From a virus (lineage: Duplodnaviria; Caudoviricetes): DNA of 54,264 bases. Numbering within the stretch: the first letter of the stretch is position 1; every line of letters starts with the position of its first letter. The stretch covers positions 1 to 54,264 of the IMG/VR virus record IMGVR_UViG_3300025141_000126; one strand, 5' to 3'. A model generated the notes under the pieces. The model made no database searches, was not told the origin of the DNA, and saw only the letters and a program-made list of their open reading frames with translations. Both the position numbers and the translations under genes were made by a program. Shown here one piece after another: positions 1 through 54,264 of the stretch.

Positions 1-1
1 A

Positions 2-988
2 CAAGCGGAGAAGGACCAGTTCTATAAAGATCGAGCATCGCGTATTGCGAGAGGGCAGCAGTTAGCGGCAATGCGGACCCAAGCGATGTACGGTGATCCC
101 AGGACGCAGCGTGAACGCATGAAGCTGTTGTCTGAGGAGCGCCGAATCAAATACCTCGCTGACCAGAAGGCAGAGGAGGGTCGGGAGTCGAGAGAAGAGC
201 GACAAAAAGATCGCACGCTAGAGAAGGAGTTAAGCGACGGGAAGCTGCAATTAGGCCGGGATCAAATGTCACACCAGCAAAAACTAGACGTGGCTAAAAT
301 AACTAGAGACACTACGCTGGAACTTGCCGCCGCGAAGAGACATGAGGAAAATCTGGCTGCCCAGGGCGCGTCTGACGACATTCGCCAAGCCGCCGCTGAT
401 TCTACCCGCGAGTTCCAACAGCAACTACAGTTAATAGAAGCCCGAGGCAGTTTGCTAAAACCCACGATCGCTTTGTATTCGTCTGAAATGGATAAATACA
501 AGTCCGGTCACCGGTCCACCCCACCAACTTTTGGTGAAATACTAAGCCTAGTAAAAGGGGCGTCTTCAAGTGACGGGGCTACTCAGGCAAGCGGTCACGG
601 CGTCACTGAGGTTGGTAGCGGGTTCACACCAATGCCTGCCCTTCTTGCGCAGTTAGGGTCTCTGGGGCCAGAGGAGTTTGCTCGTCGCCGGTCAATTGAG
701 TATAGGAATCTCCCTGACGCCGACTCGAAGCGTAGGCACAAAAAACAGACCACTGAGTTACTCCGGCAGGAGATTGGCGCAACGGCACACGCGAACAAGC
801 CTTCGGGGCGTTCTGTCAAGGAGTACCTAGGGGAACTCGGCGCGGTCTCTGCGGCTACGGGTGGTTTTGGCGCTCTGCCGTTTGTGATTGCTGACCTCCT
901 TTCGCAGATGATGGGGCAAGGTGGGTTAGTGGATGACGTGAGTAGGCGTGGACTCGGACTCAAGAAGTCTCCCTTTGAGGGCTTGTAA
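2..988 (+). CDS. Putative internal virion/structural protein, 5'-truncated by the window edge
   Basis: Frame is open from base 2 (first ATG at 71); charged, Q/E/R-rich helical protein directly upstream of the giant virion-like ORF. Confidence 0.55.
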   Translation, partial: QAEKDQFYKDRASRIARGQQLAAMRTQAMYGDPRTQRERMKLLSEERRIKYLADQKAEEGRESREERQKDRTLEKELSDGKLQLGRDQMSHQQKLDVAKITRDTTLELAAAKRHEENLAAQGASDDIRQAAADSTREFQQQLQLIEARGSLLKPTIALYSSEMDKYKSGHRSTPPTFGEILSLVKGASSSDGATQASGHGVTEVGSGFTPMPALLAQLGSLGPEEFARRRSIEYRNLPDADSKRRHKKQTTELLRQEIGATAHANKPSGRSVKEYLGELGAVSAATGGFGALPFVIADLLSQMMGQGGLVDDVSRRGLGLKKSPFEGL

Positions 989-993
989 ACCAC

Positions 994-3900
994 ATGGCAT
1001 ATCTTGACGACATTCTCCGAGAGTACGGTGTAGCTTCTGCTCGCCCTGCAGCACGCGCAGCTACGCACATGCCAACTCCCGAGGAAGAGGAAACCTACGA
1101 GGGGCTTGGTAGCAGCGCTCTGTCTGCACTGCAGTACATAGGAGGCTCACTTGACAAGCCCGGTTCTGCGGTGCGGGGATTGCTCGCTGGGCGTCCTGAT
1201 CAACTCCTAAATCTTATCCCATTCTCCGACTTCATGGGACTCACTGAAACAAGGAATCGCACCTCTGGTCGCGACCTCCTGCGGCAGTACGGAGCGATCG
1301 GGGGAAAGGATAATTGGTACAATTTCGCAGGCGGTTTAGCGCTTGAGATTGCGACCGATCCGTTAACATTCCTTGGGCCTTTAACGTCGGCATCTAAGAC
1401 TGCGGCTGGTAAGGCTGCGGCAAGAGCGGGGCAGTTCCAGCATCTCTCAGCAGCGGAGCGTGTTGGTGGTAGTCTTAACAAGGTAATGGACAAGATGGCG
1501 AGGGAGGCGGCGGCGCTCGGAAACGACACGGCGCTCAATGCGTTCAAACAGAACATCTCTCACACGATGAAGAAGATGAACCTGGACGAGGCTGGGCAAG
1601 CTGCGTTCTTGGAACAACCTCTAGCCGGTATGCTCAATGTCGGTATCCCCGGCATGCCAAGCATGCAGCGACAACTCGGTGCCGGTGCTGCACAGGGTAG
1701 CCGTACAATGAGAGCGGCTGAGGGTGTCGATGCGTTAATGGACGGGCTGAAGAGAGGGAAGATTCCAGAGGCTGTTCCTCTTGTCGGTGGTATGTCTCCG
1801 GGCACGATAATGTCTGAGGCGTTCAGCCCAAGTGCGTTGGGTCGCAAGATGTCATCTTCGCAGGCAGCAGTGCGATCTGCTACACCGCTCATTGAAGAGA
1901 CGATGAACATGTGGAAGTCCACACAGCAGGACTTGTACGACACTCTTAGAAGGCACGGGATCAGCCCAGAAGAAGCAACTCCAATGCTTGAGCGTGCTGG
2001 CCCGATTGGTGATGTCACTAAGCTACGCGATCGCATTAAGGACATTGAAGGGAACCATGGGGCACAGGCTGAACTGTTCGCTGACCTTTGGGATCTAACT
2101 CCTGCGGCTAAGGCAGAGGTTGCCCCAGGCCTGGAGAAGGTGTTCAAGCTATACGACGACATGCACAAGATGCAGGTCAATGCTGGTCTAGAACCGACAT
2201 TCTTCCACGGTGAGTACGCAGCGTACAGTCCGTTGAGAAGTAAGATACTCGACGAGACTGAGAACGTAACGCGACACATCGGCCAGAAGGATGAACTGCA
2301 ACGCGCTGTGAATAAGTCCAGGTACAAAGACCTCGACATGCCCGGCGGTGCGGCTGGTGTTGAGAGAGCGTTGCACGACAAGGTATTGCGTGCGATCAAC
2401 GACCGCAACGCTGCGGCGGCACTCAGTGATATCGTCTCCGATGAGGTGATGGATAATTTCTTTAAGCACGCCCAGGCCTCTGGCGTTGACTACACTCCGA
2501 TAGAGTTCCTGGGTCGGTGGGTGGACGATGGTCAGAAGGGTCGCCACTATGAGATGGGGGTCACTGATGAGGCTGGGGTGTTCACTCAGATAGACCACAT
2601 GCCAGCCCCGAACCTCTCTGAGGCACAACTCAAGGCCGCGAAGAAGCAGATTAAAGACGGCGTTGAACTATCTAGGGACACACTGCCTAAGCATCGCAAG
2701 TCAATTGATGCAGTTGATGAGGCTATCAATTACGCGAACGACAAGTACTTATATGAGACACCCGCCGCCGGGGCAGCTGCACGGGCGATGAAGGGTGGAT
2801 TCCTTGAGGAGGCGAAGAAGCTACTCGGCCCATCGGTAGAGGACATTAATAAAGCTGGTGTTGACCTAGCGGACCATGTACATCGCTCTAGTGGGATTGA
2901 TGACCTCCCGACCCCAGCCCAAGTCAAGGAGTCGTTCAATCAGCAGAACCCCGACTTCATTAACCAAAAGACAGACAAAGCAGCAGCTAAGGCTGCACGC
3001 AAAGCGGCACCGAACAAAGAGGCTGGCAAGGAGGCGGCTAGGCAGGTGATGGAAGCAGGTAAGGCTTCACGGGCAGAGCGGAAGGCTGCGATGGATGCAG
3101 CAAGAGATGCGATCAATGAGGCGAAGGCTTCAGCGAAGGTGGTGAAGGATGCGATGGGGCAGCAGGCGAAGAACTCGAAACTCTTATCACAAGTGGAGGG
3201 GTACACCGCAGAGAAGGCAATGGCGGCACTGCGGAAGGCGATGAAAGAAGGCAACTTGTCCCCTTCCACTACATGGGAAGTTGCGAGGGCAGCTAAAGAT
3301 AGACTGAAGGAGTTCGACTCTTGGATAGACAACCCCCGTGGAGATTGGTTAGAGGGGCATATAGAAAGAGCGGTCAAAGCGAAGGCTGAAGATGGAAGCA
3401 TTATCGGATCAACAACTGCAGGGGTCAAGGATGTACCGATGTCTGTTGACGACCTTTTGGGGGTTAAAGGGTTAAACGCAGAGCACACTAGGATGGGCAG
3501 TCCCCTCTCCCAAAAGAAAATCCAAGATCTAGCTGACAGTATCGCAAAGGATGGACTTGAAAATCCTCCGTTGGTTGTTGTTGATGTTGATGGTATCCCC
3601 TGGGTAAGCGAGGGTAATCATCGCATTCGAGCGGCGAAGGCTGCTGGACTAACTGAAATTCCAGTGGAGGTTCGGTGGCACGCTGGAGCAGAAGAGAGTG
3701 TTCAGGGTTGGTCTCTTAACGATATTGCACAGAAGGTGTCTCCCGGCGGCGGGGAACTACCCCCATCTTTAGCGAAGTTCGGTGGTAGCCTCGATGAGAT
3801 TGATGGGGCGATCAGAGCTGCTGATGCAAAGCTAGACCACGCAAAGGGCATCGCTGAGTTCAACGGTTCGGCACCGGCTAAGTTCGCAGATGAAGGGGCA

Positions 3901-5712
3901 CCGTTTTGGAACAACGAATATCGCACCGTCGCGAACGCTAAGATTGCACATGCGGCATACACGACCCGCAACGCTCGGGCTGCGACTATGGCGTTTGCTG
4001 AAGACGCTGCTGATGCCGCAGATCAACTGCCAGGACACGTCTCCCTCCCCGAGGCAATGCGGGAAGCGGGGATCACTGGCATGAACGCGAACCGGCGCAT
4101 TGCCGAGGATCTACTTTCTGCAAACAAGATTAGCCCCGAAGTCTTTGAAAACATCGCCAATGGCATAGCTGAAGATGGTGTTAATGTCCTCGACCAATTC
4201 ACCGTTCCGCATGGTACGATGAAGGATTTCGAGTTCCTGAAGAAGACAGCCGAGACTCCTGGTGCGTTGTTCCCAATCATCAACGCGATCGATGTCGCCA
4301 CGAATGTAACCAAGGCACACTTCACAATCACACGCCCATCGTTCCATGGTCGCAACGCACTCACCCTGATATGGCAGGACTTCCTCTCTGGTGGTCACAA
4401 GAATGTCACGGGGATGTACCGCGCTGTAAAGAATAAGATCACGCTGTTCACTAAGGACGGTGTGATCGAGGGGTCTAGTGACTGGGCTGTGTTCCACGGA
4501 ATGGACCTGACAGACGAGGCTGCGACTAATGTCCTTCGCAACCGACATGTGCTCCATGAAGTATCCGCACCTCACTCAGGTCAGATAACAGAGAAGGTCG
4601 GGCAAGCGTCTCATCGACCACCACCTCTATTCCAAGAGCAAGTGCCTGGGACCAAGCGGCAATCGACACTCAAGGGCGTGTTCAAGAAGATGAAGCCTGA
4701 TATACCGGTCGGCGTAAGCGGTTCGGCAAAGGCGAAGTCATACGCCCATCAGATCACCAACCCCACGGCACTACGAGGTGGAGCTACAGAAGCGGAGCAG
4801 TGGATTCCGATCAAGGTCGGTGAGGCTGCGGCAGACTTTGGTGAGACCACCGGTCGTTCCATGACGTGGCTGCGGAAGCTAGAGGAAGGGCAAAGCTGGG
4901 CTCAGGCATCGATCGAAACCAATGCCGCACATGTGGACTATAAGGCCCTCACACGGGTGGAGCGGGACTACCTCAAAAGAGTGATGCCTTGGTACACTTT
5001 CAACCGTAGGATGATTCCCTGGCAGCTCGGTGAGATCGCCCAGAATCCAGGCGGGATCGTCGCCCAGACCATCCGCGCCGCCGGTACACCAGAAGGGTTT
5101 GTACCTGAGCAGGCGGTTGGCGGTATCCCAGTGGGTGAGGAGAAGGACGGGATGCAGAAGTACGTCACCCTCGACCTGCCCCACGAGACGATCAACTCGC
5201 TGTTCAAGATCGAACCGACGATGCTTGGTACTGTGCAGCAGACAATGATGGGGCACATGGCACAGGGTCATCCACTCCTGAAGGGTCCAGCTGAAGTCGC
5301 GTTCGGTAAGAGTACCCACCGAGGGGGGCAGGAACTATCCAGCATGAGGGGTCCACTCACCCCATTGAATCCAAGCAATGAGGACTGGCGTCCAGGTGGC
5401 ACCGTCGTGAGTTCTATCATTGGCAATAGCCCTGTGATGCCCTACCTAACCCAACTGAAGAGCATCCGCGACGACCGCAAGTCAGTGCTGGAAAGGGGCA
5501 TAAACCTCCTCACAGGTATCTCCTCGCACGATGTGGACGTTGCTGCGTCTGAGGCTAGAGCGAAGGGCAAGCACGCCAGAGAGAAACTAAAGGAACAAGG
5601 GTGGCGTGAATTCAGCCGGTTGTATAACAACAGCGAGGTTCCGCTCACTGAGGAGCAGAAGTTGCTGGTCGCCGCAGAGAAGATGGTTGGCAAGCGACGG
5701 GCAAGCCTCTAA
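994..5712 (+). CDS. Large (1572 aa) putative internal virion/DNA-ejection protein with embedded ParB/Srx-like domain
   Basis: Ala/Gly-rich N-terminus (ALEIATDPLTF); ParB-like motif LADSIAKDGLENPPLV...SEGNHRIRAAKAAGLTEIPV near 3500-3680; C-terminal RVMPWYTFNRR-type region typical of podovirus-like internal proteins; last gene of the structural module. Confidence 0.7.
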   Translation: MAYLDDILREYGVASARPAARAATHMPTPEEEETYEGLGSSALSALQYIGGSLDKPGSAVRGLLAGRPDQLLNLIPFSDFMGLTETRNRTSGRDLLRQYGAIGGKDNWYNFAGGLALEIATDPLTFLGPLTSASKTAAGKAAARAGQFQHLSAAERVGGSLNKVMDKMAREAAALGNDTALNAFKQNISHTMKKMNLDEAGQAAFLEQPLAGMLNVGIPGMPSMQRQLGAGAAQGSRTMRAAEGVDALMDGLKRGKIPEAVPLVGGMSPGTIMSEAFSPSALGRKMSSSQAAVRSATPLIEETMNMWKSTQQDLYDTLRRHGISPEEATPMLERAGPIGDVTKLRDRIKDIEGNHGAQAELFADLWDLTPAAKAEVAPGLEKVFKLYDDMHKMQVNAGLEPTFFHGEYAAYSPLRSKILDETENVTRHIGQKDELQRAVNKSRYKDLDMPGGAAGVERALHDKVLRAINDRNAAAALSDIVSDEVMDNFFKHAQASGVDYTPIEFLGRWVDDGQKGRHYEMGVTDEAGVFTQIDHMPAPNLSEAQLKAAKKQIKDGVELSRDTLPKHRKSIDAVDEAINYANDKYLYETPAAGAAARAMKGGFLEEAKKLLGPSVEDINKAGVDLADHVHRSSGIDDLPTPAQVKESFNQQNPDFINQKTDKAAAKAARKAAPNKEAGKEAARQVMEAGKASRAERKAAMDAARDAINEAKASAKVVKDAMGQQAKNSKLLSQVEGYTAEKAMAALRKAMKEGNLSPSTTWEVARAAKDRLKEFDSWIDNPRGDWLEGHIERAVKAKAEDGSIIGSTTAGVKDVPMSVDDLLGVKGLNAEHTRMGSPLSQKKIQDLADSIAKDGLENPPLVVVDVDGIPWVSEGNHRIRAAKAAGLTEIPVEVRWHAGAEESVQGWSLNDIAQKVSPGGGELPPSLAKFGGSLDEIDGAIRAADAKLDHAKGIAEFNGSAPAKFADEGAPFWNNEYRTVANAKIAHAAYTTRNARAATMAFAEDAADAADQLPGHVSLPEAMREAGITGMNANRRIAEDLLSANKISPEVFENIANGIAEDGVNVLDQFTVPHGTMKDFEFLKKTAETPGALFPIINAIDVATNVTKAHFTITRPSFHGRNALTLIWQDFLSGGHKNVTGMYRAVKNKITLFTKDGVIEGSSDWAVFHGMDLTDEAATNVLRNRHVLHEVSAPHSGQITEKVGQASHRPPPLFQEQVPGTKRQSTLKGVFKKMKPDIPVGVSGSAKAKSYAHQITNPTALRGGATEAEQWIPIKVGEAAADFGETTGRSMTWLRKLEEGQSWAQASIETNAAHVDYKALTRVERDYLKRVMPWYTFNRRMIPWQLGEIAQNPGGIVAQTIRAAGTPEGFVPEQAVGGIPVGEEKDGMQKYVTLDLPHETINSLFKIEPTMLGTVQQTMMGHMAQGHPLLKGPAEVAFGKSTHRGGQELSSMRGPLTPLNPSNEDWRPGGTVVSSIIGNSPVMPYLTQLKSIRDDRKSVLERGINLLTGISSHDVDVAASEARAKGKHAREKLKEQGWREFSRLYNNSEVPLTEEQKLLVAAEKMVGKRRASL

Positions 5713-5720
5713 GAATTCTC

Positions 5721-5749
5721 TTGACCTCTCACGGCGAACGTGGTAGGAT
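5721..5749 (+). promoter_or_regulatory. Sigma70-type promoter
   Basis: TTGACC-17-TAGGAT with extended -10 TG, just after the virion gene. Confidence 0.6.
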
Positions 5750-5829
5750 AGGAATTCATCACGAAAATGGGTCAGCGACGTGACAAGCGTCCTGACCCGT
5801 GACCAACCCAGGATCGGACTGAGTCAGTA

Positions 5830-6045
5830 ATGAATAATGTAGTCAAAACGACGACGCATGTCAACGCATTCCCTCGCAGTTTCTTCACATACGGGTGTTT
5901 CGCTGTGCATCACGACACGATGGCATGGCATCTCGACAACATCCTAAGTCGCCCCCAGCGTCAAGTGATGGCGAATATGCACCAAGCCAACCCTCTAGCG
6001 GCGGTCTCCGCAGCAGTCTACAGGGGGGTGTATCATGTCCAATAA
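5830..6045 (+). CDS. Small hypothetical protein, possibly first of array A
   Basis: 71 aa ORF downstream of the promoter, overlapping the next start. Confidence 0.45.
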   Translation: MNNVVKTTTHVNAFPRSFFTYGCFAVHHDTMAWHLDNILSRPQRQVMANMHQANPLAAVSAAVYRGVYHVQ

Positions 6046-6241
6046 CAAGTTACCAGACGACACTCATGAGAAGGTCTCTGCAATCATGTGGGATGCGTTC
6101 GACGCAGTCACAAACACATGCCCTGTCTATGCTATTATGCCTACGGAGTGGACTGCAGTGGATCAAGCGACCGAGCGAGAGGGGACAGTTGAACAGGCAC
6201 TAGAGGATGCATTTGACTTTGGAGGAGTGTTTGATGGATGA
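6035..6241 (+). CDS. MDDT-family small protein (array A)
   Basis: MSNNKLPDDTH...; G-rich RBS; ends DG* overlapping the next ATG. Confidence 0.65.
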   Translation: MSNNKLPDDTHEKVSAIMWDAFDAVTNTCPVYAIMPTEWTAVDQATEREGTVEQALEDAFDFGGVFDG

Positions 6242-6410
6242 TACATACGGACTAATCGAGACTTGTACTCTTGCCGTGTACGACCAGTGCAGGAAACTGT
6301 GCCCACTAGATGATATGGTGGACCGCTACTGGAGGCGATGGGAGAGAGCGATCGACTGGAATACTAGCGAGTATACTGGTGAAGAAGCTACGAGGTTAGG
6401 CGATGGATGA
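6234..6410 (+). CDS. MDDT-family small protein (array A)
   Basis: GGAGGAG RBS; MDDTYGLIETC; ATGGATGA overlap. Confidence 0.7.
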   Translation: MDDTYGLIETCTLAVYDQCRKLCPLDDMVDRYWRRWERAIDWNTSEYTGEEATRLGDG

Positions 6411-6591
6411 TACATACAAGCGGATAGAGCAGATCTACAGCAAGGCTCGTGGTGAGTGTGCGATCGGATGTCCGGCCCACTACAAGTTCATGTTCCTTGA
6501 CTCACGCGAGGACAGCGAGATGTGGAATCTTAGGATGGCACTGTCTTCTGGCGTTGGCAATGAAGCCTGGAGGTTACGCAGCGATGGATGA
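6403..6591 (+). CDS. MDDT-family small protein (array A)
   Basis: MDDTYKRIEQI; ATGGATGA overlaps at both ends. Confidence 0.7.
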   Translation: MDDTYKRIEQIYSKARGECAIGCPAHYKFMFLDSREDSEMWNLRMALSSGVGNEAWRLRSDG

Positions 6592-6772
6592 TACAGCACA
6601 GAGGATACGCAACGAGACGCAGAAGGTGTTCGTGCAATGCAGCGAGGAGTGTGGCCCAACGACATGGGGATTTGGACTTGATGGGGTGGGCCAGACCAGC
6701 GTGGAGTGGGCACCGCAGGGATTGATAAGTTGGCAGGTGTATCAGTTGACATCGCCTACCCCGGAACAGTAG
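6584..6772 (+). CDS. MDDT-family small protein (array A)
   Basis: MDDTAQRIRNE; ATGGATGA overlap. Confidence 0.7.
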   Translation: MDDTAQRIRNETQKVFVQCSEECGPTTWGFGLDGVGQTSVEWAPQGLISWQVYQLTSPTPEQ

Positions 6773-7166
6773 AACAAGAAGAATGTGTTATGTGTAAGTT
6801 ACTCCCCCTTGATTCAACCAATGTAGATCGGAGCGAGATGGTACAACCTACCGTAAGCAGTCGTGTCGTTGGTCCATGTACATGGTGCGGGGTGCGGCGG
6901 CTGAACCCGATATCGTTCAGCGGAGTGGTCGGGGGTGCGATACTCACAGCACCCAGACTGCGTGAAAGACTTCGACTAATTCCAGGCAATGCCGTTAGAT
7001 ATTGTACCCTGGTGGCCCGACAGATACACTTAATTGTGTGGGGTCTACGTGGTTGCTCCATAATTGCTCAATACACACAACAAGCCTAGAAGCACAAAAG
7101 TGGACGCCGGATCTACCCTATATCTATAGGGCCGGTAAAGGGGTGAGGTCTAAATCAAAGGAGAGA

Positions 7167-7391
7167 ATGATGCATATGGATACGGAAATTAGGAAGATGG
7201 TCGGCAAGGATGGATGGTGGCACCTACAGAACCTCATCAAGAGCGAGTTCGGCAGACAGGTTGAGCACCACGTCTGGTGGGAGGTCATGAGTCCTGTCGG
7301 TCAGCAGCTACCAGAGAACGAATGGGCAATCGGGCACGTCGGTCGAAGCGTACTGTTTGATGTGATATCACTAGGAGATAACGATGAATGA
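7167..7391 (+). CDS. MDDT-related small protein (array B)
   Basis: AAGGAG RBS; (MMH)MDTEIRKMVGKDGWW. Confidence 0.65.
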   Translation: MMHMDTEIRKMVGKDGWWHLQNLIKSEFGRQVEHHVWWEVMSPVGQQLPENEWAIGHVGRSVLFDVISLGDNDE

Positions 7392-7587
7392 GATGGAGAT
7401 GTTCGCCAGCGATGTCCACCTCTGGGCACTGCTGGGGTTGATACGAGACCACGCCCCAGCGGCTGTAGAGGAAGCTGTATGGAGCGAGTTAAAGCGTGGG
7501 GTCCAGGTCGAGACTATCACGCACCAGATAGCAGTTAGGTCTGGGGTTGAATTGTACGCACTAACGCGAGGAGATAACGATGGATGA
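7384..7587 (+). CDS. MDDT-related small protein (array B)
   Basis: AGGAGATAACG-ATG junction; MNEMEMFASDVHLW. Confidence 0.65.
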   Translation: MNEMEMFASDVHLWALLGLIRDHAPAAVEEAVWSELKRGVQVETITHQIAVRSGVELYALTRGDNDG

Positions 7588-7768
7588 AGCAATCGCCCGG
7601 CTAGTGGGCAAAGACTACCTGTGGGGTATAGATGCTGAACTTGGACAGATGAGTTCAGCGTTGAGCAGGCAGGTCTGGTACGGCGTGAAGTCACCGTCGT
7701 CCCACGAGATGACAATAGAAATACCAGTAGAAAACGGGGTACGGGATCATGTCCGACGAATGGATTAA
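7580..7768 (+). CDS. MDDT-related small protein (array B)
   Basis: AGGAGATAACG-ATG junction; MDEAIARLVGKDYLW. Confidence 0.65.
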   Translation: MDEAIARLVGKDYLWGIDAELGQMSSALSRQVWYGVKSPSSHEMTIEIPVENGVRDHVRRMD

Positions 7769-7946
7769 GCGACTCGGCAGCGATAGCCACTTGTGGAACT
7801 TAGAGCGGGAGATCTCCAAGCATTGCGCAGAGGCTGACTACATTGTCTGGCGCAGCGTAAAAGGCAGTGTCGATCAAAAGCTAGGGAGGCTAGAGAACGT
7901 CGTTCATATCGGGGTCTTTCAACAACAACATTCCATTGGTCCTTGA
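7749..7946 (+). CDS. MDDT-related small protein (array B)
   Basis: MSDEWIKRLGSDSHLW; aligns by eye with the other array B members. Confidence 0.6.
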   Translation: MSDEWIKRLGSDSHLWNLEREISKHCAEADYIVWRSVKGSVDQKLGRLENVVHIGVFQQQHSIGP

Positions 7947-7971
7947 CTTCTAGCCACCCCGCCCCTACGAT
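7943..7971 (+). promoter_or_regulatory. Sigma70-type promoter upstream of the ERF-like gene
   Basis: TTGACT-17-TACGAT. Confidence 0.55.
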
Positions 7972-8004
7972 ACACACATACACCACATTTCTAGGAGAAC
8001 TACC

Positions 8005-8730
8005 ATGTCAGACTCAGGAACCTACGACGCTGGACCTACCTTCTACAAGGCACTACTCGCCGCATGTAAGGAAGTCACCGCACTCGGTCACGACAGCACC
8101 AGCAACAGGTACAAGTACACATCCGCTGAGGCGATCATCGCGTACTCTCGCGACCTGCTCAACAAGCAAGGCATTATTGTCGAACGGCATGAGTATTCAT
8201 TAGGCGAACCCATTAGCGAGAAGGACACTTTCGGCAACGCCTCGATCACGCGCAGTGTCACGGTCATGTTCCGCGTCGTGCATGAAAAAGGGGAGCGCCA
8301 ATACTACACGGGTGTGTTCCCAGCGTGTCTAACGAAGGCCATGCCGTGGGACAAAGCGGTCGCTGCCGCACTCACCACCAGCCTCGCCTACTTCCTGAGA
8401 GATCTCCTACAGATCCCACGCACCGGAGCCGGGGAAACGATGGACGAGCGCAACGACCACCCCGACGAGACACCTGCACCGAAGGGAGCAAAGCATCCGA
8501 AGAGGACAAAGAAGTCTCCCGCTGAGGTGGCCGACGACAAGGCACAGGTCAACGCAGCGAAGGGGCTATGCCTGGAAATGTCAGGGGCAAAGACCCTCAA
8601 GGCACTGGAAGTCCTCCGTGATAAGTTCCATGATGGGAAGATGAACTTCACCCAAGCCCTGACAGGCAAGGTGCGAACGGCGTACCGGAAGCGATTCCGC
8701 GAACTCGGTGGCGTGGTCGATGCGAAGTGA
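8005..8730 (+). CDS. ERF-family single-strand annealing recombinase
   Basis: YKYTSAEAII...LNKQGI and AAALTTSLAYFLRDLLQIP resemble the ERF motifs; AGGAG RBS. Confidence 0.65.
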   Translation: MSDSGTYDAGPTFYKALLAACKEVTALGHDSTSNRYKYTSAEAIIAYSRDLLNKQGIIVERHEYSLGEPISEKDTFGNASITRSVTVMFRVVHEKGERQYYTGVFPACLTKAMPWDKAVAAALTTSLAYFLRDLLQIPRTGAGETMDERNDHPDETPAPKGAKHPKRTKKSPAEVADDKAQVNAAKGLCLEMSGAKTLKALEVLRDKFHDGKMNFTQALTGKVRTAYRKRFRELGGVVDAK

Positions 8731-8923
8731 TGACACTCACACCACCATAGACGTGGTGACCAACCCCAAACCCGGCGGGTATTGTGCAGCTGTAAGCTAT
8801 GTGGTTATCCAAGGCACGGCTTGCGGCGACCTTCTCCACGCCGCTGTCATAGATGGAGTGGAGCATGGAACAGGATCTATTCGAGTTCGCGATACCCCCA
8901 GTACCAGAGGTGAGGTTACCTAA
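8720..8923 (+). CDS. MDDT-family small protein
   Basis: MRSDDTHTTIDVV; overlaps the ERF stop and the helicase 5' end. Confidence 0.45.
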   Translation: MRSDDTHTTIDVVTNPKPGGYCAAVSYVVIQGTACGDLLHAAVIDGVEHGTGSIRVRDTPSTRGEVT

Positions 8924-10553
8924 GCCCGCCTTTGATCCCCGGTTTTACCAGAGCGAGGCAGTAGATAATGCCTTTGAAGCCTGGGATTCTGGTGCTGTGG
9001 GGTGTCTGCTAGTACAAGCAACCGGCACCGGCAAGACTGCGACTGGTTGCTTTATCGTCAAACGCTGGTTAGAGCAGGGGCCGGATTATCGTGTTCTGGT
9101 AGTTCTCCACGAACGGCCCTTGTTCTACCAGTTCTCAGATGACATCGAGAAGATCCTCCGTGTCACCCCCGGTCTAGAGGCAGGAGCAGATCATCGCCTG
9201 CAGCTCCCTATCCCGAAGATCGTAGTGGCGATGCGTCAGTCTCTTGTTGATCGCGTTCGCAACGGGCAGATCGTATCTCGACTTGGCAAGTACGACACCG
9301 ACAAGAAGTACCTCCTGATCCTCGACGAAGCACACAGATACAAGAAGGGCCTGAAGCAGGTCGCTCCGATCCTAGAGCGTTTCACGGATGCTCGCCGGTT
9401 GCTGCTCACCGCCACGCCAGAACGAGGGGACAAGGTTTCGCTCGCTAGTCTCGGGGAAGTGGTGGTCGCTGACTACCCGCACACGTCCCTGGATGGCAGG
9501 CCAAGTGCTTGCGGCGATGGATTTGTCGTTGACTTTGAACAGCATTTTGTCACAATCAATTCAGTCGATTTACAGAAAGTGAAGGGACATAAGTCAAAGG
9601 ACTGGAGTGCAGAGGATCTGTCCGACAAGCTGTCCCAGGTACGTGCCCTGGACGAGATCATCCAGCCGTCACTCGACATCGTACAAGACAAGAGGTCACT
9701 GGTGTTCTGCGTGGATCGCGCGATGAGCAGGGCATTGGTAGATCGGATCAACCACAAGTACATACCGGGTGCAGCGAGATGGATCGACGCCACCCTCCCC
9801 ATGGAAGAGCGGAAGGAAATACTAGCAGCACACAAAGCGAACGAGTTTCAGTTCTTGTGTGTCGTAGGATTATGCAGAGAGGGTTACAACGACCCGTACA
9901 TAGAGGCTGTAGTGTGTGCAAGACCAACGAAGTCAGCGTCACTCGCGGAACAGATGAAGGGTCGCGGGTGCCGTGTATTGCCAGGAGTTATTGATGGACT
10001 GGAGACTCGCGAGGAACGGTTGGATGCGATTAAGAACAGCGATAAGGACCGATGTATCGTCGTTGATCTGGTCGGGGCAACAGGGTTGGCTGGGAATCAA
10101 ACAGTGGCAAGCATCCTCGCCAAGGGACTGCCGGATCATCTCGTCGACCTTGTCACAGAGAGGGCGAATCTCCTTGCCAAAGAAGCCTCAACGGAACTTT
10201 CACTTAAGGAGATCGTCGAGAAGACCGCCGAAGACCTTCTAGAGGAGGACCGCATCGCAGAGGAAATGGTCGAGCGGGAGAGGTTGCGTTACATCGAGAA
10301 TCAAATCGATGCTGCCCGACTTGCTGGTCTTACCCTCGACGTGGACTACACCTCCAAGATAGTAGATCAGGGCGAAGGGACAGTACTAAAATTCAGGCGA
10401 CCTGAGATGAGGGTGAGCAACGGCAAGTACAAAGGCAAACTGTTGTCGCGTGTACCCACTGGCTACATCGAGTTCATGATCACGAAGCTGAAGCCAGGAT
10501 GGTATCGATCGAAATTCCAGGCAGAGTTGAAGTATAGGAGGCCACAGCTATGA
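8853..10553 (+). CDS. Superfamily 2 DEAH-box DNA helicase (ResIII/Irc3-like)
   Basis: PRFYQ, ATGTGKT, DEAH, LLTATPERGD, EGYNDP, QMKGRGCR; C-terminal GKYKG...VPTGY domain. Confidence 0.9.
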   Translation: MEWSMEQDLFEFAIPPVPEVRLPKPAFDPRFYQSEAVDNAFEAWDSGAVGCLLVQATGTGKTATGCFIVKRWLEQGPDYRVLVVLHERPLFYQFSDDIEKILRVTPGLEAGADHRLQLPIPKIVVAMRQSLVDRVRNGQIVSRLGKYDTDKKYLLILDEAHRYKKGLKQVAPILERFTDARRLLLTATPERGDKVSLASLGEVVVADYPHTSLDGRPSACGDGFVVDFEQHFVTINSVDLQKVKGHKSKDWSAEDLSDKLSQVRALDEIIQPSLDIVQDKRSLVFCVDRAMSRALVDRINHKYIPGAARWIDATLPMEERKEILAAHKANEFQFLCVVGLCREGYNDPYIEAVVCARPTKSASLAEQMKGRGCRVLPGVIDGLETREERLDAIKNSDKDRCIVVDLVGATGLAGNQTVASILAKGLPDHLVDLVTERANLLAKEASTELSLKEIVEKTAEDLLEEDRIAEEMVERERLRYIENQIDAARLAGLTLDVDYTSKIVDQGEGTVLKFRRPEMRVSNGKYKGKLLSRVPTGYIEFMITKLKPGWYRSKFQAELKYRRPQL

Positions 10554-10738
10554 GTGGTGTCATGTACCAGATACAAAAGGTCGTGCGGTTTGACCTGGAA
10601 AAAGTACTGGAGAGTCACGTTAACCACAATGTCTCACTCGATGCTCGCATGGGCATGAGATGGGAAGTATACAGGCCCATCGACGAACTGGTAGACGGCG
10701 TTGTATTCTCGGCGGTACGGCAGGAGTGTCGGGAATGA
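10550..10738 (+). CDS. MDDT-related small protein (array C)
   Basis: ATGA overlap; RWEVY motif shared with its neighbours. Confidence 0.6.
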   Translation: MSGVMYQIQKVVRFDLEKVLESHVNHNVSLDARMGMRWEVYRPIDELVDGVVFSAVRQECRE

Positions 10739-10920
10739 ACACCACGCACTTGATACACAAGGCGGTATGGGGCAACGTGGAGGAGATCCTGAATAAACAC
10801 AGCAACCCGAACCTCACCCTTGGTGTACGACTAGAGGTGAGGTGGGCTGTCCATGCAGTGATCGACTCGCAACTAGACGACCATGTGGTTCGTGGCGTAT
10901 GGGAGACCCGCAAGCTGTGA
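10735..10920 (+). CDS. MDDT-related small protein (array C)
   Basis: AGGAG RBS; ATGA overlap; MNTTHLIHKAVW...RWAVH. Confidence 0.65.
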   Translation: MNTTHLIHKAVWGNVEEILNKHSNPNLTLGVRLEVRWAVHAVIDSQLDDHVVRGVWETRKL

Positions 10921-11135
10921 ACGCCAGACACCGGATCAACAATGAACTGACCACTCACATGGAGATAGAACTGAACACAGAGATTGCCTCAGCAGTCAGG
11001 TTTTCTGCGAGGCAGGCATTACGGTGGCCTGCGTATGACTTGACAGAGGTAGAGGTAAACCACCATATTGAACGCACGATATTATCCGAAGTTCGTGTTT
11101 TGCGAACTACCGCCCACCCCCGGAGAGACACATGA
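10917..11135 (+). CDS. MDDT-related small protein (array C)
   Basis: GTGA overlap; GGAG RBS; ...RWPAY. Confidence 0.55.
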   Translation: MNARHRINNELTTHMEIELNTEIASAVRFSARQALRWPAYDLTEVEVNHHIERTILSEVRVLRTTAHPRRDT

Positions 11136-11494
11136 AGATAACGATCCACGAAGCAACTAAGACCCCCATCACAGTGAAGGACGACCGACCGTTCCTCAAG
11201 GAACCATCTAGTGTGTATGTCATCGATGAGACCCGAGGCCTATGGCGTCGAGTCAAACCAAAGGCGTACCAAGACCACAAGATGAGCAGCGACCATACCA
11301 TTCGGGGGGTATACCAAACCCCGGAGAATATCTTCCTGTTCATCCGAGACACCAGCCTAGAGAAGATGTTGCTAGCTGTGTGCGGTCCAGCCCCCTGCTG
11401 CGGTGCAAAAAAAGATCCAGAAAAAGCACTTGACTCTTCGTTCGACGCTTCCTACACTGAATGTAGCGAGGACGAGACGGCAATCGTCGCCTGA
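11132..11494 (+). CDS. Hypothetical protein
   Basis: ATGA overlap; GGAGAG RBS. Confidence 0.55.
   Translation: MKITIHEATKTPITVKDDRPFLKEPSSVYVIDETRGLWRRVKPKAYQDHKMSSDHTIRGVYQTPENIFLFIRDTSLEKMLLAVCGPAPCCGAKKDPEKALDSSFDASYTECSEDETAIVA
11430..11458 (+). promoter_or_regulatory. Sigma70-type promoter for the DUF6745-like operon
   Basis: TTGACT-17-TACACT preceded by A-tracts. Confidence 0.55.
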
Positions 11495-11573
11495 TCGTTA
11501 TGAACATCCCGCCTCCCCCTGTGCCATGCCCTTCACGCAGGGGGAGGCACCTTTTATCAAGGAGCGAGTGAAA

Positions 11574-12815
11574 ATGCCTACGACGATAAATGAACTCACA
11601 GACGAGCAGACAGCCCAGTTCGGAGAGTTCCGCGACAAGTGGATAGCCAACGGTCTGGACACATCCCCAGCTAACTTCTCACTAGCCGGTGACGGTCTGA
11701 ACGGTTGCTACGGTGCAGCGAAACTCGCTAGCCCCGAGATCGTACTGACATTTGCCAGTCCGTTAGCCACGGTCATCGGCGGCTGCATGGGAAACATCGC
11801 CTTCCCAATGACACGGGGTCTGGCTGCAGGCACTGACATGACGACCGCTGCCGAGAAACAGGATACTAATTCTCGGGAGTCACCACCTGAACTTAAGTCG
11901 CCGCCACATGCCCGACGATCCCCCACTGGGTCAGAGGTTCATCCAGGCGATAAAGCCTTGGCAACGTCCCAAGAGTACATGGACATGGACGATCCAGGGG
12001 AATATGAAGTTCGCCACGCAGTTCTCGACTCTTTCAAGTCCGAGTCCGACTTCAACCTCATCACCGACATCTGGAATGAGACCAGCAACCAGCTCCGAGC
12101 ACAAACCGGTGTGGATGCTGCCCACCCAGCGTTTCGTCGCCTATCCGGTGGTATCAACGCAGAAGTCTGGAAGACTACCAAGGACCGCATCTCTGATGAG
12201 TGGCGTCAATACCGTGGTGGTAATCTCTGGAGTAGTTGGTACGCATACGTCACGTACTTTCGCGATGCGTGCAACTGGGAAAATCCCGCCTTGGAATCCT
12301 TCGCACACGACGAGAAGTGTGCAACCAACGCTGGTTGGATCTGGTACAGCCGCAAGGTAGCTGCCATCTCCGACCGCCCCAACATCCTGCTTCGTAACGA
12401 GGATGGGGAATTGCATTGTGAAGACGGTCCTGCAATGGCTTGGCGTGACGGCTGGGCATTGTGGCGAGTCAATGGCGTAGAGGTGGATGAGCAAATCGTC
12501 ATGACACCTGAGACGCAGACCGTGGAGCAGATGCATGCCGACGATAATGCCGACCGCCAATCCATTCGCATCGAGCGATACGGATGGGCACAGTACCTCA
12601 AGGACTCCGGTGCTAAGGAGGTAGACAAAGCTACGGACGACGTGTCAGGTTGTCCCCAGGTTTTGTACCGTACTCACAATGGTGGACAGCGGCTTGTAGT
12701 CGTCTGTCAGACTGGTCGAGTCTTTGCGATGGGCGTCCCTAGCGACGTTGAGACTTGCGAGCAGGCCCAGAAGTGGTTAGCCCCCGAAGGTATCAATATC
12801 ATCGCTGCGACGTAG
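11574..12815 (+). CDS. DUF6745-like protein
   Basis: N-terminal LTDEQ...RDKWIANGLDTSPA; C-terminal DRPNILLRNEDGELHCEDGPAMAWRDGW...NGVEV...ERYGW; AAGGAG RBS. Confidence 0.75.
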   Translation: MPTTINELTDEQTAQFGEFRDKWIANGLDTSPANFSLAGDGLNGCYGAAKLASPEIVLTFASPLATVIGGCMGNIAFPMTRGLAAGTDMTTAAEKQDTNSRESPPELKSPPHARRSPTGSEVHPGDKALATSQEYMDMDDPGEYEVRHAVLDSFKSESDFNLITDIWNETSNQLRAQTGVDAAHPAFRRLSGGINAEVWKTTKDRISDEWRQYRGGNLWSSWYAYVTYFRDACNWENPALESFAHDEKCATNAGWIWYSRKVAAISDRPNILLRNEDGELHCEDGPAMAWRDGWALWRVNGVEVDEQIVMTPETQTVEQMHADDNADRQSIRIERYGWAQYLKDSGAKEVDKATDDVSGCPQVLYRTHNGGQRLVVVCQTGRVFAMGVPSDVETCEQAQKWLAPEGINIIAAT

Positions 12816-12861
12816 AGTGCGTTGATTTCCGTGAACTAGTTCTAAAGCAAGGAAGAAAAAG

Positions 12862-13323
12862 ATGAAGACAACAATCGATTCGATTACCGAATGTGCCGCT
12901 CAGATCCACAAGGGCGAGCACACTGAAGTGAAGCCTGGGATGTCTGTTCGTATGTCCGAAGCAGCCGCACCCCAGGACTCTATCCGACAGGGGGATCTCT
13001 ACCTCACTGTCGCGTTGAGCGTTCCCGAGGGCTACACTAAAGCCACGAAGGCGAATGTTCAACTCGTCCCCGGCAACACCAAGGGTGCTCGTCACTGTCT
13101 TGACAGCCTTGAAGGTGTTACCATGTACTACCCGCCGGGTTTCGAGTCGGCTGGTGATTCTTGGGACGCTCTGGAAGGCCCCGTCCTTGAGTTGTCGAAG
13201 GAACGTAAGGTTCTACACCCGACTCACGGACACGTAACGATCCCCGCCGGATTCACCGTTGGTTGCACATACCAGCGGGAATGGGATCAGGAGCAACGTC
13301 GCGAACGTCGCAACGCCGACTGA
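12862..13323 (+). CDS. Conserved His-rich beta protein, recalled as the usual neighbour of DUF6745 genes
   Basis: RQGDLYL...GNTKGARH...HPTHGHVTIPAG...QREWD. Confidence 0.65.
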   Translation: MKTTIDSITECAAQIHKGEHTEVKPGMSVRMSEAAAPQDSIRQGDLYLTVALSVPEGYTKATKANVQLVPGNTKGARHCLDSLEGVTMYYPPGFESAGDSWDALEGPVLELSKERKVLHPTHGHVTIPAGFTVGCTYQREWDQEQRRERRNAD

Positions 13324-13336
13324 TGCTCACTCGCTG

Positions 13337-13383
13337 CAGCCGCTGCTATGCTCAAGGATGTTCATGGCAGCGGCTGTTTTTTT
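13337..13383 (+). terminator. Rho-independent terminator
   Basis: CAGCCGCTGCTATG/CATGGCAGCGGCTG stem followed by a T run. Confidence 0.75.
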
Positions 13384-13402
13384 ATATGCACGGAGGTGAG
13401 CG

Positions 13403-13786
13403 ATGACACGGCACATTACCAACGACCTACGCCTCTCGCGTGACGAGAAGCCAAAGGTACGCGACGAGTTTCTTATCTTACTGGGTGCCGCTCTGGCCGA
13501 CCCGGCGTACTGCGTCCTCCTCTTAGACGCCATCCCCGACGACATGGACTCCTGGGGTTCAGGCGATCTCGACGCATGGGTACAGGCGCTACGCCTAGAG
13601 AACCCAACTCTCCTCGCTGACTGCTGCGAGCACATCACGCACGAACGCCCCGACTCCGGTGGTACGATACGCGATGCATGCCTGTCGCAGATACGCACGA
13701 GCTTCTCCGACCGCCTCGCCAAGCTGCAACGACTCCGCAGCTTGTACCGGGAATCCCTAGAGGTCAAGCTGGGGTTGAAGAAATGA
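13403..13786 (+). CDS. Hypothetical protein
   Basis: GGAGGT RBS; 127 aa. Confidence 0.6.
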   Translation: MTRHITNDLRLSRDEKPKVRDEFLILLGAALADPAYCVLLLDAIPDDMDSWGSGDLDAWVQALRLENPTLLADCCEHITHERPDSGGTIRDACLSQIRTSFSDRLAKLQRLRSLYRESLEVKLGLKK

Positions 13787-14049
13787 ATCTCAAGCTGAAC
13801 GGCAAGCGATATAAACTACGCTACGTCTCAGGCGTGTCGTATTTAGGGGAGTGTGATCCCCCGTCGCTCGCAGGCAAAGAGATTCGGATCAACGCAGATG
13901 TCACGGGTGAGAAATTATTAGACACTTACCTACACGAATTTCTACACGCACTGTACTGGCACATCGACGAGGATCACATCGCTAAACCAGCGGAGGATCT
14001 AGCCCGTGCGCTGTGGCGGCTAGGCTATCGAATGAAGGAGGATGAGTGA
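13783..14049 (+). CDS. Small HExxH zinc metallopeptidase-like protein
   Basis: LGECD...IRIN...LDTYLHEFLHA; ATGA overlap. Confidence 0.65.
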   Translation: MNLKLNGKRYKLRYVSGVSYLGECDPPSLAGKEIRINADVTGEKLLDTYLHEFLHALYWHIDEDHIAKPAEDLARALWRLGYRMKEDE

Positions 14050-14279
14050 TGAACCTCATTAAGGACATCAAGAACCTACCTAAGTCAGTGCGGAAGCGGG
14101 GATGGGTAGAACGTCTGCCCGAGAAGAAACGCAAAGAACTAGAAGCGGTCGTCAAGGCATGGGAGGCTGACGAGTTCCGTGGACTAACGAAGCTGGATGT
14201 TGCACGGAAGTGTGTCGAAGCATTGGATCTGCGGGTCCACGTCACGACCGTGTCACGCATATTCCCTACTCTAGATTAA
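14046..14279 (+). CDS. Small basic protein, possible HTH
   Basis: Coupled overlap; GGAGG RBS. Confidence 0.55.
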   Translation: MMNLIKDIKNLPKSVRKRGWVERLPEKKRKELEAVVKAWEADEFRGLTKLDVARKCVEALDLRVHVTTVSRIFPTLD

Positions 14280-14287
14280 GGTGACAC

Positions 14288-15364
14288 ATGGGACTCAAGG
14301 ACGACCTCGCCAAAGCAAGCGAGAAGAAGCAGGAAGAGGAATCAGCAGTCATCAAGGAGTTGCGGAGTAGGGATCGTGAACTCGCCAAGGCCAAGGCGGC
14401 TCTCAAGACAGCGAAGATCAAGCTGAAGCAGAGCGAAGAGGAGTTGGAACTAGAGAAGCAGAAGTCGGAGATCGTGGTAGCCACATCCGGGGCACCAAAG
14501 AACCGTCGCTTCGCCCGCAAGAAGGGCAAGTCCACCAGCAACGCCGTGGGTATTGTGTGCCTCACTGACTGGCATGTCGAGGAGACGATCGACCCCGCCA
14601 CAGTCAACGATCTCAATGCATTCACCCTCGACATAGCCGACGCTCGCATTCGCCGCACATTCGACAAGTCCCTTGATATGCTCCAGTTCTCTAGGGGCCA
14701 GAGCAACATCAAAGAACTGTGGGTATGGCTAGGTGGCGACTTCATTACTGGGTACATCCATGAGGAGTTAGAGGAATCCAACTCCCTCTCCCCACCCGAG
14801 GCTGTCGTCTGGCTGCAAGACAGAATGTATACCGGCCTGAAGTTCCTTGCGCAACACGCCGACGTAGATCGTATACGAGTCATCCCATCCTGGGGTAACC
14901 ACGCACGCACTAACAAGAAGACACGCATCTCAACCCGAGCAGAGAATACCTATGAATGGATCTTGTACCACAACCTCGCCCGAGCATTCAACGACGACCC
15001 AACAGTTGAGTTCAAAATCGAGAAGGGTTACCACAACATCAACGACTGGTACGGATACAAAGTACGATTTCATCACGGTGATGGGCTCAGATACAACGGG
15101 GGCGTGGGAGGCATTACCATCCCTGTCAACAAGTCGATCAACCAGTGGAATAAAGCTACACGATGCGACCTAGACGTGTTCGGCCACTACCACCAGTTCA
15201 TCAACTGTCGCACGTTCGTCAGCGTGGGGTGCCTCATTGGGTACAGCCCGTACGCCTTAGAGATCAAGGCAGAGTGGGAGCCGCCAACGCAGTCGTTTAT
15301 TGTGATCGACAAGCACTACGGCAAGGTACTAGCGGAGCAGATCTTCTGCGAGGAAGCCAAGTGA
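14288..15364 (+). CDS. Calcineurin-like metallophosphoesterase with N-terminal coiled coil
   Basis: TDWH, LGGD, GNH, HHGD and FGHYH motifs. Confidence 0.85.
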   Translation: MGLKDDLAKASEKKQEEESAVIKELRSRDRELAKAKAALKTAKIKLKQSEEELELEKQKSEIVVATSGAPKNRRFARKKGKSTSNAVGIVCLTDWHVEETIDPATVNDLNAFTLDIADARIRRTFDKSLDMLQFSRGQSNIKELWVWLGGDFITGYIHEELEESNSLSPPEAVVWLQDRMYTGLKFLAQHADVDRIRVIPSWGNHARTNKKTRISTRAENTYEWILYHNLARAFNDDPTVEFKIEKGYHNINDWYGYKVRFHHGDGLRYNGGVGGITIPVNKSINQWNKATRCDLDVFGHYHQFINCRTFVSVGCLIGYSPYALEIKAEWEPPTQSFIVIDKHYGKVLAEQIFCEEAK

Positions 15365-15567
15365 AACGAGACACCACGTACCGAGACATAGACGATGGAT
15401 TAGATCGAGGCATCAACGACCGTGGGTTGTACAACCTAGTTGGTGTTGACCTGTCCGTGGTGACCAGAGTCAGGAATGAACTCATGCTTGAGAGATCAGG
15501 CGTGACGAGGATGTGCAGACACATAGAACAAAGCATAGCACGGAGAGTTGATGATGACCCCAGCTGA
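15361..15567 (+). CDS. MDDT-related small protein
   Basis: GTGA overlap; (M)KRDTTYRDIDDG. Confidence 0.5.
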   Translation: MKRDTTYRDIDDGLDRGINDRGLYNLVGVDLSVVTRVRNELMLERSGVTRMCRHIEQSIARRVDDDPS

Positions 15568-15925
15568 ACAAGAGATGATCGCTGAGTACAGGCTAGAGCA
15601 CAACAAGTGTGCCCTCTGCCATGTGTCAGATAGAGAAGAACCAATGGACATCGCCCACATCTATGGCGGTGCCCGACGCGCACATGAGCATACCAACATC
15701 CTGCTCCTCTGTCGCAAGTGTCACTCACACCAGCATAACGGAACCGACCCACCCATAACGTCGGTCGAACTGATGCGATGCAAGTGGGAACTGGGCGAGT
15801 TGTGCCCAGCGGAAATGGCAGAGATTGCATGTTACACTGAACGCTGGATCTTCGACGCCGCCAACGAGTGTGTTCTACCGCAGCACTTCCTCGACCTGAG
15901 AGCACAGCATGGACACAAGCCATGA
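15548..15925 (+). CDS. HNH endonuclease
   Basis: CALC...AHI...NILLLCRKCHSHQH. Confidence 0.8.
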   Translation: MMMTPAEQEMIAEYRLEHNKCALCHVSDREEPMDIAHIYGGARRAHEHTNILLLCRKCHSHQHNGTDPPITSVELMRCKWELGELCPAEMAEIACYTERWIFDAANECVLPQHFLDLRAQHGHKP

Positions 15926-16370
15926 GGTGATCCTCGTGATTCCAGGCGTGCCTGTAGGGAAGCCGAGAATGACCAAGCGGGATAAGTGGATGAACCCCCC
16001 TCGCCCACCGGTCCAACGCTATCGAGACTGGTGCGATACAGTGCGTGAGAGTATCAAGGAGCAGGAGGTGGTGATCCCCGAGGCAGCGTCGATACAACAC
16101 ATCAACTGGACAGCGTACTTCCCACCGTGTGAGAGGGTACAGGACGGCAGGACTAAGAGCGGTAAGATCCGATACAGGAAGACCACCTTGGCAGAGAAGG
16201 GAGCGATGCTAGGGGAGATGTACCGGCGCAAACCGGACATCGACAACATCGCGAAATGCTGGGACTGCCTGTTCGATGAGGATGAAGCCATTGCGTTCTG
16301 CACTCTACGCAAGGAGTATAGCCAATCCCCCCGAACTGAGGTGCGAATTACTTACGACGAATCTATTTGA
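15909..16370 (+). CDS. rusA: RusA-like Holliday junction resolvase
   Basis: PVGKPRMT...KPDIDNIAK..D...ED...KEYS...PRTEV. Confidence 0.8.
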   Translation: MDTSHEVILVIPGVPVGKPRMTKRDKWMNPPRPPVQRYRDWCDTVRESIKEQEVVIPEAASIQHINWTAYFPPCERVQDGRTKSGKIRYRKTTLAEKGAMLGEMYRRKPDIDNIAKCWDCLFDEDEAIAFCTLRKEYSQSPRTEVRITYDESI

Positions 16371-16395
16371 CACCCTCCCCCAAACAGCGTATACT
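16367..16395 (+). promoter_or_regulatory. Sigma70-type promoter
   Basis: TTGACA-17-TATACT. Confidence 0.7.
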
Positions 16396-16441
16396 GTACT
16401 CCCCCGCAGGCTAACATTGACAATTAGCCCGGAGCACAGCC

Positions 16442-16930
16442 ATGCGATTTACCACACGCCGCCTCGTTAAGTCTGACATCGACGAGATTCTAGAGATCGA
16501 AGAGTACAGCTTTGATCAACCCTGGAGACGCAAGGACTTCATCTCCCTCCTACGTCACCCCAATGTGGTCAACCGTGTGGCTGTTATCGATGACGCGATT
16601 GTCGCATACGCCTCGATCGAACTCTATGGCAGGCGAGCCGACATCCTCAACCTAGCCGTTAGGTGGGACTACCGCAGGCAGGGGATCGGCACTGATTTCC
16701 TGCGGCATCTACGGCGTCACTCCCTCAACGACCGGTCCTCGATCAGCTTCGCCGTCAGTGAGTACAACTCCTCCGGCCAGATCTTTCTCAGGTCCGCTGG
16801 ATTCCGTGTGACATCGATCATGCGTGAGCACTACGAGAGTTCGGACGAAGACTCCTACTATTTCGAGCGAGTCCCCGGTCAACCCCCCCAAAAATACCTA
16901 CCCTGCAACAGAATATCGGGGTATATTTGA
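16442..16930 (+). CDS. rimI: RimI-like GNAT N-acetyltransferase
   Basis: ILEIEEYSFDQPW, ILNLAVRWDYRRQGIG, SEYNSSGQIFLRSAGF, EDSY. Confidence 0.8.
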   Translation: MRFTTRRLVKSDIDEILEIEEYSFDQPWRRKDFISLLRHPNVVNRVAVIDDAIVAYASIELYGRRADILNLAVRWDYRRQGIGTDFLRHLRRHSLNDRSSISFAVSEYNSSGQIFLRSAGFRVTSIMREHYESSDEDSYYFERVPGQPPQKYLPCNRISGYI

Positions 16931-17001
16931 CGCTTTTTCCTAGAAAACCCCCTACTAACTTGCAACTGGGGGGTGAATTATCGTAAAATGTAATAGAAGA
17001 G

Positions 17002-17030
17002 TTGCGTTCCATTAGCAGGCATGATACAAT
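17002..17030 (+). promoter_or_regulatory. Sigma70-type promoter upstream of the putative lysis cassette
   Basis: TTGCGT-17-TACAAT with extended -10; a second candidate TTGCAA-18-TAAAAT lies at 16960-16989. Confidence 0.5.
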
Positions 17031-17129
17031 AATGAGAACTACTACTTCCTACCCATGCTTAACCCCCTCTCTGTCGAGACCGCCCCGCGACAGGGAGGAG
17101 GGTTGAGTATACCCCATTAGGAGAATCCG

Positions 17130-17417
17130 ATGCCGTCACCCCTCGACTGCCGAGACTATTGCCTATCCCGGTCCTGGCGTTTGCGTCGGTTCCGTGGGAC
17201 TAGTGCCGGTCTGATCGACCAAGCTGTCTCCGTGATAGACACTGCCAACGTGAACTTCGACACTGAGTATGGTCGGGAGTACCTTCGCAACCGCCTTGTT
17301 CGTACAGCAAGGAAGCAGCGGGCAGGCAACCCCATCGCGTTGTTCATCATCACGAACATCCTTATTCCAATCATCATCAAGCTCGTCATAGCGTGGTGGG
17401 AGAAACGACAGAAGTGA
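17130..17417 (+). CDS. Small membrane-anchored protein
   Basis: AGGAG RBS; C-terminal hydrophobic helix IALFIITNILIPIIIKLVIAWW. Confidence 0.65.
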   Translation: MPSPLDCRDYCLSRSWRLRRFRGTSAGLIDQAVSVIDTANVNFDTEYGREYLRNRLVRTARKQRAGNPIALFIITNILIPIIIKLVIAWWEKRQK

Positions 17418-18007
17418 TTAGACTCACCCTCGCCGCGATCATCTTGGCACTCGCGCCGCTTACCCAAGCCCAGGAAATACAGTTAACTCATCAGGTGATA
17501 GCCGCATCTCCCGTTGAAGCCACCGCCTACTCATGGACTGTCTTGGTTGATGGGGTCCAGCGACCGCAACCATCAAGCGATAAGAAGACAGTCATCGTCA
17601 CCCTCCACGACCAGCAGACGGTCACGCTTGTGCTCTCGGTCGTCGTCGATGGAAAGCTACAAACCTTTGTGACTGACGCCAACGCCCCAGGTCCAGCCCC
17701 CCCTGTACCACCGGTTCCAGTCCCAAACCCATCGGGGGTGGCTTCTCTAGTGATCGTGACAGAGACAGCCAACCGGACCCCGGACCAACAGCGATTGTTC
17801 GTGCAGATCCAGACGAAGTACAAGACGTACCCAGTGTTGATAGTGGATCAGGACGCGACGAAGGGAGATCTCAAGGCAGTAATCAAAGCAGCACAAGATC
17901 TCGGAGTTCCAGCCGTGGTATCTTTAGACGCAGGCGGTAAGGTACTCGCCACTACATCACTGCCTGCTACCACCACCTACGAACAGTTTCAGGAGTTGAT
18001 TAAGTGA
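17414..18007 (+). CDS. Secreted two-domain protein with proline-rich linker
   Basis: Signal peptide (M)IRLTLAAIILALAPLTQA; PGPAPPVPPVPVPNP linker. Confidence 0.65.
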   Translation: MIRLTLAAIILALAPLTQAQEIQLTHQVIAASPVEATAYSWTVLVDGVQRPQPSSDKKTVIVTLHDQQTVTLVLSVVVDGKLQTFVTDANAPGPAPPVPPVPVPNPSGVASLVIVTETANRTPDQQRLFVQIQTKYKTYPVLIVDQDATKGDLKAVIKAAQDLGVPAVVSLDAGGKVLATTSLPATTTYEQFQELIK

Positions 18008-18795
18008 CCGACTACATTGACTTCGCAAACGACGAGGTAGACGACGGGCTGTTCAATGGCTGCGTCCCCCGTGAAGATGCCCCAGGTGATAACTTCGCTG
18101 TGTTCTCGTCCAAGTTCAGGACCATCCCCCGTGACGAATGGATCGTACTGCCGGAAGATGAATCCAACAAGGCGTTGATACAGAAGATTAAGAACCAAGG
18201 TCGAGAAGGGACATGCACTGCCAATGGTTGTGCGTCGGGCATTGAATGTGCCTGGAACATGACGTTCGGCACTGACCGGTGGGTAGAACTCTCCCCCATC
18301 TCACTCTATAAGCAGTGTGCTAGAGGCCCAAACACAGGGTCGTCTGTCTCCTGCATCATGAAGACCGCCCGTGAACTAGGTGCCTTACCAGTAGACACCC
18401 CCGAGAACCGTGCCTGGATGGAGTCGGTCGGTCTCAACCCCGCACACGTCATGGACGCCACAGGATTCTCTCAGCGCTACCCACAGGACTGGGAGCAGAC
18501 AGCGCAGCACTTCAGAGTAGATGAGGTGTTTGACATTGAGAGTTTCGACGAGTTTATCACGGCATTGCAAAAAGGCTTTGTCGTTTCTTACGGTCGCAAG
18601 GGTCACAGTATCCTTGGAGTCAGAGCCGTACGCAAGTCAGGTCAGTGGTGCATCGAGTACGCCAATTCATGGGGCGACTGGGGTGCAGACGGCTACGGCT
18701 ACGATACAGAACAGTTTGTCACCGGGTCCATTCGCCAGTACGGTGCAATAGCGATTCGGAATTGTCACGTCCCCACATTTATGAGGCAGATTTAA
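18004..18795 (+). CDS. Papain-like (C1) cysteine peptidase
   Basis: QGREGTC (oxyanion Q, catalytic C), GHSI, ANSWGDWGADGYG. Confidence 0.85.
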   Translation: MTDYIDFANDEVDDGLFNGCVPREDAPGDNFAVFSSKFRTIPRDEWIVLPEDESNKALIQKIKNQGREGTCTANGCASGIECAWNMTFGTDRWVELSPISLYKQCARGPNTGSSVSCIMKTARELGALPVDTPENRAWMESVGLNPAHVMDATGFSQRYPQDWEQTAQHFRVDEVFDIESFDEFITALQKGFVVSYGRKGHSILGVRAVRKSGQWCIEYANSWGDWGADGYGYDTEQFVTGSIRQYGAIAIRNCHVPTFMRQI

Positions 18796-19103
18796 TGAAC
18801 GAACAAGCACTAAAGGCAAAGCTAGATGAGGCCGCTAAGGCAGTACAAGGTGACGGCACGGGGTTCTCATTTGAATCTCTTTGGACCGTGATCGAGTCCG
18901 TTCTACAGGACGGGCAGGTAACAGCCGACGACTTCCAACCCATCCTGTTGTACGCAGAGGAGTTGTTTGACGAGTACGTTGTACCGTTCAATATCCCCAA
19001 GGTTCCTGCTTTCCTTGAGAGCATTATTGAGAAGCGTGTCTTGCGACCAATGATCCGAGTCGGCCTGGAGTTGCTATTCGACACCTACTTCAAAGAAGAA
19101 TAG
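18795..19103 (+). CDS. Hypothetical protein
   Basis: TAATG coupling; MNEQALKAK. Confidence 0.6.
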   Translation: MNEQALKAKLDEAAKAVQGDGTGFSFESLWTVIESVLQDGQVTADDFQPILLYAEELFDEYVVPFNIPKVPAFLESIIEKRVLRPMIRVGLELLFDTYFKEE

Positions 19104-19163
19104 ACCAAGTAACACCTCAGCCCCCCAGCTACTAACCAACATCAACGAACGAGGGCGAAGAGA

Positions 19164-19481
19164 ATGTATATTTTGGCACAGGCAGGCGACGTAGGGATCA
19201 CTGAGTTAGCCAGTAAGCTAACCCCATTGGCAGCGATCATAGTCATAGTCATCTACTTGCTAGCGGTACACCTACCACGGAAGGAATCAGCGGAGTCAAG
19301 TGAGCGAAAGGAAAGGATTGCAGCGTCCGCAGCAAAGGATGTGATACACGCAGCTACGCTAGAGGAGCAGCGCAAGGATTTCCGAGAAGAACTCAAGGTC
19401 AATCGCACCCACAACAATGAGCAGCACAAAGAGATCGTCATAAAGGTAGACAATCTGTCAACGCAAATCGGAGAACTGTGA
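19164..19481 (+). CDS. Holin-like single-TM protein
   Basis: TM segment LAAIIVIVIYLLAV followed by a coiled coil. Confidence 0.5.
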   Translation: MYILAQAGDVGITELASKLTPLAAIIVIVIYLLAVHLPRKESAESSERKERIAASAAKDVIHAATLEEQRKDFREELKVNRTHNNEQHKEIVIKVDNLSTQIGEL

Positions 19482-19861
19482 TGCTCGCCCTACTCCTGCT
19501 GTCATCGATCACGTTTGACATGACGCAAGAGGTAGACCTACTAGAACTCAACTCGCTGTACGACAACAACGACCAACGTGTTTTCGAGCAGATGATCTAC
19601 TATGAGTGGGACCGTGTTGACAACAGATACCATGTGGTTGACTGGCGACTACTGAAGCACAGAGGCATGATACCGATCAAGCAAGGCAGATACTACGAGA
19701 CGATCTGGATGGACGGCGACCAATTGAGGAGAGTGCGAGCAAAGTACTACCGGAAGACGTGGAGTAGAACTGACCCCGAGATAGGAGAGCGTGAGAGACT
19801 TCCAAAAGATCAAAGAAGAGGACTAATAAAATGGCCTACGAAGAAGAAAACAACCGAATGA
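19478..19861 (+). CDS. Secreted protein resembling a Planctomycete-conserved hypothetical family
   Basis: VDLLELN.....RVFEQMIYYEWD...WMDGDQLRRVRA...TWSRTDPE..ER..LPK..RRGL (similarity recalled, not searched). Confidence 0.6.
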   Translation: MMLALLLLSSITFDMTQEVDLLELNSLYDNNDQRVFEQMIYYEWDRVDNRYHVVDWRLLKHRGMIPIKQGRYYETIWMDGDQLRRVRAKYYRKTWSRTDPEIGERERLPKDQRRGLIKWPTKKKTTE

Positions 19862-20067
19862 GTGGACACCCCGGCGAGCGCAACCACAAAGCGAAGGTCA
19901 CGGCGAGTACCGTAAGGGAGATGAGGCACCTTCGTAGCAAGGGTGAGCGGGTGAGTAAGATAGCCCGGAAGTTTGGCGTAACACACGACCTAGCCTATAT
20001 GGCAATTACGGGCAGGACATGGGGTCACTTAGAGATTGCCGAAAGACCGGCGAAGGGGCTTACTTAA
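19858..20067 (+). CDS. Small HTH DNA-binding protein (like the C-terminal module of HNH proteins)
   Basis: GERNHKAKVT...IARKFGVT...GRTWGHL. Confidence 0.65.
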   Translation: MSGHPGERNHKAKVTASTVREMRHLRSKGERVSKIARKFGVTHDLAYMAITGRTWGHLEIAERPAKGLT

Positions 20068-20087
20068 GATGCTGAAACCTACACCAA

Positions 20088-20612
20088 ATGAGATTAACGA
20101 ATGACCAGCGCGACTTGTGTGCGGAACATGTACCTCTAGCACGAGTCTGGGCTGCACACTTTATATCAAGACACCCTTGGGCCGAACGAGTAATTGACTG
20201 TGAATCCACCGCGCTTGAGTCGCTATGCAGTGCAGCTACGACGTACGACCCAACGCTAGGTGAGTTCCCCCCATTCGCTCAGCGGGTGGTACGCAATGCG
20301 ATGATCGATGCATGTCGTCACGCCATGCGTCCAAAGAGGCACCTCCCTGATACGCTCCAGCTGACGAGATCCCATCTTCGCCAACTGCTCGACCCAAGTC
20401 CAGGCCCACAAGAGCAGGTTGAGACAGCAGAGTTCTTAGACAAAGCGATGGAGAACATGGACCCCTCCCACCAGCATGCGCTGTACATGCGTCACGGCCT
20501 GGGGATGACTCTGATCGAGGTCGCCCGAGAGTTGGACGTGTGCATAGAGACTGCACGAACGTATGCTAACGCCGCCCTCGCGAAGATACAGAGCGAAGTA
20601 GATCGGTCTTAA
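20088..20612 (+). CDS. Sigma-70 family RNA polymerase sigma factor
   Basis: Region 2 AATTYDPTLGEFPPFA..VVRNAMID; region 4 GMTLIEVARELDV. Confidence 0.8.
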   Translation: MRLTNDQRDLCAEHVPLARVWAAHFISRHPWAERVIDCESTALESLCSAATTYDPTLGEFPPFAQRVVRNAMIDACRHAMRPKRHLPDTLQLTRSHLRQLLDPSPGPQEQVETAEFLDKAMENMDPSHQHALYMRHGLGMTLIEVARELDVCIETARTYANAALAKIQSEVDRS

Positions 20613-20754
20613 CTTGCCAAACAGATCGAGATAGATCAATCTCCGTAGACTTGACAGCCCTGTATAGGCCTTCCCACGCAGCATCTATGTTAGGTGGCTT
20701 CATCTTAGCCCATGTGATCAGATTGCCGATCAACTCGTAGGTGTTATCGATCAT
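20566..20754 (-). CDS. MDDT-family small protein (array D)
   Basis: MIDNTYELIGNL; overlaps the upstream stop. Confidence 0.55.
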   Translation of the reverse strand: MIDNTYELIGNLITWAKMKPPNIDAAWEGLYRAVKSTEIDLSRSVWQVKTDLLRSVSSRGRR

Positions 20755-20929
20755 CTTCAACCACCCATGCCACATCTCTAGCGATCGACTCGTGGGGAAT
20801 GGCGAGCACGACGCCTCTGTGAATACCCACCATAGCATCCCTCCGTACCATGTACTCTAGGCTACCCATCAAGGCATCCCAGGGCACCTTAAACGATTCC
20901 AGTTCTATGCACTCTCGCGTTCTATCCAC
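20744..20929 (-). CDS. MDDT-family small protein (array D)
   Basis: GTGGATAG overlap; (M)DRTRECIELESFKVPW. Confidence 0.55.
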   Translation of the reverse strand: MDRTRECIELESFKVPWDALMGSLEYMVRRDAMVGIHRGVVLAIPHESIARDVAWVVEDDR

Positions 20930-21110
20930 GGTCCAGCATCTCCACAGTGATAGCCTCAGCGACTCGATCTTCCGGTAGTGCATCTCGCACGGCGCAGTGG
21001 ACTTGCAGCCACACATCAGGGTGTAAGTCCCTATTCCCGCCACGACACCACCGCAATGCCCCCCACGGTACGTCAAACACAGCACTCTCTATTGCGTTAC
21101 GTGTGTCCAT
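20922..21110 (-). CDS. MDDT-family small protein (array D)
   Basis: GGGAG RBS; MDTRNAIESAVFDVPW. Confidence 0.6.
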   Translation of the reverse strand: MDTRNAIESAVFDVPWGALRWCRGGNRDLHPDVWLQVHCAVRDALPEDRVAEAITVEMLDRG

Positions 21111-21301
21111 CGACTGTCACTCCCTAGTTCATCCATTGCATCGTGGACCGCCCACAGGACCGCATTGGAACCAAGTTCGTCCTCTACTCCCAAGCATACA
21201 CCACCCCAAATAGCACCCCAGACGCTCCTTGCATGCACCATTAGTGCCCGGTCAATGTCTTGACGAAACAGCTTGCCCATTTGTTCGTAGGTGTCATCCA
21301 T
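21089..21301 (-). CDS. MDDT-family small protein (array D)
   Basis: GGGAG RBS; MDDTYEQMGKL. Confidence 0.65.
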   Translation of the reverse strand: MDDTYEQMGKLFRQDIDRALMVHARSVWGAIWGGVCLGVEDELGSNAVLWAVHDAMDELGSDSRWTHVTQ

Positions 21302-21303
21302 TG

Positions 21304-23181
21304 TCACTCCCAGTCACGTTGAGTTGCGGTATTGTCCAACTGCTTATCCACCGACCTAGCGAGAGATAACTCAATCGTCTCGCTCTCACCAGCAAGAGCT
21401 ACTAAACCATCGCTGGAGAACTTACCCTCTAGTGCGGTGGCAGCGGCTAACTTGCGTGACATGAGGTGGATCATATCCTCCTGCATGGTGTCATTATACC
21501 GCAGGTAGTAGGTACGGCAAGGCAAAGGCTGAGCAATACGCCAGTGCCTACGACTAGCTTGGCGAAGCGTAAAGAGAGAAACCGGCGTCTCGTAGAAGAT
21601 AAGGGTGGGGAAGTTGTATGCTCCCCCTTTGTCGAACAGGTCTAGCCCAGTCTCGACCAGTTTCGGGTGCGAAATACAGACATCGCAGTCGGGTGCATGC
21701 TCTCTGATCCAGGCCTCGCGCTGATTCAGCTTGACCTTCGATCGTAGTACCGCCACCTTCAATCCAGCGTCGGTTAGTATCCTCTCTAGCCTCGCAACAA
21801 CGTCGCGTTTGGTCGTATTTAGCACATATACCCATGCTTTTCTGCCCTCAGACCCCTCCCTGAGACACAAATCTAGCAACTTTTGCTCTTTGGGGTAGAT
21901 CCGATCAGGAGAAAACGTCGCTAAATTGCAGACCGGCACGAATACACCGTCGTCATCGAGGTATCCTTGGGTGTCCCAGCCGAAGGGATGGTCGATGTAG
22001 TTCAGTAGTACGTTGTTCATCGTCCCACACATGCGTAGGTCACGCCTCGCCGCGAGTTGCATCGCCTTCTTGTACAGATGTGCCCCCGCCCTCAGGTACT
22101 CTTGATGGATATCGGGATCGAGGTTCACTCCAACAACGCTCTCCATGAGTGGCGGCAGATCATCGCTGACCTCATCGAGGGACAAGAACACCGAGCACCC
22201 GAGCAGGTGTCGCCCAAAGAGAGTCGGCATGATCCCCGGTCGCAGCGACATCGACTTCGACGACCGCTTCTTACCCTTCGCCTCACTCACGCTATGCTTA
22301 GACTCGATCCTCCCATACAGAGCGGAGAATGCGACCGAGTCCTCATATCGATGCCCCTCACCGAGCAGAGTCTGGGGGTTCACCTTCCAGAGCAGCGGCC
22401 TTAAGTGTTCTGCATACCCACCGATCAACGTGCCAGTGAGTAGGATCGTCTTATCAACCGACGCCATCAGCGATCCCACGGCTCGTGCCTGCAGGGTAGT
22501 GGCCGACTTCTCCTCGTGGGCCTCATCGACCACCAGGAAGTCAAAGAACCCCCGTAGCTTGCGGTGGATGTACTTCGCGGGTGACCAGCGGTCTTGAATA
22601 CGCTTGGTTCGGGTGTAGGTCCAGAGTTGCTCCCCGCACTCACACTGCCGCCGCTTCGACGCCATCTGTTTCGGGGTGTAGTCAATGTGACTTCCGCAGC
22701 CAGGGCACTTGGTCGCCTCGATCGGACGATGATCCGCACCCAGCTTGGCGGTATCCCGAGCGATGATAAACCACCCATGACCTGACAGCTTAGTCACATC
22801 CTGCCACGATCGGATCTGCGTGACCGGAATGTCGTCGCCTATCGTCTCGCGTATCTCCCGCTCCCACTTCTCGGTCACATGCCCTGGAGCGAAGACCAAT
22901 GCACGATACGGCTGATCGCGGTGAAACGTGGCAATGGCACAGGTGGTCTTACCAACCCCCATCTCGCCGCCTAGGAACAAACCCGAGTGTTGAGTCAAAG
23001 CGGCCTGGGAAGCGGCTACAACGTGTGCCTGGGCTGGTTTTAGGGTACGCAGCAGATGGAACTCCGGCAGATCGTCCATCCCCGGCGTATGCATAGGGGA
23101 GATGGCGTTGCGAGCGTTGGATTGTAGGTCCGTACCGTACTCAGCGACGTACTCATCGAGGTTAGAGATGGATGATAGCAC
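21304..23181 (-). CDS. SNF2-like/SF2 helicase with zinc-ribbon insert
   Basis: GEMGVGKT, DEAH, LTGTLIGG, VETGLDL, RQASRRHWRI; CPGC...CECG insert. Confidence 0.85.
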   Translation of the reverse strand: MLSSISNLDEYVAEYGTDLQSNARNAISPMHTPGMDDLPEFHLLRTLKPAQAHVVAASQAALTQHSGLFLGGEMGVGKTTCAIATFHRDQPYRALVFAPGHVTEKWEREIRETIGDDIPVTQIRSWQDVTKLSGHGWFIIARDTAKLGADHRPIEATKCPGCGSHIDYTPKQMASKRRQCECGEQLWTYTRTKRIQDRWSPAKYIHRKLRGFFDFLVVDEAHEEKSATTLQARAVGSLMASVDKTILLTGTLIGGYAEHLRPLLWKVNPQTLLGEGHRYEDSVAFSALYGRIESKHSVSEAKGKKRSSKSMSLRPGIMPTLFGRHLLGCSVFLSLDEVSDDLPPLMESVVGVNLDPDIHQEYLRAGAHLYKKAMQLAARRDLRMCGTMNNVLLNYIDHPFGWDTQGYLDDDGVFVPVCNLATFSPDRIYPKEQKLLDLCLREGSEGRKAWVYVLNTTKRDVVARLERILTDAGLKVAVLRSKVKLNQREAWIREHAPDCDVCISHPKLVETGLDLFDKGGAYNFPTLIFYETPVSLFTLRQASRRHWRIAQPLPCRTYYLRYNDTMQEDMIHLMSRKLAAATALEGKFSSDGLVALAGESETIELSLARSVDKQLDNTATQRDWE

Positions 23182-23393
23182 TATTTCCCCCCTCCCTTCC
23201 CCAGGCTGGCGAGGACATCAGCCACTATAAACCACAGTCTATCGTCGATAGGGTCCGAGACAACGTCTTCCACCATGTTCTCAATCTCGGCATGCACCTG
23301 AAGTCGCAACTCAGGGTCAACGGCGATTTTAATTTCATCGTAGACGTAGTGATCTACTACCGATTCAATTTCTGTTGATGTCACGTCGTCCAT
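23181..23393 (-). CDS. MDDT-family small protein (array E)
   Basis: GGGGAG RBS; MDDVTSTEIESVV. Confidence 0.65.
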   Translation of the reverse strand: MDDVTSTEIESVVDHYVYDEIKIAVDPELRLQVHAEIENMVEDVVSDPIDDRLWFIVADVLASLGKGGGK

Positions 23394-23584
23394 TACTTAT
23401 CTCCCCGTAAAGCGATAATGATGTCGTCTACCCTAGTCTCAATAGGCCACTCAAGCTGCTGGTCTGGGATACGCCCCTCGACTTCACGCATGACCTCACG
23501 TCGCACGAACATCGCGATATGTGTGACCATTTCGTCCCAAACCTCGTTGTCGATCGAAACGTCTAGCTTACGCACTGTATCCAT
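23393..23584 (-). CDS. MDDT-family small protein (array E)
   Basis: AGGAG RBS; MDTVRKLDVSIDNEVW. Confidence 0.65.
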   Translation of the reverse strand: MDTVRKLDVSIDNEVWDEMVTHIAMFVRREVMREVEGRIPDQQLEWPIETRVDDIIIALRGDK

Positions 23585-23756
23585 CGTCAAGCACTCCTAG
23601 AATAACAGGTTCCACTGCAAACGCTATGAGGTAGTTTGGCATCGATGCAATCACTTTATCCCGCACCTCCAGCCAGACCTGCATTGAAGCGCCGTTCATC
23701 TGCACGGTCGATTCCCCCATCACAGCACGATCAATTATGCGTTTAGTATCGTCCAT
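23568..23756 (-). CDS. MDDT-family small protein (array E)
   Basis: AGGAG RBS; MDDTKRIIDRAV. Confidence 0.65.
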   Translation of the reverse strand: MDDTKRIIDRAVMGESTVQMNGASMQVWLEVRDKVIASMPNYLIAFAVEPVILGVLDDGYSA

Positions 23757-24355
23757 CACTTGTCTCCTATCTTGATTGTACCAGTCTGCAGACCTCGCGT
23801 CACGGCATCGTCGATTTCCTTTGTGTCAGCATAGAGCATAGCACTGCTGCAACCCACGCATGTCAATGCCGACAGCAACCCCCGTCGCTCTAGATCCTCC
23901 CGCAGATACGGTATCCACGAGCGGAGCAAAGGGGTAGTGTACCGCTCTGACATGAGGGTCTGCCACAACGCCTCGTCACTATTAGACGGCAAGAATCTAG
24001 TATTGAGACTCATCACCACAAGGTGCCAGTGATCCCGGTCGAGACGTAGCTTCTTAATCGACAGATCCCCGGTCCTGAAGTGGGTCGCCCTCCAGGTGCC
24101 GTCGGCGTTGAACAGACTCAGTTGATGCCTGCATGGACCCAAGCGAATCATTCGCACCGCAGCGATCACGTCCTGCCTCGATCCAAGGGCAGACAGGATG
24201 TACACCCCACGAGACCCGATGGCGCATGCGTGCATGTCCAGGTTGACAAAGTGGTTACGCTCGCCGTCGAACGTGGCTAGCTGAACTTCTCCCCATGCAT
24301 AGGGAAACCTGCCTTGTATGCTTTTATCCACCTCGCTATGGTAGTCGCAGCCCAT
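23756..24355 (-). CDS. Hypothetical protein (TTPLLxxW motif)
   Basis: 199 aa ORF with YTTPLLRSWIPYL; true start uncertain. Confidence 0.55.
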   Translation of the reverse strand: MGCDYHSEVDKSIQGRFPYAWGEVQLATFDGERNHFVNLDMHACAIGSRGVYILSALGSRQDVIAAVRMIRLGPCRHQLSLFNADGTWRATHFRTGDLSIKKLRLDRDHWHLVVMSLNTRFLPSNSDEALWQTLMSERYTTPLLRSWIPYLREDLERRGLLSALTCVGCSSAMLYADTKEIDDAVTRGLQTGTIKIGDK

Positions 24356-25014
24356 GCTTTGCCATCCTTTCGCCGTCGCTTTTTCGTCTTGTACAACTTC
24401 GCAATTGTTTTCGGACCCATCCCTTCCTTGTTCAGCCGAGCAAACTCCGTGGCGTTGGCCCGCGCATCCCAGTCCTCGATCCAGGGAGCTGCCCGAGTCT
24501 TCCCTGGTGCCATCTTCCAGCCGATTGTCGGTGCCCCACCACTCGCAGCGGGTAACCCCTTCGATCTCCGGTTGGCGTTGACCGCGATCATCCGCTCGCT
24601 GATTTGTCGCCGCTCGAATGCTGCGATCAATGCAAGCACGCCGAAGATCATCTCACCGATAGCAGACGATGTGTCTAACTGTAGGTCGAGCAGATGTAGC
24701 GACACTTTCATCTCACCGAACTTCTCAAGGCAAGCGAGTGCGTCCTTGGTATTGCGGAACGCTCGGTCCAGCTTCGTGATGACGATGTGATCACCGGGTC
24801 GCAGCCCCAGCAGTTGCCTGCCGTTGGGCCGCTCGAATAGAGGTGTCCCGCCAGACACATTCCGGTCCACCAGGGTCGGTTCATGCAGTGGCACAGACAT
24901 TAGTTCAGGCCGACGCCCTGCCCAGTGCCGTTTGATGTAGTCCACTTGAGCCTCAACCGAGTTCTCTTGCTCGTCGGTACTCACACGCACGTACCCATAT
25001 GCTTTATTCTTCAT
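24277..25014 (-). CDS. Serine recombinase (resolvase/invertase family)
   Basis: YGYVRVSTDEQ, VSGG..ERP, TKLDRAFR, AAFERRQISER; AGGAGGAG RBS. Confidence 0.9.
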   Translation of the reverse strand: MKNKAYGYVRVSTDEQENSVEAQVDYIKRHWAGRRPELMSVPLHEPTLVDRNVSGGTPLFERPNGRQLLGLRPGDHIVITKLDRAFRNTKDALACLEKFGEMKVSLHLLDLQLDTSSAIGEMIFGVLALIAAFERRQISERMIAVNANRRSKGLPAASGGAPTIGWKMAPGKTRAAPWIEDWDARANATEFARLNKEGMGPKTIAKLYKTKKRRRKDGKAWAATTIARWIKAYKAGFPMHGEKFS

Positions 25015-25327
25015 GGGTCTCCTCCTCATCTGCCATTGAGTTGATGATCCAATTGGCATACTGTGGCCCAGTTACACGCTGGTGTCGTCGCTCTTTCCTG
25101 GTTCCACGACCACATTTCTGACACATCCCACCATGCAGGCCATTGCGGGGGTTCACCACGCCGCACTTACTACATCCCTTTGCAGTGTTCTTTATGTAGT
25201 TGATTACCTCGTACTTATGTTTGAAGTACGGTACTCCATCGACCTGGACGTTCGTTTCGTTAACGACGGTCCATCCCTCGTCTAGCTTTGCGTAACATAC
25301 GCCAAGGTGTCTACCGGCTTTCATCAT
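25004..25327 (-). CDS. Hypothetical zinc-finger protein
   Basis: CSKC...CQKC; coupled in the leftward operon. Confidence 0.55.
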   Translation of the reverse strand: MMKAGRHLGVCYAKLDEGWTVVNETNVQVDGVPYFKHKYEVINYIKNTAKGCSKCGVVNPRNGLHGGMCQKCGRGTRKERRHQRVTGPQYANWIINSMADEEETHEE

Positions 25328-25517
25328 CCATCTCCTCTAATGGTTCACTTGGTTCTTCGGAAAAGTCCCAACATCCAGCCTCTTGCGATCTCGTGCTCCA
25401 CATCTCAGCTTCGTCGCTGCGTTGGTTATGTAGCCCGGCGCCAGCAACACATCGATGGCAGATGCGAGACTTGTTTGGGGTGTCTCGACCGCACATGTCA
25501 CAGTTAACCTTCATCAT
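25311..25517 (-). CDS. Small zinc-finger protein
   Basis: CDMC...CHRC; AAGGAG RBS. Confidence 0.55.
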   Translation of the reverse strand: MMKVNCDMCGRDTPNKSRICHRCVAGAGLHNQRSDEAEMWSTRSQEAGCWDFSEEPSEPLEEMDDESR

Positions 25518-25881
25518 TCATCTCCTTTAGGCTAGTGCATAGTTCGTAATCGCTGCAGTCGTTGGATGTCATCCAGTCCACGGCGCAGTTGAGTCCAGCT
25601 TGTTTAGCTTCCACCTCAGTATCATAGGGTCCATCGTTCTCGCTCAGTGAATCAACAAACGACGCCGTGTCGCAGTCGATGATAGCCGACATATACCACT
25701 TGCCGTCACACTCACCGACATCAAAGTACACTACGTCAACCACCTCGTCCCCAGTGGCAACAGAATACGCTTCGTCCACGTCCACGACCACATCCGGCTC
25801 CTCACTTGAGTCATCATAGGGTTCTTCGTCCGGTAAATTCCCACATCCAGGTGGTAAACTCCATCCAAAATTTCCCATCAT
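25504..25881 (-). CDS. Acidic hypothetical protein
   Basis: MGNFGWSLPPGC start; GGAG RBS. Confidence 0.6.
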   Translation of the reverse strand: MMGNFGWSLPPGCGNLPDEEPYDDSSEEPDVVVDVDEAYSVATGDEVVDVVYFDVGECDGKWYMSAIIDCDTASFVDSLSENDGPYDTEVEAKQAGLNCAVDWMTSNDCSDYELCTSLKEMNDEG

Positions 25882-26204
25882 TCATCTCCCTGTGTAAAGG
25901 TATGTATCACTCCATCAGCACCGACCGCGCGCACGGTCAGTTGTACAATCTCAGCGTGGGTAGAACGGGTAACAGTGACGCCCCCATCCTTTTCGATGTA
26001 TTCTGTATTGACCAGTCGCTTCGACTTGCTAACCACCCCTCGCACCACATGGTCTCGCACGACGCCATTAAGATGCCCCGACGCTAGGAGCAGAGCGGTA
26101 TGCCCTGTCCCCAGCGGTAGAGGCGGCGACGGTAAAGGTCGAGGTGCAGGTGGTAGCAGGATCGAGAGGAGCGAACTGCCACGGATCAGGTCGTCCTTGC
26201 ACAC
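25878..26204 (-). CDS. Hypothetical protein
   Basis: Fills the operon gap with coupled overlaps. Confidence 0.4.
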   Translation of the reverse strand: MCKDDLIRGSSLLSILLPPAPRPLPSPPLPLGTGHTALLLASGHLNGVVRDHVVRGVVSKSKRLVNTEYIEKDGGVTVTRSTHAEIVQLTVRAVGADGVIHTFTQGDE

Positions 26205-26413
26205 TAGTACTCGTCCTCCTGAATGTTAAGGCGACCCATCATGCCGTCAGCCCATGATTTGCGGTTGCCGTTGCGTTGTTTGACCTTTGCGTCGGCACCA
26301 TCAGCCAGTGCCTTGAAACACGCACGGCATTTGGTATCGAGTTGCTTGAACGCCCGAGACTCTTGAAAGTGATCGTCGGGGAGTAACTCCTCGCAGCAGG
26401 GGCATTTTCTCAT
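26204..26413 (-). CDS. Small zinc-finger protein
   Basis: CPCC...CRAC. Confidence 0.55.
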   Translation of the reverse strand: MRKCPCCEELLPDDHFQESRAFKQLDTKCRACFKALADGADAKVKQRNGNRKSWADGMMGRLNIQEDEY

Positions 26414-26811
26414 ACGACTGGAACCTCATACGCCCGCTCAACGATAGCGAGTGCTCGGGCGAACGCCGCATGAACTTCCAAGAAAGAGTGCATGTCGTTC
26501 CAGTACGTGATGGGAATCTCCCCACATGCGAGGGTGAGGAGGGTCATTGCCGGGTTGGGCAACTCCCCCTTGGTCGCAGCAGCGCGATAGACCGCACCTG
26601 CCATCGAACGGCTGACGGTTGCGGATGTGCCATCGTCGTTGCACGACTCCCCATTGGCGTCCTTTGCTCGACACCCCTGGTGCCACGTTGACTCCTCTTC
26701 AATTAGGCTCTTGGCGAGCGTTAACACCGCATGTAGCTGCGAATGCTGGTGAGGTGACTGCTCGGCAACCACTTCTGCAGCGGCCTCAGTCGTTTCGTTG
26801 TCAGGATTCAT
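26410..26811 (-). CDS. DUF6197-like hypothetical protein
   Basis: AKSLIEE..WHQG..AKD...GA...WND....EVHAAFARA. Confidence 0.55.
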   Translation of the reverse strand: MNPDNETTEAAAEVVAEQSPHQHSQLHAVLTLAKSLIEEESTWHQGCRAKDANGESCNDDGTSATVSRSMAGAVYRAAATKGELPNPAMTLLTLACGEIPITYWNDMHSFLEVHAAFARALAIVERAYEVPVV

Positions 26812-26835
26812 AGATATCTCTCCATAGATGTGGAC

Positions 26836-27111
26836 CTACAAAGGCCCGTTAAGACAGCGGGGGCCGAGCCGTTCCCAGCACCCGCGTAAGATTGTTTCGT
26901 CTGCCTCGGTCGTTCCCTTCCAAGGTGTTCTCAGCTTGGTGGTACAACCCTCGGTGAGTCGCTTCGCCCATCCATAACGCCCCTTCTCGATCCATCGCAC
27001 AAAGGCATCGCGTTCGTCGTCGGTGACGCAGCCGGGGCGACCACAACCATGGTTCTCCCCATTACGACCGCACCACCGGCACTTCCTTGGCGTGACTTGT
27101 ACGTGGATCAT
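26836..27111 (-). CDS. Hypothetical protein
   Basis: CRWC..C...C; ATGA coupling. Confidence 0.5.
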   Translation of the reverse strand: MIHVQVTPRKCRWCGRNGENHGCGRPGCVTDDERDAFVRWIEKGRYGWAKRLTEGCTTKLRTPWKGTTEADETILRGCWERLGPRCLNGPL

Positions 27112-27336
27112 TCGTCGCCCCTCGATAAGAGTCGCAGGTCCAACTTGGCGTCGTACATGTCGCCTTCCAGGTCATCGACAGCACACGCAACGCGAGCGTT
27201 AAACCGCCATTGACGTATGATGTCGATCGCCATGATGAGGGCGAGGGTGCAGATAGCGAGATCGCTCATGGTGTCCTCCATAAGAACAGGGATAAACTAG
27301 CCAAGGGCACGCACCAAGAGCGGTGCGTGATCCAGG

Positions 27337-27543
27337 TCAGTTCGACGCCTGCCTCACGCGGAACACTTCCCACGCAAACTGGTACAGATCGCACCAAGTA
27401 CCATCGGCCTCAACGGGAGGGATACGGTCGATGACCACCCCTGCGCTGAGTAGCCACGCCTGGACTTCACCGGCGTTAGACCGATGGAGGTCGATGTCCC
27501 ACATCACGGTTCGACCGCTCTTACCTATGCTCCACTTCATCAT
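27337..27543 (-). CDS. Small early hypothetical protein
   Basis: GGAGGATGAATAG-ATG start motif. Confidence 0.6.
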   Translation of the reverse strand: MMKWSIGKSGRTVMWDIDLHRSNAGEVQAWLLSAGVVIDRIPPVEADGTWCDLYQFAWEVFRVRQASN

Positions 27544-27568
27544 CTATTCATCCTCCAATAGCTACGAG

Positions 27569-27811
27569 TTAGCAGGTCCGACTAGACAGTGCAACCCCAT
27601 ACTCGCTGGGATCAGTGCAGTCAGGATAAGTCTCATCCCAGTGGTCGAGGTCGCCTGGGAGTAGGTAGTTAGCGAACACTTGGTCATGCGGGGCGACATC
27701 GCCCGCAGTCATCCACTCGCCAATAACGGTGCCGTCCTCGACCAGTAGGATGGTGTCGTGGGCATCGTTCGACCTGTGTTCTAGGTGTCGCATAGCAGTA
27801 GCATGTGTCAT
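27569..27811 (-). CDS. Small early hypothetical protein
   Basis: Same GGAGGATGAATAG-ATG start motif. Confidence 0.6.
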   Translation of the reverse strand: MTHATAMRHLEHRSNDAHDTILLVEDGTVIGEWMTAGDVAPHDQVFANYLLPGDLDHWDETYPDCTDPSEYGVALSSRTC

Positions 27812-27828
27812 CTATTCATCCTCCAATG

Positions 27829-28044
27829 TTAGCTAATTGTGTTATCGACAGAAAACGCATCGACCACCCATTGCGTCGGGTGAACAATCTTGGTCTCCAG
27901 GGCGTAACCGGGCAGCGGCTGACGATCACGACGGTACTGCCGTGCCTCGCTCATAGTGCGGAAGATCCGCTCATGGCACCAACCCTCGAAACCTTCGCCA
28001 CGTACTTTGACCGAGAACAGGTCGGTTCTGATTTTCGATTCCAT
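27829..28044 (-). CDS. Small early hypothetical protein
   Basis: GGAGGGTGAATAA-ATG start motif. Confidence 0.6.
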   Translation of the reverse strand: MESKIRTDLFSVKVRGEGFEGWCHERIFRTMSEARQYRRDRQPLPGYALETKIVHPTQWVVDAFSVDNTIS

Positions 28045-28380
28045 TTATTCACCCTCCAGGTTACGGGGAACAAGCGTAGAGTTAGCAACGTCAGCCTCAG
28101 ACGGCTCCCAGCTATCGAGGCGACCGAATCCAGTCGATCCCTTCGTTGCGTTGACCAAGGTGACGATCACCCTCGCCCTACGCTTACGCGGGAGTTTGAA
28201 CACGACGGCACCAGTAGCGACGGCGCGATAGCCATAGCTGTTAGCAACGTGCCCCCCGTGCAAGAACACATGCTCGCCGGGTCGAAGGTCAGCGGTTGCA
28301 GCGACGATCGTCCCAGCGCCTAGTGTACGCTCGCGACGACGCCCATTAACGGACTTCAGAACAGTGGTTAAACACATCAC
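28045..28380 (-). CDS. Early hypothetical protein
   Basis: GGAGGATGA start motif; GGHVANSYGY. Confidence 0.6.
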   Translation of the reverse strand: MMCLTTVLKSVNGRRRERTLGAGTIVAATADLRPGEHVFLHGGHVANSYGYRAVATGAVVFKLPRKRRARVIVTLVNATKGSTGFGRLDSWEPSEADVANSTLVPRNLEGE

Positions 28381-28562
28381 TCATCCTCCAGTGTTAGGGA
28401 AACTAAACACGCTAGCACCTCCCCCTTGTTAGCACACAGTTTCCGTAGGAGCAGAGAACAGTGCAGGGGAAGGTGCCGACGAGATTAGTAATCCATATTC
28501 GATCCTCCAAGGGGGTTAAGGGTTATCGTCCAAGTTAGCACTCCCCCACCGGGAATGCAAGC

Positions 28563-28760
28563 CTAGTCTGTGATGGGTCGATCAAGTATCGCTCTCATCG
28601 CTTCGTTAATAGCAAAGTCGCACAACGCCGCGTTGAACGGTACGCCCCTTGCGATTTCACGGTCCACGATCACGTCAGCCGCAGCAGACAACTCCTGCTG
28701 ATAGGTGACCCACTCCTCATCGCGTCTGTTTTGGTCGCGTTGTGATTTAGTAAGTTTCAT
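28563..28760 (-). CDS. Small early hypothetical protein
   Basis: MKLTKSQRDQ; GAGG RBS. Confidence 0.5.
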   Translation of the reverse strand: MKLTKSQRDQNRRDEEWVTYQQELSAAADVIVDREIARGVPFNAALCDFAINEAMRAILDRPITD

Positions 28761-28840
28761 CGCATTAGCCTCGCTCGCTAGTTTTAAGGGGGGAAGGAGA
28801 AACGCCCAGTTCCCACCTGGCTGGGGGGTAAAGGGGCACC

Positions 28841-29329
28841 TCATCCGCTCACGTCGTATCCGCAGCAGTAGAACGCATCGATCGCATCCTGAATCGTCCA
28901 GCCGCGGAAGTCGTCAAGCTGCGTGATCACGTCCCCCGGCACGAGGCCTGGGAGTTGCCGCGAGATCCGCGCGTTGTCGGTACTGAAGGTCAGATAGATT
29001 AGCTGGACGCAGAGAATGTACGCCCGAAGTTCCTGCAGGTAGGAGCTCGATCTTATCTCCTCATCAGACATCCGTTGCCGGTCCAGGGATGAAAGAGCAT
29101 CGCCGTAACCGATGGCGACATGCTCGACAGCGTCGGTCATAGTGGTCGCTACGGTGTTGAGGCGGTAAGGATAGACCAACGGCGCGTTGATTGTGTTGTA
29201 GAGCAACTGCAGTGGCGGCAGGCCGAACAGATCGCAGCCCGCGCACCTCTCAGATTCGCGTTCGTTGTCGATGGTGCCAGAAATGGCAGATAACAACATA
29301 TCATGCTGTGTGGCGTTGCGAATATACAT
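28841..29329 (-). CDS. Early hypothetical protein
   Basis: MYIRNATQ; GAGGAGG RBS. Confidence 0.55.
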   Translation of the reverse strand: MYIRNATQHDMLLSAISGTIDNERESERCAGCDLFGLPPLQLLYNTINAPLVYPYRLNTVATTMTDAVEHVAIGYGDALSSLDRQRMSDEEIRSSSYLQELRAYILCVQLIYLTFSTDNARISRQLPGLVPGDVITQLDDFRGWTIQDAIDAFYCCGYDVSG

Positions 29330-29592
29330 CAGGCGCCCTCCTCGTTGCGAGTCCACTCAGCGTACAACTCGTTGTGGGAGTCAGAGCAGATCCCACCAGC
29401 GGTATCGTCCACGTCATGCCGCCATAAGAGTGCAACAAGTTCGACCTCTAGCTGTCCGTTGTTACCCTCGATCGAGGCGTGAGGTTCGTACTCGCCTGAC
29501 TCCTCATGACCGTCGTGGGAGCGAAGCCGATACGCCCACCCTTCGTTGTCGCAATCCTGCGAGTCCCAATAGATACGTGCTTCAGTAATCAT
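29329..29592 (-). CDS. Early hypothetical protein
   Basis: MITEARIYWDSQD..NEGWAYR; GGAGG RBS. Confidence 0.6.
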   Translation of the reverse strand: MITEARIYWDSQDCDNEGWAYRLRSHDGHEESGEYEPHASIEGNNGQLEVELVALLWRHDVDDTAGGICSDSHNELYAEWTRNEEGA

Positions 29593-29664
29593 CTTGACAT
29601 CCTCCAAAAAATAGGGAAACGGTAAACGATGAGTGCAGGCGCTACCCTGCACCGACGTTGATCG

Positions 29665-30012
29665 TTAAATGTCCCAACCACCGTGTTGCGTGAGTACAAT
29701 CCAGCGGCGATTCGATCTCCACTTGTGGGTGGCCGTCGCGAAGCGGCGACCGGGGCCACCGTCGTACTGATAGCCGACGAATTGGTGCGGGATCAGATCC
29801 CACCAGCAGCGATTGATATGCGCGCATCCGTTCGCCTTATTCGCGATCACTTCAGCCAGAAGGTTCTCACGAGGGATGATGATGTAACGCCACCAGGATT
29901 CCCCGTTGCCGTACTCTTTACATACGGTGCGAGTGCCGTCGCGGTACGTCTTGACGGTGATCGAGGTGTCCTCCGTGAGCATGCGCGTGCTTTCAGTGAT
30001 TGGTTTCATCAT
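29665..30012 (-). CDS. Early hypothetical protein
   Basis: GGAG RBS; GGPGRRF...GGWDI. Confidence 0.6.
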   Translation of the reverse strand: MMKPITESTRMLTEDTSITVKTYRDGTRTVCKEYGNGESWWRYIIIPRENLLAEVIANKANGCAHINRCWWDLIPHQFVGYQYDGGPGRRFATATHKWRSNRRWIVLTQHGGWDI

Positions 30013-30083
30013 GATAGTTCTCCAGGGTAAGGGAAGGGGAAACGATTAGCGCCGCCCAGCGAACGACGCCCATCGGTTGCCCT

Positions 30084-30278
30084 CTAGTACTGCATGCCGC
30101 GTTCGATTTTCTCGCAGCAGGAGTTGCACCTGCAGTAATCAGGTCGCAGCATCACAGTTTGCCCACAATCGACGCACACTTTGGACACCGATTCCCGTTG
30201 GACCTGATGGTAGAAGTCCCGAACATCAGGGTCATCCATCTCATCCCATTCACCAAAATTGTCGTCATACATAATCAC
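30084..30278 (-). CDS. Small zinc-finger protein
   Basis: YDDNFGEW...CVDC...CNSC. Confidence 0.6.
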   Translation of the reverse strand: MIMYDDNFGEWDEMDDPDVRDFYHQVQRESVSKVCVDCGQTVMLRPDYCRCNSCCEKIERGMQY

Positions 30279-30380
30279 AATTCCCTCCGGTCAGACCACA
30301 TGATGCCGAGAATGAACCCGGCGAGTAAACTTACGACAGCAATCAAAACATAGCAGGTCGAGTGCAGGTTGTCCATAGCA

Positions 30381-30563
30381 TCAGCCTTTCGCGTGTTGTG
30401 GGGGGTGGTGGGTGACCAATTCGACGACATCGGCGGGGTCGTGTTGCCGGGAGATCTCCCAGCGTTCACGAGCTGCAGAAACTATGTCATTCGCCTCCGA
30501 TGCAATCACTAATTCGACGGTGATCGACCCACGGCGAAGGGTTAACAAGTGGTAATAACTCAT
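30381..30563 (-). CDS. Small early protein (paralog of 30560-30745)
   Basis: MSYYHLLTLR; ATGA coupling. Confidence 0.6.
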   Translation of the reverse strand: MSYYHLLTLRRGSITVELVIASEANDIVSAARERWEISRQHDPADVVELVTHHPPQHAKG

Positions 30564-30745
30564 GCGTCAGCCTCCGGCGTTTGATGGGTAGATAGTGCAA
30601 CAATTTGGTTAATGTGGTATTGCTTGGCGATCTTACACCGCTCCCCCCAGGCCTCGTCGATGGTCGTCGCGTTCGATGCGATGATTCGGTCGATTAGCCT
30701 GGGGGAGTCGTCAGAGCGGAGCGTGAGGCGGTGGAAGTAGGTCAT
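30560..30745 (-). CDS. Small early protein (paralog of 30381-30563)
   Basis: MTYFHRLTLR; ATGA coupling. Confidence 0.6.
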   Translation of the reverse strand: MTYFHRLTLRSDDSPRLIDRIIASNATTIDEAWGERCKIAKQYHINQIVALSTHQTPEADA

Positions 30746-30927
30746 TTTGCCACCCCCAACAAATGCGAGATCTTAGCACGGGTCTGTTCCAGGCAACTCA
30801 TTAATTCCCCCTCAGTCGAGAACCTCCCCGACTCTTTAGCCCAACGTAGCCGCCGCCTTAGTCGCTTCAATTCCAGCCGCCGCAGTCGTTGCCTTAATCG
30901 CTTAGTTTCATGCTCGATAGTTTTCAT
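30742..30927 (-). CDS. Small basic coiled-coil protein
   Basis: GAGGTG RBS. Confidence 0.55.
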   Translation of the reverse strand: MKTIEHETKRLRQRLRRLELKRLRRRLRWAKESGRFSTEGELMSCLEQTRAKISHLLGVAK

Positions 30928-30998
30928 CGGATCACCTCATAAAAATAGGGGAAGGGTAAACGGTTGGCGCAGTCGCTACACTGCGCGGGCCGGTTGCC

Positions 30999-31229
30999 CT
31001 ACTCGCCCACTACGGACTCGTGCCCGCAGTTGTCGCAGCGCACTCGACCCATGCGAACCATTGACCTCGACCAGTTCCCCATCTTGACCTCGACCAGTTC
31101 CCCAGGCGTCGAGGTGGTGCCCAGTACATACTGCGCACCCCCGCACCTCTCGCACGCGGTGGTTGTCTTAACCGCGGCCGCCAAGCCCCGGATTACCTTC
31201 AGTCGGTGCAGTGAATACTTTGTGTGCAT
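30999..31229 (-). CDS. Small zinc-ribbon protein
   Basis: CERC...CDNC; GGAGG RBS. Confidence 0.6.
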   Translation of the reverse strand: MHTKYSLHRLKVIRGLAAAVKTTTACERCGGAQYVLGTTSTPGELVEVKMGNWSRSMVRMGRVRCDNCGHESVVGE

Positions 31230-31253
31230 GTCATATCCTCCAATAGGTTAAAA

Positions 31254-31736
31254 TCAGCCAAGGAATAAAACGAGGCATTGATCAATGATCGCCTCGAGAT
31301 CGCAATCAGCATCGGCCGCCCTCTTGCAAGCTAAGCCGCAAGGGGAGTTGAGGGGCAGGTCGCGGAGCTCACCGACCCTAGGGTGGCATGATTCCAGATT
31401 CACCCCAGGATATAGCGAACCAATGTAATCAAAAGCGGTGCCCTCGATCGCCACCAGGTTGATCTCGACCTCGAGACCATCCCAACCCAAGGGGAGCCCA
31501 TCAACGAGCAGCTCCCCCCCGGACAGCTTAGCCACGATCGACTCACCGTGCCGTATTAAGTCCCCGTAAGCGTAGCTCCCCGGCAGGAGCGTTTTGAACC
31601 GAACACATCGCGGCCAGGGGCGACGATCACCGACAGCCTCAATTGTAGTCTGTATTTCGAGATCTCCAGCATGGGGAGCAGTGGGGCCGATTCTGCGGCC
31701 GTTTACGTCTTCCTCAATTGGTTTATTATTCTGCAT
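31254..31736 (-). CDS. Early hypothetical protein
   Basis: 160 aa ORF in the leftward operon. Confidence 0.55.
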   Translation of the reverse strand: MQNNKPIEEDVNGRRIGPTAPHAGDLEIQTTIEAVGDRRPWPRCVRFKTLLPGSYAYGDLIRHGESIVAKLSGGELLVDGLPLGWDGLEVEINLVAIEGTAFDYIGSLYPGVNLESCHPRVGELRDLPLNSPCGLACKRAADADCDLEAIIDQCLVLFLG

Positions 31737-31785
31737 TAGCCTTGCTCGCTCAATTTAAAGGTATATATCAACCCATTGCCTGCCC

Positions 31786-32022
31786 CTAACAGCGGCAGAA
31801 TCGCATATTTGGGCCGACGATCGCCAAATTACTCTCCAGTATTTTAGGTGGTATCTCGTCATCTCCCCATTTAACAGTGATCAACGCGTTACGATCACTG
31901 ATGGGCTCACGCGATACAACCACCCCCCTGGCATGCGCCAAATTGTCGTGTTCACTGAATATAGCCCGCAGAAAATCAACAGAGTGGGCCACTTGATCGC
32001 CCGGTTTAACGTGGAAACTCAT
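31786..32022 (-). CDS. Small SH3-like early protein
   Basis: VKPGDQV...RGVVV...VKWGD; GGAGATGACGAG-ATG start motif. Confidence 0.6.
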   Translation of the reverse strand: MSFHVKPGDQVAHSVDFLRAIFSEHDNLAHARGVVVSREPISDRNALITVKWGDDEIPPKILESNLAIVGPNMRFCRC

Positions 32023-32030
32023 CTCGTCAT

Positions 32031-32085
32031 CTCCCTTGTTTGTGGTGTCGGCTCCCTTGTTTGTGGTGTCGGCTCCCTTGTTTGT
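32031..32085. repeat. 21-bp tandem repeat, about 2.6 copies
   Basis: CTCCCTTGTTTGTGGTGTCGG twice plus a partial copy. Confidence 0.9.
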
Positions 32086-32187
32086 TCCACCTGGTGGGCC
32101 GATCGATCAGGTGGCTCTGCCGGCAGCTCTTCAACTGCTCGAGATCTCGATCAGCTCCAAACTGCTCGAGATCTCCAGCGGCCGCCG

Positions 32188-33174
32188 CTATTCTCCCCGG
32201 CCCCCGTTGCCATGTATGCCTATCCCGATGATGACATTTTGAAACAAGCTCGAGCCGCAAGCATGCTTACCCGACGCGCACGAGCCACATTGGCCAGTAC
32301 AGCTCCAGCCCCTTACCCCATACTGCTCGAGAATAGCGGCTCGCACGCGTTTGTGATAAAGGGGATTAGAATATCGTGTTTTACTGTTGATCCCTGTCAT
32401 ATCAATGGCCACGGCCGCAAACAGTCCGCGCACCAACAGTGAGCCGTCCGCGCGCGTTAAGGTCTCGAGCTGTTTGGACAATTCGAGCCCATACTTCGAG
32501 CCGCTGCTTACGTTGAGCATATAATTAGCAGGGAAGGGACGATCGTGCGCTAAAAACAATGGCCAGCTCTTACTGTACCCATAAACAAGCAAATCGGGGC
32601 GCAGCTCGCATAGCTCGAGCCAGAATTGTAAGGTCGCGAGGTCTCGAAAATCGCCGTCCACGTATAACCGGACGATCGCCCCACGCGGTAGCTCGAGCCA
32701 GTGATCGCGAATAAGATCTTTCCTATACTTCATCGCGATTGTGTTGAAGAGCTGACGTAAGTATGGGCCCGGATTACGCCAACTGGTGGTGGTGTAACAA
32801 TATTCAGCGCATGGCCCCTTACCAGGACAAGTAAAGAATGGGAGCTCCGACCAGCAGATAAATGGGAGCTTACTGTTTCCCTTCCTAATGAAGAGCGATC
32901 GATCTGTTTCACTGGCTCGCATCAATGCGTTAAGATCTCGAATTAACGCGCGAAAACCATGGTGCCAAGAGCCCGGGCCGCCGCAAGGGATCCCAGGGAG
33001 AATATTGTACCGAATATAACGGGCCAGCTCATCAGGGGCCATTGTCGCGGCCAACTGGCCTAAGTGCATACCCAACGATCTCGAGACCTTAACAGCGGCG
33101 GCCGCTTTCCTATTCTTATTCAGGGAAGGGAAGCGGCTCTTAAGATTGCGAACAAGCTGTTTTTTAGTTCTCAT
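32188..33174 (-). CDS. GP88-like (mycobacteriophage gene 88 family) Cys-rich, radical-SAM-like protein
   Basis: GNSKL...TCPGKGPCAEYCY...RLYVDGDF...YGYSKS; C-terminal CTGQCGSC....HAC...IGIH. Confidence 0.7.
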   Translation of the reverse strand: MRTKKQLVRNLKSRFPSLNKNRKAAAAVKVSRSLGMHLGQLAATMAPDELARYIRYNILPGIPCGGPGSWHHGFRALIRDLNALMRASETDRSLFIRKGNSKLPFICWSELPFFTCPGKGPCAEYCYTTTSWRNPGPYLRQLFNTIAMKYRKDLIRDHWLELPRGAIVRLYVDGDFRDLATLQFWLELCELRPDLLVYGYSKSWPLFLAHDRPFPANYMLNVSSGSKYGLELSKQLETLTRADGSLLVRGLFAAVAIDMTGINSKTRYSNPLYHKRVRAAILEQYGVRGWSCTGQCGSCASGKHACGSSLFQNVIIGIGIHGNGGRGE

Positions 33175-33388
33175 CTCGAGATCTCCCTTTACAGGGGCAA
33201 TTGGCCAGCGGACACGAGAGCCCAAGCCGATCACCAGTTGATCGCATAAAATCAATGTGATTCCAGTTGACGCATTTTGAACAATAACAATCGGGGCCAA
33301 ACAGTTGATAGTCGGCTCGATCGATCTCGTGCGATCGTTGACACCTAGGGCACACGGCCGTATGCGTTGATGGGCTATTAATTCTCAT
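33164..33388 (-). CDS. Small zinc-finger early protein
   Basis: CPRC...CSKC; repeat-associated start. Confidence 0.5.
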   Translation of the reverse strand: MRINSPSTHTAVCPRCQRSHEIDRADYQLFGPDCYCSKCVNWNHIDFMRSTGDRLGLSCPLANCPCKGRSRDEN

Positions 33389-33480
33389 CTCGTCATGGCT
33401 CCAAACAGGGAAGGGAAGTAAAGGTTAACAATCGGGAGATCTCGAGCAGCTCCAACTGCTCGAGATCGACCGGAATTAAT
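33386..33480 (-). repeat. Intergenic repeat unit 1: palindromic hairpin, pyrimidine tract and RBS
   Basis: GATCTCGAGCAG-CTCCAA-CTGCTCGAGATC perfect 12-bp stem; near-identical to 33699-33786. Confidence 0.85.
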
Positions 33481-33485
33481 CTTCA

Positions 33486-33701
33486 TCAGTGAATACCGAT
33501 CTCAACTGTTGGAGCTGGTTGTTTTGGTGGTGGCCCGTCCCATACGAGATCACCACCCACTTCAAAGCCTAAGAATCTTACCTCCTGATGGCGGCCGTAT
33601 AAATGGATAGCGATCGCTTCCTCGATCGTTGGCGCATCAATGCGGATGGGGGAATCACCATAATTGGCTGAATACGTCCAAAACAGAATAAAGGTCTTCA
33701 T
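33486..33701 (-). CDS. Small early hypothetical protein
   Basis: GGAGATGATGAG-ATG start; flanked by repeat units. Confidence 0.65.
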   Translation of the reverse strand: MKTFILFWTYSANYGDSPIRIDAPTIEEAIAIHLYGRHQEVRFLGFEVGGDLVWDGPPPKQPAPTVEIGIH

Positions 33702-33786
33702 CTCATCATCTCCAAAACAAGGAAGGGAAGGTAAACAATCGGGTGATCTCGAGCAGCGGCCGCCGCTCGAGATCGACCGGAATTAA
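33699..33786 (-). repeat. Intergenic repeat unit 2
   Basis: GATCTCGAGC-N10-GCTCGAGATC followed by GACCGGAATTAA, as in unit 1. Confidence 0.85.
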
Positions 33787-34004
33787 CCTTCAACGCAATC
33801 AACGCGAAACACTTGGCAATGGGTAACCGCTGTTGGCCGCTGTTGGTTGGCCATAACGGCTATCTTGGCTCGATCACAATCAACAGCCCAGACAAGGGAA
33901 GTAAAATCGCGTTGAGAGATCACCCCATTGTGGCTCTTAACGCATATGATTCCCTTTACTTGCCATTTCAACTGCTGACGACAATTGTAGTTTTTAGTTC
34001 TCAT
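33783..34004 (-). CDS. Small early hypothetical protein
   Basis: GGAGATGAAGAG-ATG start; MRTK. Confidence 0.6.
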   Translation of the reverse strand: MRTKNYNCRQQLKWQVKGIICVKSHNGVISQRDFTSLVWAVDCDRAKIAVMANQQRPTAVTHCQVFRVDCVEG

Positions 34005-34027
34005 CTCTTCATCTCCAGTAAAGGGAA

Positions 34028-34192
34028 TTAATTAGACGACGATCGCATCATGAGCTCGAGCCAACCAACAGCGGCTCGTGCCGAATCAAACTGTTTCCCT
34101 GTTTCACGTTGAGACGAAACAGCGCGGAAACCAGAGCCGAAAGGCTTGATGTAACCAGCATAACGGCCGTTAAAATTAATTAGTGTTCTCAT
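34028..34192 (-). CDS. Small early hypothetical protein (first gene of the leftward arm)
   Basis: GGAGATGATGAG-ATG start; MRTLINFNG. Confidence 0.6.
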   Translation of the reverse strand: MRTLINFNGRYAGYIKPFGSGFRAVSSQRETGKQFDSARAAVGWLELMMRSSSN

Positions 34193-34239
34193 CTCATCAT
34201 CTCCAAACAGGGAAGGGAAACAAACAAACAACACAAGTA

Positions 34240-34267
34240 ACAATAGCGGTGATCGGTTCGAGATCAA
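34240..34267 (-). promoter_or_regulatory. Candidate leftward early promoter
   Basis: Minus-strand TTGATC-16-TATTGT upstream of the first leftward gene. Confidence 0.35.
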
Positions 34268-34439
34268 TGGGGAGATGAGAATAAAATAGCGGAATTGTAC
34301 AGATACGCTAGTATGCTAGGCCGAAATAAATTTATTTTGTCATGAGATCAACCGATAAATGGGGTGATCCCGAGGTAGACAATGGGGAGATCTCGATAAA
34401 TTGAGCCACCTGGTTCCAGGTCAGCTCTAGGCCAAAAAT

Positions 34440-34635
34440 GAGATCTCCAGCGATCAACTGGAGGGAAGGGAGCAGCGATCAACTGGAGATGAGACGAGGA
34501 AGGGAGATCAACAGCGGCTCACTGCTGGAGATGATGAGACGAGGAAGGAAGGGAAGGGAGATCACTGCTCGAGATGAGACGAGGGAAGGGAGATCTCCCC
34601 ATTGATGAGATGAGACGAGGAAGGAAGGGAAGAAG
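34440..34635 (+). repeat. Purine-rich imperfect direct repeat array
   Basis: About four copies of GATGAGACGAGG(A)AGG(AAGG)GAGATC-like units plus two copies of CAGCGATCAACTGGAG. Confidence 0.8.
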
Positions 34636-35060
34636 TTGAGCAAGGTGCATTGATCGCGATCAATAGAATAGCGTTGAACCGGGTTGGTTGTAGGACGGCA
34701 TCGGTTTGAAGCTAGAATAGCAGAGGGAAACGACGAAACAACACGATCGGGGGGGGTCGTCCCCCTCCGGCACCCCGCACTATATCAACCTTCGCCCCAG
34801 AGTATTTTCGCTCCAACATTACTTTCCCTCCCTACCCCCCATCCTACCTACCCACTCCTCTCCCCACACACTCCTTTATGCTCATTATGCCTCTCTCCCG
34901 TCTCGTACGTCCCTCCCTACCCCGCTTCCTCCCACACTCCTCCATTCTGTCTGCCTACGTCCCTGCACTCCTTGACGCTCCATATGCCCCCATACGGCTC
35001 ATTAGACGGCATTTGTGTCGATTCACGCATATTCATCTAGCCTGTTTCCCTGAACCGGCG

Positions 35061-35088
35061 TTGACTCTGCTTCGATCGAGCGTATAAT
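35061..35088 (+). promoter_or_regulatory. Rightward sigma70-type promoter
   Basis: TTGACT-16-TATAAT. Confidence 0.65.
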
Positions 35089-35356
35089 GTGGCTGTCTTT
35101 GTTGGACACGTTGCTATGGGGCAGCATGGAGCAGAAACCGATCCATGTGTTGCGTGTTCCAGTATGCTGTCACCCTCCCTGCTGTGGTTAGCCGGTGGAT
35201 GTGGTGGAAGTCACTGCTGGTACGTGCCCGTTTCTTTACCCTCTGGAGTGAACCATGTACACCTACATCTCTCGTGACTGTACCCCCCTTCAGCGTAGGT
35301 GGTATCGCCTCTTGCGTTGGCTTGGGTTCTACCGTATTCGCCACATCAAGGGGGTA

Positions 35357-35674
35357 ATGCGTGGTCATCAGCATGACATTGGCGACCCTCGTGAGCCGTC
35401 AGTTAAGTATCTGATTGGCTTGGCTGTGACGCAGGAGGTCGAGGATGCTATCTACTACGGGCGTACTCGCTGGTCCTGGCGTCATCTCTCGTTTCAGCGG
35501 GAGGTGCTTATCGACCGTCACGTCATCTGGGACGTTGAGCGCAACATCCTTACCCCGATCCTCGACGATCAGGCTGGCGACTCTTGGCGTGGACTCATAG
35601 ACCGGCACTCACCAAGCCTCAATAACCGTGGGCCTGTGCCGATAGGGGTGGACAATGAGGTGTTCTGGTTATGA
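35357..35674 (+). CDS. Hypothetical protein, possibly MDDT-related
   Basis: AAGGGGG RBS; helical V/I/W pattern; start uncertain. Confidence 0.45.
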   Translation: MRGHQHDIGDPREPSVKYLIGLAVTQEVEDAIYYGRTRWSWRHLSFQREVLIDRHVIWDVERNILTPILDDQAGDSWRGLIDRHSPSLNNRGPVPIGVDNEVFWL

Positions 35675-35874
35675 TCACTAGCATTAAGACCCAGATCGAA
35701 GACGCTGTTACCGTTCCTCTTGAGGAGGATATCCGTGACCACTGCCGCCTCGTTGCTACAGTCGTTAGCGTCAGGGTGCTCAGACCAGTAAGGCGCGCCC
35801 ACTTTCCGCTCCATCGCGGCATCACATCCGGCAATCACCAACGCATCTACAACCTAGTTTCGTATCACAGCTGA
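35671..35874 (+). CDS. MDDT-related small protein
   Basis: ATGA overlap; MITSIKTQIEDAV. Confidence 0.55.
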   Translation: MITSIKTQIEDAVTVPLEEDIRDHCRLVATVVSVRVLRPVRRAHFPLHRGITSGNHQRIYNLVSYHS

Positions 35875-35881
35875 CACGAAC

Positions 35882-35910
35882 TTGCCTCTGCGGCCCTGTT
35901 CTGGTACAAT
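35882..35910 (+). promoter_or_regulatory. Sigma70-type promoter upstream of the que-containing operon
   Basis: TTGCCT-17-TACAAT with extended -10. Confidence 0.55.
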
Positions 35911-35941
35911 AACGTGCCTCTTTTTATTACTGGAGTGAACT

Positions 35942-36136
35942 ATGGATATCGACGACACCTATCTAAAGATCCTGCGTGCCACCCGCAACGTCGTAGATGA
36001 TCAACTCGACAAGAACCTCGTGGCTGGTGTCGTTGTGCGGCATGTGCTCAACCGGGTGTCGGATGCTGTTTGGCCCTTGCAATGGATGCTGTACACGGGA
36101 CTCTCCAAGATCTGTAACTCGGAGGTGTACTCATGA
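35942..36136 (+). CDS. MDDT-family small protein
   Basis: GGAG RBS; MDIDDTYLKILRA. Confidence 0.7.
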   Translation: MDIDDTYLKILRATRNVVDDQLDKNLVAGVVVRHVLNRVSDAVWPLQWMLYTGLSKICNSEVYS

Positions 36137-36507
36137 GCGGTGAACTATATCGCAGTGAACGCCATAACCCGCACAAAACTGCAGTGTGTAAAAACTGTGG
36201 CAATATGAACGCCCTTATAATATGGGGGAATATCAATTGCGACACCTGCCCTGGCCCGCATGAACATCGCTCTGGACTACAGGGTATCGCTAAGGTGATC
36301 GACGATGCTGTCTGGAAGAGGGCGAACATTGCTTTGTACCGTACTACTGCCCATCAGAGGAATCTTGATGATGAAAACCACTTCTCACTGGAGGATCGGG
36401 GTCCGTTCTGGGATGCTGTACGGGGGATTTGGGATCAGCAAGAGCAGAACCGTGCGGAGTTCACGGCATTTCAAGTTCGCGATACAGCAAGGAGGGCGAC
36501 TTTATGA
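36133..36507 (+). CDS. Hypothetical zinc-finger protein
   Basis: CKNC...CDTC; GGAGGT RBS. Confidence 0.6.
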   Translation: MSGELYRSERHNPHKTAVCKNCGNMNALIIWGNINCDTCPGPHEHRSGLQGIAKVIDDAVWKRANIALYRTTAHQRNLDDENHFSLEDRGPFWDAVRGIWDQQEQNRAEFTAFQVRDTARRATL

Positions 36508-36719
36508 GACGCATCATCAAACGTGGCACCGAGCAGAAGCTAGTGCATTTCGTCTACCGTGCGGAGTGCCCTGTCTGCGGCTGTATATTCGAGTTCGACG
36601 ACACTGGTGCTTGGCCCACTACATCGGTGCTCGCTTCTAAGTCACGAGAGACTTGGTGCCCTACCACGAACTGCGCATCGCAGCGGCTGACGGGTTATCG
36701 CACGGACGAGGGGCAATGA
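36504..36719 (+). CDS. Small zinc-ribbon protein
   Basis: MRRIIKRG...CPVCGCIFEF...CP..NC; AAGGAGG RBS. Confidence 0.65.
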   Translation: MRRIIKRGTEQKLVHFVYRAECPVCGCIFEFDDTGAWPTTSVLASKSRETWCPTTNCASQRLTGYRTDEGQ

Positions 36720-36967
36720 TCACCTTCCTCCTAGCTTTCACCCAGGGACTGTCCTTCTGTCTCGTGTCTCGCTCACGCAACAGGGATAATCTCACGTACC
36801 ACCTGTTCTCTAGCTTGTTTTCTAATGCTATATTATTTGCCACCTTCCGACATCTCGTGCTATCAGGCATGTCCTTCTGGCTGTTCTTCCCCTACACGAT
36901 TGGGATGACGCTGGGATCTCTGCTTGGTATGCGCTGCTCACTCTGGATCGAACGTAGGATAGCCTAA
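36716..36967 (+). CDS. Small three-helix membrane protein
   Basis: Hydrophobic; VSRSRNR...YH...SN motif; immediately upstream of queC. Confidence 0.65.
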   Translation: MITFLLAFTQGLSFCLVSRSRNRDNLTYHLFSSLFSNAILFATFRHLVLSGMSFWLFFPYTIGMTLGSLLGMRCSLWIERRIA

Positions 36968-36968
36968 T

Positions 36969-37574
36969 ATGAAGACAATCGTGATACTATCGGGGGGTGT
37001 GGACTCTACTGTGATCCTCTGGCGGTGCTTAGCTGCGGAGGATGAGGTGAAGGCACTCTCATTCGACTACGGTCAACGACATCGCCGGGAACTCGACGCT
37101 GCCACGAAGATCGCTGCCAAGGCAGGGGTCGAGCATAAGATCGTGGATGTGACAGCATGGGGCGACCTGATGCAGCCTATCCTAAGAGCTCCTGTCCCCC
37201 ACGGCCATTATGAGAGCGAACAGCAGAAGTCTACCGTCGTGCCTAACCGGAATATGGTCTTCATCGCGATCGCTGCCTCCTGGGCTATGTCTGTCGGATA
37301 CGATCAAGTCGCTATCGGTGCCCATGCCGGGGATCATCACATCTACCGGGACTGCCGGGAATCGTTCTTTGCTCCCCTGGAACTAGCACTCTATGCCTCT
37401 GATGAGCGTCAAATACAGATCTGGCGACCGTATGTTCGGCAAACAAAGGCTGAGGTGATCGCTGACGGCAGGGATCTAGCTGCTCCGCTTGATATGACCT
37501 GGACTTGCTATGAGGGCGGGGACGTGCCGTGTGGTAAATGCGGTGCCTGTGTCGAGAGAGAGGAAGCGGAATGA
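36969..37574 (+). CDS. queC: 7-cyano-7-deazaguanine synthase QueC
   Basis: LSGGVDS, FDYGQRH, VVPNRN, YRDCR, TWTCY.G...CGKCGAC.ER. Confidence 0.95.
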   Translation: MKTIVILSGGVDSTVILWRCLAAEDEVKALSFDYGQRHRRELDAATKIAAKAGVEHKIVDVTAWGDLMQPILRAPVPHGHYESEQQKSTVVPNRNMVFIAIAASWAMSVGYDQVAIGAHAGDHHIYRDCRESFFAPLELALYASDERQIQIWRPYVRQTKAEVIADGRDLAAPLDMTWTCYEGGDVPCGKCGACVEREEAE

Positions 37575-38164
37575 AGATCAACGAGAGGTTTGTTTCGTAC
37601 CAGGGATCGGGGCTAATGACCGGTCAGCAGCAGTATTTCGTTCGGCTACACGGTTGCTCTGTACCTTGTCCTATCAAGGCAATGTGCGATGAGTCTGATG
37701 CACTATCGGGCGAACCCAACGAGGAGTTGACCGTGGAGGACGTGGCTATCGCAGCCGCTGAGTCTGGCACCGGTTGGCTGCATCTAACCGGTGGTGAACC
37801 GATGGATCAGCGTAGCGAGGTTGCGTATGCCATCGCTCATGCCCGAGACCGAGACGTGAAGACTCACATTCAAACCAGCGGTGCTGTCTGGTGCCCATCA
37901 GTAGACTACCTCACGGTGAGCCCAAAAGCAGAGAAGGTTGCTCAGAACTACGGCGACGAGATGATCCTTGTCTACGATCCGGCCTGGGTTACGGTTGATG
38001 TTGCGAATGAACTACGGCGATCGACCTCGTTCGGCCTGTACTACATGCAGCCGCTATGGGAGTTTGGCACATGCAACTCAGACAAGACCTTGAAGTTCAT
38101 GGCCGCGCTGAAGGGTTCATGGAGAATTAGCGGTCAACTGCACAAGTACTTGGGGATTCGGTAA
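37571..38164 (+). CDS. queE: 7-carboxy-7-deazaguanine synthase QueE (radical SAM)
   Basis: INERFVSYQGSG..TG...FVRLHGC, TGGEP, TVSPK, YMQP, QLHKYLGIR. Confidence 0.9.
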   Translation: MKINERFVSYQGSGLMTGQQQYFVRLHGCSVPCPIKAMCDESDALSGEPNEELTVEDVAIAAAESGTGWLHLTGGEPMDQRSEVAYAIAHARDRDVKTHIQTSGAVWCPSVDYLTVSPKAEKVAQNYGDEMILVYDPAWVTVDVANELRRSTSFGLYYMQPLWEFGTCNSDKTLKFMAALKGSWRISGQLHKYLGIR

Positions 38165-38931
38165 TGCGGCACTACCACGGCACGCCACTTGGAGGTACAC
38201 GGGAATCGGTGGCGCGATTTGTGATCACAGGGAATCGACACTTCCTTGTACCCTTCCCGAACCCCGACGACCTCTCCGTGATCGCTGAGTCGAGTTGTGG
38301 CTTCTGTGTGGACAATGGTGCTTTCAGTGCCTGGAGATCCGGCAAGCCTGTCACCGACTGGGGACCGTATTACGACTGGTGTACACTGTGGTGCCGTCAT
38401 CCCCGCTGGGATTTTGCGGTCGTCCCAGACGTGATTGGGGGGTGCGAAGAAGAGAATGATTTGCTTGTAGAGGAATGGTTTGCCCGCACCCGACTCGACG
38501 ACGGCACTTGTGCTGAGGGAGCACCGGTCTGGCATCTACATGAATCATTCGATCGACTCAACCGGTTAATGGCCGACAGCCGAATCATCTGCTTGGGTAG
38601 CAGCGGTGAGTATCAGAACCCTGGCACCACCGCTTGGCACGACCGAATGGCAAAGGCTATGGATGTGCTGTGTGATAGCACTGGTAGTCCCAGGCGTAAG
38701 ATACATGGCCTGCGTATGCTGGACCCGGCGATCGTCGCGAGATACCCGCTGTTCAGTGCGGACTCAACGAACGTCGCACAGAACTCTCAACTACTCGGTC
38801 GGTACGGCATGTACAAACCACCTACTCAGGCCCAGCGAAGGGAAGTACTGGCAGCTCGTATTGAGACGACTAGGTCTCCTGGGATCTGGGTGCCTGCCGC
38901 TAAGCAAGAAGAACTATTCTCTCTGGAGTGA
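38164..38931 (+). CDS. TGT/DpdA-like protein, putative DNA guanine transglycosylase
   Basis: HYHGTP, VDNGAFSAW, PDVI.G, PVWH, IHGL, SADST motifs; coupled to queE. Confidence 0.65.
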   Translation: MRHYHGTPLGGTRESVARFVITGNRHFLVPFPNPDDLSVIAESSCGFCVDNGAFSAWRSGKPVTDWGPYYDWCTLWCRHPRWDFAVVPDVIGGCEEENDLLVEEWFARTRLDDGTCAEGAPVWHLHESFDRLNRLMADSRIICLGSSGEYQNPGTTAWHDRMAKAMDVLCDSTGSPRRKIHGLRMLDPAIVARYPLFSADSTNVAQNSQLLGRYGMYKPPTQAQRREVLAARIETTRSPGIWVPAAKQEELFSLE

Positions 38932-38934
38932 CCA

Positions 38935-39120
38935 ATGGACGACACACGCGACAGTATAAACAACATCGCCTGGGAGGCATGGCATCGCCTGCGAGAGGAC
39001 ACCGGCAACTTGATACATACGGTGCCGATGATAAACGCCGTAGCGATGTCAACAGTGCACGGTCCAAGCCAACTCATCGGAGACGAGGTATGGCTTTTCG
39101 CCGGGGGTTACCATGGATGA
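38935..39120 (+). CDS. MDDT-family small protein (array G)
   Basis: GGAG RBS; MDDTRDSINNIAW. Confidence 0.7.
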   Translation: MDDTRDSINNIAWEAWHRLREDTGNLIHTVPMINAVAMSTVHGPSQLIGDEVWLFAGGYHG

Positions 39121-39289
39121 TACCAGCCACAAGATCACCGCCGCCACCAATATATGCTTCCATGGCATCGACTTCACCCCACTCATGCTCGCTAGCATTG
39201 GTATCGTGCGAGGCAGTTGGTTCCGGCGTGACGAAGGTTCTGTTTGGAATGACGAGGTCATGGAGGATATATCATGGATAACACAGTGA
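39113..39289 (+). CDS. MDDT-family small protein (array G; 58 aa, below the ORF-track cutoff)
   Basis: ATGGATGA overlap; MDDTSHKITAATN. Confidence 0.6.
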   Translation: MDDTSHKITAATNICFHGIDFTPLMLASIGIVRGSWFRRDEGSVWNDEVMEDISWITQ

Positions 39290-39459
39290 CGTTGATTGAG
39301 GTCGCGGTGGACGTGCCCTGCGTCGGAGGAAATACGCTAGCTGCTTCTTATGTTCGACAGCACGTTGCCAGTGAACTGCATTCCCCTGCATTCTTCGCTA
39401 TTGATGGAATGCTAGACCCCGAACTCACAGTAGACTGGGAGATAACACGGTGTCTGTAA
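39274..39459 (+). CDS. MDDT-family small protein (array G)
   Basis: GGAGG RBS; MDNTVTLIEVAV. Confidence 0.65.
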   Translation: MDNTVTLIEVAVDVPCVGGNTLAASYVRQHVASELHSPAFFAIDGMLDPELTVDWEITRCL

Positions 39460-39656
39460 TTCACGAAATAGAGCGTACCTGCGGCGTATTCCTGCTGTAC
39501 AATCGCTGTCCACGGATCAAAGAAGCATTTGTTGAAGTCTGGGGAGCAGTGGATAACGACATGGACTTCCAAGTGATCGTCGGGGATCGGTTCATGGGGG
39601 GCATTTGCGCAAAGGTTGGTGAAACAGTAGAACACATAGGAGAAGACAATGGATAG
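39450..39656 (+). CDS. MDDT-related small protein (array G)
   Basis: GGGAG RBS; EVWGAVD motif. Confidence 0.55.
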   Translation: MSVIHEIERTCGVFLLYNRCPRIKEAFVEVWGAVDNDMDFQVIVGDRFMGGICAKVGETVEHIGEDNG

Positions 39657-39870
39657 AGGAATCAGCCTTGATATCGAACGGGCGACCCTAGACAGAACTC
39701 GACTGGCACTCTTGGACGACCTGTCCGCTGCCATCGCTGTGGATGTGCATTTTCAGATCCCTCCCAACTTCTCCACTACATCGGATGTGATCGACTTGCG
39801 AGAGACTGTTGACGACGCGATATATTTCACGCTTGACAGTAACGACGGCAGCGGTACAATAAAGCTGTGA
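39649..39870 (+). CDS. MDDT-related small protein (array G)
   Basis: AGGAG RBS; ATGGATAG overlap; MDRGISLDIERA. Confidence 0.6.
   Translation: MDRGISLDIERATLDRTRLALLDDLSAAIAVDVHFQIPPNFSTTSDVIDLRETVDDAIYFTLDSNDGSGTIKL
39833..39860 (+). promoter_or_regulatory. Sigma70-type promoter
   Basis: TTGACA-16-TACAAT. Confidence 0.55.
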
Positions 39871-39999
39871 CTGTCACGGTCACACGATGGGTAGGCGGAG
39901 GTGGAGGACTTGTTGTCCTATGTGCTGTACCGCGAATTAGTTCCTCATGGCTGCACACCACCTTTGCCGTTTTTATACACCAAACCACCAAGGGTCACT

Positions 40000-40326
40000 A
40001 TGAACCACACCGACAAAGCAATCGAACTTCTCACCATCGCACAAAGCAGTGCCCAAGCATCCAACGCCGCTCTGGTCACAGCCACTGCTGCACAGACACA
40101 TGCACTGCTCGCTATCGCGGAAGCTGTCACCAAGTCAGGTGCTTGCCAGTTCCCCGAGATTAAGCTAGGGTCTGTCACGGAGGCCGCTGCGTTTACATCC
40201 CCACCGCTTCCACCACCCTCAACCACAGAAGGCCTAGGTGAAGCTGCGAAGGACTTCACTCAAGCACGCAAGCCTCGACTCAAGAGAAAGAAGAAAGATG
40301 ATCGAAACGGTAATGGACTTCAGTGA
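40000..40326 (+). CDS. Hypothetical protein
   Basis: MNHTDKAIELL...AQTHALLAIAEA. Confidence 0.55.
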   Translation: MNHTDKAIELLTIAQSSAQASNAALVTATAAQTHALLAIAEAVTKSGACQFPEIKLGSVTEAAAFTSPPLPPPSTTEGLGEAAKDFTQARKPRLKRKKKDDRNGNGLQ

Positions 40327-40408
40327 CTACTATCGTGATTCGTTTTTACCCCTAGGAGTGTTATTTATCGTGTTGTTCATGCTGTTCGACACATGCTAAA
40401 TCATCTCC

Positions 40409-40529
40409 TGCGTGGTCTTCCTCCAGGGCCACGCACCCCCGGCGCTGTGCCTCACTCCCATGGCGTCGGGTTTATTTCATCCTCCCGGTGCGGCTTGGCG
40501 ATGATAGGGCGTCAGGTCGTGCCGGTTTT
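40409..40529 (+). ncRNA. Putative structured small RNA with three tandem hairpins and CUCC-rich loops
   Basis: Three stems of 9, 12 and 16 bp with G-U pairs on the + strand, ending in TTTT. Confidence 0.45.
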
Positions 40530-40567
40530 CATATATTTACTTGACCTTTGACTGACCGGGGTATACG

Positions 40568-40750
40568 ATGGATGAAGCAGCAGAGAGGATTGTTGGCATC
40601 GGCGGGTTCCTTGGCGGCATATGCTCAGACATGAGCGCGGCACTCGGCAAGATTCAGGTTAACTCGCCTCACGACCTTCTCTACACAGACGTTGACGACA
40701 TACACATGGCAGTATACACGGACGTTTGGAAAGACATATGGATATTCTAG
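40568..40750 (+). CDS. MDDT-related small protein (array B type)
   Basis: MDEAAERIVGIG, similar to 7580 MDEAIARLVGKD. Confidence 0.55.
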   Translation: MDEAAERIVGIGGFLGGICSDMSAALGKIQVNSPHDLLYTDVDDIHMAVYTDVWKDIWIF

Positions 40751-41010
40751 ACCGCCTTCGCGACTTAACCGGCACGCCACTGCTCAACGACTGTTTCAAA
40801 GAAATACAGGACTTGCGGCATCGGTTGGCTGAGGCGAGATCAGTTGCCACGAGAAGGCGAAACAAGAACGCATTGCTGACCAACGAGATCGCAGTGCTCA
40901 AGAGTAGGTTGGGCGAAGACAAGCCAACTGTCGTGTGCAGGGAAGTGCGTGGAACCATCCGCTATCATCAAGGACAAGACGATGACAACAGACCTCAGAG
41001 TGACAATTGA
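40738..41010 (+). CDS. Coiled-coil hypothetical protein
   Basis: MDILDRLR...EIQDLR. Confidence 0.55.
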   Translation: MDILDRLRDLTGTPLLNDCFKEIQDLRHRLAEARSVATRRRNKNALLTNEIAVLKSRLGEDKPTVVCREVRGTIRYHQGQDDDNRPQSDN

Positions 41011-41170
41011 GAACCTCCGTGTTGAGAGAGACGACTGCTCGGAGATGATCAAGATACAAGAACACAAGATTGCGGAACTGGAAGAGTACCGGGCGAGGGA
41101 CACCGCCTACATCAGCTTCCTTGTGGACAAGCTGGCGCGGATGCGTAATATCCTGAACGAAACTAGCTGA
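40982..41170 (+). CDS. Small coiled-coil protein
   Basis: MTTDLRVTIENL; AAGGA RBS. Confidence 0.5.
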   Translation: MTTDLRVTIENLRVERDDCSEMIKIQEHKIAELEEYRARDTAYISFLVDKLARMRNILNETS

Positions 41171-41382
41171 TCGGGGTGCATGGGGGCTCGGTGGCCCTCG
41201 CAGTTCTCGTGCATCCTGGTTTTAGGAGTGACCTATGAATAAATGGCGACTCAATCCGCTTGACATGGCAGAGTACGATGAGACCTGCCGTCTAGAAGAA
41301 CTGGCTGCAGCTGAAGAAGATCGCGTTGCTCGATTTAGCGTAGCGACCGATGCTGAGAACAAAGCTCTAGAGGAGGGGCTGA

Positions 41383-41613
41383 GTGATGACAGCGACTAAG
41401 ATCACAGCACCGTCGAATCTCCCGTGGTTCGGCATAGCCCGCGACACACACAAAGCGATGAGTGCGTGTATAGACCACAATGTCCGTGACAGGGTTTGGA
41501 GTGGTGTGCTACGACGTGTCGATCGGCAAAACCTCGGGATGTCTTGGATTACGCACCCACAAGTAATAAGGGAGGTGGTCAGTGAATTTTCTACAAAGCA
41601 TGTGTCTGAATAG
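41383..41613 (+). CDS. MDDT-related small protein
   Basis: GAGGAGG RBS; RDTHKAM...VRDRVWSGV. Confidence 0.55.
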   Translation: MMTATKITAPSNLPWFGIARDTHKAMSACIDHNVRDRVWSGVLRRVDRQNLGMSWITHPQVIREVVSEFSTKHVSE

Positions 41614-42382
41614 GCACAGCACCGACGTGAAGGCGATGGTGATGTCCGTTGGGGTTGTTCGTCGCGCAGTGAACAACGTCAACTACGACATCAAAACCAA
41701 CGGCGAGGCGTTGGTTATCGACGTTGCCCTGGACCATCTGTCTGGTCCCTTCTTTGATGTCGGTGCGTTCCATGGTGACTGGGGCAGTATCCCCACTGCC
41801 AAAGGTCGCCTGACGTACATGTTTGAGGCTTCCCCAGAGAACTACGATACCTTGGTACATAGCGTACTCCATGAGAACTGCGTGACACACAACGTCGTAG
41901 TCGGAGAGCGTACTCACTCCAAGGTGAACTTCTATCACGTCGAGGATAAGCCGCATACCAGTTCACGCTACGGGATGTTCCTTGACAAGCACATCCCTGG
42001 TTCCAAGAAGTCGCATCACATCCTACCGATGATTACCGGCGACGTGTTCTGCGAGGGTGAGCAGATCCCAGAGATCGGACTGTTGAAGATCGACGTTGAG
42101 GGTGGAGAGATGCCAGTCATCCGTGGATTCAACACGATGCTCTCGACCGGCAATATTGGTGCCATCCAGTTCGAGTACGGCTTGGTCAATATCGAGGCAC
42201 GGACATTCCTGAAGGACTTTTATGACTATCTCACTCCAAGGGGTTTTCTAATCGGCAAGGTCTTTCCAGACGGGGTGGAATTCAAGGCATATGCGTACGA
42301 GGATGAGGACTTCCTTGGCCCTAACTACCTCGCCGTACACAACTCACAGACCGCATTCCTTAACGCTGTGAGGGTAGGATGA
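41582..42382 (+). CDS. FkbM-family SAM methyltransferase
   Basis: FDVGAFHG, FEASP, LLKIDVEGGE, IQFEYG. Confidence 0.85.
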   Translation: MNFLQSMCLNRHSTDVKAMVMSVGVVRRAVNNVNYDIKTNGEALVIDVALDHLSGPFFDVGAFHGDWGSIPTAKGRLTYMFEASPENYDTLVHSVLHENCVTHNVVVGERTHSKVNFYHVEDKPHTSSRYGMFLDKHIPGSKKSHHILPMITGDVFCEGEQIPEIGLLKIDVEGGEMPVIRGFNTMLSTGNIGAIQFEYGLVNIEARTFLKDFYDYLTPRGFLIGKVFPDGVEFKAYAYEDEDFLGPNYLAVHNSQTAFLNAVRVG

Positions 42383-42579
42383 AAGACAATGAGGTATACA
42401 TGGCGTTAGCAAAGCCGTACATCAACTGCATCGATGGAATTCAAGAGGCGTACTCAGGTGAGGTTGTGAATCTCGCCACACGCGAACTCTGGGACACCGC
42501 TGACTTCAGGTGCCGCGCTGCAGTCGAACAGGGTATATTCATTGACACTAGAGTAGGATATCCTTACGACCGATGGTAG
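42379..42579 (+). CDS. MDDT-related small protein (array H)
   Basis: ATGA overlap; MKDNEVY...RELWD. Confidence 0.55.
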   Translation: MKDNEVYMALAKPYINCIDGIQEAYSGEVVNLATRELWDTADFRCRAAVEQGIFIDTRVGYPYDRW

Positions 42580-42749
42580 CTGACACAACCACCACTGATA
42601 TAGCAAAAGCGATAGAGTCATTCGGCAACGCACCCTGGAATAGCCCGGAACTCTGGGCGAAGTGCGAGCCGCTGTACTTCGACGACGCCGGTAGGTTAGA
42701 CACCGCAACAGCTGTCATGCAACAAGCGTGGGACCATCGTGATACATAA
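42573..42749 (+). CDS. MDDT-related small protein (array H; 58 aa, not in the ORF track)
   Basis: MVADTTTTDIAKAI; overlaps both neighbours. Confidence 0.5.
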   Translation: MVADTTTTDIAKAIESFGNAPWNSPELWAKCEPLYFDDAGRLDTATAVMQQAWDHRDT

Positions 42750-42939
42750 CGAGATCGAAAACGCCACAAAGGACTTGGCTGTCAAGGAACTGCAGCGCTG
42801 TTGCAGCGGCGGTCTGGATTCGCTACCCATGAAGTACTGGATACAAAACGACCACAGCGCAGGGAGTAGGCTGAGAATATTTTGGGCTGTAGTACACACA
42901 ATTAACCGGGAGATGAGTGAACATGACTACACGACGTAA
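42739..42939 (+). CDS. MDDT-related small protein (array H)
   Basis: (M)IHNEIENAT...IFWAVV. Confidence 0.5.
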   Translation: MIHNEIENATKDLAVKELQRCCSGGLDSLPMKYWIQNDHSAGSRLRIFWAVVHTINREMSEHDYTT

Positions 42940-43342
42940 CTTCTTGAAGGTCATCACGGCGGCTGCAATCGCCCCGACAATGCCATTGGCTGTTATCCCT
43001 GCGAAGGAGTACTCCACCATATATGGGGTGAGTCTCTTCCAATCAACGGGGGTTTCACACTTCACGGCAAAGGGTATACTGAAGCACCTAGATGGCACGA
43101 TCACATTGAAGAACGAAACAGATCAAGAGATCAAGAGAGGAAGCCTCGTCTACCTCACAAAGATCCAGGCCGGAAAGGAGAAGGCGTGGCTTGACACCGC
43201 ATCGTACATGCGAGGTGGCGATGAATCGGAGTGGGATATGCCCGACGACGAAGCAACATCATCAGAGCAGTCGCTGGTGCAGAAGACACGCAAGATACAC
43301 GAAGAACTGGCACACAACAAAGCAATGGGCTATCGTTCATGA
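42923..43342 (+). CDS. Protein with a twin-arginine-like signal
   Basis: MTTRRNFLKVITAAAIAP; GGAG RBS. Confidence 0.6.
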   Translation: MTTRRNFLKVITAAAIAPTMPLAVIPAKEYSTIYGVSLFQSTGVSHFTAKGILKHLDGTITLKNETDQEIKRGSLVYLTKIQAGKEKAWLDTASYMRGGDESEWDMPDDEATSSEQSLVQKTRKIHEELAHNKAMGYRS

Positions 43343-43539
43343 GAAGCGACAACACTACGGCACTGGTATCGTGTCAATGCGACATTGTCATCGACACACT
43401 ATCATGCGACGACATTGTGTCCAACGAGGTCTGGGCAGTGGTCAACAACCGTTTATTCAACCCTGTTGCTGCTACATTAGCACAATTTTACCCCCCTGTT
43501 ATCACGGAGATCGACGAATGTCTAGTTTCAATCGAGTAG
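43339..43539 (+). CDS. MDDT-family small protein
   Basis: ATGA overlap; MRSDNTTALV...SNEVWAVV. Confidence 0.55.
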   Translation: MRSDNTTALVSCQCDIVIDTLSCDDIVSNEVWAVVNNRLFNPVAATLAQFYPPVITEIDECLVSIE

Positions 43540-43886
43540 TTATTGTAGGTCATGTCACGCGAGACATCGACCTGAAGCACACGCAAAGCGGCACTGCCGT
43601 ATGTGATCTTGGCGTAGCTGTCAACGATCGCGTCAAGAAGAATGAGGTTTGGGTCGATGAGACCACGTTTGTGGATTGCACGGTCTGGGGTCGCAACGCT
43701 GAGACCTCTGCACAGTTCCTGCGGAAGGGTTCACAGGTCTTGGTCGAAGGTCGGCTGAAGATGGACGAATGGGAAACGGACGGTCAGAAGCGATCGAAAA
43801 TGCGCGTATCCGCTGATCGGGTTGTTTTTCTCGGAAGTAAGTCTGATGCCCCAGCAGAGGATGCTCCCGCTGATCTTGCTTGGTAA
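43518..43886 (+). CDS. ssb: Single-stranded DNA-binding protein
   Basis: FNRVVIVGHVTRDIDLK, TTFVDCTVWGRNAE, LRKGSQVLVEGRL; acidic tail. Confidence 0.95.
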   Translation: MSSFNRVVIVGHVTRDIDLKHTQSGTAVCDLGVAVNDRVKKNEVWVDETTFVDCTVWGRNAETSAQFLRKGSQVLVEGRLKMDEWETDGQKRSKMRVSADRVVFLGSKSDAPAEDAPADLAW

Positions 43887-43893
43887 CCTCGTC

Positions 43894-43931
43894 TACCCCT
43901 GCCGAGCATGAGGCTTAGTGGGGGTATTTTT
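43894..43931 (+). terminator. Rho-independent terminator after ssb
   Basis: TACCCC.../...GGGGTA stem followed by a T run. Confidence 0.55.
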
Positions 43932-43944
43932 ATGGAGATACGAC

Positions 43945-44115
43945 ATGGATAACACGAAAGAACTGATTCACGCCCCCTTCGTGCAGTTGCTGTTTGGGAT
44001 GCCGCTTGGGGTTCACCCAGATCATATCGAACGCCGCCCCCACGACGCTGTTGACCATGAGTTATTCACTATGCTCGAAGGGGGTCCGATATGGATGACA
44101 CAAGAGACCTCATAG
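43945..44115 (+). CDS. MDDT-family small protein (array I)
   Basis: GGAG RBS; MDNTKELIHA. Confidence 0.55.
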   Translation: MDNTKELIHAPFVQLLFGMPLGVHPDHIERRPHDAVDHELFTMLEGGPIWMTQETS

Positions 44116-44321
44116 AGAAGCTAATGCACTCCGACATTGATGACGCCACTGAGCAACTCCCGATGCGCGTCTGGTGTCCGGTCTGGGGGCATATGTGCGG
44201 GTTTCGGTCGATGCAGGATGGCGGTACACCTACCCTAGGAATAAGGTCCGACATGGATGTTGCGGCCCAGGCACACGTACGCAGCAAGACTTTCTCCCTC
44301 CGGTATGGGGGTATCGACTAG
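44091..44321 (+). CDS. MDDT-family small protein (array I)
   Basis: MDDTRDLIEKL...RVW..VW. Confidence 0.65.
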   Translation: MDDTRDLIEKLMHSDIDDATEQLPMRVWCPVWGHMCGFRSMQDGGTPTLGIRSDMDVAAQAHVRSKTFSLRYGGID

Positions 44322-44412
44322 TATATATGGGGAAAACATAGGCGTAAATAGAATCTAAGTCCTTAAGAAGCGTAATTCCTTGTGAGCACTCCCCCGTTCA
44401 CAAGGAATTACA

Positions 44413-45585
44413 ATGACAGAAGAACAACCCCAAGACACCCCACTCGTCGATGAGGTCGAGGACAGGCCCCTAGAGTCGCTATCTGATGACGACTTCCCTG
44501 ATCCCGAACCTCCAGCCGCAGACCCACCCTCCGGCGAATCTGAACCGGAAGATCCTTCTGATATTCCCCCTGATGCCGATCCGGCAGTTGACGATACCCC
44601 TGCATTTGAGTTTCACGACCAAGTGGCAGCGATGGGTATCCAGGGCGTTAACGCTGACAATGCTGGGCAAATGCTCCTAGAGCAGTACCAGTACAACCTT
44701 CAGAATCAGCAGCAGCAGAACGCTCAAATGGCCTCGACTTATGATCAGGCCAATCAATACAACCAACTCCGGTCTGACCCCGAGTATCAGAAGTGGGTTG
44801 AATCGCGGAACCAACCGCAGAACGCTGAACCAGAAGCACCAGCTCATGAGTCGTGGTTCAATGCACCCCCTAAGCCAGACTACAAGAAGCTAGGGCAATA
44901 CGCTGAACTAGACGACGCAGGCAATACTGTCTGGAAGGTCGATCCGGTTACTAACCAGTATCTCGCCCCGCAAGACTTTCGTGACCAAGCAATTAACTAC
45001 GCGAACTACCGCGATGCGTGGGCGCAGCGATGGAATGAGGCACCTCATGAAGTCATGCAAGAGGTCATCAAGAATCAGGTCGTGCCAGAGATACAGGCAC
45101 AGATGCAGACGCAACAGGCGAACATCTCACAAAGGTATGAAGCAGAGCAGATCCTGCAAGAGAACTCATCTTGGCTGTTCGGCGTCAACCCCGCCACCGG
45201 GTATGAAGAACTGACCCCTGCCGGGCAAGCGTATCGAGAGATAACGACCAGCCTCCGCAGTCGAGACGTTCCCATCCGAGAGGCACATGGACTTGCACTC
45301 GCGCAGGTACAGCAGCAGTTCGCTCAACAGCAACAGCCCCAGGCTGCACCTCCTCAAGCTGCACCCCCTCAGACCCCTGCTGATCTAGCAGAAGCAAAGA
45401 AGAAACAACACCTCGCGGCTGGTGGTAATTACATCGCCAACCGTGATGGCACCGTCCCGCAGAACGGAACCGTAAATCCGGCACACCCGGACGTACTAGC
45501 TGAACCGACACTAGATATCACGCAATTCCTCGATAGTCAAGTTGACGGGGATGATTTTGTTAATCGCATGATGTCGTCACAATAA
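44413..45585 (+). CDS. Putative capsid scaffolding protein
   Basis: Acidic, Pro-rich N-terminus and Gln-rich coiled coils, directly upstream of the capsid gene. Confidence 0.6.
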   Translation: MTEEQPQDTPLVDEVEDRPLESLSDDDFPDPEPPAADPPSGESEPEDPSDIPPDADPAVDDTPAFEFHDQVAAMGIQGVNADNAGQMLLEQYQYNLQNQQQQNAQMASTYDQANQYNQLRSDPEYQKWVESRNQPQNAEPEAPAHESWFNAPPKPDYKKLGQYAELDDAGNTVWKVDPVTNQYLAPQDFRDQAINYANYRDAWAQRWNEAPHEVMQEVIKNQVVPEIQAQMQTQQANISQRYEAEQILQENSSWLFGVNPATGYEELTPAGQAYREITTSLRSRDVPIREAHGLALAQVQQQFAQQQQPQAAPPQAAPPQTPADLAEAKKKQHLAAGGNYIANRDGTVPQNGTVNPAHPDVLAEPTLDITQFLDSQVDGDDFVNRMMSSQ

Positions 45586-45597
45586 GGATCTCCTGTA

Positions 45598-46728
45598 ATG
45601 GGCCAATATCAAAGTTATACCCCTTCAGCGTGGGATCGGAGTCTACAGACGACTCTCGCCAACCACACTAAAGAGGTCGAAGATGCGACGTGGCGTAACT
45701 ACATCCTTCCGGGGATGATCAAGGAACGCGGCAATGTTGTATTGAATGTGAGCGGATCTGGTATGACCAGACCGATCCAGTTCGATATCCACGATGTCAG
45801 AGACACTTTAGGAGAAGACCCCCTCAGTCCTACTAGAAAAAACCTCTGGCAACGGGCTGAATTTGAGATGCGCGGTTACGACGTAACCGATGCAATCAAG
45901 AAGAAAGAGATGCTTGAGAATCGCAGTAAGCACGCGATCATCAACGTCTACAAGCAGTTCGTGAAGCAGCTTGGCGACTCGATGGACAAGCACCTCGCCA
46001 CTCGCTACGTCGTGGACGGTTCGACCGCCGCAAATAGCAAGGGATGGGAAGGACTCGGCACGCTATTCCAGGCTTCTGGCGACACGCTCAATGTGAGCAC
46101 CGGTGCCGCACGAACCGCCAATGCCGCCGATCCGATCGCTGAAGCATCGGGTACTTACGCCAATCTCACTATGGACCTTGGTTCATATGGGGGGGCACAG
46201 GACTCCTCAGCGGTGTGGCCTTGGGGTCAAGCAGATGTCAAGTATGACTTCTGGACCCCCCTTTTGGTGAATGCGACCTCCACCTACTTTACGGGGTCCA
46301 CTTGGGCAGCTAACGGCGTTGAGGCCTTGCGACTTGCATTGGCACACTCGCAACGCAACGATGCTCGCTCATCGGCTGGTATCGATCTGTTCCTGATGTC
46401 TCGCGACTGGTTGTATGCGTTTAAGAACCAGCTTGACACCAAAGAGCGGGTTATCGTCAGTGAAAACCTTCCAGCGCGTGCTCTTGGCTTCAAGACCATC
46501 TCGTTCGACGGTGTTGAGATTGCACAGGACACATCTATGCCTGCTGCATCTGCATATGGCGTCTCGGTTGCTAATGTCAGCCTAGAGTGTCAATTCGACC
46601 AACTGCTTCATAGCGAAGGTCCACACTACCAGTGGTTGGATAAGTCGTACGCCGCGAGCGTGGAAACTAACAGTAACCTCATTTACAAATCGCCAGCCAA
46701 CTTCTGCAAGTTGTCGGCTGTTGCATAG
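45598..46728 (+). CDS. Major capsid protein
   Basis: 376 aa; TTLAN...DA, ML.N......II, DGS....K..EGL, LGFKTISFDGVEI motifs; position in the head module. Confidence 0.8.
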   Translation: MGQYQSYTPSAWDRSLQTTLANHTKEVEDATWRNYILPGMIKERGNVVLNVSGSGMTRPIQFDIHDVRDTLGEDPLSPTRKNLWQRAEFEMRGYDVTDAIKKKEMLENRSKHAIINVYKQFVKQLGDSMDKHLATRYVVDGSTAANSKGWEGLGTLFQASGDTLNVSTGAARTANAADPIAEASGTYANLTMDLGSYGGAQDSSAVWPWGQADVKYDFWTPLLVNATSTYFTGSTWAANGVEALRLALAHSQRNDARSSAGIDLFLMSRDWLYAFKNQLDTKERVIVSENLPARALGFKTISFDGVEIAQDTSMPAASAYGVSVANVSLECQFDQLLHSEGPHYQWLDKSYAASVETNSNLIYKSPANFCKLSAVA

Positions 46729-46739
46729 GGAGAATTTTG

Positions 46740-47360
46740 ATGACGCAACCTAACTGCTCAGCACCATTTGACCTTGGGACGTATCAGACTGATGATTCGG
46801 CCAAGGGCAAACATGGTGCCTATGTAGGGCAAACCTTCTGGGTTGAAGACAAAGATCCTTCTGCCGCTATTGGTCAGAAGTCTCGGCGTACCAACCGAAT
46901 GAAGCAAGTGCTCTGTGTTCGTAACAACTGTGCGATCAACCTGAAGCCTGGACAGCTCGTGCTCTTTGAAGCATCTGGCGGTGCAGTGTATTTCAGTGAG
47001 GTCGATGGTTACGCTGCTGTCACTGCTGGTTTGCATTGTGCTCCAGTTGATGATTGCATTGTCGCCGCTGGTGTGCCTCAGTATGGCGTGTTCTATGTCG
47101 TGGTAAACGGCCCGAACAACGTCATTACCCAACAGGCCAACATGGCGGCTGACATCGCTGTCGGTGACCAGTTGATCAGTTCTGGTGCCGGTACGACTCT
47201 TGAGTCTGCTGGTACGACCGCTGGTCGCGTGATTCCACTTGACACGGCTGACACCGACTCGGTGATTCGGTCGAGCAATGTCATTGGTCGGGCACTGACC
47301 GGTGCGATCACCACAGCAACGGAAACCACAATCCTTGCGTCCGTAAACGTGAGGCTATAA
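46740..47360 (+). CDS. Putative capsid decoration/cement protein
   Basis: CVRN..AINLKPG...VDD..V.AGVP...FYVVVNGP; follows the capsid gene. Confidence 0.55.
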   Translation: MTQPNCSAPFDLGTYQTDDSAKGKHGAYVGQTFWVEDKDPSAAIGQKSRRTNRMKQVLCVRNNCAINLKPGQLVLFEASGGAVYFSEVDGYAAVTAGLHCAPVDDCIVAAGVPQYGVFYVVVNGPNNVITQQANMAADIAVGDQLISSGAGTTLESAGTTAGRVIPLDTADTDSVIRSSNVIGRALTGAITTATETTILASVNVRL

Positions 47361-47374
47361 ATCTGCGGGGGCTG

Positions 47375-47413
47375 GACCTGGGGTGGGGGTAAAACCTCGC
47401 CCCAGGTCATTTT
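47375..47413 (+). terminator. Hairpin/terminator after the capsid operon
   Basis: GACCTGGGGTGGGG/CCTCGCCCCAGGTC stem followed by ATTTT. Confidence 0.55.
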
Positions 47414-47479
47414 CCCCGTTCTTATTCCCGCAGGAGTAACGGCCACCGCACCTGCTAACACTTGAGTTAGGAGACTTTA

Positions 47480-48367
47480 ATGGCTACACCCCGCAAATTA
47501 AACGTCCTCGTCTGCTTCCCTTCCTATGGGGGGAATGGTGGAATTGCCGCCGAACACCCCGATGTGAGGGGTTGGGCGATGACCACTTTTCAGTCCATTC
47601 TTCAGGACGACCGTATTGAGTCTTATTCTGACGTTACGGAAAACGACACCCCCATAACGATGGTGCGTAACCGCTTCGTTGAGATTGGTAGGGAACAGAA
47701 GGCTGATGTCCTGGTCATGGTCGATTCCGACATGCGCCCGGATTACTACCCCGACGCCCCTAAGTTCTGGGATACGTCATTCTCGTTTCTGCACGAACAT
47801 TGGGAAAAAGGGCCTGTAGTTATCGGTGCCCCTTATTGTGGACCACCACCTCGCCCCCCGCACGACATCTGGGGAGAGAATCCCTATGTGTTCAAATGGC
47901 AATCCACTAGTAATAGCGATCTCGTGAGTGCCAACCTGGAGCAGTATTCCAGGGATGAGGCCGCGAACGCCACAGGCATTACCAACGTGGCGGCGTTGCC
48001 AACTGGTCTGATCATGTACGACATGCGGGTCTTCGATATCATCGAGAAGCCGTACTTCTACTACGAGTATCCCGACGACGGCGAGAATGGCAAGATGTCA
48101 ACTGAGGACGTTACGAACACCCGTGACATCTCTATGGCTGGCGAAGAAATCCTTGGCTACAACCCGCTGTATTGCAACTGGGATGCGTGGGCAGGTCACT
48201 GGAAACCATGGTGCGTAGGCAAGCCTACCGTCTGGAATTCTAGCAACGTCTGCAAGAAGAACCACGACGCCGTCCTGCGTGGTCCTGCACACAAGACGAT
48301 CGAGATGTCTGGTGCAATCCCATTCGACTCTGAGCAAGGCCGACGCCTGATGGGAGTTGAAGGGTGA
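47480..48367 (+). CDS. GT-A fold (family 2-like) glycosyltransferase
   Basis: ITMVRN, ADVLVMVDSDM (DxD), PTGLIMYDMRVF, TEDV, GHWK. Confidence 0.75.
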   Translation: MATPRKLNVLVCFPSYGGNGGIAAEHPDVRGWAMTTFQSILQDDRIESYSDVTENDTPITMVRNRFVEIGREQKADVLVMVDSDMRPDYYPDAPKFWDTSFSFLHEHWEKGPVVIGAPYCGPPPRPPHDIWGENPYVFKWQSTSNSDLVSANLEQYSRDEAANATGITNVAALPTGLIMYDMRVFDIIEKPYFYYEYPDDGENGKMSTEDVTNTRDISMAGEEILGYNPLYCNWDAWAGHWKPWCVGKPTVWNSSNVCKKNHDAVLRGPAHKTIEMSGAIPFDSEQGRRLMGVEG

Positions 48368-48915
48368 TGTATGTAGCCGCAGATTCCGGTGGGGATAACG
48401 AACGAGCGTGTAAAGATTGCTTGCAAATCTGCCCGGAGTCTGCGTTTGGAGGTGCTCGCAACCTCCTATGTACGGCCTGCGTCGAGAAGCAAATCGCGCT
48501 CAGAACCCAACTGAAGGCAGAGATAGCCGACCAGAACCAAGAGATCGTTGAGAACGCGATGCTCAAGCGGGATACGCAAGTCGTACGCCTGATTGAGCAG
48601 ATCGTTAACGCTCCGGTCAACAACGGTGTACCCACACTGGAAGAGGTCTGGGAATCGCTGTCATCTGCTTTCGGCGGTGCGAGAGGCATTGGTGCCGAGG
48701 CGGCTATTTGCTACCGAGGTGCCAAGCCTACCGTGCAACAAAAGATCCTGCAGTTGGTCCTGGGTGTCGGAACCAGGGTTGATGAGCGGGGAACATTGAA
48801 TCGCAACGTCGAGGACATGGAAACGACCGAACTAGAAGCCGCTGCACTTGAACTCCTAGAGCGGGAAAAGAGACGCCAGAAGGAAATCGACGACAAGACC
48901 GAGAAGGAAGAATGA
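48364..48915 (+). CDS. Hypothetical protein, possible small terminase subunit
   Basis: N-terminal CxxC...CxxC; ATGA-coupled to terL. Confidence 0.45.
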   Translation: MMYVAADSGGDNERACKDCLQICPESAFGGARNLLCTACVEKQIALRTQLKAEIADQNQEIVENAMLKRDTQVVRLIEQIVNAPVNNGVPTLEEVWESLSSAFGGARGIGAEAAICYRGAKPTVQQKILQLVLGVGTRVDERGTLNRNVEDMETTELEAAALELLEREKRRQKEIDDKTEKEE

Positions 48916-50630
48916 CCGAACAGAACATCCTCCTAGACCGAATCACTGAACACTCCACGTACGAGGAACGCCGTACAGAGGAAGTGCTTAGGGAATTAGC
49001 GGATCGACGTGCCGAGGCTCTGAACATCTACGAACCTCAGCCGTTCCAAGCACCGTTCCATGCGTGCAAGATCCGTGAAGTGGCGTTGATCGCAGGCAAC
49101 CAAACCGGCAAGTCTCTAGCTGGATTCGTCGAAGTCGCTCGCTGTGTCACCAACCGTGACCCGTTCAATAAATATCCAGACCGTGGGCTTGTTGTGTGTC
49201 TGGGCTATGACGAGAAACACATCACACGTATGCACGATTACTTGCTGCGGGCGGGTGAATTTCAGATGATCTGGGACCACGAGAAGAAGGGCTACCGAAC
49301 CTACAATCCAAAGTTCGATTCAGCCAGAGCGAGTGAGGCACGACCGGCTCCTCCGTTGATTCCACGACGCTACATTAAGCAGATATCGTGGATCAGCAAG
49401 AAGGACCGCATCTTCGCTAAGATCACGCTCCATAACGGCTGGGAGATCTGGGGATTCAGTTCTCGCGGTGAACCTGCACAAGGCTTCAAAGCTGACTTGG
49501 TGCATATCGACGAAGATATTCAGATTCAGTCATGGTACTCCGAGATGCTTGCTCGACTGTCGATGCAGGAGAAGGGGCGACTGATCTGGACGGCTATGCC
49601 ACAGAGCAAAAACGATGCGATGGTTAACCTCGTGAATCGTGCTCGGCAAGAGGAGGAGGATGAAGATCCCAGACCCTCTGCTAAGGTGTTCAAGGCGACG
49701 ATATTCGACAATATCTACCTTCCAGAAAGTGTTATCGAACAGAACGTCAAGGCCTGGAAAGCTGAGGGCGAAGAGGTATACCTGCGACGTGCAAAAGGGG
49801 AGATGATCCTCGATCACCGGCAGATGTACCCGACCTTCGCTCGCATCGTCCACTGCCTACCAAAGACCGGTCCACAGAAAGTGCTCAAGGTAATGGCTGA
49901 ACGTGGAAATCAGCCGCCTGAAGATTGGTGCAAATACACGATCACTGACCCTGGTCACTCGCGATGTGCCGTTGCGTTTATTGCCGTCCCTCCACCCGAG
50001 ATATACGGTCGATATGTAATCCAGTACGACGAGTTGTACCTCGCGCAATGCGATGCGGCTATGTACGGCAAGGCGATGGGTCGCAAAGTAGCCCGAACAG
50101 GAATTCAGGCACACATCATCGACGAGCATGGATCGCGACCTACCGAGGCTGGTTCCGGCAAGACAATCAAGCGGCAGTATAGTGACGCATTAAGGGCAAA
50201 CAACGTCAAGTCGTACCACACTAAATTCGGATACCTCGCCGGTAGCGACGACGTGAAAGCACGCTGCAACGCGGTGCGTGAATTGCTCACCATTCGGGGC
50301 GATATCGGACAGCCTACTTACTTGGTAGTTGCAGCTAATTGTCCTAACACGTTACGCGAGTTCGACAGGTACAACAAAAAGACACAAAACGTCGGTGGTA
50401 CACAGATAATCCTCGACACACCGATGCCACGCCACAACCACCTAATGAATTGTCTGGAGTATGCGGCAGCTCACGGAGTTCCGTACGTTAAAGCACCTCC
50501 AGCGAAGAAAGCAAAGACCACCTACGAACTCTGGAGAGAACGTAAGGACTTTGAAAAGAAAATGCGCAATTACGACCCCATGTCGGCGCTGAACACTAAC
50601 CACATCACACTCGGCCCTCGTGGTGCCTAA
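48912..50630 (+). CDS. terL: Terminase large subunit
   Basis: PQPFQAPFH, AGNQTGKS (Walker A), HIDED (Walker B), TDPG nuclease motif, NHLMNCLEY. Confidence 0.9.
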   Translation: MTEQNILLDRITEHSTYEERRTEEVLRELADRRAEALNIYEPQPFQAPFHACKIREVALIAGNQTGKSLAGFVEVARCVTNRDPFNKYPDRGLVVCLGYDEKHITRMHDYLLRAGEFQMIWDHEKKGYRTYNPKFDSARASEARPAPPLIPRRYIKQISWISKKDRIFAKITLHNGWEIWGFSSRGEPAQGFKADLVHIDEDIQIQSWYSEMLARLSMQEKGRLIWTAMPQSKNDAMVNLVNRARQEEEDEDPRPSAKVFKATIFDNIYLPESVIEQNVKAWKAEGEEVYLRRAKGEMILDHRQMYPTFARIVHCLPKTGPQKVLKVMAERGNQPPEDWCKYTITDPGHSRCAVAFIAVPPPEIYGRYVIQYDELYLAQCDAAMYGKAMGRKVARTGIQAHIIDEHGSRPTEAGSGKTIKRQYSDALRANNVKSYHTKFGYLAGSDDVKARCNAVRELLTIRGDIGQPTYLVVAANCPNTLREFDRYNKKTQNVGGTQIILDTPMPRHNHLMNCLEYAAAHGVPYVKAPPAKKAKTTYELWRERKDFEKKMRNYDPMSALNTNHITLGPRGA

Positions 50631-50644
50631 CAAAGGAAGAGATC

Positions 50645-51187
50645 ATGCAATCACTAGCAGACGAACAGAGAGACCAACAGGACGTTATACGAGAGGAGAG
50701 GAAGCGTCGGCGTGCAATCGAAGATGCCTTCATCATGCCTCAAGACGTGTACCCCGGTCAGCCAGTTATCATCCGTGAAAGCGGTCGCACAGAATACGCC
50801 CTTGGTCTAGTTGAGACAGTCCGTGATCGAATGATCATTGTCATCATGCCCGGCGGTAAGCGAGTGGACGACATCTTGCACGTCGAAGATCCTCGACACC
50901 AAAACAACAACCGGCGAGGAAGTATCAAAGGGAAGTGGGAACACGCCCCGGCAACGCTCAAGGCACAAGCGGAAGCGATCGCCCTGGACGCACGACTGAC
51001 CCGTATCGAAGGTCTATTGAATCAAGTCAAAGGCCCGAAACCACAGAAGGTTAAGGCGAAGGACGATGTTGATCCTGAACTTGAGACACTTCGCAAGCGT
51101 GGCATCGAGGCTGGTATTCCTTACGCTCACGTGATGGGCATTCCAAAACTAACCGCTCGACTCAGGGAACTGGACGATGGTAGATAA
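50645..51187 (+). CDS. Hypothetical protein
   Basis: AAGGA RBS; lies between terL and portal. Confidence 0.6.
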   Translation: MQSLADEQRDQQDVIREERKRRRAIEDAFIMPQDVYPGQPVIIRESGRTEYALGLVETVRDRMIIVIMPGGKRVDDILHVEDPRHQNNNRRGSIKGKWEHAPATLKAQAEAIALDARLTRIEGLLNQVKGPKPQKVKAKDDVDPELETLRKRGIEAGIPYAHVMGIPKLTARLRELDDGR

Positions 51188-53081
51188 CGAAGGCACTTCT
51201 CACCCGCTGAGTGTGGTTGTCAAGGCATGGACCTCTCTTATCCACGCTGCTGAGAGGCAGAAGGATAAGACGTTCGGGCGGTACGCGCGCGAGGCCATGC
51301 AGTTTTTTGACGGCGACCACAATTGGATGTGGGAATCGGAGTATCAAACGGGCAAGGGGGGATACCTTTCAAAGGGTTCCCCTGACTCCGTGAAGCCGCT
51401 GTTCCTCTCTAGCACCAACAAGGTGTCTGAGATCGTGCAGCTGTTTTCTCCAAGGCTGATCGCTCGTGACCCGCACGTACAAGTGTCGATCCCACCAAAG
51501 GACGAGATACATCCTGCTGCCCTGGGGGATATGAATGACCCACAGTTTCAGCAGAAGTTTCAGATGCTTCAACAGCGAGAGGCATACAACCGTGCTCGAC
51601 TGGAGACGCATGCTGATATTCGACAACGCTACCTCAACTGGCTTCAGCTTGAAGGCCGGAAGAAAGAGGAGGTACGCGAATGCGTCACAGAAGCGTTGAT
51701 AAAAGGAGAGGCACCCCTCTGGACGGAGATGTACAATCCCCCCGGAAGTACCCTCCGTTACCCCAAAACATTCCACGACAGCGTGGATAATCTCATCAAA
51801 GATCCCGACGCACGTAAGCGATCGGAGATGAAGTGGGTCGCCCGTAAATGCACCCAGCCTATTTGGCAAGTCGCCAAGGAATACGGGATCGATCCCAAGC
51901 TGTTGAAAGGCAACGGCGAGAGTGCTCGTGGGGCTGCGACTAGTGGCACACGACCAGGGATCGCAAGCGACCGAAACAACGGCAAAACGAATGATTTGCT
52001 TACCTACTACAAGATTTATTCCAAGACTGGTTTCGGTGCTCGACTAGAGGACTTCGCTCACGGTGGCGATGAACTGAAGGAAGCACTAGAACAGTTTGGT
52101 GATAACTGCTTCTTGGTCGTCGCTGATGGTGTTGAATTCCCACTCAACCTGCCGCCTGGAACAGAACCAGAACAAGTGCAAGAGCGAGTCCAATGGCCTA
52201 TCCCATTTTGGACCGATGGTGGGTGGCCTTTCCAGTCCCTAGGCTTCACGAACAAACCGAACGATGTTTGGTATATTTCGATTGTCAAGCCTGGAATTGG
52301 GGAGCTACGCTTCATAAATTGGGCCATGTCACACTTGGCAACTAAGGTCGCCCAGGCCGGTACAATCATCGCCATCAAAGAGGGTGCCGGTGAGGATTAT
52401 TACAACAACTTCATGGAGCGTGCCGGTGCATATACCGTCATGAAAACCAAGGAGATTGACGGTAATATTCGGGACAACGTCGAGGTGTTTAACCTCCAGG
52501 CATTTAACTCTGAACTGTACCAAGTTGTGCTTGAGGTGATGAACCAATTCGATAAGCGAACCGGCTTGATCGAGATCCTCTACGGCGTCAATTCTGGTAC
52601 TCAGATCCGTTCAGCCAGTGAGAGCAACTCCCGCGAGCAGAACGCTACGATCCGCGTAGACGACATGAACGATCGGACAGAAGACTTCTTGTCCAATGTG
52701 TTCCGCAACGAGATGGTAGCCGCGTCATGGACCCTTACTGGTGAAGACATCCGACGTGCTGTTGGTGATCTATCCGCACACGTCTGGGACACACAAATGC
52801 GCACGCAGGACTTTGAGTCTGTGGTGCGCGACTACAACTACCGAATCGAGGCAGGGTCCGCAGCCAAGCCTAACAAGCAATCGCAGCAGGACAAGATTAA
52901 CAACCTCGCCCAAGTGATGATGCCAACGCTCTCGCAGATGGTAGGTATGGGTCAAGTCGGCCCGTACAACGCCATGATTCGAGACATCGGCAAGGCACAT
53001 GACATCGACCCCACTGACTATCTTGTGCCACCGCCACAGCCTATAGCCCCACCCCCACAGCAAGGAAACAGTAAGCAATGA
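51177..53081 (+). CDS. Portal protein
   Basis: 634 aa after terL; DPDA, FDKRTGL...G...RSASE, YRIEAGS..KPN motifs; Pro/Gln tail. Confidence 0.8.
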   Translation: MVDNEGTSHPLSVVVKAWTSLIHAAERQKDKTFGRYAREAMQFFDGDHNWMWESEYQTGKGGYLSKGSPDSVKPLFLSSTNKVSEIVQLFSPRLIARDPHVQVSIPPKDEIHPAALGDMNDPQFQQKFQMLQQREAYNRARLETHADIRQRYLNWLQLEGRKKEEVRECVTEALIKGEAPLWTEMYNPPGSTLRYPKTFHDSVDNLIKDPDARKRSEMKWVARKCTQPIWQVAKEYGIDPKLLKGNGESARGAATSGTRPGIASDRNNGKTNDLLTYYKIYSKTGFGARLEDFAHGGDELKEALEQFGDNCFLVVADGVEFPLNLPPGTEPEQVQERVQWPIPFWTDGGWPFQSLGFTNKPNDVWYISIVKPGIGELRFINWAMSHLATKVAQAGTIIAIKEGAGEDYYNNFMERAGAYTVMKTKEIDGNIRDNVEVFNLQAFNSELYQVVLEVMNQFDKRTGLIEILYGVNSGTQIRSASESNSREQNATIRVDDMNDRTEDFLSNVFRNEMVAASWTLTGEDIRRAVGDLSAHVWDTQMRTQDFESVVRDYNYRIEAGSAAKPNKQSQQDKINNLAQVMMPTLSQMVGMGQVGPYNAMIRDIGKAHDIDPTDYLVPPPQPIAPPPQQGNSKQ

Positions 53082-53620
53082 ATTGGGAAGAACACTACAG
53101 AGAGGAATGCGAGCGTCTTGGCTGCGTGAAAATGTACGACAAGATCCTCGCTAAAGAGAAGTGCAATCCTTCGTTCGCAGCGATGTTGGCACAGAAGAAT
53201 CCACCGGCTCTCGATACCGACACGTCTTGGTTAGCAGCACATCCCCGATCGTCCGACAACATGGAAGGCATGACAGCACGTTCTGCAAAGCAAGTCCTCC
53301 GGCGAGCGAAGAAGGCTGGCATTAGTACCGCTGGGATGGTTCACATCTCTGGTCTAGGCCCACCATCTGACCCTTGTTCATGGGTGGAGGGTAAGTCGGA
53401 CATGATACGAAAAGCGAAGATCAAGAACGCCGAACTCGTCTCTAGCGGGAAGGTGATAAACGCGATCGTGGAGATGGAACCAAAAGAGAAGAAGCCGAAA
53501 CTGTCCAAGGATATAACCCAAGCGTTGTCCCGCAAGCACAAAGCAGAGAACCTCGACTGTAAACTCGAAGGACAGGAACTCAAAGAAATGATCATCGATA
53601 AACACGCATACAAAGGCTAG
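53078..53620 (+). CDS. Hypothetical protein
   Basis: ATGA-coupled to the portal gene. Confidence 0.6.
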   Translation: MNWEEHYREECERLGCVKMYDKILAKEKCNPSFAAMLAQKNPPALDTDTSWLAAHPRSSDNMEGMTARSAKQVLRRAKKAGISTAGMVHISGLGPPSDPCSWVEGKSDMIRKAKIKNAELVSSGKVINAIVEMEPKEKKPKLSKDITQALSRKHKAENLDCKLEGQELKEMIIDKHAYKG

Positions 53621-53726
53621 CAAATGAAATCGACAATGGCAAAAGGCTGGTATCACAACCGTACTCGCTGGAACTGGCGCTTTGTTAATCACTGTTTATA
53701 AGATTTGGAAAGGGGGTCAAGGTTAA

Positions 53727-54264
53727 ATGGCATCAACCGCCTACAATTACCTCGACATCTACGACGGCACGCCATCGGGTGCGGCTGGTGTAATCCTGAA
53801 TGATAACTTCAGCGACATCAGCGACTTGACGCTCGACTCGATCCAGGGTTTGCATACCAGCAACGGTACGGACTCGGACCATGACATTGACATCACCACA
53901 GGTGCGGCGACGGACTCGACCAATGCATCTGTGCTTGTGCTTTCATCTGCCATCACCAAGCAGATAGACGCCTCATGGAGCGTAGGCACGGCGGCGGGAG
54001 GGCTTGATACGGGATCAGTTTCAACGTCAACTTGGTATGCCATATTCTTGATTAAACGGTCGGATACGGGCGTGGTTGATGCTTTATTTAGTACGTCGTT
54101 TAGTTCGCCCACAATGCCAACGAACTATGACTCCAAACGATACATCGGGGCTGTTCTCACTGACGCATCTGCCAACATCTTGGCATACAGCCAAAAGGGC
54201 GACACATTTAGGTTTGAGATTTTTTTTAATGACCTATTAGACGCCACACCGGCAACATCATTCA
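53727..54264 (+). CDS. Tail fibre/receptor-binding-like protein, 3'-truncated
   Basis: MASTAYNY...HDIDITTG...TKQIDASWSVG...GGLDTG...TWYAIFLIKRSDTGVVD...KRYIG; open to the window end. Confidence 0.7.
   Translation, partial: MASTAYNYLDIYDGTPSGAAGVILNDNFSDISDLTLDSIQGLHTSNGTDSDHDIDITTGAATDSTNASVLVLSSAITKQIDASWSVGTAAGGLDTGSVSTSTWYAIFLIKRSDTGVVDALFSTSFSSPTMPTNYDSKRYIGAVLTDASANILAYSQKGDTFRFEIFFNDLLDATPATSF

Follow-up and report, generated by a model that had tools for sequence, protein, structure and literature searches.

The window (the whole stretch of DNA that was analyzed, 54,264 nt; IMGVR_UViG_3300025141_000126) derives from an uncultivated marine phage in which about 25–30 genes encode tiny, helical, mutually related proteins, here termed mini-proteins. 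They are found among early and replication genes, on either strand. An earlier note on this DNA had listed about 35 such open reading frames (ORFs), and all 35 are present where it placed them or a few bases away, on either strand. Their lengths range from 41 to 76 aa and together they total 6,864 nt, or 12.6% of the window, against the earlier figure of over 10% (the 24 best-supported members account for 8.8%).

Family membership

Membership was assessed by scoring each ORF against a leave-one-out family profile and comparing the score with those of 100 shuffles of the same ORF. A total of 24 of 35 candidates beat 100 of 100 of their own shuffles, versus 0 of 39 other small proteins, and at most one shuffle reached the score in 28 of 35 candidates, versus 0 of 39 non-candidates. 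With the first 8 residues trimmed, 14 of 35 candidates passed versus 0 of 39; when the whole array was left out of the profile 16 of 35 passed, and 10 of 35 did so when the sequences were trimmed as well. Because seven candidates (39649, 40568, 42379, 42739, 15361, 20744–20869, and 8720) are weak or doubtful, the family is counted as about 25–30 members and not as the 35 claimed earlier. Members are helical, rich in Trp and Val, and about 60–70 aa long; they are acidic, with a median pI of 4.9 (other small proteins, 7.6), and are predicted to be expressed from translationally coupled arrays; a [VI]W..h motif occurs in 15 of 35 candidates versus 1 of 39 other small proteins. No minis were found in any of 11 TerL relatives of the phage. 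The MDDT ORFs, so called for their N-terminal tag, are a lineage-specific, expanded paralogous family.

Arrangement of the mini-genes

Array A consists of four coupled genes on the forward strand (6035–6241, 6234–6410, 6403–6591, and 6584–6772), three of which start with MDDT, with overlap by ATGGATGA. It represents a 'tag-only' class, with Cys-x3-Cys bodies and no valine tetrads (0–1 V/I tetrad pairs); all four genes beat 100 of 100 shuffles in the leave-one-out test, and the trimmed, array-out profile was not significant for this array. Orthologs in the sister phage L085 are 46–98% identical (dN/dS 0.24–0.35), and in L085 an additional member separates the first gene from the second. The four coupled genes of array B (7167/7176–7391, 7384–7587, 7580–7768, and 7749–7946; forward strand) have a VWxxV core, and their leave-one-out scores were reached by 0 of 100 shuffles, both full length and trimmed (array-out trimmed, 0–1 of 200). 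Tetrad p values are 0.000 and 0.002 for two of these genes, and the orthologs are 65–95% identical, with dN/dS of 0.23–0.36 for three and dS = 0 for 7749. A doubtful member with an MRSDDT start (8720–8923, forward strand) overlaps the end of Erf by 11 nt and the start of a helicase by 59 nt; its score was reached by 1 of 100 shuffles at full length and 35 of 100 when trimmed, the tag alone scoring. It is identical in the sister, and its MRSD[DN]T start is common with 43339.

Array C (10550–10738, 10735–10920, and 10917–11135; forward strand) lies directly upstream of the DUF6745 module described below. Its three coupled genes have the most regular valine tetrads (p 0.002, 0.004, and 0.024; pairwise BLAST E 4.5e-8), and 10550–10738 is missing in the sister contigs and in three further runs (joint 10554>10740). 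A weak singleton with a GTG start and the sequence KRDTTY follows (15361–15567, forward strand; leave-one-out 4/100; tetrad p 0.042), whose ortholog is 72% identical (dN/dS 0.57); just upstream of it, the sister carries about 170 additional nt. On the reverse strand, array D comprises 20566–20754 (MIDNT), 20922–21110 (MDT), and 21089–21301 (MDDT), each at 0/100 shuffles, along with the doubtful 20744–20869 (3/100). The first of these overlaps a convergent sigma-70 region 4 gene by 47 nt; 21089–21301 is the best-scoring member, matches 44091–44321 by BLAST (E 2.6e-6), and is modeled by AF2 as helices at residues 4–43 and 47–61 (pLDDT 79.9, pTM 0.36). Also on the reverse strand, downstream of a second helicase, are the three coupled genes of array E (23181–23756; MDDV, MDT, and MDDT), with 0/100 shuffles full length and trimmed, 0/200 array-out trimmed for all three, and tetrad p values of 0.000–0.010.

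The remaining members are on the forward strand. Two of them, 35671–35874 (MITSIKTQIE) and 35942–36136 (MDIDDT; no overlap with the upstream gene), both score 0/100, and their G001 orthologs are 79% and 39% identical (dN/dS 0.53 and 0.52). Directly upstream of 35671, and outside the earlier list, is a gene for a 139-aa V/I-tetrad-rich protein (35255–35674, forward strand) with 10 tetrad pairs versus 3.1 expected (p 0.000), an 87% identical ortholog (dN/dS 0.35), and no match in Pfam or PHROG; it is possibly a larger relative of the mini family. Array G (38935–39870), after 7-deazaguanine genes, has five coupled genes starting, in order, MDDT, MDDT, MDNT, MSVIHEIE (GTG start), and MDRG (leave-one-out 0–1/100 for the first four, 5/100 for 39649). 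Nucleotide identity to G001 is 75% in this array versus 95–98% in its flanks (dN/dS 0.27–0.55), and G001 lacks 38935–39120 as well as QueC/QueE/DpdA. A weak singleton starting MDEAAERIVG (40568–40750; leave-one-out 7/100, trimmed 2/100) has a 62% identical ortholog (dN/dS 0.19), and an untagged singleton with strong tetrads and a VW core (41386–41613; 0/100 full length and trimmed; tetrad p 0.002) has a counterpart in G001 with an extra paralog just upstream. In array H (42379–42939), three coupled small genes score 23/100, 0/100, and 17/100, so that 42573–42749 is supported and 42379 and 42739 are weak; the array carries no divergence signal because it is 98–100% identical in G001. Between a 139-aa gene and SSB lies 43339–43539 (MRSDNT; leave-one-out 2/100, array-out 0/200), 76% identical in G001 with a dN/dS of 1.37 that stems from few changes and is uninformative. 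Finally, array I, just upstream of the structural genes, comprises 43945–44115 (MDNT; 1/100) and 44091–44321 (MDDT; 0/100; ortholog 57% identical, dN/dS 0.30). The former is missing in G001, and its first 15 codons match the extra array A member of L085 and diverge beyond that point.

The N-terminal tag

An MDDT-type start is present in 17 distinct ORFs (8 MDDT, 2 MDNT, 3 MDT, 2 MRSD[DN]T, 1 MIDNT, and 1 MDIDDT). Restricted to ATG starts, the pattern M.{0,3}D[DN]T matches 14 ORFs of this phage, compared with 2 ORFs across 994 kb (80 loci) of related phages, and exact MDDT is common to 8 ORFs, while in 80 control loci at most 3 ORFs share any four-residue start. Tag codons vary as had been claimed (GAT/GAC and ACA/ACC/ACT/ACG are all seen), and the MDDT-type starts said to be free of overlap (38935 and 35942) proved to be so, as did 21301 and 23756. 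Of all 35 starts, 27 overlap an upstream stop, at several through ATGGATGA, which forces M-D in one gene and (D)G-stop in the other. The first 8 codons are the most conserved part against the sisters (84% versus 75–76% amino acid identity), and the tag is retained in diverged orthologs of 50–69% identity. Many tags end in I-E or L-I-E, presumably resembling a prohead-protease site. About a third of members (array A, the first three genes of array G, and array I) have the tag only, without valine tetrads.

Coding status and evolution

Comparison with two sister phages, L085 and G001, gave a pooled mini-gene dN/dS of 0.43 (0.38–0.50; 25 genes, 1,589 codons) versus 0.13 for 33 other genes. Relative to these sisters, dN is 0.156 in the minis versus 0.019 in other genes (8 times higher) and dS is 0.359 versus 0.143. 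Entire mini-genes have been gained and lost between the sister phages. The mini-ORFs are coding, and the family evolves and turns over genes much faster than its neighbors. Selection on them is purifying but relaxed; positive selection is unsupported because of the pooled dN/dS of 0.43. Of the earlier characterization as 'expanded, rapidly diversifying', the expansion and the fast evolution relative to neighboring genes are supported.

A period-four repeat and its likeness to DUF6745

A strict four-residue period, x-x-x-V, runs through the mini-protein bodies. Valine pairs at lag 4 number 55 versus 20.5 ± 4.2 in shuffles (0 of 1000 shuffles reach 55), those at lags 3 and 7 are depleted, and no period-four valine signal was found in the other proteins of the phage; a period-four architecture is a property of the family. 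A family profile from 42 sequences, searched against 1,835,955,588 proteins, yielded 38 matches at E ≤ 1e-3, five of which are the window's own minis. Among the 33 long matches, 20 were scanned with Pfam and 16 of these carry DUF6745. The match falls in the central (x-[AEQ]-V-x)n tetrad repeat of DUF6745 proteins, and the tetrad consensus is alike in both groups, with A/E preceding V and H enriched after V. At the sequence level, the mini profile specifically resembles the phage DUF6745 repeats. The two may be alike only in sharing a simple periodicity: aligned with DUF6745 proteins by hhalign, the mini profile reached only 25% probability (E 7.8e-4).

DUF6745 is a widespread phage protein; neither DUF6745 nor PF20530 is mentioned in the literature searched. 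The window encodes one, of 413 aa, on the forward strand just downstream of array C (11574–12815; Pfam PF20530, E 4.9e-23, 81.9 bits, cut-off 27); most arrays lie far from it, on both strands. It has a conserved N-domain (residues 1–77), a decayed repeat (about 85–205), and a C-terminal DUF6745 domain, with AF2 pLDDT >90 in both domains. Its five nearest outgroup homologs (33–46% identity) all have the tetrad repeat; at that position, this protein and its sister version have decayed, non-periodic sequence, to which the family HMM gave only 3.0 bits in 11574–12815. A search of 12 records (the window and 11 TerL relatives) with the DUF6745 model matched the window alone. Between array C and this gene lies a 120-aa gene (11132–11494, forward strand), 100% identical in the sister and with no match in Pfam or PHROG. 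Downstream, on the same strand, is a conserved partner gene (12862–13323) for a small protein (RQGD...GHxH) related to phrog_27831, with 21 BLAST matches to neighbors of other phages' DUF6745 genes (best E 5.7e-40). The partner-gene family lies at most 4 kb from DUF6745 in 77 of 106 loci, and 59 of 65 direct matches are immediate same-strand neighbors of DUF6745.

Mini-gene arrays in other phages

A survey of 105 IMG/VR loci that contain a DUF6745 ORF found arrays, defined as at least two strict tetrad mini-ORFs, at 4 of the 31 loci without the repeat and at none of the 74 with it (Fisher p 0.0066). Strict arrays are absent from the other 27 repeat-less loci, several of whose ORFs are short fragments. 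At each of the four (L187, L193, L182, and L157) the array has its own N-terminal tag and is placed within the DUF6745/partner gene module. In L187, about 17 coupled mini-genes come after a DUF6745 gene that encodes 310 aa and no repeat; each begins with MK[TI]LGKPV, and the bodies of some are non-tetrad, as in arrays A, G, and I of the window. The 8 minis of L193 follow the scheme MIDPGPCV...SLEEES. Co-occurrence of arrays with repeat-less DUF6745 genes is thus observed in other phages, whose arrays, found in this analysis, were previously undescribed. The four resemble the window in their coupled tandem 50–90-aa ORFs with a common N-terminal tag and bodies from tetrad to diverged, and in the DUF6745 and partner genes that adjoin the arrays. 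They differ in their tags (MKTLGKPV, MIDPGPCV, and MNNII versus MDDT), in repeats that are far more regular, and in being contiguous with the DUF6745 gene, whereas members of the window family are scattered across at least nine sites on the two strands. By G+C content (33–63%), their host phages are unrelated.

Potential docking of mini-proteins onto DUF6745

A complex model of the 11574–12815 protein with mini 10735–10920 scored 0.84, versus 0.00 for the best of three controls. Of 80 solved complexes, 58 attain this mark, as do 2 of 110 mismatched pairs; these counts apply only roughly here because our own alignments were used. At least 96% of contacts are consistent between runs, partner pLDDT is at least 87, and the lowest-error contacts of the mini are L6, I7, and A10 in the tag and V35, V39, and I43 in the valine stripe. 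Enrichment of the interface in invariant positions of the DUF6745 family was not significant (11/73; Fisher p 0.07; 0.27 within folded domains). From this one model of one member, the minis probably dock onto the phage's own repeat-less DUF6745 protein. The earlier suggestion of subunits with a common docking N-terminus gains support only from models and comparison, namely the 84% identity of the tag, the separate tags of other phages, and the modeled complex.

The family is real and, on balance, we lean toward its mini-proteins acting as exchangeable DUF6745-docking subunits that replace a lost repeat in trans. Their bodies are short, degenerate runs of x-[A/E]-V-[W/H/R], the repeat of the DUF6745 central region, which the phage's own DUF6745 protein has lost internally. 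Through tag and valine stripe, they would dock into the cleft between its N- and C-terminal domains and so may supply in trans the variable repeat module that in other phages is present in cis.

It is possible, if rather unlikely, that the minis are instead independent host-takeover or anti-defense effectors with their own host targets and no physical tie to DUF6745, the tetrad stemming from common descent from a DUF6745 repeat or from convergence on a simple helical design. Small, acidic, helical proteins in early and replication regions of both strands, with fast evolution and gene turnover, would suit such a role, as would the distance of most arrays from 11574–12815 and the weak hhalign support for homology; the complex model and its controls, the location of the other four arrays inside the DUF6745/partner module, and the restriction of the arrays found to loci whose DUF6745 gene has no repeat of its own argue otherwise. 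Improbable is a reading of the minis as virion-packaged, ejected internal proteins whose tag directs diverse small cargo into the prohead, like the capsid-targeting sequence of T4 IPI-III. Consistent with it are the presence of one short, conserved N-terminal tag on small proteins that otherwise differ widely, as described for the T4 internal proteins (PMC3012670), the I-E or L-I-E tag ends, and the flanking of the structural block by arrays A/B and I. Against it, most arrays, on both strands, are located among genes for replication and recombination and not with late genes, a set of about 30 different cargo proteins would have no precedent, tags change from phage to phage together with the DUF6745 genes, and no prohead protease was identified in this phage. 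That the ORFs are mostly untranslated artefacts, with MDD starts arising from stop/start overlap (ATGGATGA) or ribosome-binding constraints, is scarcely credible and largely refuted, despite the 27 overlapping starts, by a dN/dS of 0.43 with a bootstrap interval well under 1, four non-overlapping MDDT starts, variation at third codon positions, profile similarity that survives removal of the first 8 residues, and tag retention in diverged orthologs.

Relation to known systems and implications

No known fold or function emerged for the mini-proteins or DUF6745. Repeat-bearing, or fused, DUF6745 proteins share with the minis the x-[A/E/Q]-V-x unit, often V-W, and with the window a gene module of DUF6745 and the conserved partner. 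The fused form is a single chain in which a regular repeat of 200–300 residues separates the N-domain from the DUF6745 domain, whereas in the window the repeat is decayed and short degenerate versions are about 30 separate MDDT-tagged genes.

T4 IPI-III are described in the available part of one account as diverse defense-countering proteins with only a capsid targeting sequence in common, at least one of which (IPI*) blocks a host restriction enzyme (PMC3012670). Like the minis, they are small, differ from one related phage to the next, and combine a short, conserved tag at the N-terminus with sequences that are otherwise highly diverse; the minis differ in lacking sequence similarity to them and in having most arrays among replication genes, and no evidence of packaging or cleavage of minis was found in this analysis.

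The nearest tested analog, though not a homolog, is the mycobacteriophage counter-defense protein Tweety gp54. With Che8 gp57 and PMC gp51, it is described as having unique N- and C-terminal regions around 15–48 tetrapeptide repeats, with two invariant and two variable positions, W, G, and Q being among the variable residues (PMC2884959, in part), and its repeat-number mutants escape prophage defense, a form of tunable counter-defense (PMC9262239, in part). Its repeat is A-A-x-x and not the x-A-V-x of DUF6745 and the minis, hhalign with DUF6745 indicated no homology (0.14% probability), tblastn with a DUF6745 protein gave no Tweety match, and, unlike in the window, the available parts of these accounts report no split mini-gene form.

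The period-four repeat and the link to DUF6745, both absent from the earlier note, are the key to the identity of this family. A conserved platform of DUF6745 and its partner (12862–13323) would be combined with many different small surfaces and, by analogy, the role of the minis would most likely be recognition or neutralization of variable host proteins, such as those of defense systems.

Identification and membership of the mini-proteins

All 35 small ORFs listed in the earlier note, distributed over coupled arrays A to I and as singletons, exist in the window, and 17 of them have MDDT or a near variant at the N-terminus. Eight of these ORFs begin with exactly MDDT; in 80 control loci, a given four-residue start is found in three ORFs at most. 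Further, the start pattern of this shared N-terminus (hereafter, the tag) occurs 14 times in the window and twice in loci of related phages totalling 994 kb. The start overlaps the upstream stop in 27 of the 35 candidates, and many upstream genes end in (D)G because the ATGGATGA junction is frequent. The third codon positions of D-D-T do vary, as had been noted, and four MDDT starts are free of overlap with another gene, both of which show that selection acts on the motif at the protein level.

Because pairwise BLAST connects only neighbours, membership was examined with held-out profiles, in which each candidate was scored against an HMM of the remaining candidates and compared with 100 shuffles of itself. 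All shuffles were beaten by 24 of the 35 candidates but by none of 39 further small proteins that the phage encodes; when the first eight residues were cut off, 14 candidates (and again 0 of 39 others) still did so. Leaving out the whole array to which a candidate belongs reduced the number that passed to 16 of 35, or to 10 of 35 when the sequences were trimmed as well. Seven candidates are weak (39649, 40568, 42379, 42739, 15361, 20744, and 8720). These results indicate a core superfamily of approximately 20 members surrounded by a shell that has mainly the tag in common. Searches of 42 mini sequences against Pfam and PHROGs returned single matches at chance level only (best E 0.0067), and four members had no matches in NCBIfam or PADLOC. 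The initial observation on these ORFs was largely right, and understated. A paralogous family of approximately 30 genes that takes up about one-tenth of a 54-kb phage genome is unusual. Nothing relevant to paralogous small phage proteins emerged from a search of the literature.

Valine periodicity of the mini-proteins

The mini-proteins are acidic (median pI 4.9 versus 7.6) and rich in tryptophan. Across the whole family, valine recurs at a lag of four residues in 55 pairs, versus 20.5 +/- 4.2 expected, a value reached by 0 of 1000 shuffles; it also recurs at lags 8, 12, and 16, with lags 3 and 7 depleted. This signal is absent from other proteins of the phage and is the decisive feature of the mini-proteins, unlike the pattern of an ordinary amphipathic helix. 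V-W-x-x-V is one instance of a four-residue repeat, x-[A/E/Q]-V-x (the tetrad). Tested protein by protein, a V/I tetrad signal (p<=0.05) was detected in 15 of 35 candidates versus 6 of 79 others. Arrays B, C, D, and E carry it, as do 35671, 39649, 41386, 42739, and 15361; arrays A and I lack it, and so does most of G (38935, 39113, and 39450, with 39274 borderline). Individual mini-proteins carry 0–9 degenerate tetrad pairs.

An AlphaFold2 model of the mini-protein at 21089–21301 consists of a long helix and a shorter helix (pLDDT 79.9, pTM 0.36) and has no Foldseek match in PDB or BFVD. An Atlas match for the same protein (best feature score 0.93) was based on only 145 shared features from mixed families and was not considered credible. 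A Myb/SANT-like reading, in which three tryptophans would mark a DNA-binding domain, was dropped because the family is acidic and has a periodicity of 4, which is not helix-turn-helix-like.

A DUF6745 protein and its partner

The gene at 11574–12815 encodes a DUF6745 protein (PF20530, E 4.9e-23; 81.9 bits versus a gathering cut-off of 27, and 82.9 bits in the profile search of the genome), and all 30 of its Atlas neighbours are DUF6745 clusters. It follows array C and is itself followed, at 12862–13323, by a gene for a small RQGD...GHxH protein of the phrog_27831 type. This partner family is found no more than 4 kb from DUF6745 in 77 of 106 loci, and in 59 of 65 direct hits the two are immediate neighbours with a common orientation. 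In diverse phages, the two genes constitute a tight module. DUF6745 occurs mostly in phages (Atlas clusters 51–97% viral; more than 100 IMG/VR loci). No match to the DUF6745 protein was found in NCBIfam, PADLOC, or a PDB sequence search, and no Pfam match or PDB sequence relative was found for the partner. Likewise, the DUF6745 model had no Foldseek match to known folds at E<=1e-3, its best VIA Z of 5.1 lies within the chance range for helical parts, and the literature searched contained no mention of DUF6745 or PF20530.

Members of the DUF6745 family typically comprise an N-domain (LTxEQ...KWIxxGLxT...SPL), 200–300 residues of (x-[A/E/Q]-V-x)n, often with V-W, and then the DUF6745 domain. The protein of the window has the N- and C-domains, both folded with confidence in the model, and non-periodic sequence in place of the central tetrad repeat. 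The same is true of its sister (close relative), while the five nearest outgroup homologues all bear the repeat. In a cyanobacterial Atlas cluster (62 proteins), DUF6745 occurs together with leucine-rich repeats (LRR_4 89%, LRR_8 81%), so that a different repeat type is joined to this domain. It should be noted that many DUF6745 genes of the IMG/VR loci L089–L115 lie at or near contig ends. The 12-nt periodic repeat may break assemblies, and repeat lengths in databases may therefore be unreliable.

Link between mini-proteins and DUF6745, and recurrence in other phages

A profile of the mini family searched against 1.84 billion representative proteins gave 38 matches at E<=1e-3, of which 5 were the window's own mini-proteins and 33 were long proteins; among the 20 long matches scanned in Pfam, 16 contained DUF6745. 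A direct hhalign comparison of the mini profile with DUF6745 proteins gave a probability of 25% versus 0.14% for the TerL control, and the family HMM scored 3.0 bits on the centre of 11574–12815. Neither DUF6745 nor mini-proteins were found in 11 TerL relatives (five at least 90% complete), in a search that returned 28 matches from the window's own genome as a positive control.

A total of 105 IMG/VR loci with a DUF6745 ORF were collected with smaller alignments, a 17-sequence DUF6745 alignment having proved too divergent. The internal tetrad repeat is present in 74 of these loci and absent from 31. Arrays of at least two strict tetrad mini-ORFs were found at 4 of the 31 repeat-less loci versus 0 of the 74 repeat-bearing loci (p 0.0066), a comparison in which many of the repeat-less ORFs are short fragments and mini-proteins as degenerate as those of the window would escape the strict criterion. 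In one such contig (L187), the DUF6745 gene lacks the repeat and encodes 310 aa (Pfam E 3e-50); after it come approximately 17 coupled mini-genes and then the partner gene. These mini-genes all start with MK[TI]LGKPV, and some have non-tetrad bodies like those of arrays A, G, and I in the window. A second contig (L193) encodes eight mini-proteins of the form MIDPGPCV...SLEEES, and two others (L182 and L157) provide further examples of such arrays. A lineage-specific tag is shared by 8 ORFs in the window (MDDT), 9 in L187 (MKTL), and 9 in L193 (MIDP), versus a maximum of 3 ORFs with one four-residue start at the other 105 DUF6745 loci and 80 control loci. The window family is thus the most scattered and divergent example of a broader arrangement that had not been described.

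Modelled docking of a mini-protein on DUF6745

For one member of array C, the mini-protein at 10735–10920, a complex model with the DUF6745 protein scored 0.84, versus 0.00 for the best of three controls. A score that high was obtained for 58 of 80 solved complexes and for 2 of 110 mismatched pairs, counts that hold only roughly here given the use of our own alignments. At least 96% of contacts agreed between runs, and the mini-protein chain had a pLDDT of at least 87. In the model, 44 of the 61 residues of the mini-protein contact the DUF6745 protein, in a site between its N-domain (residues 3–28, 45–51, and 63–68) and the start of its DUF6745 domain (203–303). The best-defined contacts involve tag residues L6, I7, and A10 and a valine stripe formed by V35, V39, and I43. 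Interface residues were not significantly enriched in invariant positions of the DUF6745 family. The model supports a putative binding of this mini-protein to the DUF6745 protein. The mini family probably belongs to a new DUF6745-centred system, the proposed mechanism of which rests on one strong model and comparative evidence.

Genome and relatives

The window spans all 54,264 bp of the record of a virus that is uncultivated, and was rated by CheckV as linear and 56% complete. A simple codon-usage gene model predicts 111 genes, 71 of which encode products of at most 110 aa. Phage-like genes include Erf, two helicases, an exonuclease, RusA, SSB, a serine recombinase, a methyltransferase, QueC, QueE, a DpdA-type transglycosylase, the major head protein, and the large terminase. 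No relative was detected among 50,697 GenBank phage records by megablast of two array regions or tblastn of TerL and a 634-aa protein, and neither helicase had relatives in IMG/VR; TerL relatives at 35–66% identity are common in metagenomes. The runs that contain the window sequence derive from marine metagenomes, with variants present in roughly 20 marine runs, and no RNA runs were listed as containing window positions 6000–11200.

Several other features of the genome were observed. The 1,572-aa protein at 994–5712 (+) occupies the usual tape-measure position and has no tape-measure match, only a sub-threshold match to ParB_N; arrays A and B follow it directly, where tail genes would be expected. 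A 103-aa protein at 20301–20612 (+) contains sigma-70 region 4 (Pfam E 8.2e-7) and is possibly a phage transcription factor; the 3' end of its gene overlaps the convergent mini-gene 20566–20754 by 47 nt. Two adjoining genes at 30381–30745 (-) encode proteins of 60–61 aa that are mutual paralogues (BLAST E 7e-9) with no relationship to the MDDT family. Another class of small proteins, zinc-ribbon-like and with abundant CxxC pairs, is encoded at 25311–31229 (-), for example by 25311–25517, 26204–26413, 26836–27111, 30084–30272, and 30999–31229, and at 36133–36719 (+), by 36133–36507 and 36504–36719.

Selection and turnover among close relatives

Two sets of sister sequences were available for comparison: an 18.4-kb IMG/VR contig (G001) that corresponds to 34.6–54.2 kb of the window and has an identical TerL, and JGI contigs that correspond to 6.1–19.0 kb. 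Family members are 32–100% identical to their sister orthologues versus 85–100% for flanking genes. Pooled dN/dS was 0.43 (0.38–0.50) for 25 members versus 0.13 (0.11–0.16) for 33 other genes, with dN 8-fold and dS 2.5-fold higher in the mini-genes. These values show that the mini-genes are coding, under relaxed purifying selection, and mosaic. Their most conserved segment is the first eight codons, with 84% amino acid identity versus 75–76% for the remainder.

Array content also differs. The members at 10550–10738, 43945–44115, and 38935–39120 are absent from the sisters (the joint 10554>10740 also occurs in three further runs), and additional members occur in the sisters within array A, close to 15361 and to 15921, and ahead of 41386. 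The member at 43945–44115 and one extra sister member have only the first 15 codons in common, and at loose ends at 6233 and 6402 different genes are joined at the conserved start; together, these suggest recombination at the tag.

Other segments vary as well. Between arrays A and B, 6646–7196 (549 nt) corresponds in the sisters to approximately 820 unrelated bases encoding a 126-aa basic ORF; bins 6696–7043 are uncovered in four runs, and one contig bridges them with 823 other letters. At 10041–10092, inside the helicase gene 8865–10553, the sisters and three further runs have approximately 930–970 extra bases, and the sister helicase protein match ends at residue 398; the extra bases may represent an intein, an intron, or a homing element without a counterpart in the window. 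Additionally, positions 36971–39109 are absent as a block from G001, which is otherwise 95–98% identical. This block contains mini-gene 38935–39120 and the 7-deazaguanine genes QueC (36969–37574), QueE (37571–38164), and a DpdA-type transglycosylase (38209–38931), and DNA modification therefore varies among the phages of this population.

Possible function and implications

The earlier suggestion of tagged, fast-evolving subunits is partly supported, with dN/dS, turnover, and the conservation of the first eight codons in its favour and docking indicated by one complex model. A conserved N-terminal tag on diverse small proteins is also a feature of T4 internal proteins, which share a capsid targeting sequence (PMC3012670); no prohead protease was identified among the genes of the window. 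The nearest tested analogue is mycobacteriophage Tweety gp54, in which unique ends flank 48 A-A-x-x tetrapeptides with two variable positions (PMC2884959) and changes in repeat number lead to escape from a prophage-encoded defence (PMC9262239). In repeat-bearing DUF6745 homologues, similarly, unique end domains flank tetrapeptides in which two positions are fixed and two vary. In contrast, the DUF6745 protein of the window has no repeat, and its mini-proteins have few, degenerate tetrad pairs. Moreover, the likeness to gp54 does not extend to homology: hhalign of the DUF6745 profile gave a probability of 0.14%, and tblastn with a DUF6745 protein gave no Tweety match.

The cyanobacterial leucine-rich-repeat cluster hints that the variable part of DUF6745 proteins is a recognition module, and the existence of fused forms (tetrads inside the DUF6745 protein) and split forms (separate mini-proteins), together with tetrads of two fixed and two variable positions, points the same way. 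One possible reading, advanced tentatively and with considerable doubt, is that DUF6745 and its phrog_27831-type partner constitute a hitherto undescribed two-gene phage platform whose hypervariable, valine tetrapeptide target-recognition part is either fused or split into tagged plug-in mini-proteins. Under this proposal, fused and split architectures would be interchangeable, and this marine phage would represent an extreme split form, in which a single platform could be armed with any of approximately 30 fast-evolving, recombining mini-subunits. Such a library might serve as a combinatorial repertoire against variable host defences, a putative functional parallel to the repeat-tuned counter-defence of Tweety gp54. 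Given that precedent, a counter-defence role would be directly testable. If the docking model holds, these observations would provide a first handle on DUF6745 and would describe a new route of phage diversification in which, rather than mutating one protein, a phage maintains a conserved platform along with a genomic library of plug-in subunits that share a tag.

Follow-up and report, generated by a model that had tools for sequence, protein, structure and literature searches.

The window, a 54,264-nucleotide stretch of DNA from a marine phage, raises the question of whether the changeable middle of a phage protein can also be supplied from outside it, as free mini-proteins encoded elsewhere on the same genome. 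The initial annotation had read the gene at 11574 as DUF6745-like, described behind a low-complexity linker a segment that recalls three small proteins of the phage by an MDxDD start and an EVW motif, and suggested that a scaffold, a partner and stand-alone versions of that segment form one system. The features on which the answer depends are collected in Table 1.

Table 1. Features of the DUF6745 locus and of the small proteins discussed in the text (positions in the window).
Feature	Position	Strand	Remarks
Paralogous mini-protein, 62 aa	10550..10738	+	13/14 period-4 positions hydrophobic; BLASTP E 7e-7 to the 10735 mini-protein
Mini-protein, 61 aa	10735..10920	+	12/13 period-4 positions V/I/L/M/F, p 0.000 (200 shuffles); dN/dS 0.26
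Third tandem mini-protein, 58 aa	10959..11135	+	dN/dS 0.42
Sigma-70-like hexamers TTGACT-17-TACACT (weak evidence)	11430..11458	+	9/12 matches
13-bp GC-rich terminator-like hairpin, then CACCUUUUAU	11511..11548	+	Upstream of the RBS
DUF6745-family gene	11574..12815	+	413 aa; Pfam PF20530, E 4.9e-23
N-terminal domain, residues 1-93	11574..11852	+	T9, Y46, P54, S62 and P63 conserved with homologues
Low-complexity linker, residues 94-135	11853..11978	+	pLDDT <50 at 94-98, 103-105 and 108-132
"MDMDD...EVW" segment, residues 136-211	11979..12206	+	Non-repetitive helices at the array position of relatives (A1)
Tetrad-register remnant (VRHAVLDSFKSESDFNLITDIWNETSNQLRAQ), residues 146-177	12009..12104	+	Tetrad matrix z 3.1, p 0.01
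Conserved C-terminal domain, residues 212-413	12207..12812	+	Pfam match 12303-12635
Partner gene, 153 aa, mostly beta	12862..13323	+	Invariant QGD, G71, G75, H78, H119, H122 and terminal D153 (A3)
Intrinsic-terminator-like hairpin and U7	13336..13384 (hairpin 13336-13377)	+	-30.2 kcal/mol, z -4.3
Mini-protein MDDVT..., 70 aa	23181..23393	-	Strongest period-4 run of the window; tetrad-matrix rank 1/105
Mini-protein with DNEVWDEM, 65 aa	23393..23590	-	Period-4 run 10, p 0.000
Mini-protein with VRDRVWSGVLRRV, 76 aa	41383..41613	+	Period-4 run 7, p 0.01; tetrad-matrix rank 4/105

The gene at 11574 is a member of the Pfam family DUF6745, as its first reading had it. Its product scores 81.9 bits against the Pfam HMM of PF20530, for a cut-off of 27 bits, over residues 244-354 (82.9 bits in the genome scan), and PF20530 is present in 62 of 62 homologues, with which both the N- and the C-terminal domain can be aligned. 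The reading frame opens with an ATG that has AAGGAG 9 nt upstream. Across 16 sequences (alignment A1), P63, W222, H281, G285, G293, G301, I333, E334, G337, W338 and T380 are invariant, and the C-terminal domain shares 97% amino-acid identity with that of the near-identical phage L082, at a dN/dS of 0.06. The AF2 model, with a mean pLDDT of 83.2 and a pTM of 0.76, contains an N-terminal domain whose block-mean pLDDT runs from 85-98 over residues 1-70 to 58 by residues 81-90. The linker that follows is disordered in the model over residues 94-132, in keeping with its earlier description as low-complexity, and a shorter, unlike sequence takes its place (residues 94-135) in the 85% orthologue.

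DUF6745 was confirmed in 126 viral stretches in one scan, and a full-text literature search found no mention of DUF6745 or PF20530. Neither the DUF6745 model nor that of the partner matched the PDB in Foldseek at E ≤0.001, the best VIA-align wide Z scores were within the chance range for both (5.9 for DUF6745, to 8syi_E, with 62 residues aligned from model residues 138-204 at rmsd 3.6; 3.3 for the partner), and sequence profile searches of the PDB with alignments A2 and A3, the latter that of the partner, gave 0 matches. PADLOC matched neither protein, megablast of positions 11000-14000 found no match in the phage collection, and Rfam had none on 10400-13500.

The gene that follows was described as a His-rich partner and usual neighbour, of which the second half was upheld. 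The partner profile, which matches the window copy with an E of 1.7e-45, finds a counterpart in 65 of 80 viral DUF6745 loci, always on the same strand, and the two genes are adjacent in 64 (the partner downstream in 35, upstream in 29); among the 15 loci with no match, the DUF6745 gene is at the locus edge in 13. DUF6745 and this partner are a near-obligatory pair in phages. With 6 His in 153 residues, the partner is not His-rich in composition, though H78, H119 and H122 are invariant in 31 homologues, and the invariant motifs QGD, GxxxGxxH and HPxH are common across the family. The partner has a putative metal site, for which H78, H119, H122 and D45 are the candidate residues. The partner is modelled by AF2 with a pLDDT of 88.2, and a structural neighbour in the ESM Atlas, labelled PF31129, superposes with a TM score of 0.61-0.66. 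Fifteen of the 31 homologues match phrog_27831 (best E 2.4e-16), whereas the window copy stays below the PHROG threshold, with no match at E 0.01. An assignment to VirE2 was rejected (16.1 bits against 27 and 20.5 against 1019, in 1 of 31 members).

Compared with L082 in successive 60-nt steps, the window is identical at all 60 positions of each step for 11178-11537, keeps 16 to 59 of them for 11598-13337 and from 13338 on is again identical at 60 of 60, so that the DUF6745-partner pair is one discrete diverged block between near-identical phages. The terminator that had been placed at 13337, after the partner, is found there as a stable hairpin with its U7 run. The proposed promoter of its own at 11430 did not stand up: two sites of this quality were found where 1.9 are expected, and the 13-bp hairpin (-32.4 kcal/mol, z -2.9 for region 11490-11580) lies between the promoter-like site and the start codon.

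Most relatives of this protein carry in their middle a tandem array of a tetrapeptide encoded by a 12-nt unit, with V/L, R/G/W, D/A/S and Q/S/A in the four positions, and the plan of the family is an N-terminal domain, such an array in variable copy number and a conserved C-terminal domain. In the 80 viral loci, TRF detected an internal array of the 12-nt unit in almost every DUF6745 ORF, with a copy number between about 7 and 120, and at the protein level tetrad repeats are present in 55 of 81 DUF6745 frames (the 80 loci and the window's own), a count that includes edge-truncated frames, in which truncated ORFs figure as misses. The variable repeat middle that had been described for DUF6745 proteins is thereby supported, the array being a family trait as seen here and not a Pfam criterion. 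Two arrays outside a main DUF6745 ORF were considered as free mini-proteins and rejected, since that of L009 belongs to a second DUF6745-like paralogue and that of L004 to another protein, of 207 aa, which has DAAW/AAAW repeats at its end.

The window protein differs from most other Pfam DUF6745 members in this very region, its gene having neither a 12-nt array detectable by TRF nor a protein repeat. In place of the array, it has the disordered linker and a segment of 76 residues that is unique and helical, evolves under purifying selection (dN/dS 0.18 against L082) and is modelled as four helices with a block-mean pLDDT of 67-81. The MDMDD and EVW motifs lie in it as described, at 11979 and 12162. 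In A1, "AEVW" falls opposite the final repeat unit of relatives that carry tetrads, the junction to the conserved C-terminal domain coming next ("GGINAEVW-KTTKDRISDEWRQYRGGNLW" of the window with "...DAQVH-KLNCKAIRDGWRFYRGGNLW" of P0003). Over its full length, the protein shows no period-4 run of significance. When scored with a tetrad matrix trained on 54 other DUF6745 proteins, residues 146-177 come second among the best 32-aa windows of 105 proteins of the phage, and the segment keeps the tetrad register over this stretch; since all matrix scores are negative log-odds, the segment and the mini-proteins alike are far from canonical repeats. It appears that the array has decayed into a disordered linker and unique helices.

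The resemblance that had been seen between the segment and the free mini-proteins, by MDxDD and EVW, did not survive comparison. In six frames, EVW occurs 9 times and MD.DD twice, not above chance, and MDMDDPG of the window reads MEMPNAE in the L082 orthologue. A Smith-Waterman comparison of the segment with 71 small proteins reached a best score of 41, which shuffled sequences attain in 21.5% of cases; all three mini-proteins that had been named (the third taken as the ORF frame 43191-43886) were outside the 12 best of the 71, two of them with z of 1.4 and 1.5. The HMM search that had been proposed as a check was also negative, mini-protein HMMs giving the segment -0.2, 2.7 and 3.5 bits (equalled by 65, 11 and 7 of 500 shuffles) and hhalign a probability of 3.3% with a single match at residues 154-176. 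A search of 5.8 billion clusters found no protein of 30-226 aa that matches the segment, and among 1.84 billion representatives it matched only the orthologue P0002 and six proteins of 530-3669 aa.

The mini-proteins themselves are real genes under purifying selection, dN/dS being 0.26, 0.42, 0.36 and 0.37 in four of them; a further row, labelled mini7204, was left out because it started at the wrong position, the true start being 7167. The three that had been named are all encoded, with MDIDDTY at 35942 (+), DNEVWDEM in 23393-23590 (-) and SNEVWAVV at 43423 (+). Several combine strict period-4 hydrophobic positions with a recurrent VW, as in the repeat array of the family. In five small ORFs of the window, between 10 and 15 hydrophobic positions follow one another at period 4 (p 0.000, 200 shuffles each), the longest run, of 15 with one mismatch allowed, being that of the mini-protein at 23181..23393; comparable runs of at least 10 outside repeat frames are found in at most one of 6774 small ORFs from 79 other loci. 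Run-length and matrix tests were used because a Fourier test for period 4 did not separate the mini-proteins from non-coding frames, which scored equally high in windows of 40 aa. In the tetrad matrix, ranks 1, 3 and 4 of 105 go to mini-proteins and rank 2 to the DUF6745 segment. The VW dipeptide occurs 17 times in proteins of up to 80 aa, where 7.5 are expected (p 0.002), against 15 with 14.9 expected in larger proteins. Of the idea that the mini-proteins are stand-alone versions of the segment, one part that remains is the period-4 rhythm and the VW motif that they have in common with the family repeats; significant similarity to the segment and short homologues of it were not found.

Ten plus ten mini-proteins gave nothing below E 0.01 in Pfam and PHROGs, a word search with the 10735 mini-protein in 5.8 billion clusters returned its own cluster only, and a search for related loci with the window's helicase as single protein found no relatives. 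On tetrapeptide repeats of phages, the literature yielded nothing relevant among the titles and abstracts listed. The 10550 mini-protein is a presence/absence polymorphism in natural populations, being skipped by exactly 185 nt in contigs of two sequencing runs and absent from L082. The contigs of runs X5 and X23 cover the stretch with gaps, and no RNA dataset containing it was among those listed.

The other check that had been suggested, complex prediction with the DUF6745 protein, was carried out for one mini-protein, that at 10735-10920, and came out positive. Together with the DUF6745 core it reached ipSAE values of 0.82, 0.81 and 0.79, against 0.00 for the best of three controls; the runs agree in at least 91% of their contacts, the partner pLDDT is at least 81 and all listed contacts are on the DUF6745 chain. 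In the calibration of ipSAE, which was set up differently from this three-chain job with custom alignments, 58 of 80 solved complexes passed the mark applied, as did 2 of 110 mismatched pairs. The pass is not the recall of a solved complex, since there is no related solved structure. The predicted interface takes in 43 residues of the mini-protein, all 13 of its period-4 positions included (hypergeometric p 0.0056). On the DUF6745 protein it involves residues 16-28, 45-51 and 210-260, most of its N-terminal part being within residues 1-93. Conservation across the family is no higher at the interface residues (mean 0.389) than in the remainder of the core (0.462; one-sided p 0.97). The mini-protein is thus predicted to dock on the DUF6745 core.

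The account towards which we lean, with modest confidence, combines a decayed repeat array in the DUF6745 protein with free tetrad-type mini-proteins, one of them predicted to dock, in a cassette that would act as a host-interaction module. The segment would be the remains of the array and not an inserted mini-protein, and the mini-proteins would be free-standing helices of the tetrad type, of which the one at 10735-10920 may bind the core of N- and C-terminal domains through its period-4 stripe, beside the decayed internal segment, as the predicted complex suggests. The cassette would serve in the early region as a module for interaction with the host; the repeat element, whether built into the protein or provided by a mini-protein, would be its variable part, and the C-terminal domain and the partner with its possible metal site would be its constant part. 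Of the proposed scaffold/partner/variable-module system, this keeps what is consistent with the pairing in 64 of 80 loci, the predicted docking of one mini-protein and the arrays of the phage L026 described below, and gives up the segment as a copy of a mini-protein.

It is unlikely, though it deserves real weight, that the window protein is an ordinary DUF6745 member with a diverged middle and that the mini-proteins, as small amphipathic products of the early region, have nothing to do with it, their period 4 and docking being coincidental. The missing sequence and profile similarity between segment and mini-proteins would be expected then, as would the lack of conservation at the predicted interface; the docking job is outside its calibration, in which two mismatched pairs did pass; and most mini-proteins of the window are far from the cassette. 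Free period-4 mini-proteins within 10 kb of a DUF6745 gene are present in only 1 of the 80 other loci, so they are not a general part of the system, and the remaining 79 fit coincidence. Against it stand the gap between an ipSAE of 0.81 and the 0.00 of three controls, with its agreement of contacts, and the matrix learnt from DUF6745 proteins alone, which sets the segment among the mini-proteins at the top of its ranking. Three mini-proteins, moreover, lie about 440-1000 nt upstream of the DUF6745 gene, and in L026 free tetrad-repeat mini-proteins adjoin a repeat-less DUF6745 pair.

A more general scheme, which we regard as rather doubtful, would extend the preferred account to the whole family. 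DUF6745 proteins would be scaffolds that receive a helical tetrad element either in cis, as a slippage-prone array, or in trans, as period-4 "VW" mini-proteins on the same N/C core; phages lacking the array, such as that of the window and L026, would vary the element by gain, loss and divergence of mini-genes, and the C-terminal domain with the His/Asp partner would provide the activity.

Slippage at the DNA level might instead be the whole phenomenon, the 12-nt arrays being slippage-prone contingency sequences and the mini-ORFs being decayed arrays that code by accident and lack a function as proteins. The wide range of copy numbers (about 7 to 120) suits such a reading, as do the polymorphism of the 10550 mini-protein and the L026 mini-proteins, whose ORFs are pieces of a single 12-nt array of 135 copies. 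It is improbable, given that the mini-proteins of the window have no DNA tandem repeat, that four of them evolve at dN/dS of 0.26 to 0.42 and that the L026 units retain their own start (MNRSQL) and end (LERDSE). Least probable of all is that an MDDT-type mini-protein is embedded at positions 11979-12205 as a homologous copy, the free ones being the same module alone: the similar length (about 76 against 60-70 aa), the helical nature, the scores of HMMs of 8 and 17 mini-proteins above 97.8% and 98.6% of shuffles and the single hhalign match inside the segment speak for it, but those scores are only 2.7 and 3.5 bits, the remaining comparisons are at chance or found no short homologue, MDMDD is not kept in the orthologue, and the position is homologous to the family tandem array, whose last unit explains "AEVW".

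With these results, the DUF6745 family gains a concrete anatomy of a core, a hypervariable tetrapeptide array and, as its obligatory companion, the partner with the putative metal site. For tiny and usually unannotated phage ORFs, a testable hypothesis follows: some of them may provide a repeat element in trans and bind a defined scaffold. If true, this would be a new route by which phages diversify a protein module, and a handle for assigning functions to many orphan mini-proteins.

Among known systems, pentapeptide-repeat and other short-period repeat proteins are similar in that their period is short and fixed, each unit contributing one hydrophobic position. The period here is 4 instead of 5, the region at the array position is modelled as helices and not as a beta-helix, and membership was rejected, as period-5 runs are 3-5, at the background level, against period-4 runs of 10-15, and Pfam gives no match. 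The MORN-repeat fusions of L084 are like the window in having the C-terminal approximately 135 residues of DUF6745 followed by the partner, and differ in that MORN-like repeats replace both the N-terminal domain and the tetrads, in four such genes in tandem. In L026, an unrelated phage known from an IMG/VR contig, a DUF6745 gene of 278 aa with no array is followed by the partner, and on either side of the pair lie free ORFs of 55-87 aa, about 9 plus 3 in number, with the pattern "MNRSQL(xSQL)n...LERDSE". L026 thus resembles the window in its array-less DUF6745 protein, the adjacent partner and free period-4 small proteins nearby on the same strand, whereas its mini-proteins are near-perfect tandem tetrads with common ends and those of the window are diverged, non-repetitive at the DNA level and scattered over the genome.

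The gene is a member of the DUF6745 family with what appears to be a decayed repeat array, and with its neighbour it makes up a conserved two-gene cassette, distinct from its surroundings as a single diverged block. The product is DUF6745-like, as the initial annotation had it: its 413 residues include a match to Pfam DUF6745 (residues 244–354, E 4.9e-23), with MDMDD encoded at 11979 and EVW at 12162; AAGGAG lies 9 nt upstream of the ATG. In the AlphaFold2 model, which used 60 aligned homologues (mean pLDDT 83.2, pTM 0.76), residues 94–132 are disordered, and residues 136–211, the segment that contains both motifs, form four helices with block-mean pLDDT of 67–81. The record is linear, 54,264 bp long, with a completeness estimate of 56%, and the public sequencing runs containing it are labelled marine metagenome. 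Both cassette genes sit in the plus-strand early/replication/recombination region, and three small ORFs and then a 120-aa ORF separate the helicase gene from the DUF6745 gene. In L082 and L083, two metagenome contigs collinear with the window, about 900 nt (L082 3939–4855, L083 4525–5414) interrupt the helicase orthologue; they are absent from the window helicase gene and may be an intein or homing-endonuclease insertion. Just 3′ of the cassette, ORF 13678–14049 contains HEFLH and weakly matches a SprT-like Pfam family (E 0.022, below the cut-off). Elsewhere, the 1572-aa ORF 994–5712 has a weak ParB_N match alone (22.3 bits, below the cut-off). A literature search of main texts found no relevant paper.

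That the two genes form a unit is supported across the family: a profile of 31 partner homologues matches 65 of the 80 viral loci with DUF6745, always on the DUF6745 strand, directly downstream in 35 and directly upstream in 29; in L037 the match falls within an over-extended frame. The DUF6745 gene is at the locus edge in 13 of the 15 loci lacking a match, and L014 and L076 have both flanks visible and lack the partner. Where a terminator was proposed, near 13337, a strong terminator-like hairpin and U7 follow the partner ORF (−30.2 kcal/mol, z −4.3). A promoter-like site does occur at 11430, but such sites are found in this region at chance frequency (2 against 1.9 expected), and a GC-rich 13-bp terminator-like hairpin followed by a U-tract (11511–11548) lies between it and the gene, 25 nt 5′ of the DUF6745 start, so that a promoter of its own is not established. 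The hairpin could be the terminator of an upstream unit or a leader attenuator.

The partner was described as His-rich, which overstates its composition (6 His in 153 residues), although three of the six are invariant. The residues invariant among the 31 homologues are Q43, G44, D45, G71, G75, H78, H119, H122 and the C-terminal D153. Its model is mostly beta (pLDDT 88.2), with no PDB fold match and no Pfam family; phrog_27831 is matched by 15 of the 31 members. VirE2 was rejected as its identity, the match being below cut-offs and in one of the 31 members.

Compared with L082, a near-identical phage contig bearing the orthologue, the cassette is 73–98% identical away from a linker indel and forms a sharp mosaic with edges at the start codon and the terminator. 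The dS values are 0.73 for DUF6745, 0.36 for the partner and 0.00–0.03 for flanking genes; given this contrast in dS and identity with the flanks, the gene pair behaves as one discrete diverged block. L084 (1–4055) has a tandem series of four genes in which MORN-like repeats are joined to the last ~135 residues of DUF6745, with one partner gene after them. The constant part may therefore be the partner together with the C-terminal half of DUF6745.

Positions of window features (for MDDT-like N-termini, the span of the small ORFs), with identity to L082 per 60 nt and period-4 runs
Feature	Position	Strand	Remark
ERF recombinase	8005–8730	+	same region as cassette
Helicase	8853–10553	+	same region as cassette
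DUF6745 gene	11574–12815	+	
Partner gene	12862–13323	+	
5′ flank versus L082	11178–11537		60/60 (identical to about 11590)
Cassette versus L082	11598–13337		16–59/60
3′ flank versus L082	13338 to at least 14057 (about 14100)		60/60
MDDT-like N-terminus	6234–6410		
MDDT-like N-terminus	6584–6772		
MDDT-like N-terminus	21089–21307	−	
MDDT-like N-terminus	23181–23759	−	
MDDT-like N-terminus	35942–36136		
MDDT-like N-terminus	44091–44321		
3′ part of ORF	7002–7391		period-4 run 11
Mini 10550	10550–10738		period-4 run 13
Mini 10735	10735–10920		period-4 run 12
Mini 23181		−	period-4 run 15
Mini 23393		−	period-4 run 10

All 62 homologues carry PF20530. In the family alignment the N-terminal ~90 and C-terminal ~200 residues are conserved, and the relatives' middle consists, as the initial annotation stated, of variable repeats, namely tandem tetrapeptides such as SQVESQVR, DQLRGQLC, NNVWDNVG and NATDNATR. 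Nearly all DUF6745 ORFs of the 80 viral loci contain a 12-nt tandem array by TRF, with ~7 to 120 copies, and the window gene contains none. Protein autocorrelation found a repeat in 55 of 81 frames (the 80 loci and the window's own, edge-truncated ORFs being scored as misses); the complete ORFs without one are those of L014, L026, L029, L038, L067, L071, L072 and the window. A four-column matrix of the four-residue unit, or tetrad, was learnt from 54 other DUF6745 proteins and favours V (64%) and L (19%) in column 1, R (29%), G (20%) and W (15%) in column 2, D (33%), A (28%) and S (15%) in column 3, and Q (35%), S (31%) and A (18%) in column 4. When each of 105 proteins of the window is represented by its best-scoring stretch under this matrix, DUF6745 residues 146–177 rank second (z 3.1). 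The window's AEVW-KTTKDRISDEWRQYRGGNLW stands opposite AQVH-KLNCKAIRDGWRFYRGGNLW of the homologue P0003, so the EVW helix aligns with the last repeat unit and the conserved junction. The segment, which is under purifying selection (dN/dS 0.18), is probably a decayed repeat array.

Arrays reach great length in the giant DUF6745 ORFs of L012 (6533–10810, ~1419 aa) and L013 (7802–10858, ~1012 aa), whose tetrad-type regions span roughly 1000 and 670 residues. Two copies occur in some phages, as in L009, where the second DUF6745-like paralogue (5542–6930) contains an (xSQL)n array and lies 3 kb 5′ of the first. An unrelated 207-aa protein of L004 (490–1113) ends in DAAW/AAAW tetrad repeats, showing that such arrays occur on other scaffolds too.

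The resemblance first proposed between the segment and the free mini-proteins was not found by pairwise, profile or database tests. In Smith–Waterman comparison with 71 small proteins the segment's top score of 41 was equalled by 21.5% of shuffles, and the three mini-proteins named originally, the third (SNEVWAVV) entered as ORF frame 43191–43886, fell outside the 12 best (z 1.4 and 1.5 for the two with z-scores given). HMMs of 3, 8 and 17 minis scored it at −0.2, 2.7 and 3.5 bits, values equalled by 65, 11 and 7 of 500 shuffles, respectively, and hhalign of the mini alignment against the family alignment gave a probability of 3.3%, with its sole match at residues 154–176, inside the segment. 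A word-based search for 30–226-aa proteins sharing the segment returned none at E 1 or better. A phmmer scan of 1.84 billion representatives recovered no small proteins, only P0002, the 84% orthologue, and six long ones of 530–3669 aa whose repeats are of the ‘PGEYEVTY...’ type (E 1e-7 to 6e-4). MDMDDPG is MEMPNAE in the orthologue. The motif-level likeness is chance, except for EVW, which reflects the tetrad unit.

The mini-proteins themselves are a genuine set, of which at least seven begin with M(T/M)MDD(T/V) or MDIDDT, with N-termini including MTMDDT, MMDDT, MDDVT, MDDT and MDIDDT, a start far too frequent for chance. VW, often near position 30, is enriched in proteins of up to 80 aa (17 against 7.5 expected, p 0.002) and not in larger ones (15 against 14.9), and subgroup HMMs cross-match, that of set A scoring 23181 at 15.6 bits and that of set B scoring 10735 at 12.0 bits. 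The minis' most striking trait is a strict four-residue spacing of hydrophobic positions along almost their entire length. Counted as V/I/L/M/F positions with one mismatch allowed, five runs exceed shuffle means of 4.0–4.8 (p 0.000 each), and periods 3 and 5 give runs of 3–5. Such runs are rare elsewhere: in 79 other loci, whose small ORFs outside DUF6745 genes number 6774, one filtered run of at least 10 was found (L065, minus strand), leaving out alternative frames of the second L009 paralogue. The DUF6745-derived matrix places minis at ranks 1, 3 and 4 of 105, and for four minis dN/dS against L082 lies between 0.26 and 0.42. Mini 10550 is missing from L082 and L083, with an exact gene-sized gap in L082 (opposite window 10555–10739), and contigs from two runs of different studies join across the region, skipping 185 nt; this mini-gene is an exact presence/absence polymorphism.

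Two independent observations connect the minis with DUF6745. At L026, an array-less 278-aa DUF6745 gene (9761–10597), followed by its partner (10700–11122), is flanked by about nine (7363–9084) and three (11391–11902) same-strand ORFs of 55–87 aa, each starting with MNRSQL, ending in LE(R/K)DSE and made of (xSQL)n. The second is a complex prediction, as the initial annotation had suggested, in which mini 10735 was scored with window DUF6745 (alignment A2) and partner (A3), and is predicted to dock (ipSAE 0.82, 0.81 and 0.79). Three controls, two with unrelated 61–62-aa proteins and one with chain 1 swapped for an unrelated protein, gave 0.00. In the tool's calibration, 58 of 80 solved complexes attained the pass mark, as did 2 of 110 mismatched pairs; this job differs from the calibration in having three chains and custom alignments. 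The runs agree on at least 91% of contacts, with partner pLDDT of at least 81, and the listed mini contacts all fall on the DUF6745 chain (residues 3–8, 16–28, 45–51, 63–68, 159, 163, 203–229, 235–260 and 272–303). The predicted interface takes in every one of the mini's 13 period-4 positions (p 0.0056). No related solved structure was found.

Against the link, family conservation is not higher in the interface (0.389) than in the remaining core (0.462), and free minis lie near DUF6745 in just 1 of 80 other loci. Core substitutions between the window and L082 give a weak signal, 1 of 19 falling in the interface against 4.1 expected. Among complete-ORF loci, free minis accompany 2 of 8 array-less genes, the window included, and none of the array-bearing ones, a post hoc comparison that is not significant with the window excluded. 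The original idea of a scaffold, a partner and variable modules loses the motif-level likeness and survives in changed form, with minis that keep the tetrad rhythm, one of which is predicted to dock; the cassette may serve in host interaction, and the minis may bind DUF6745 in trans.
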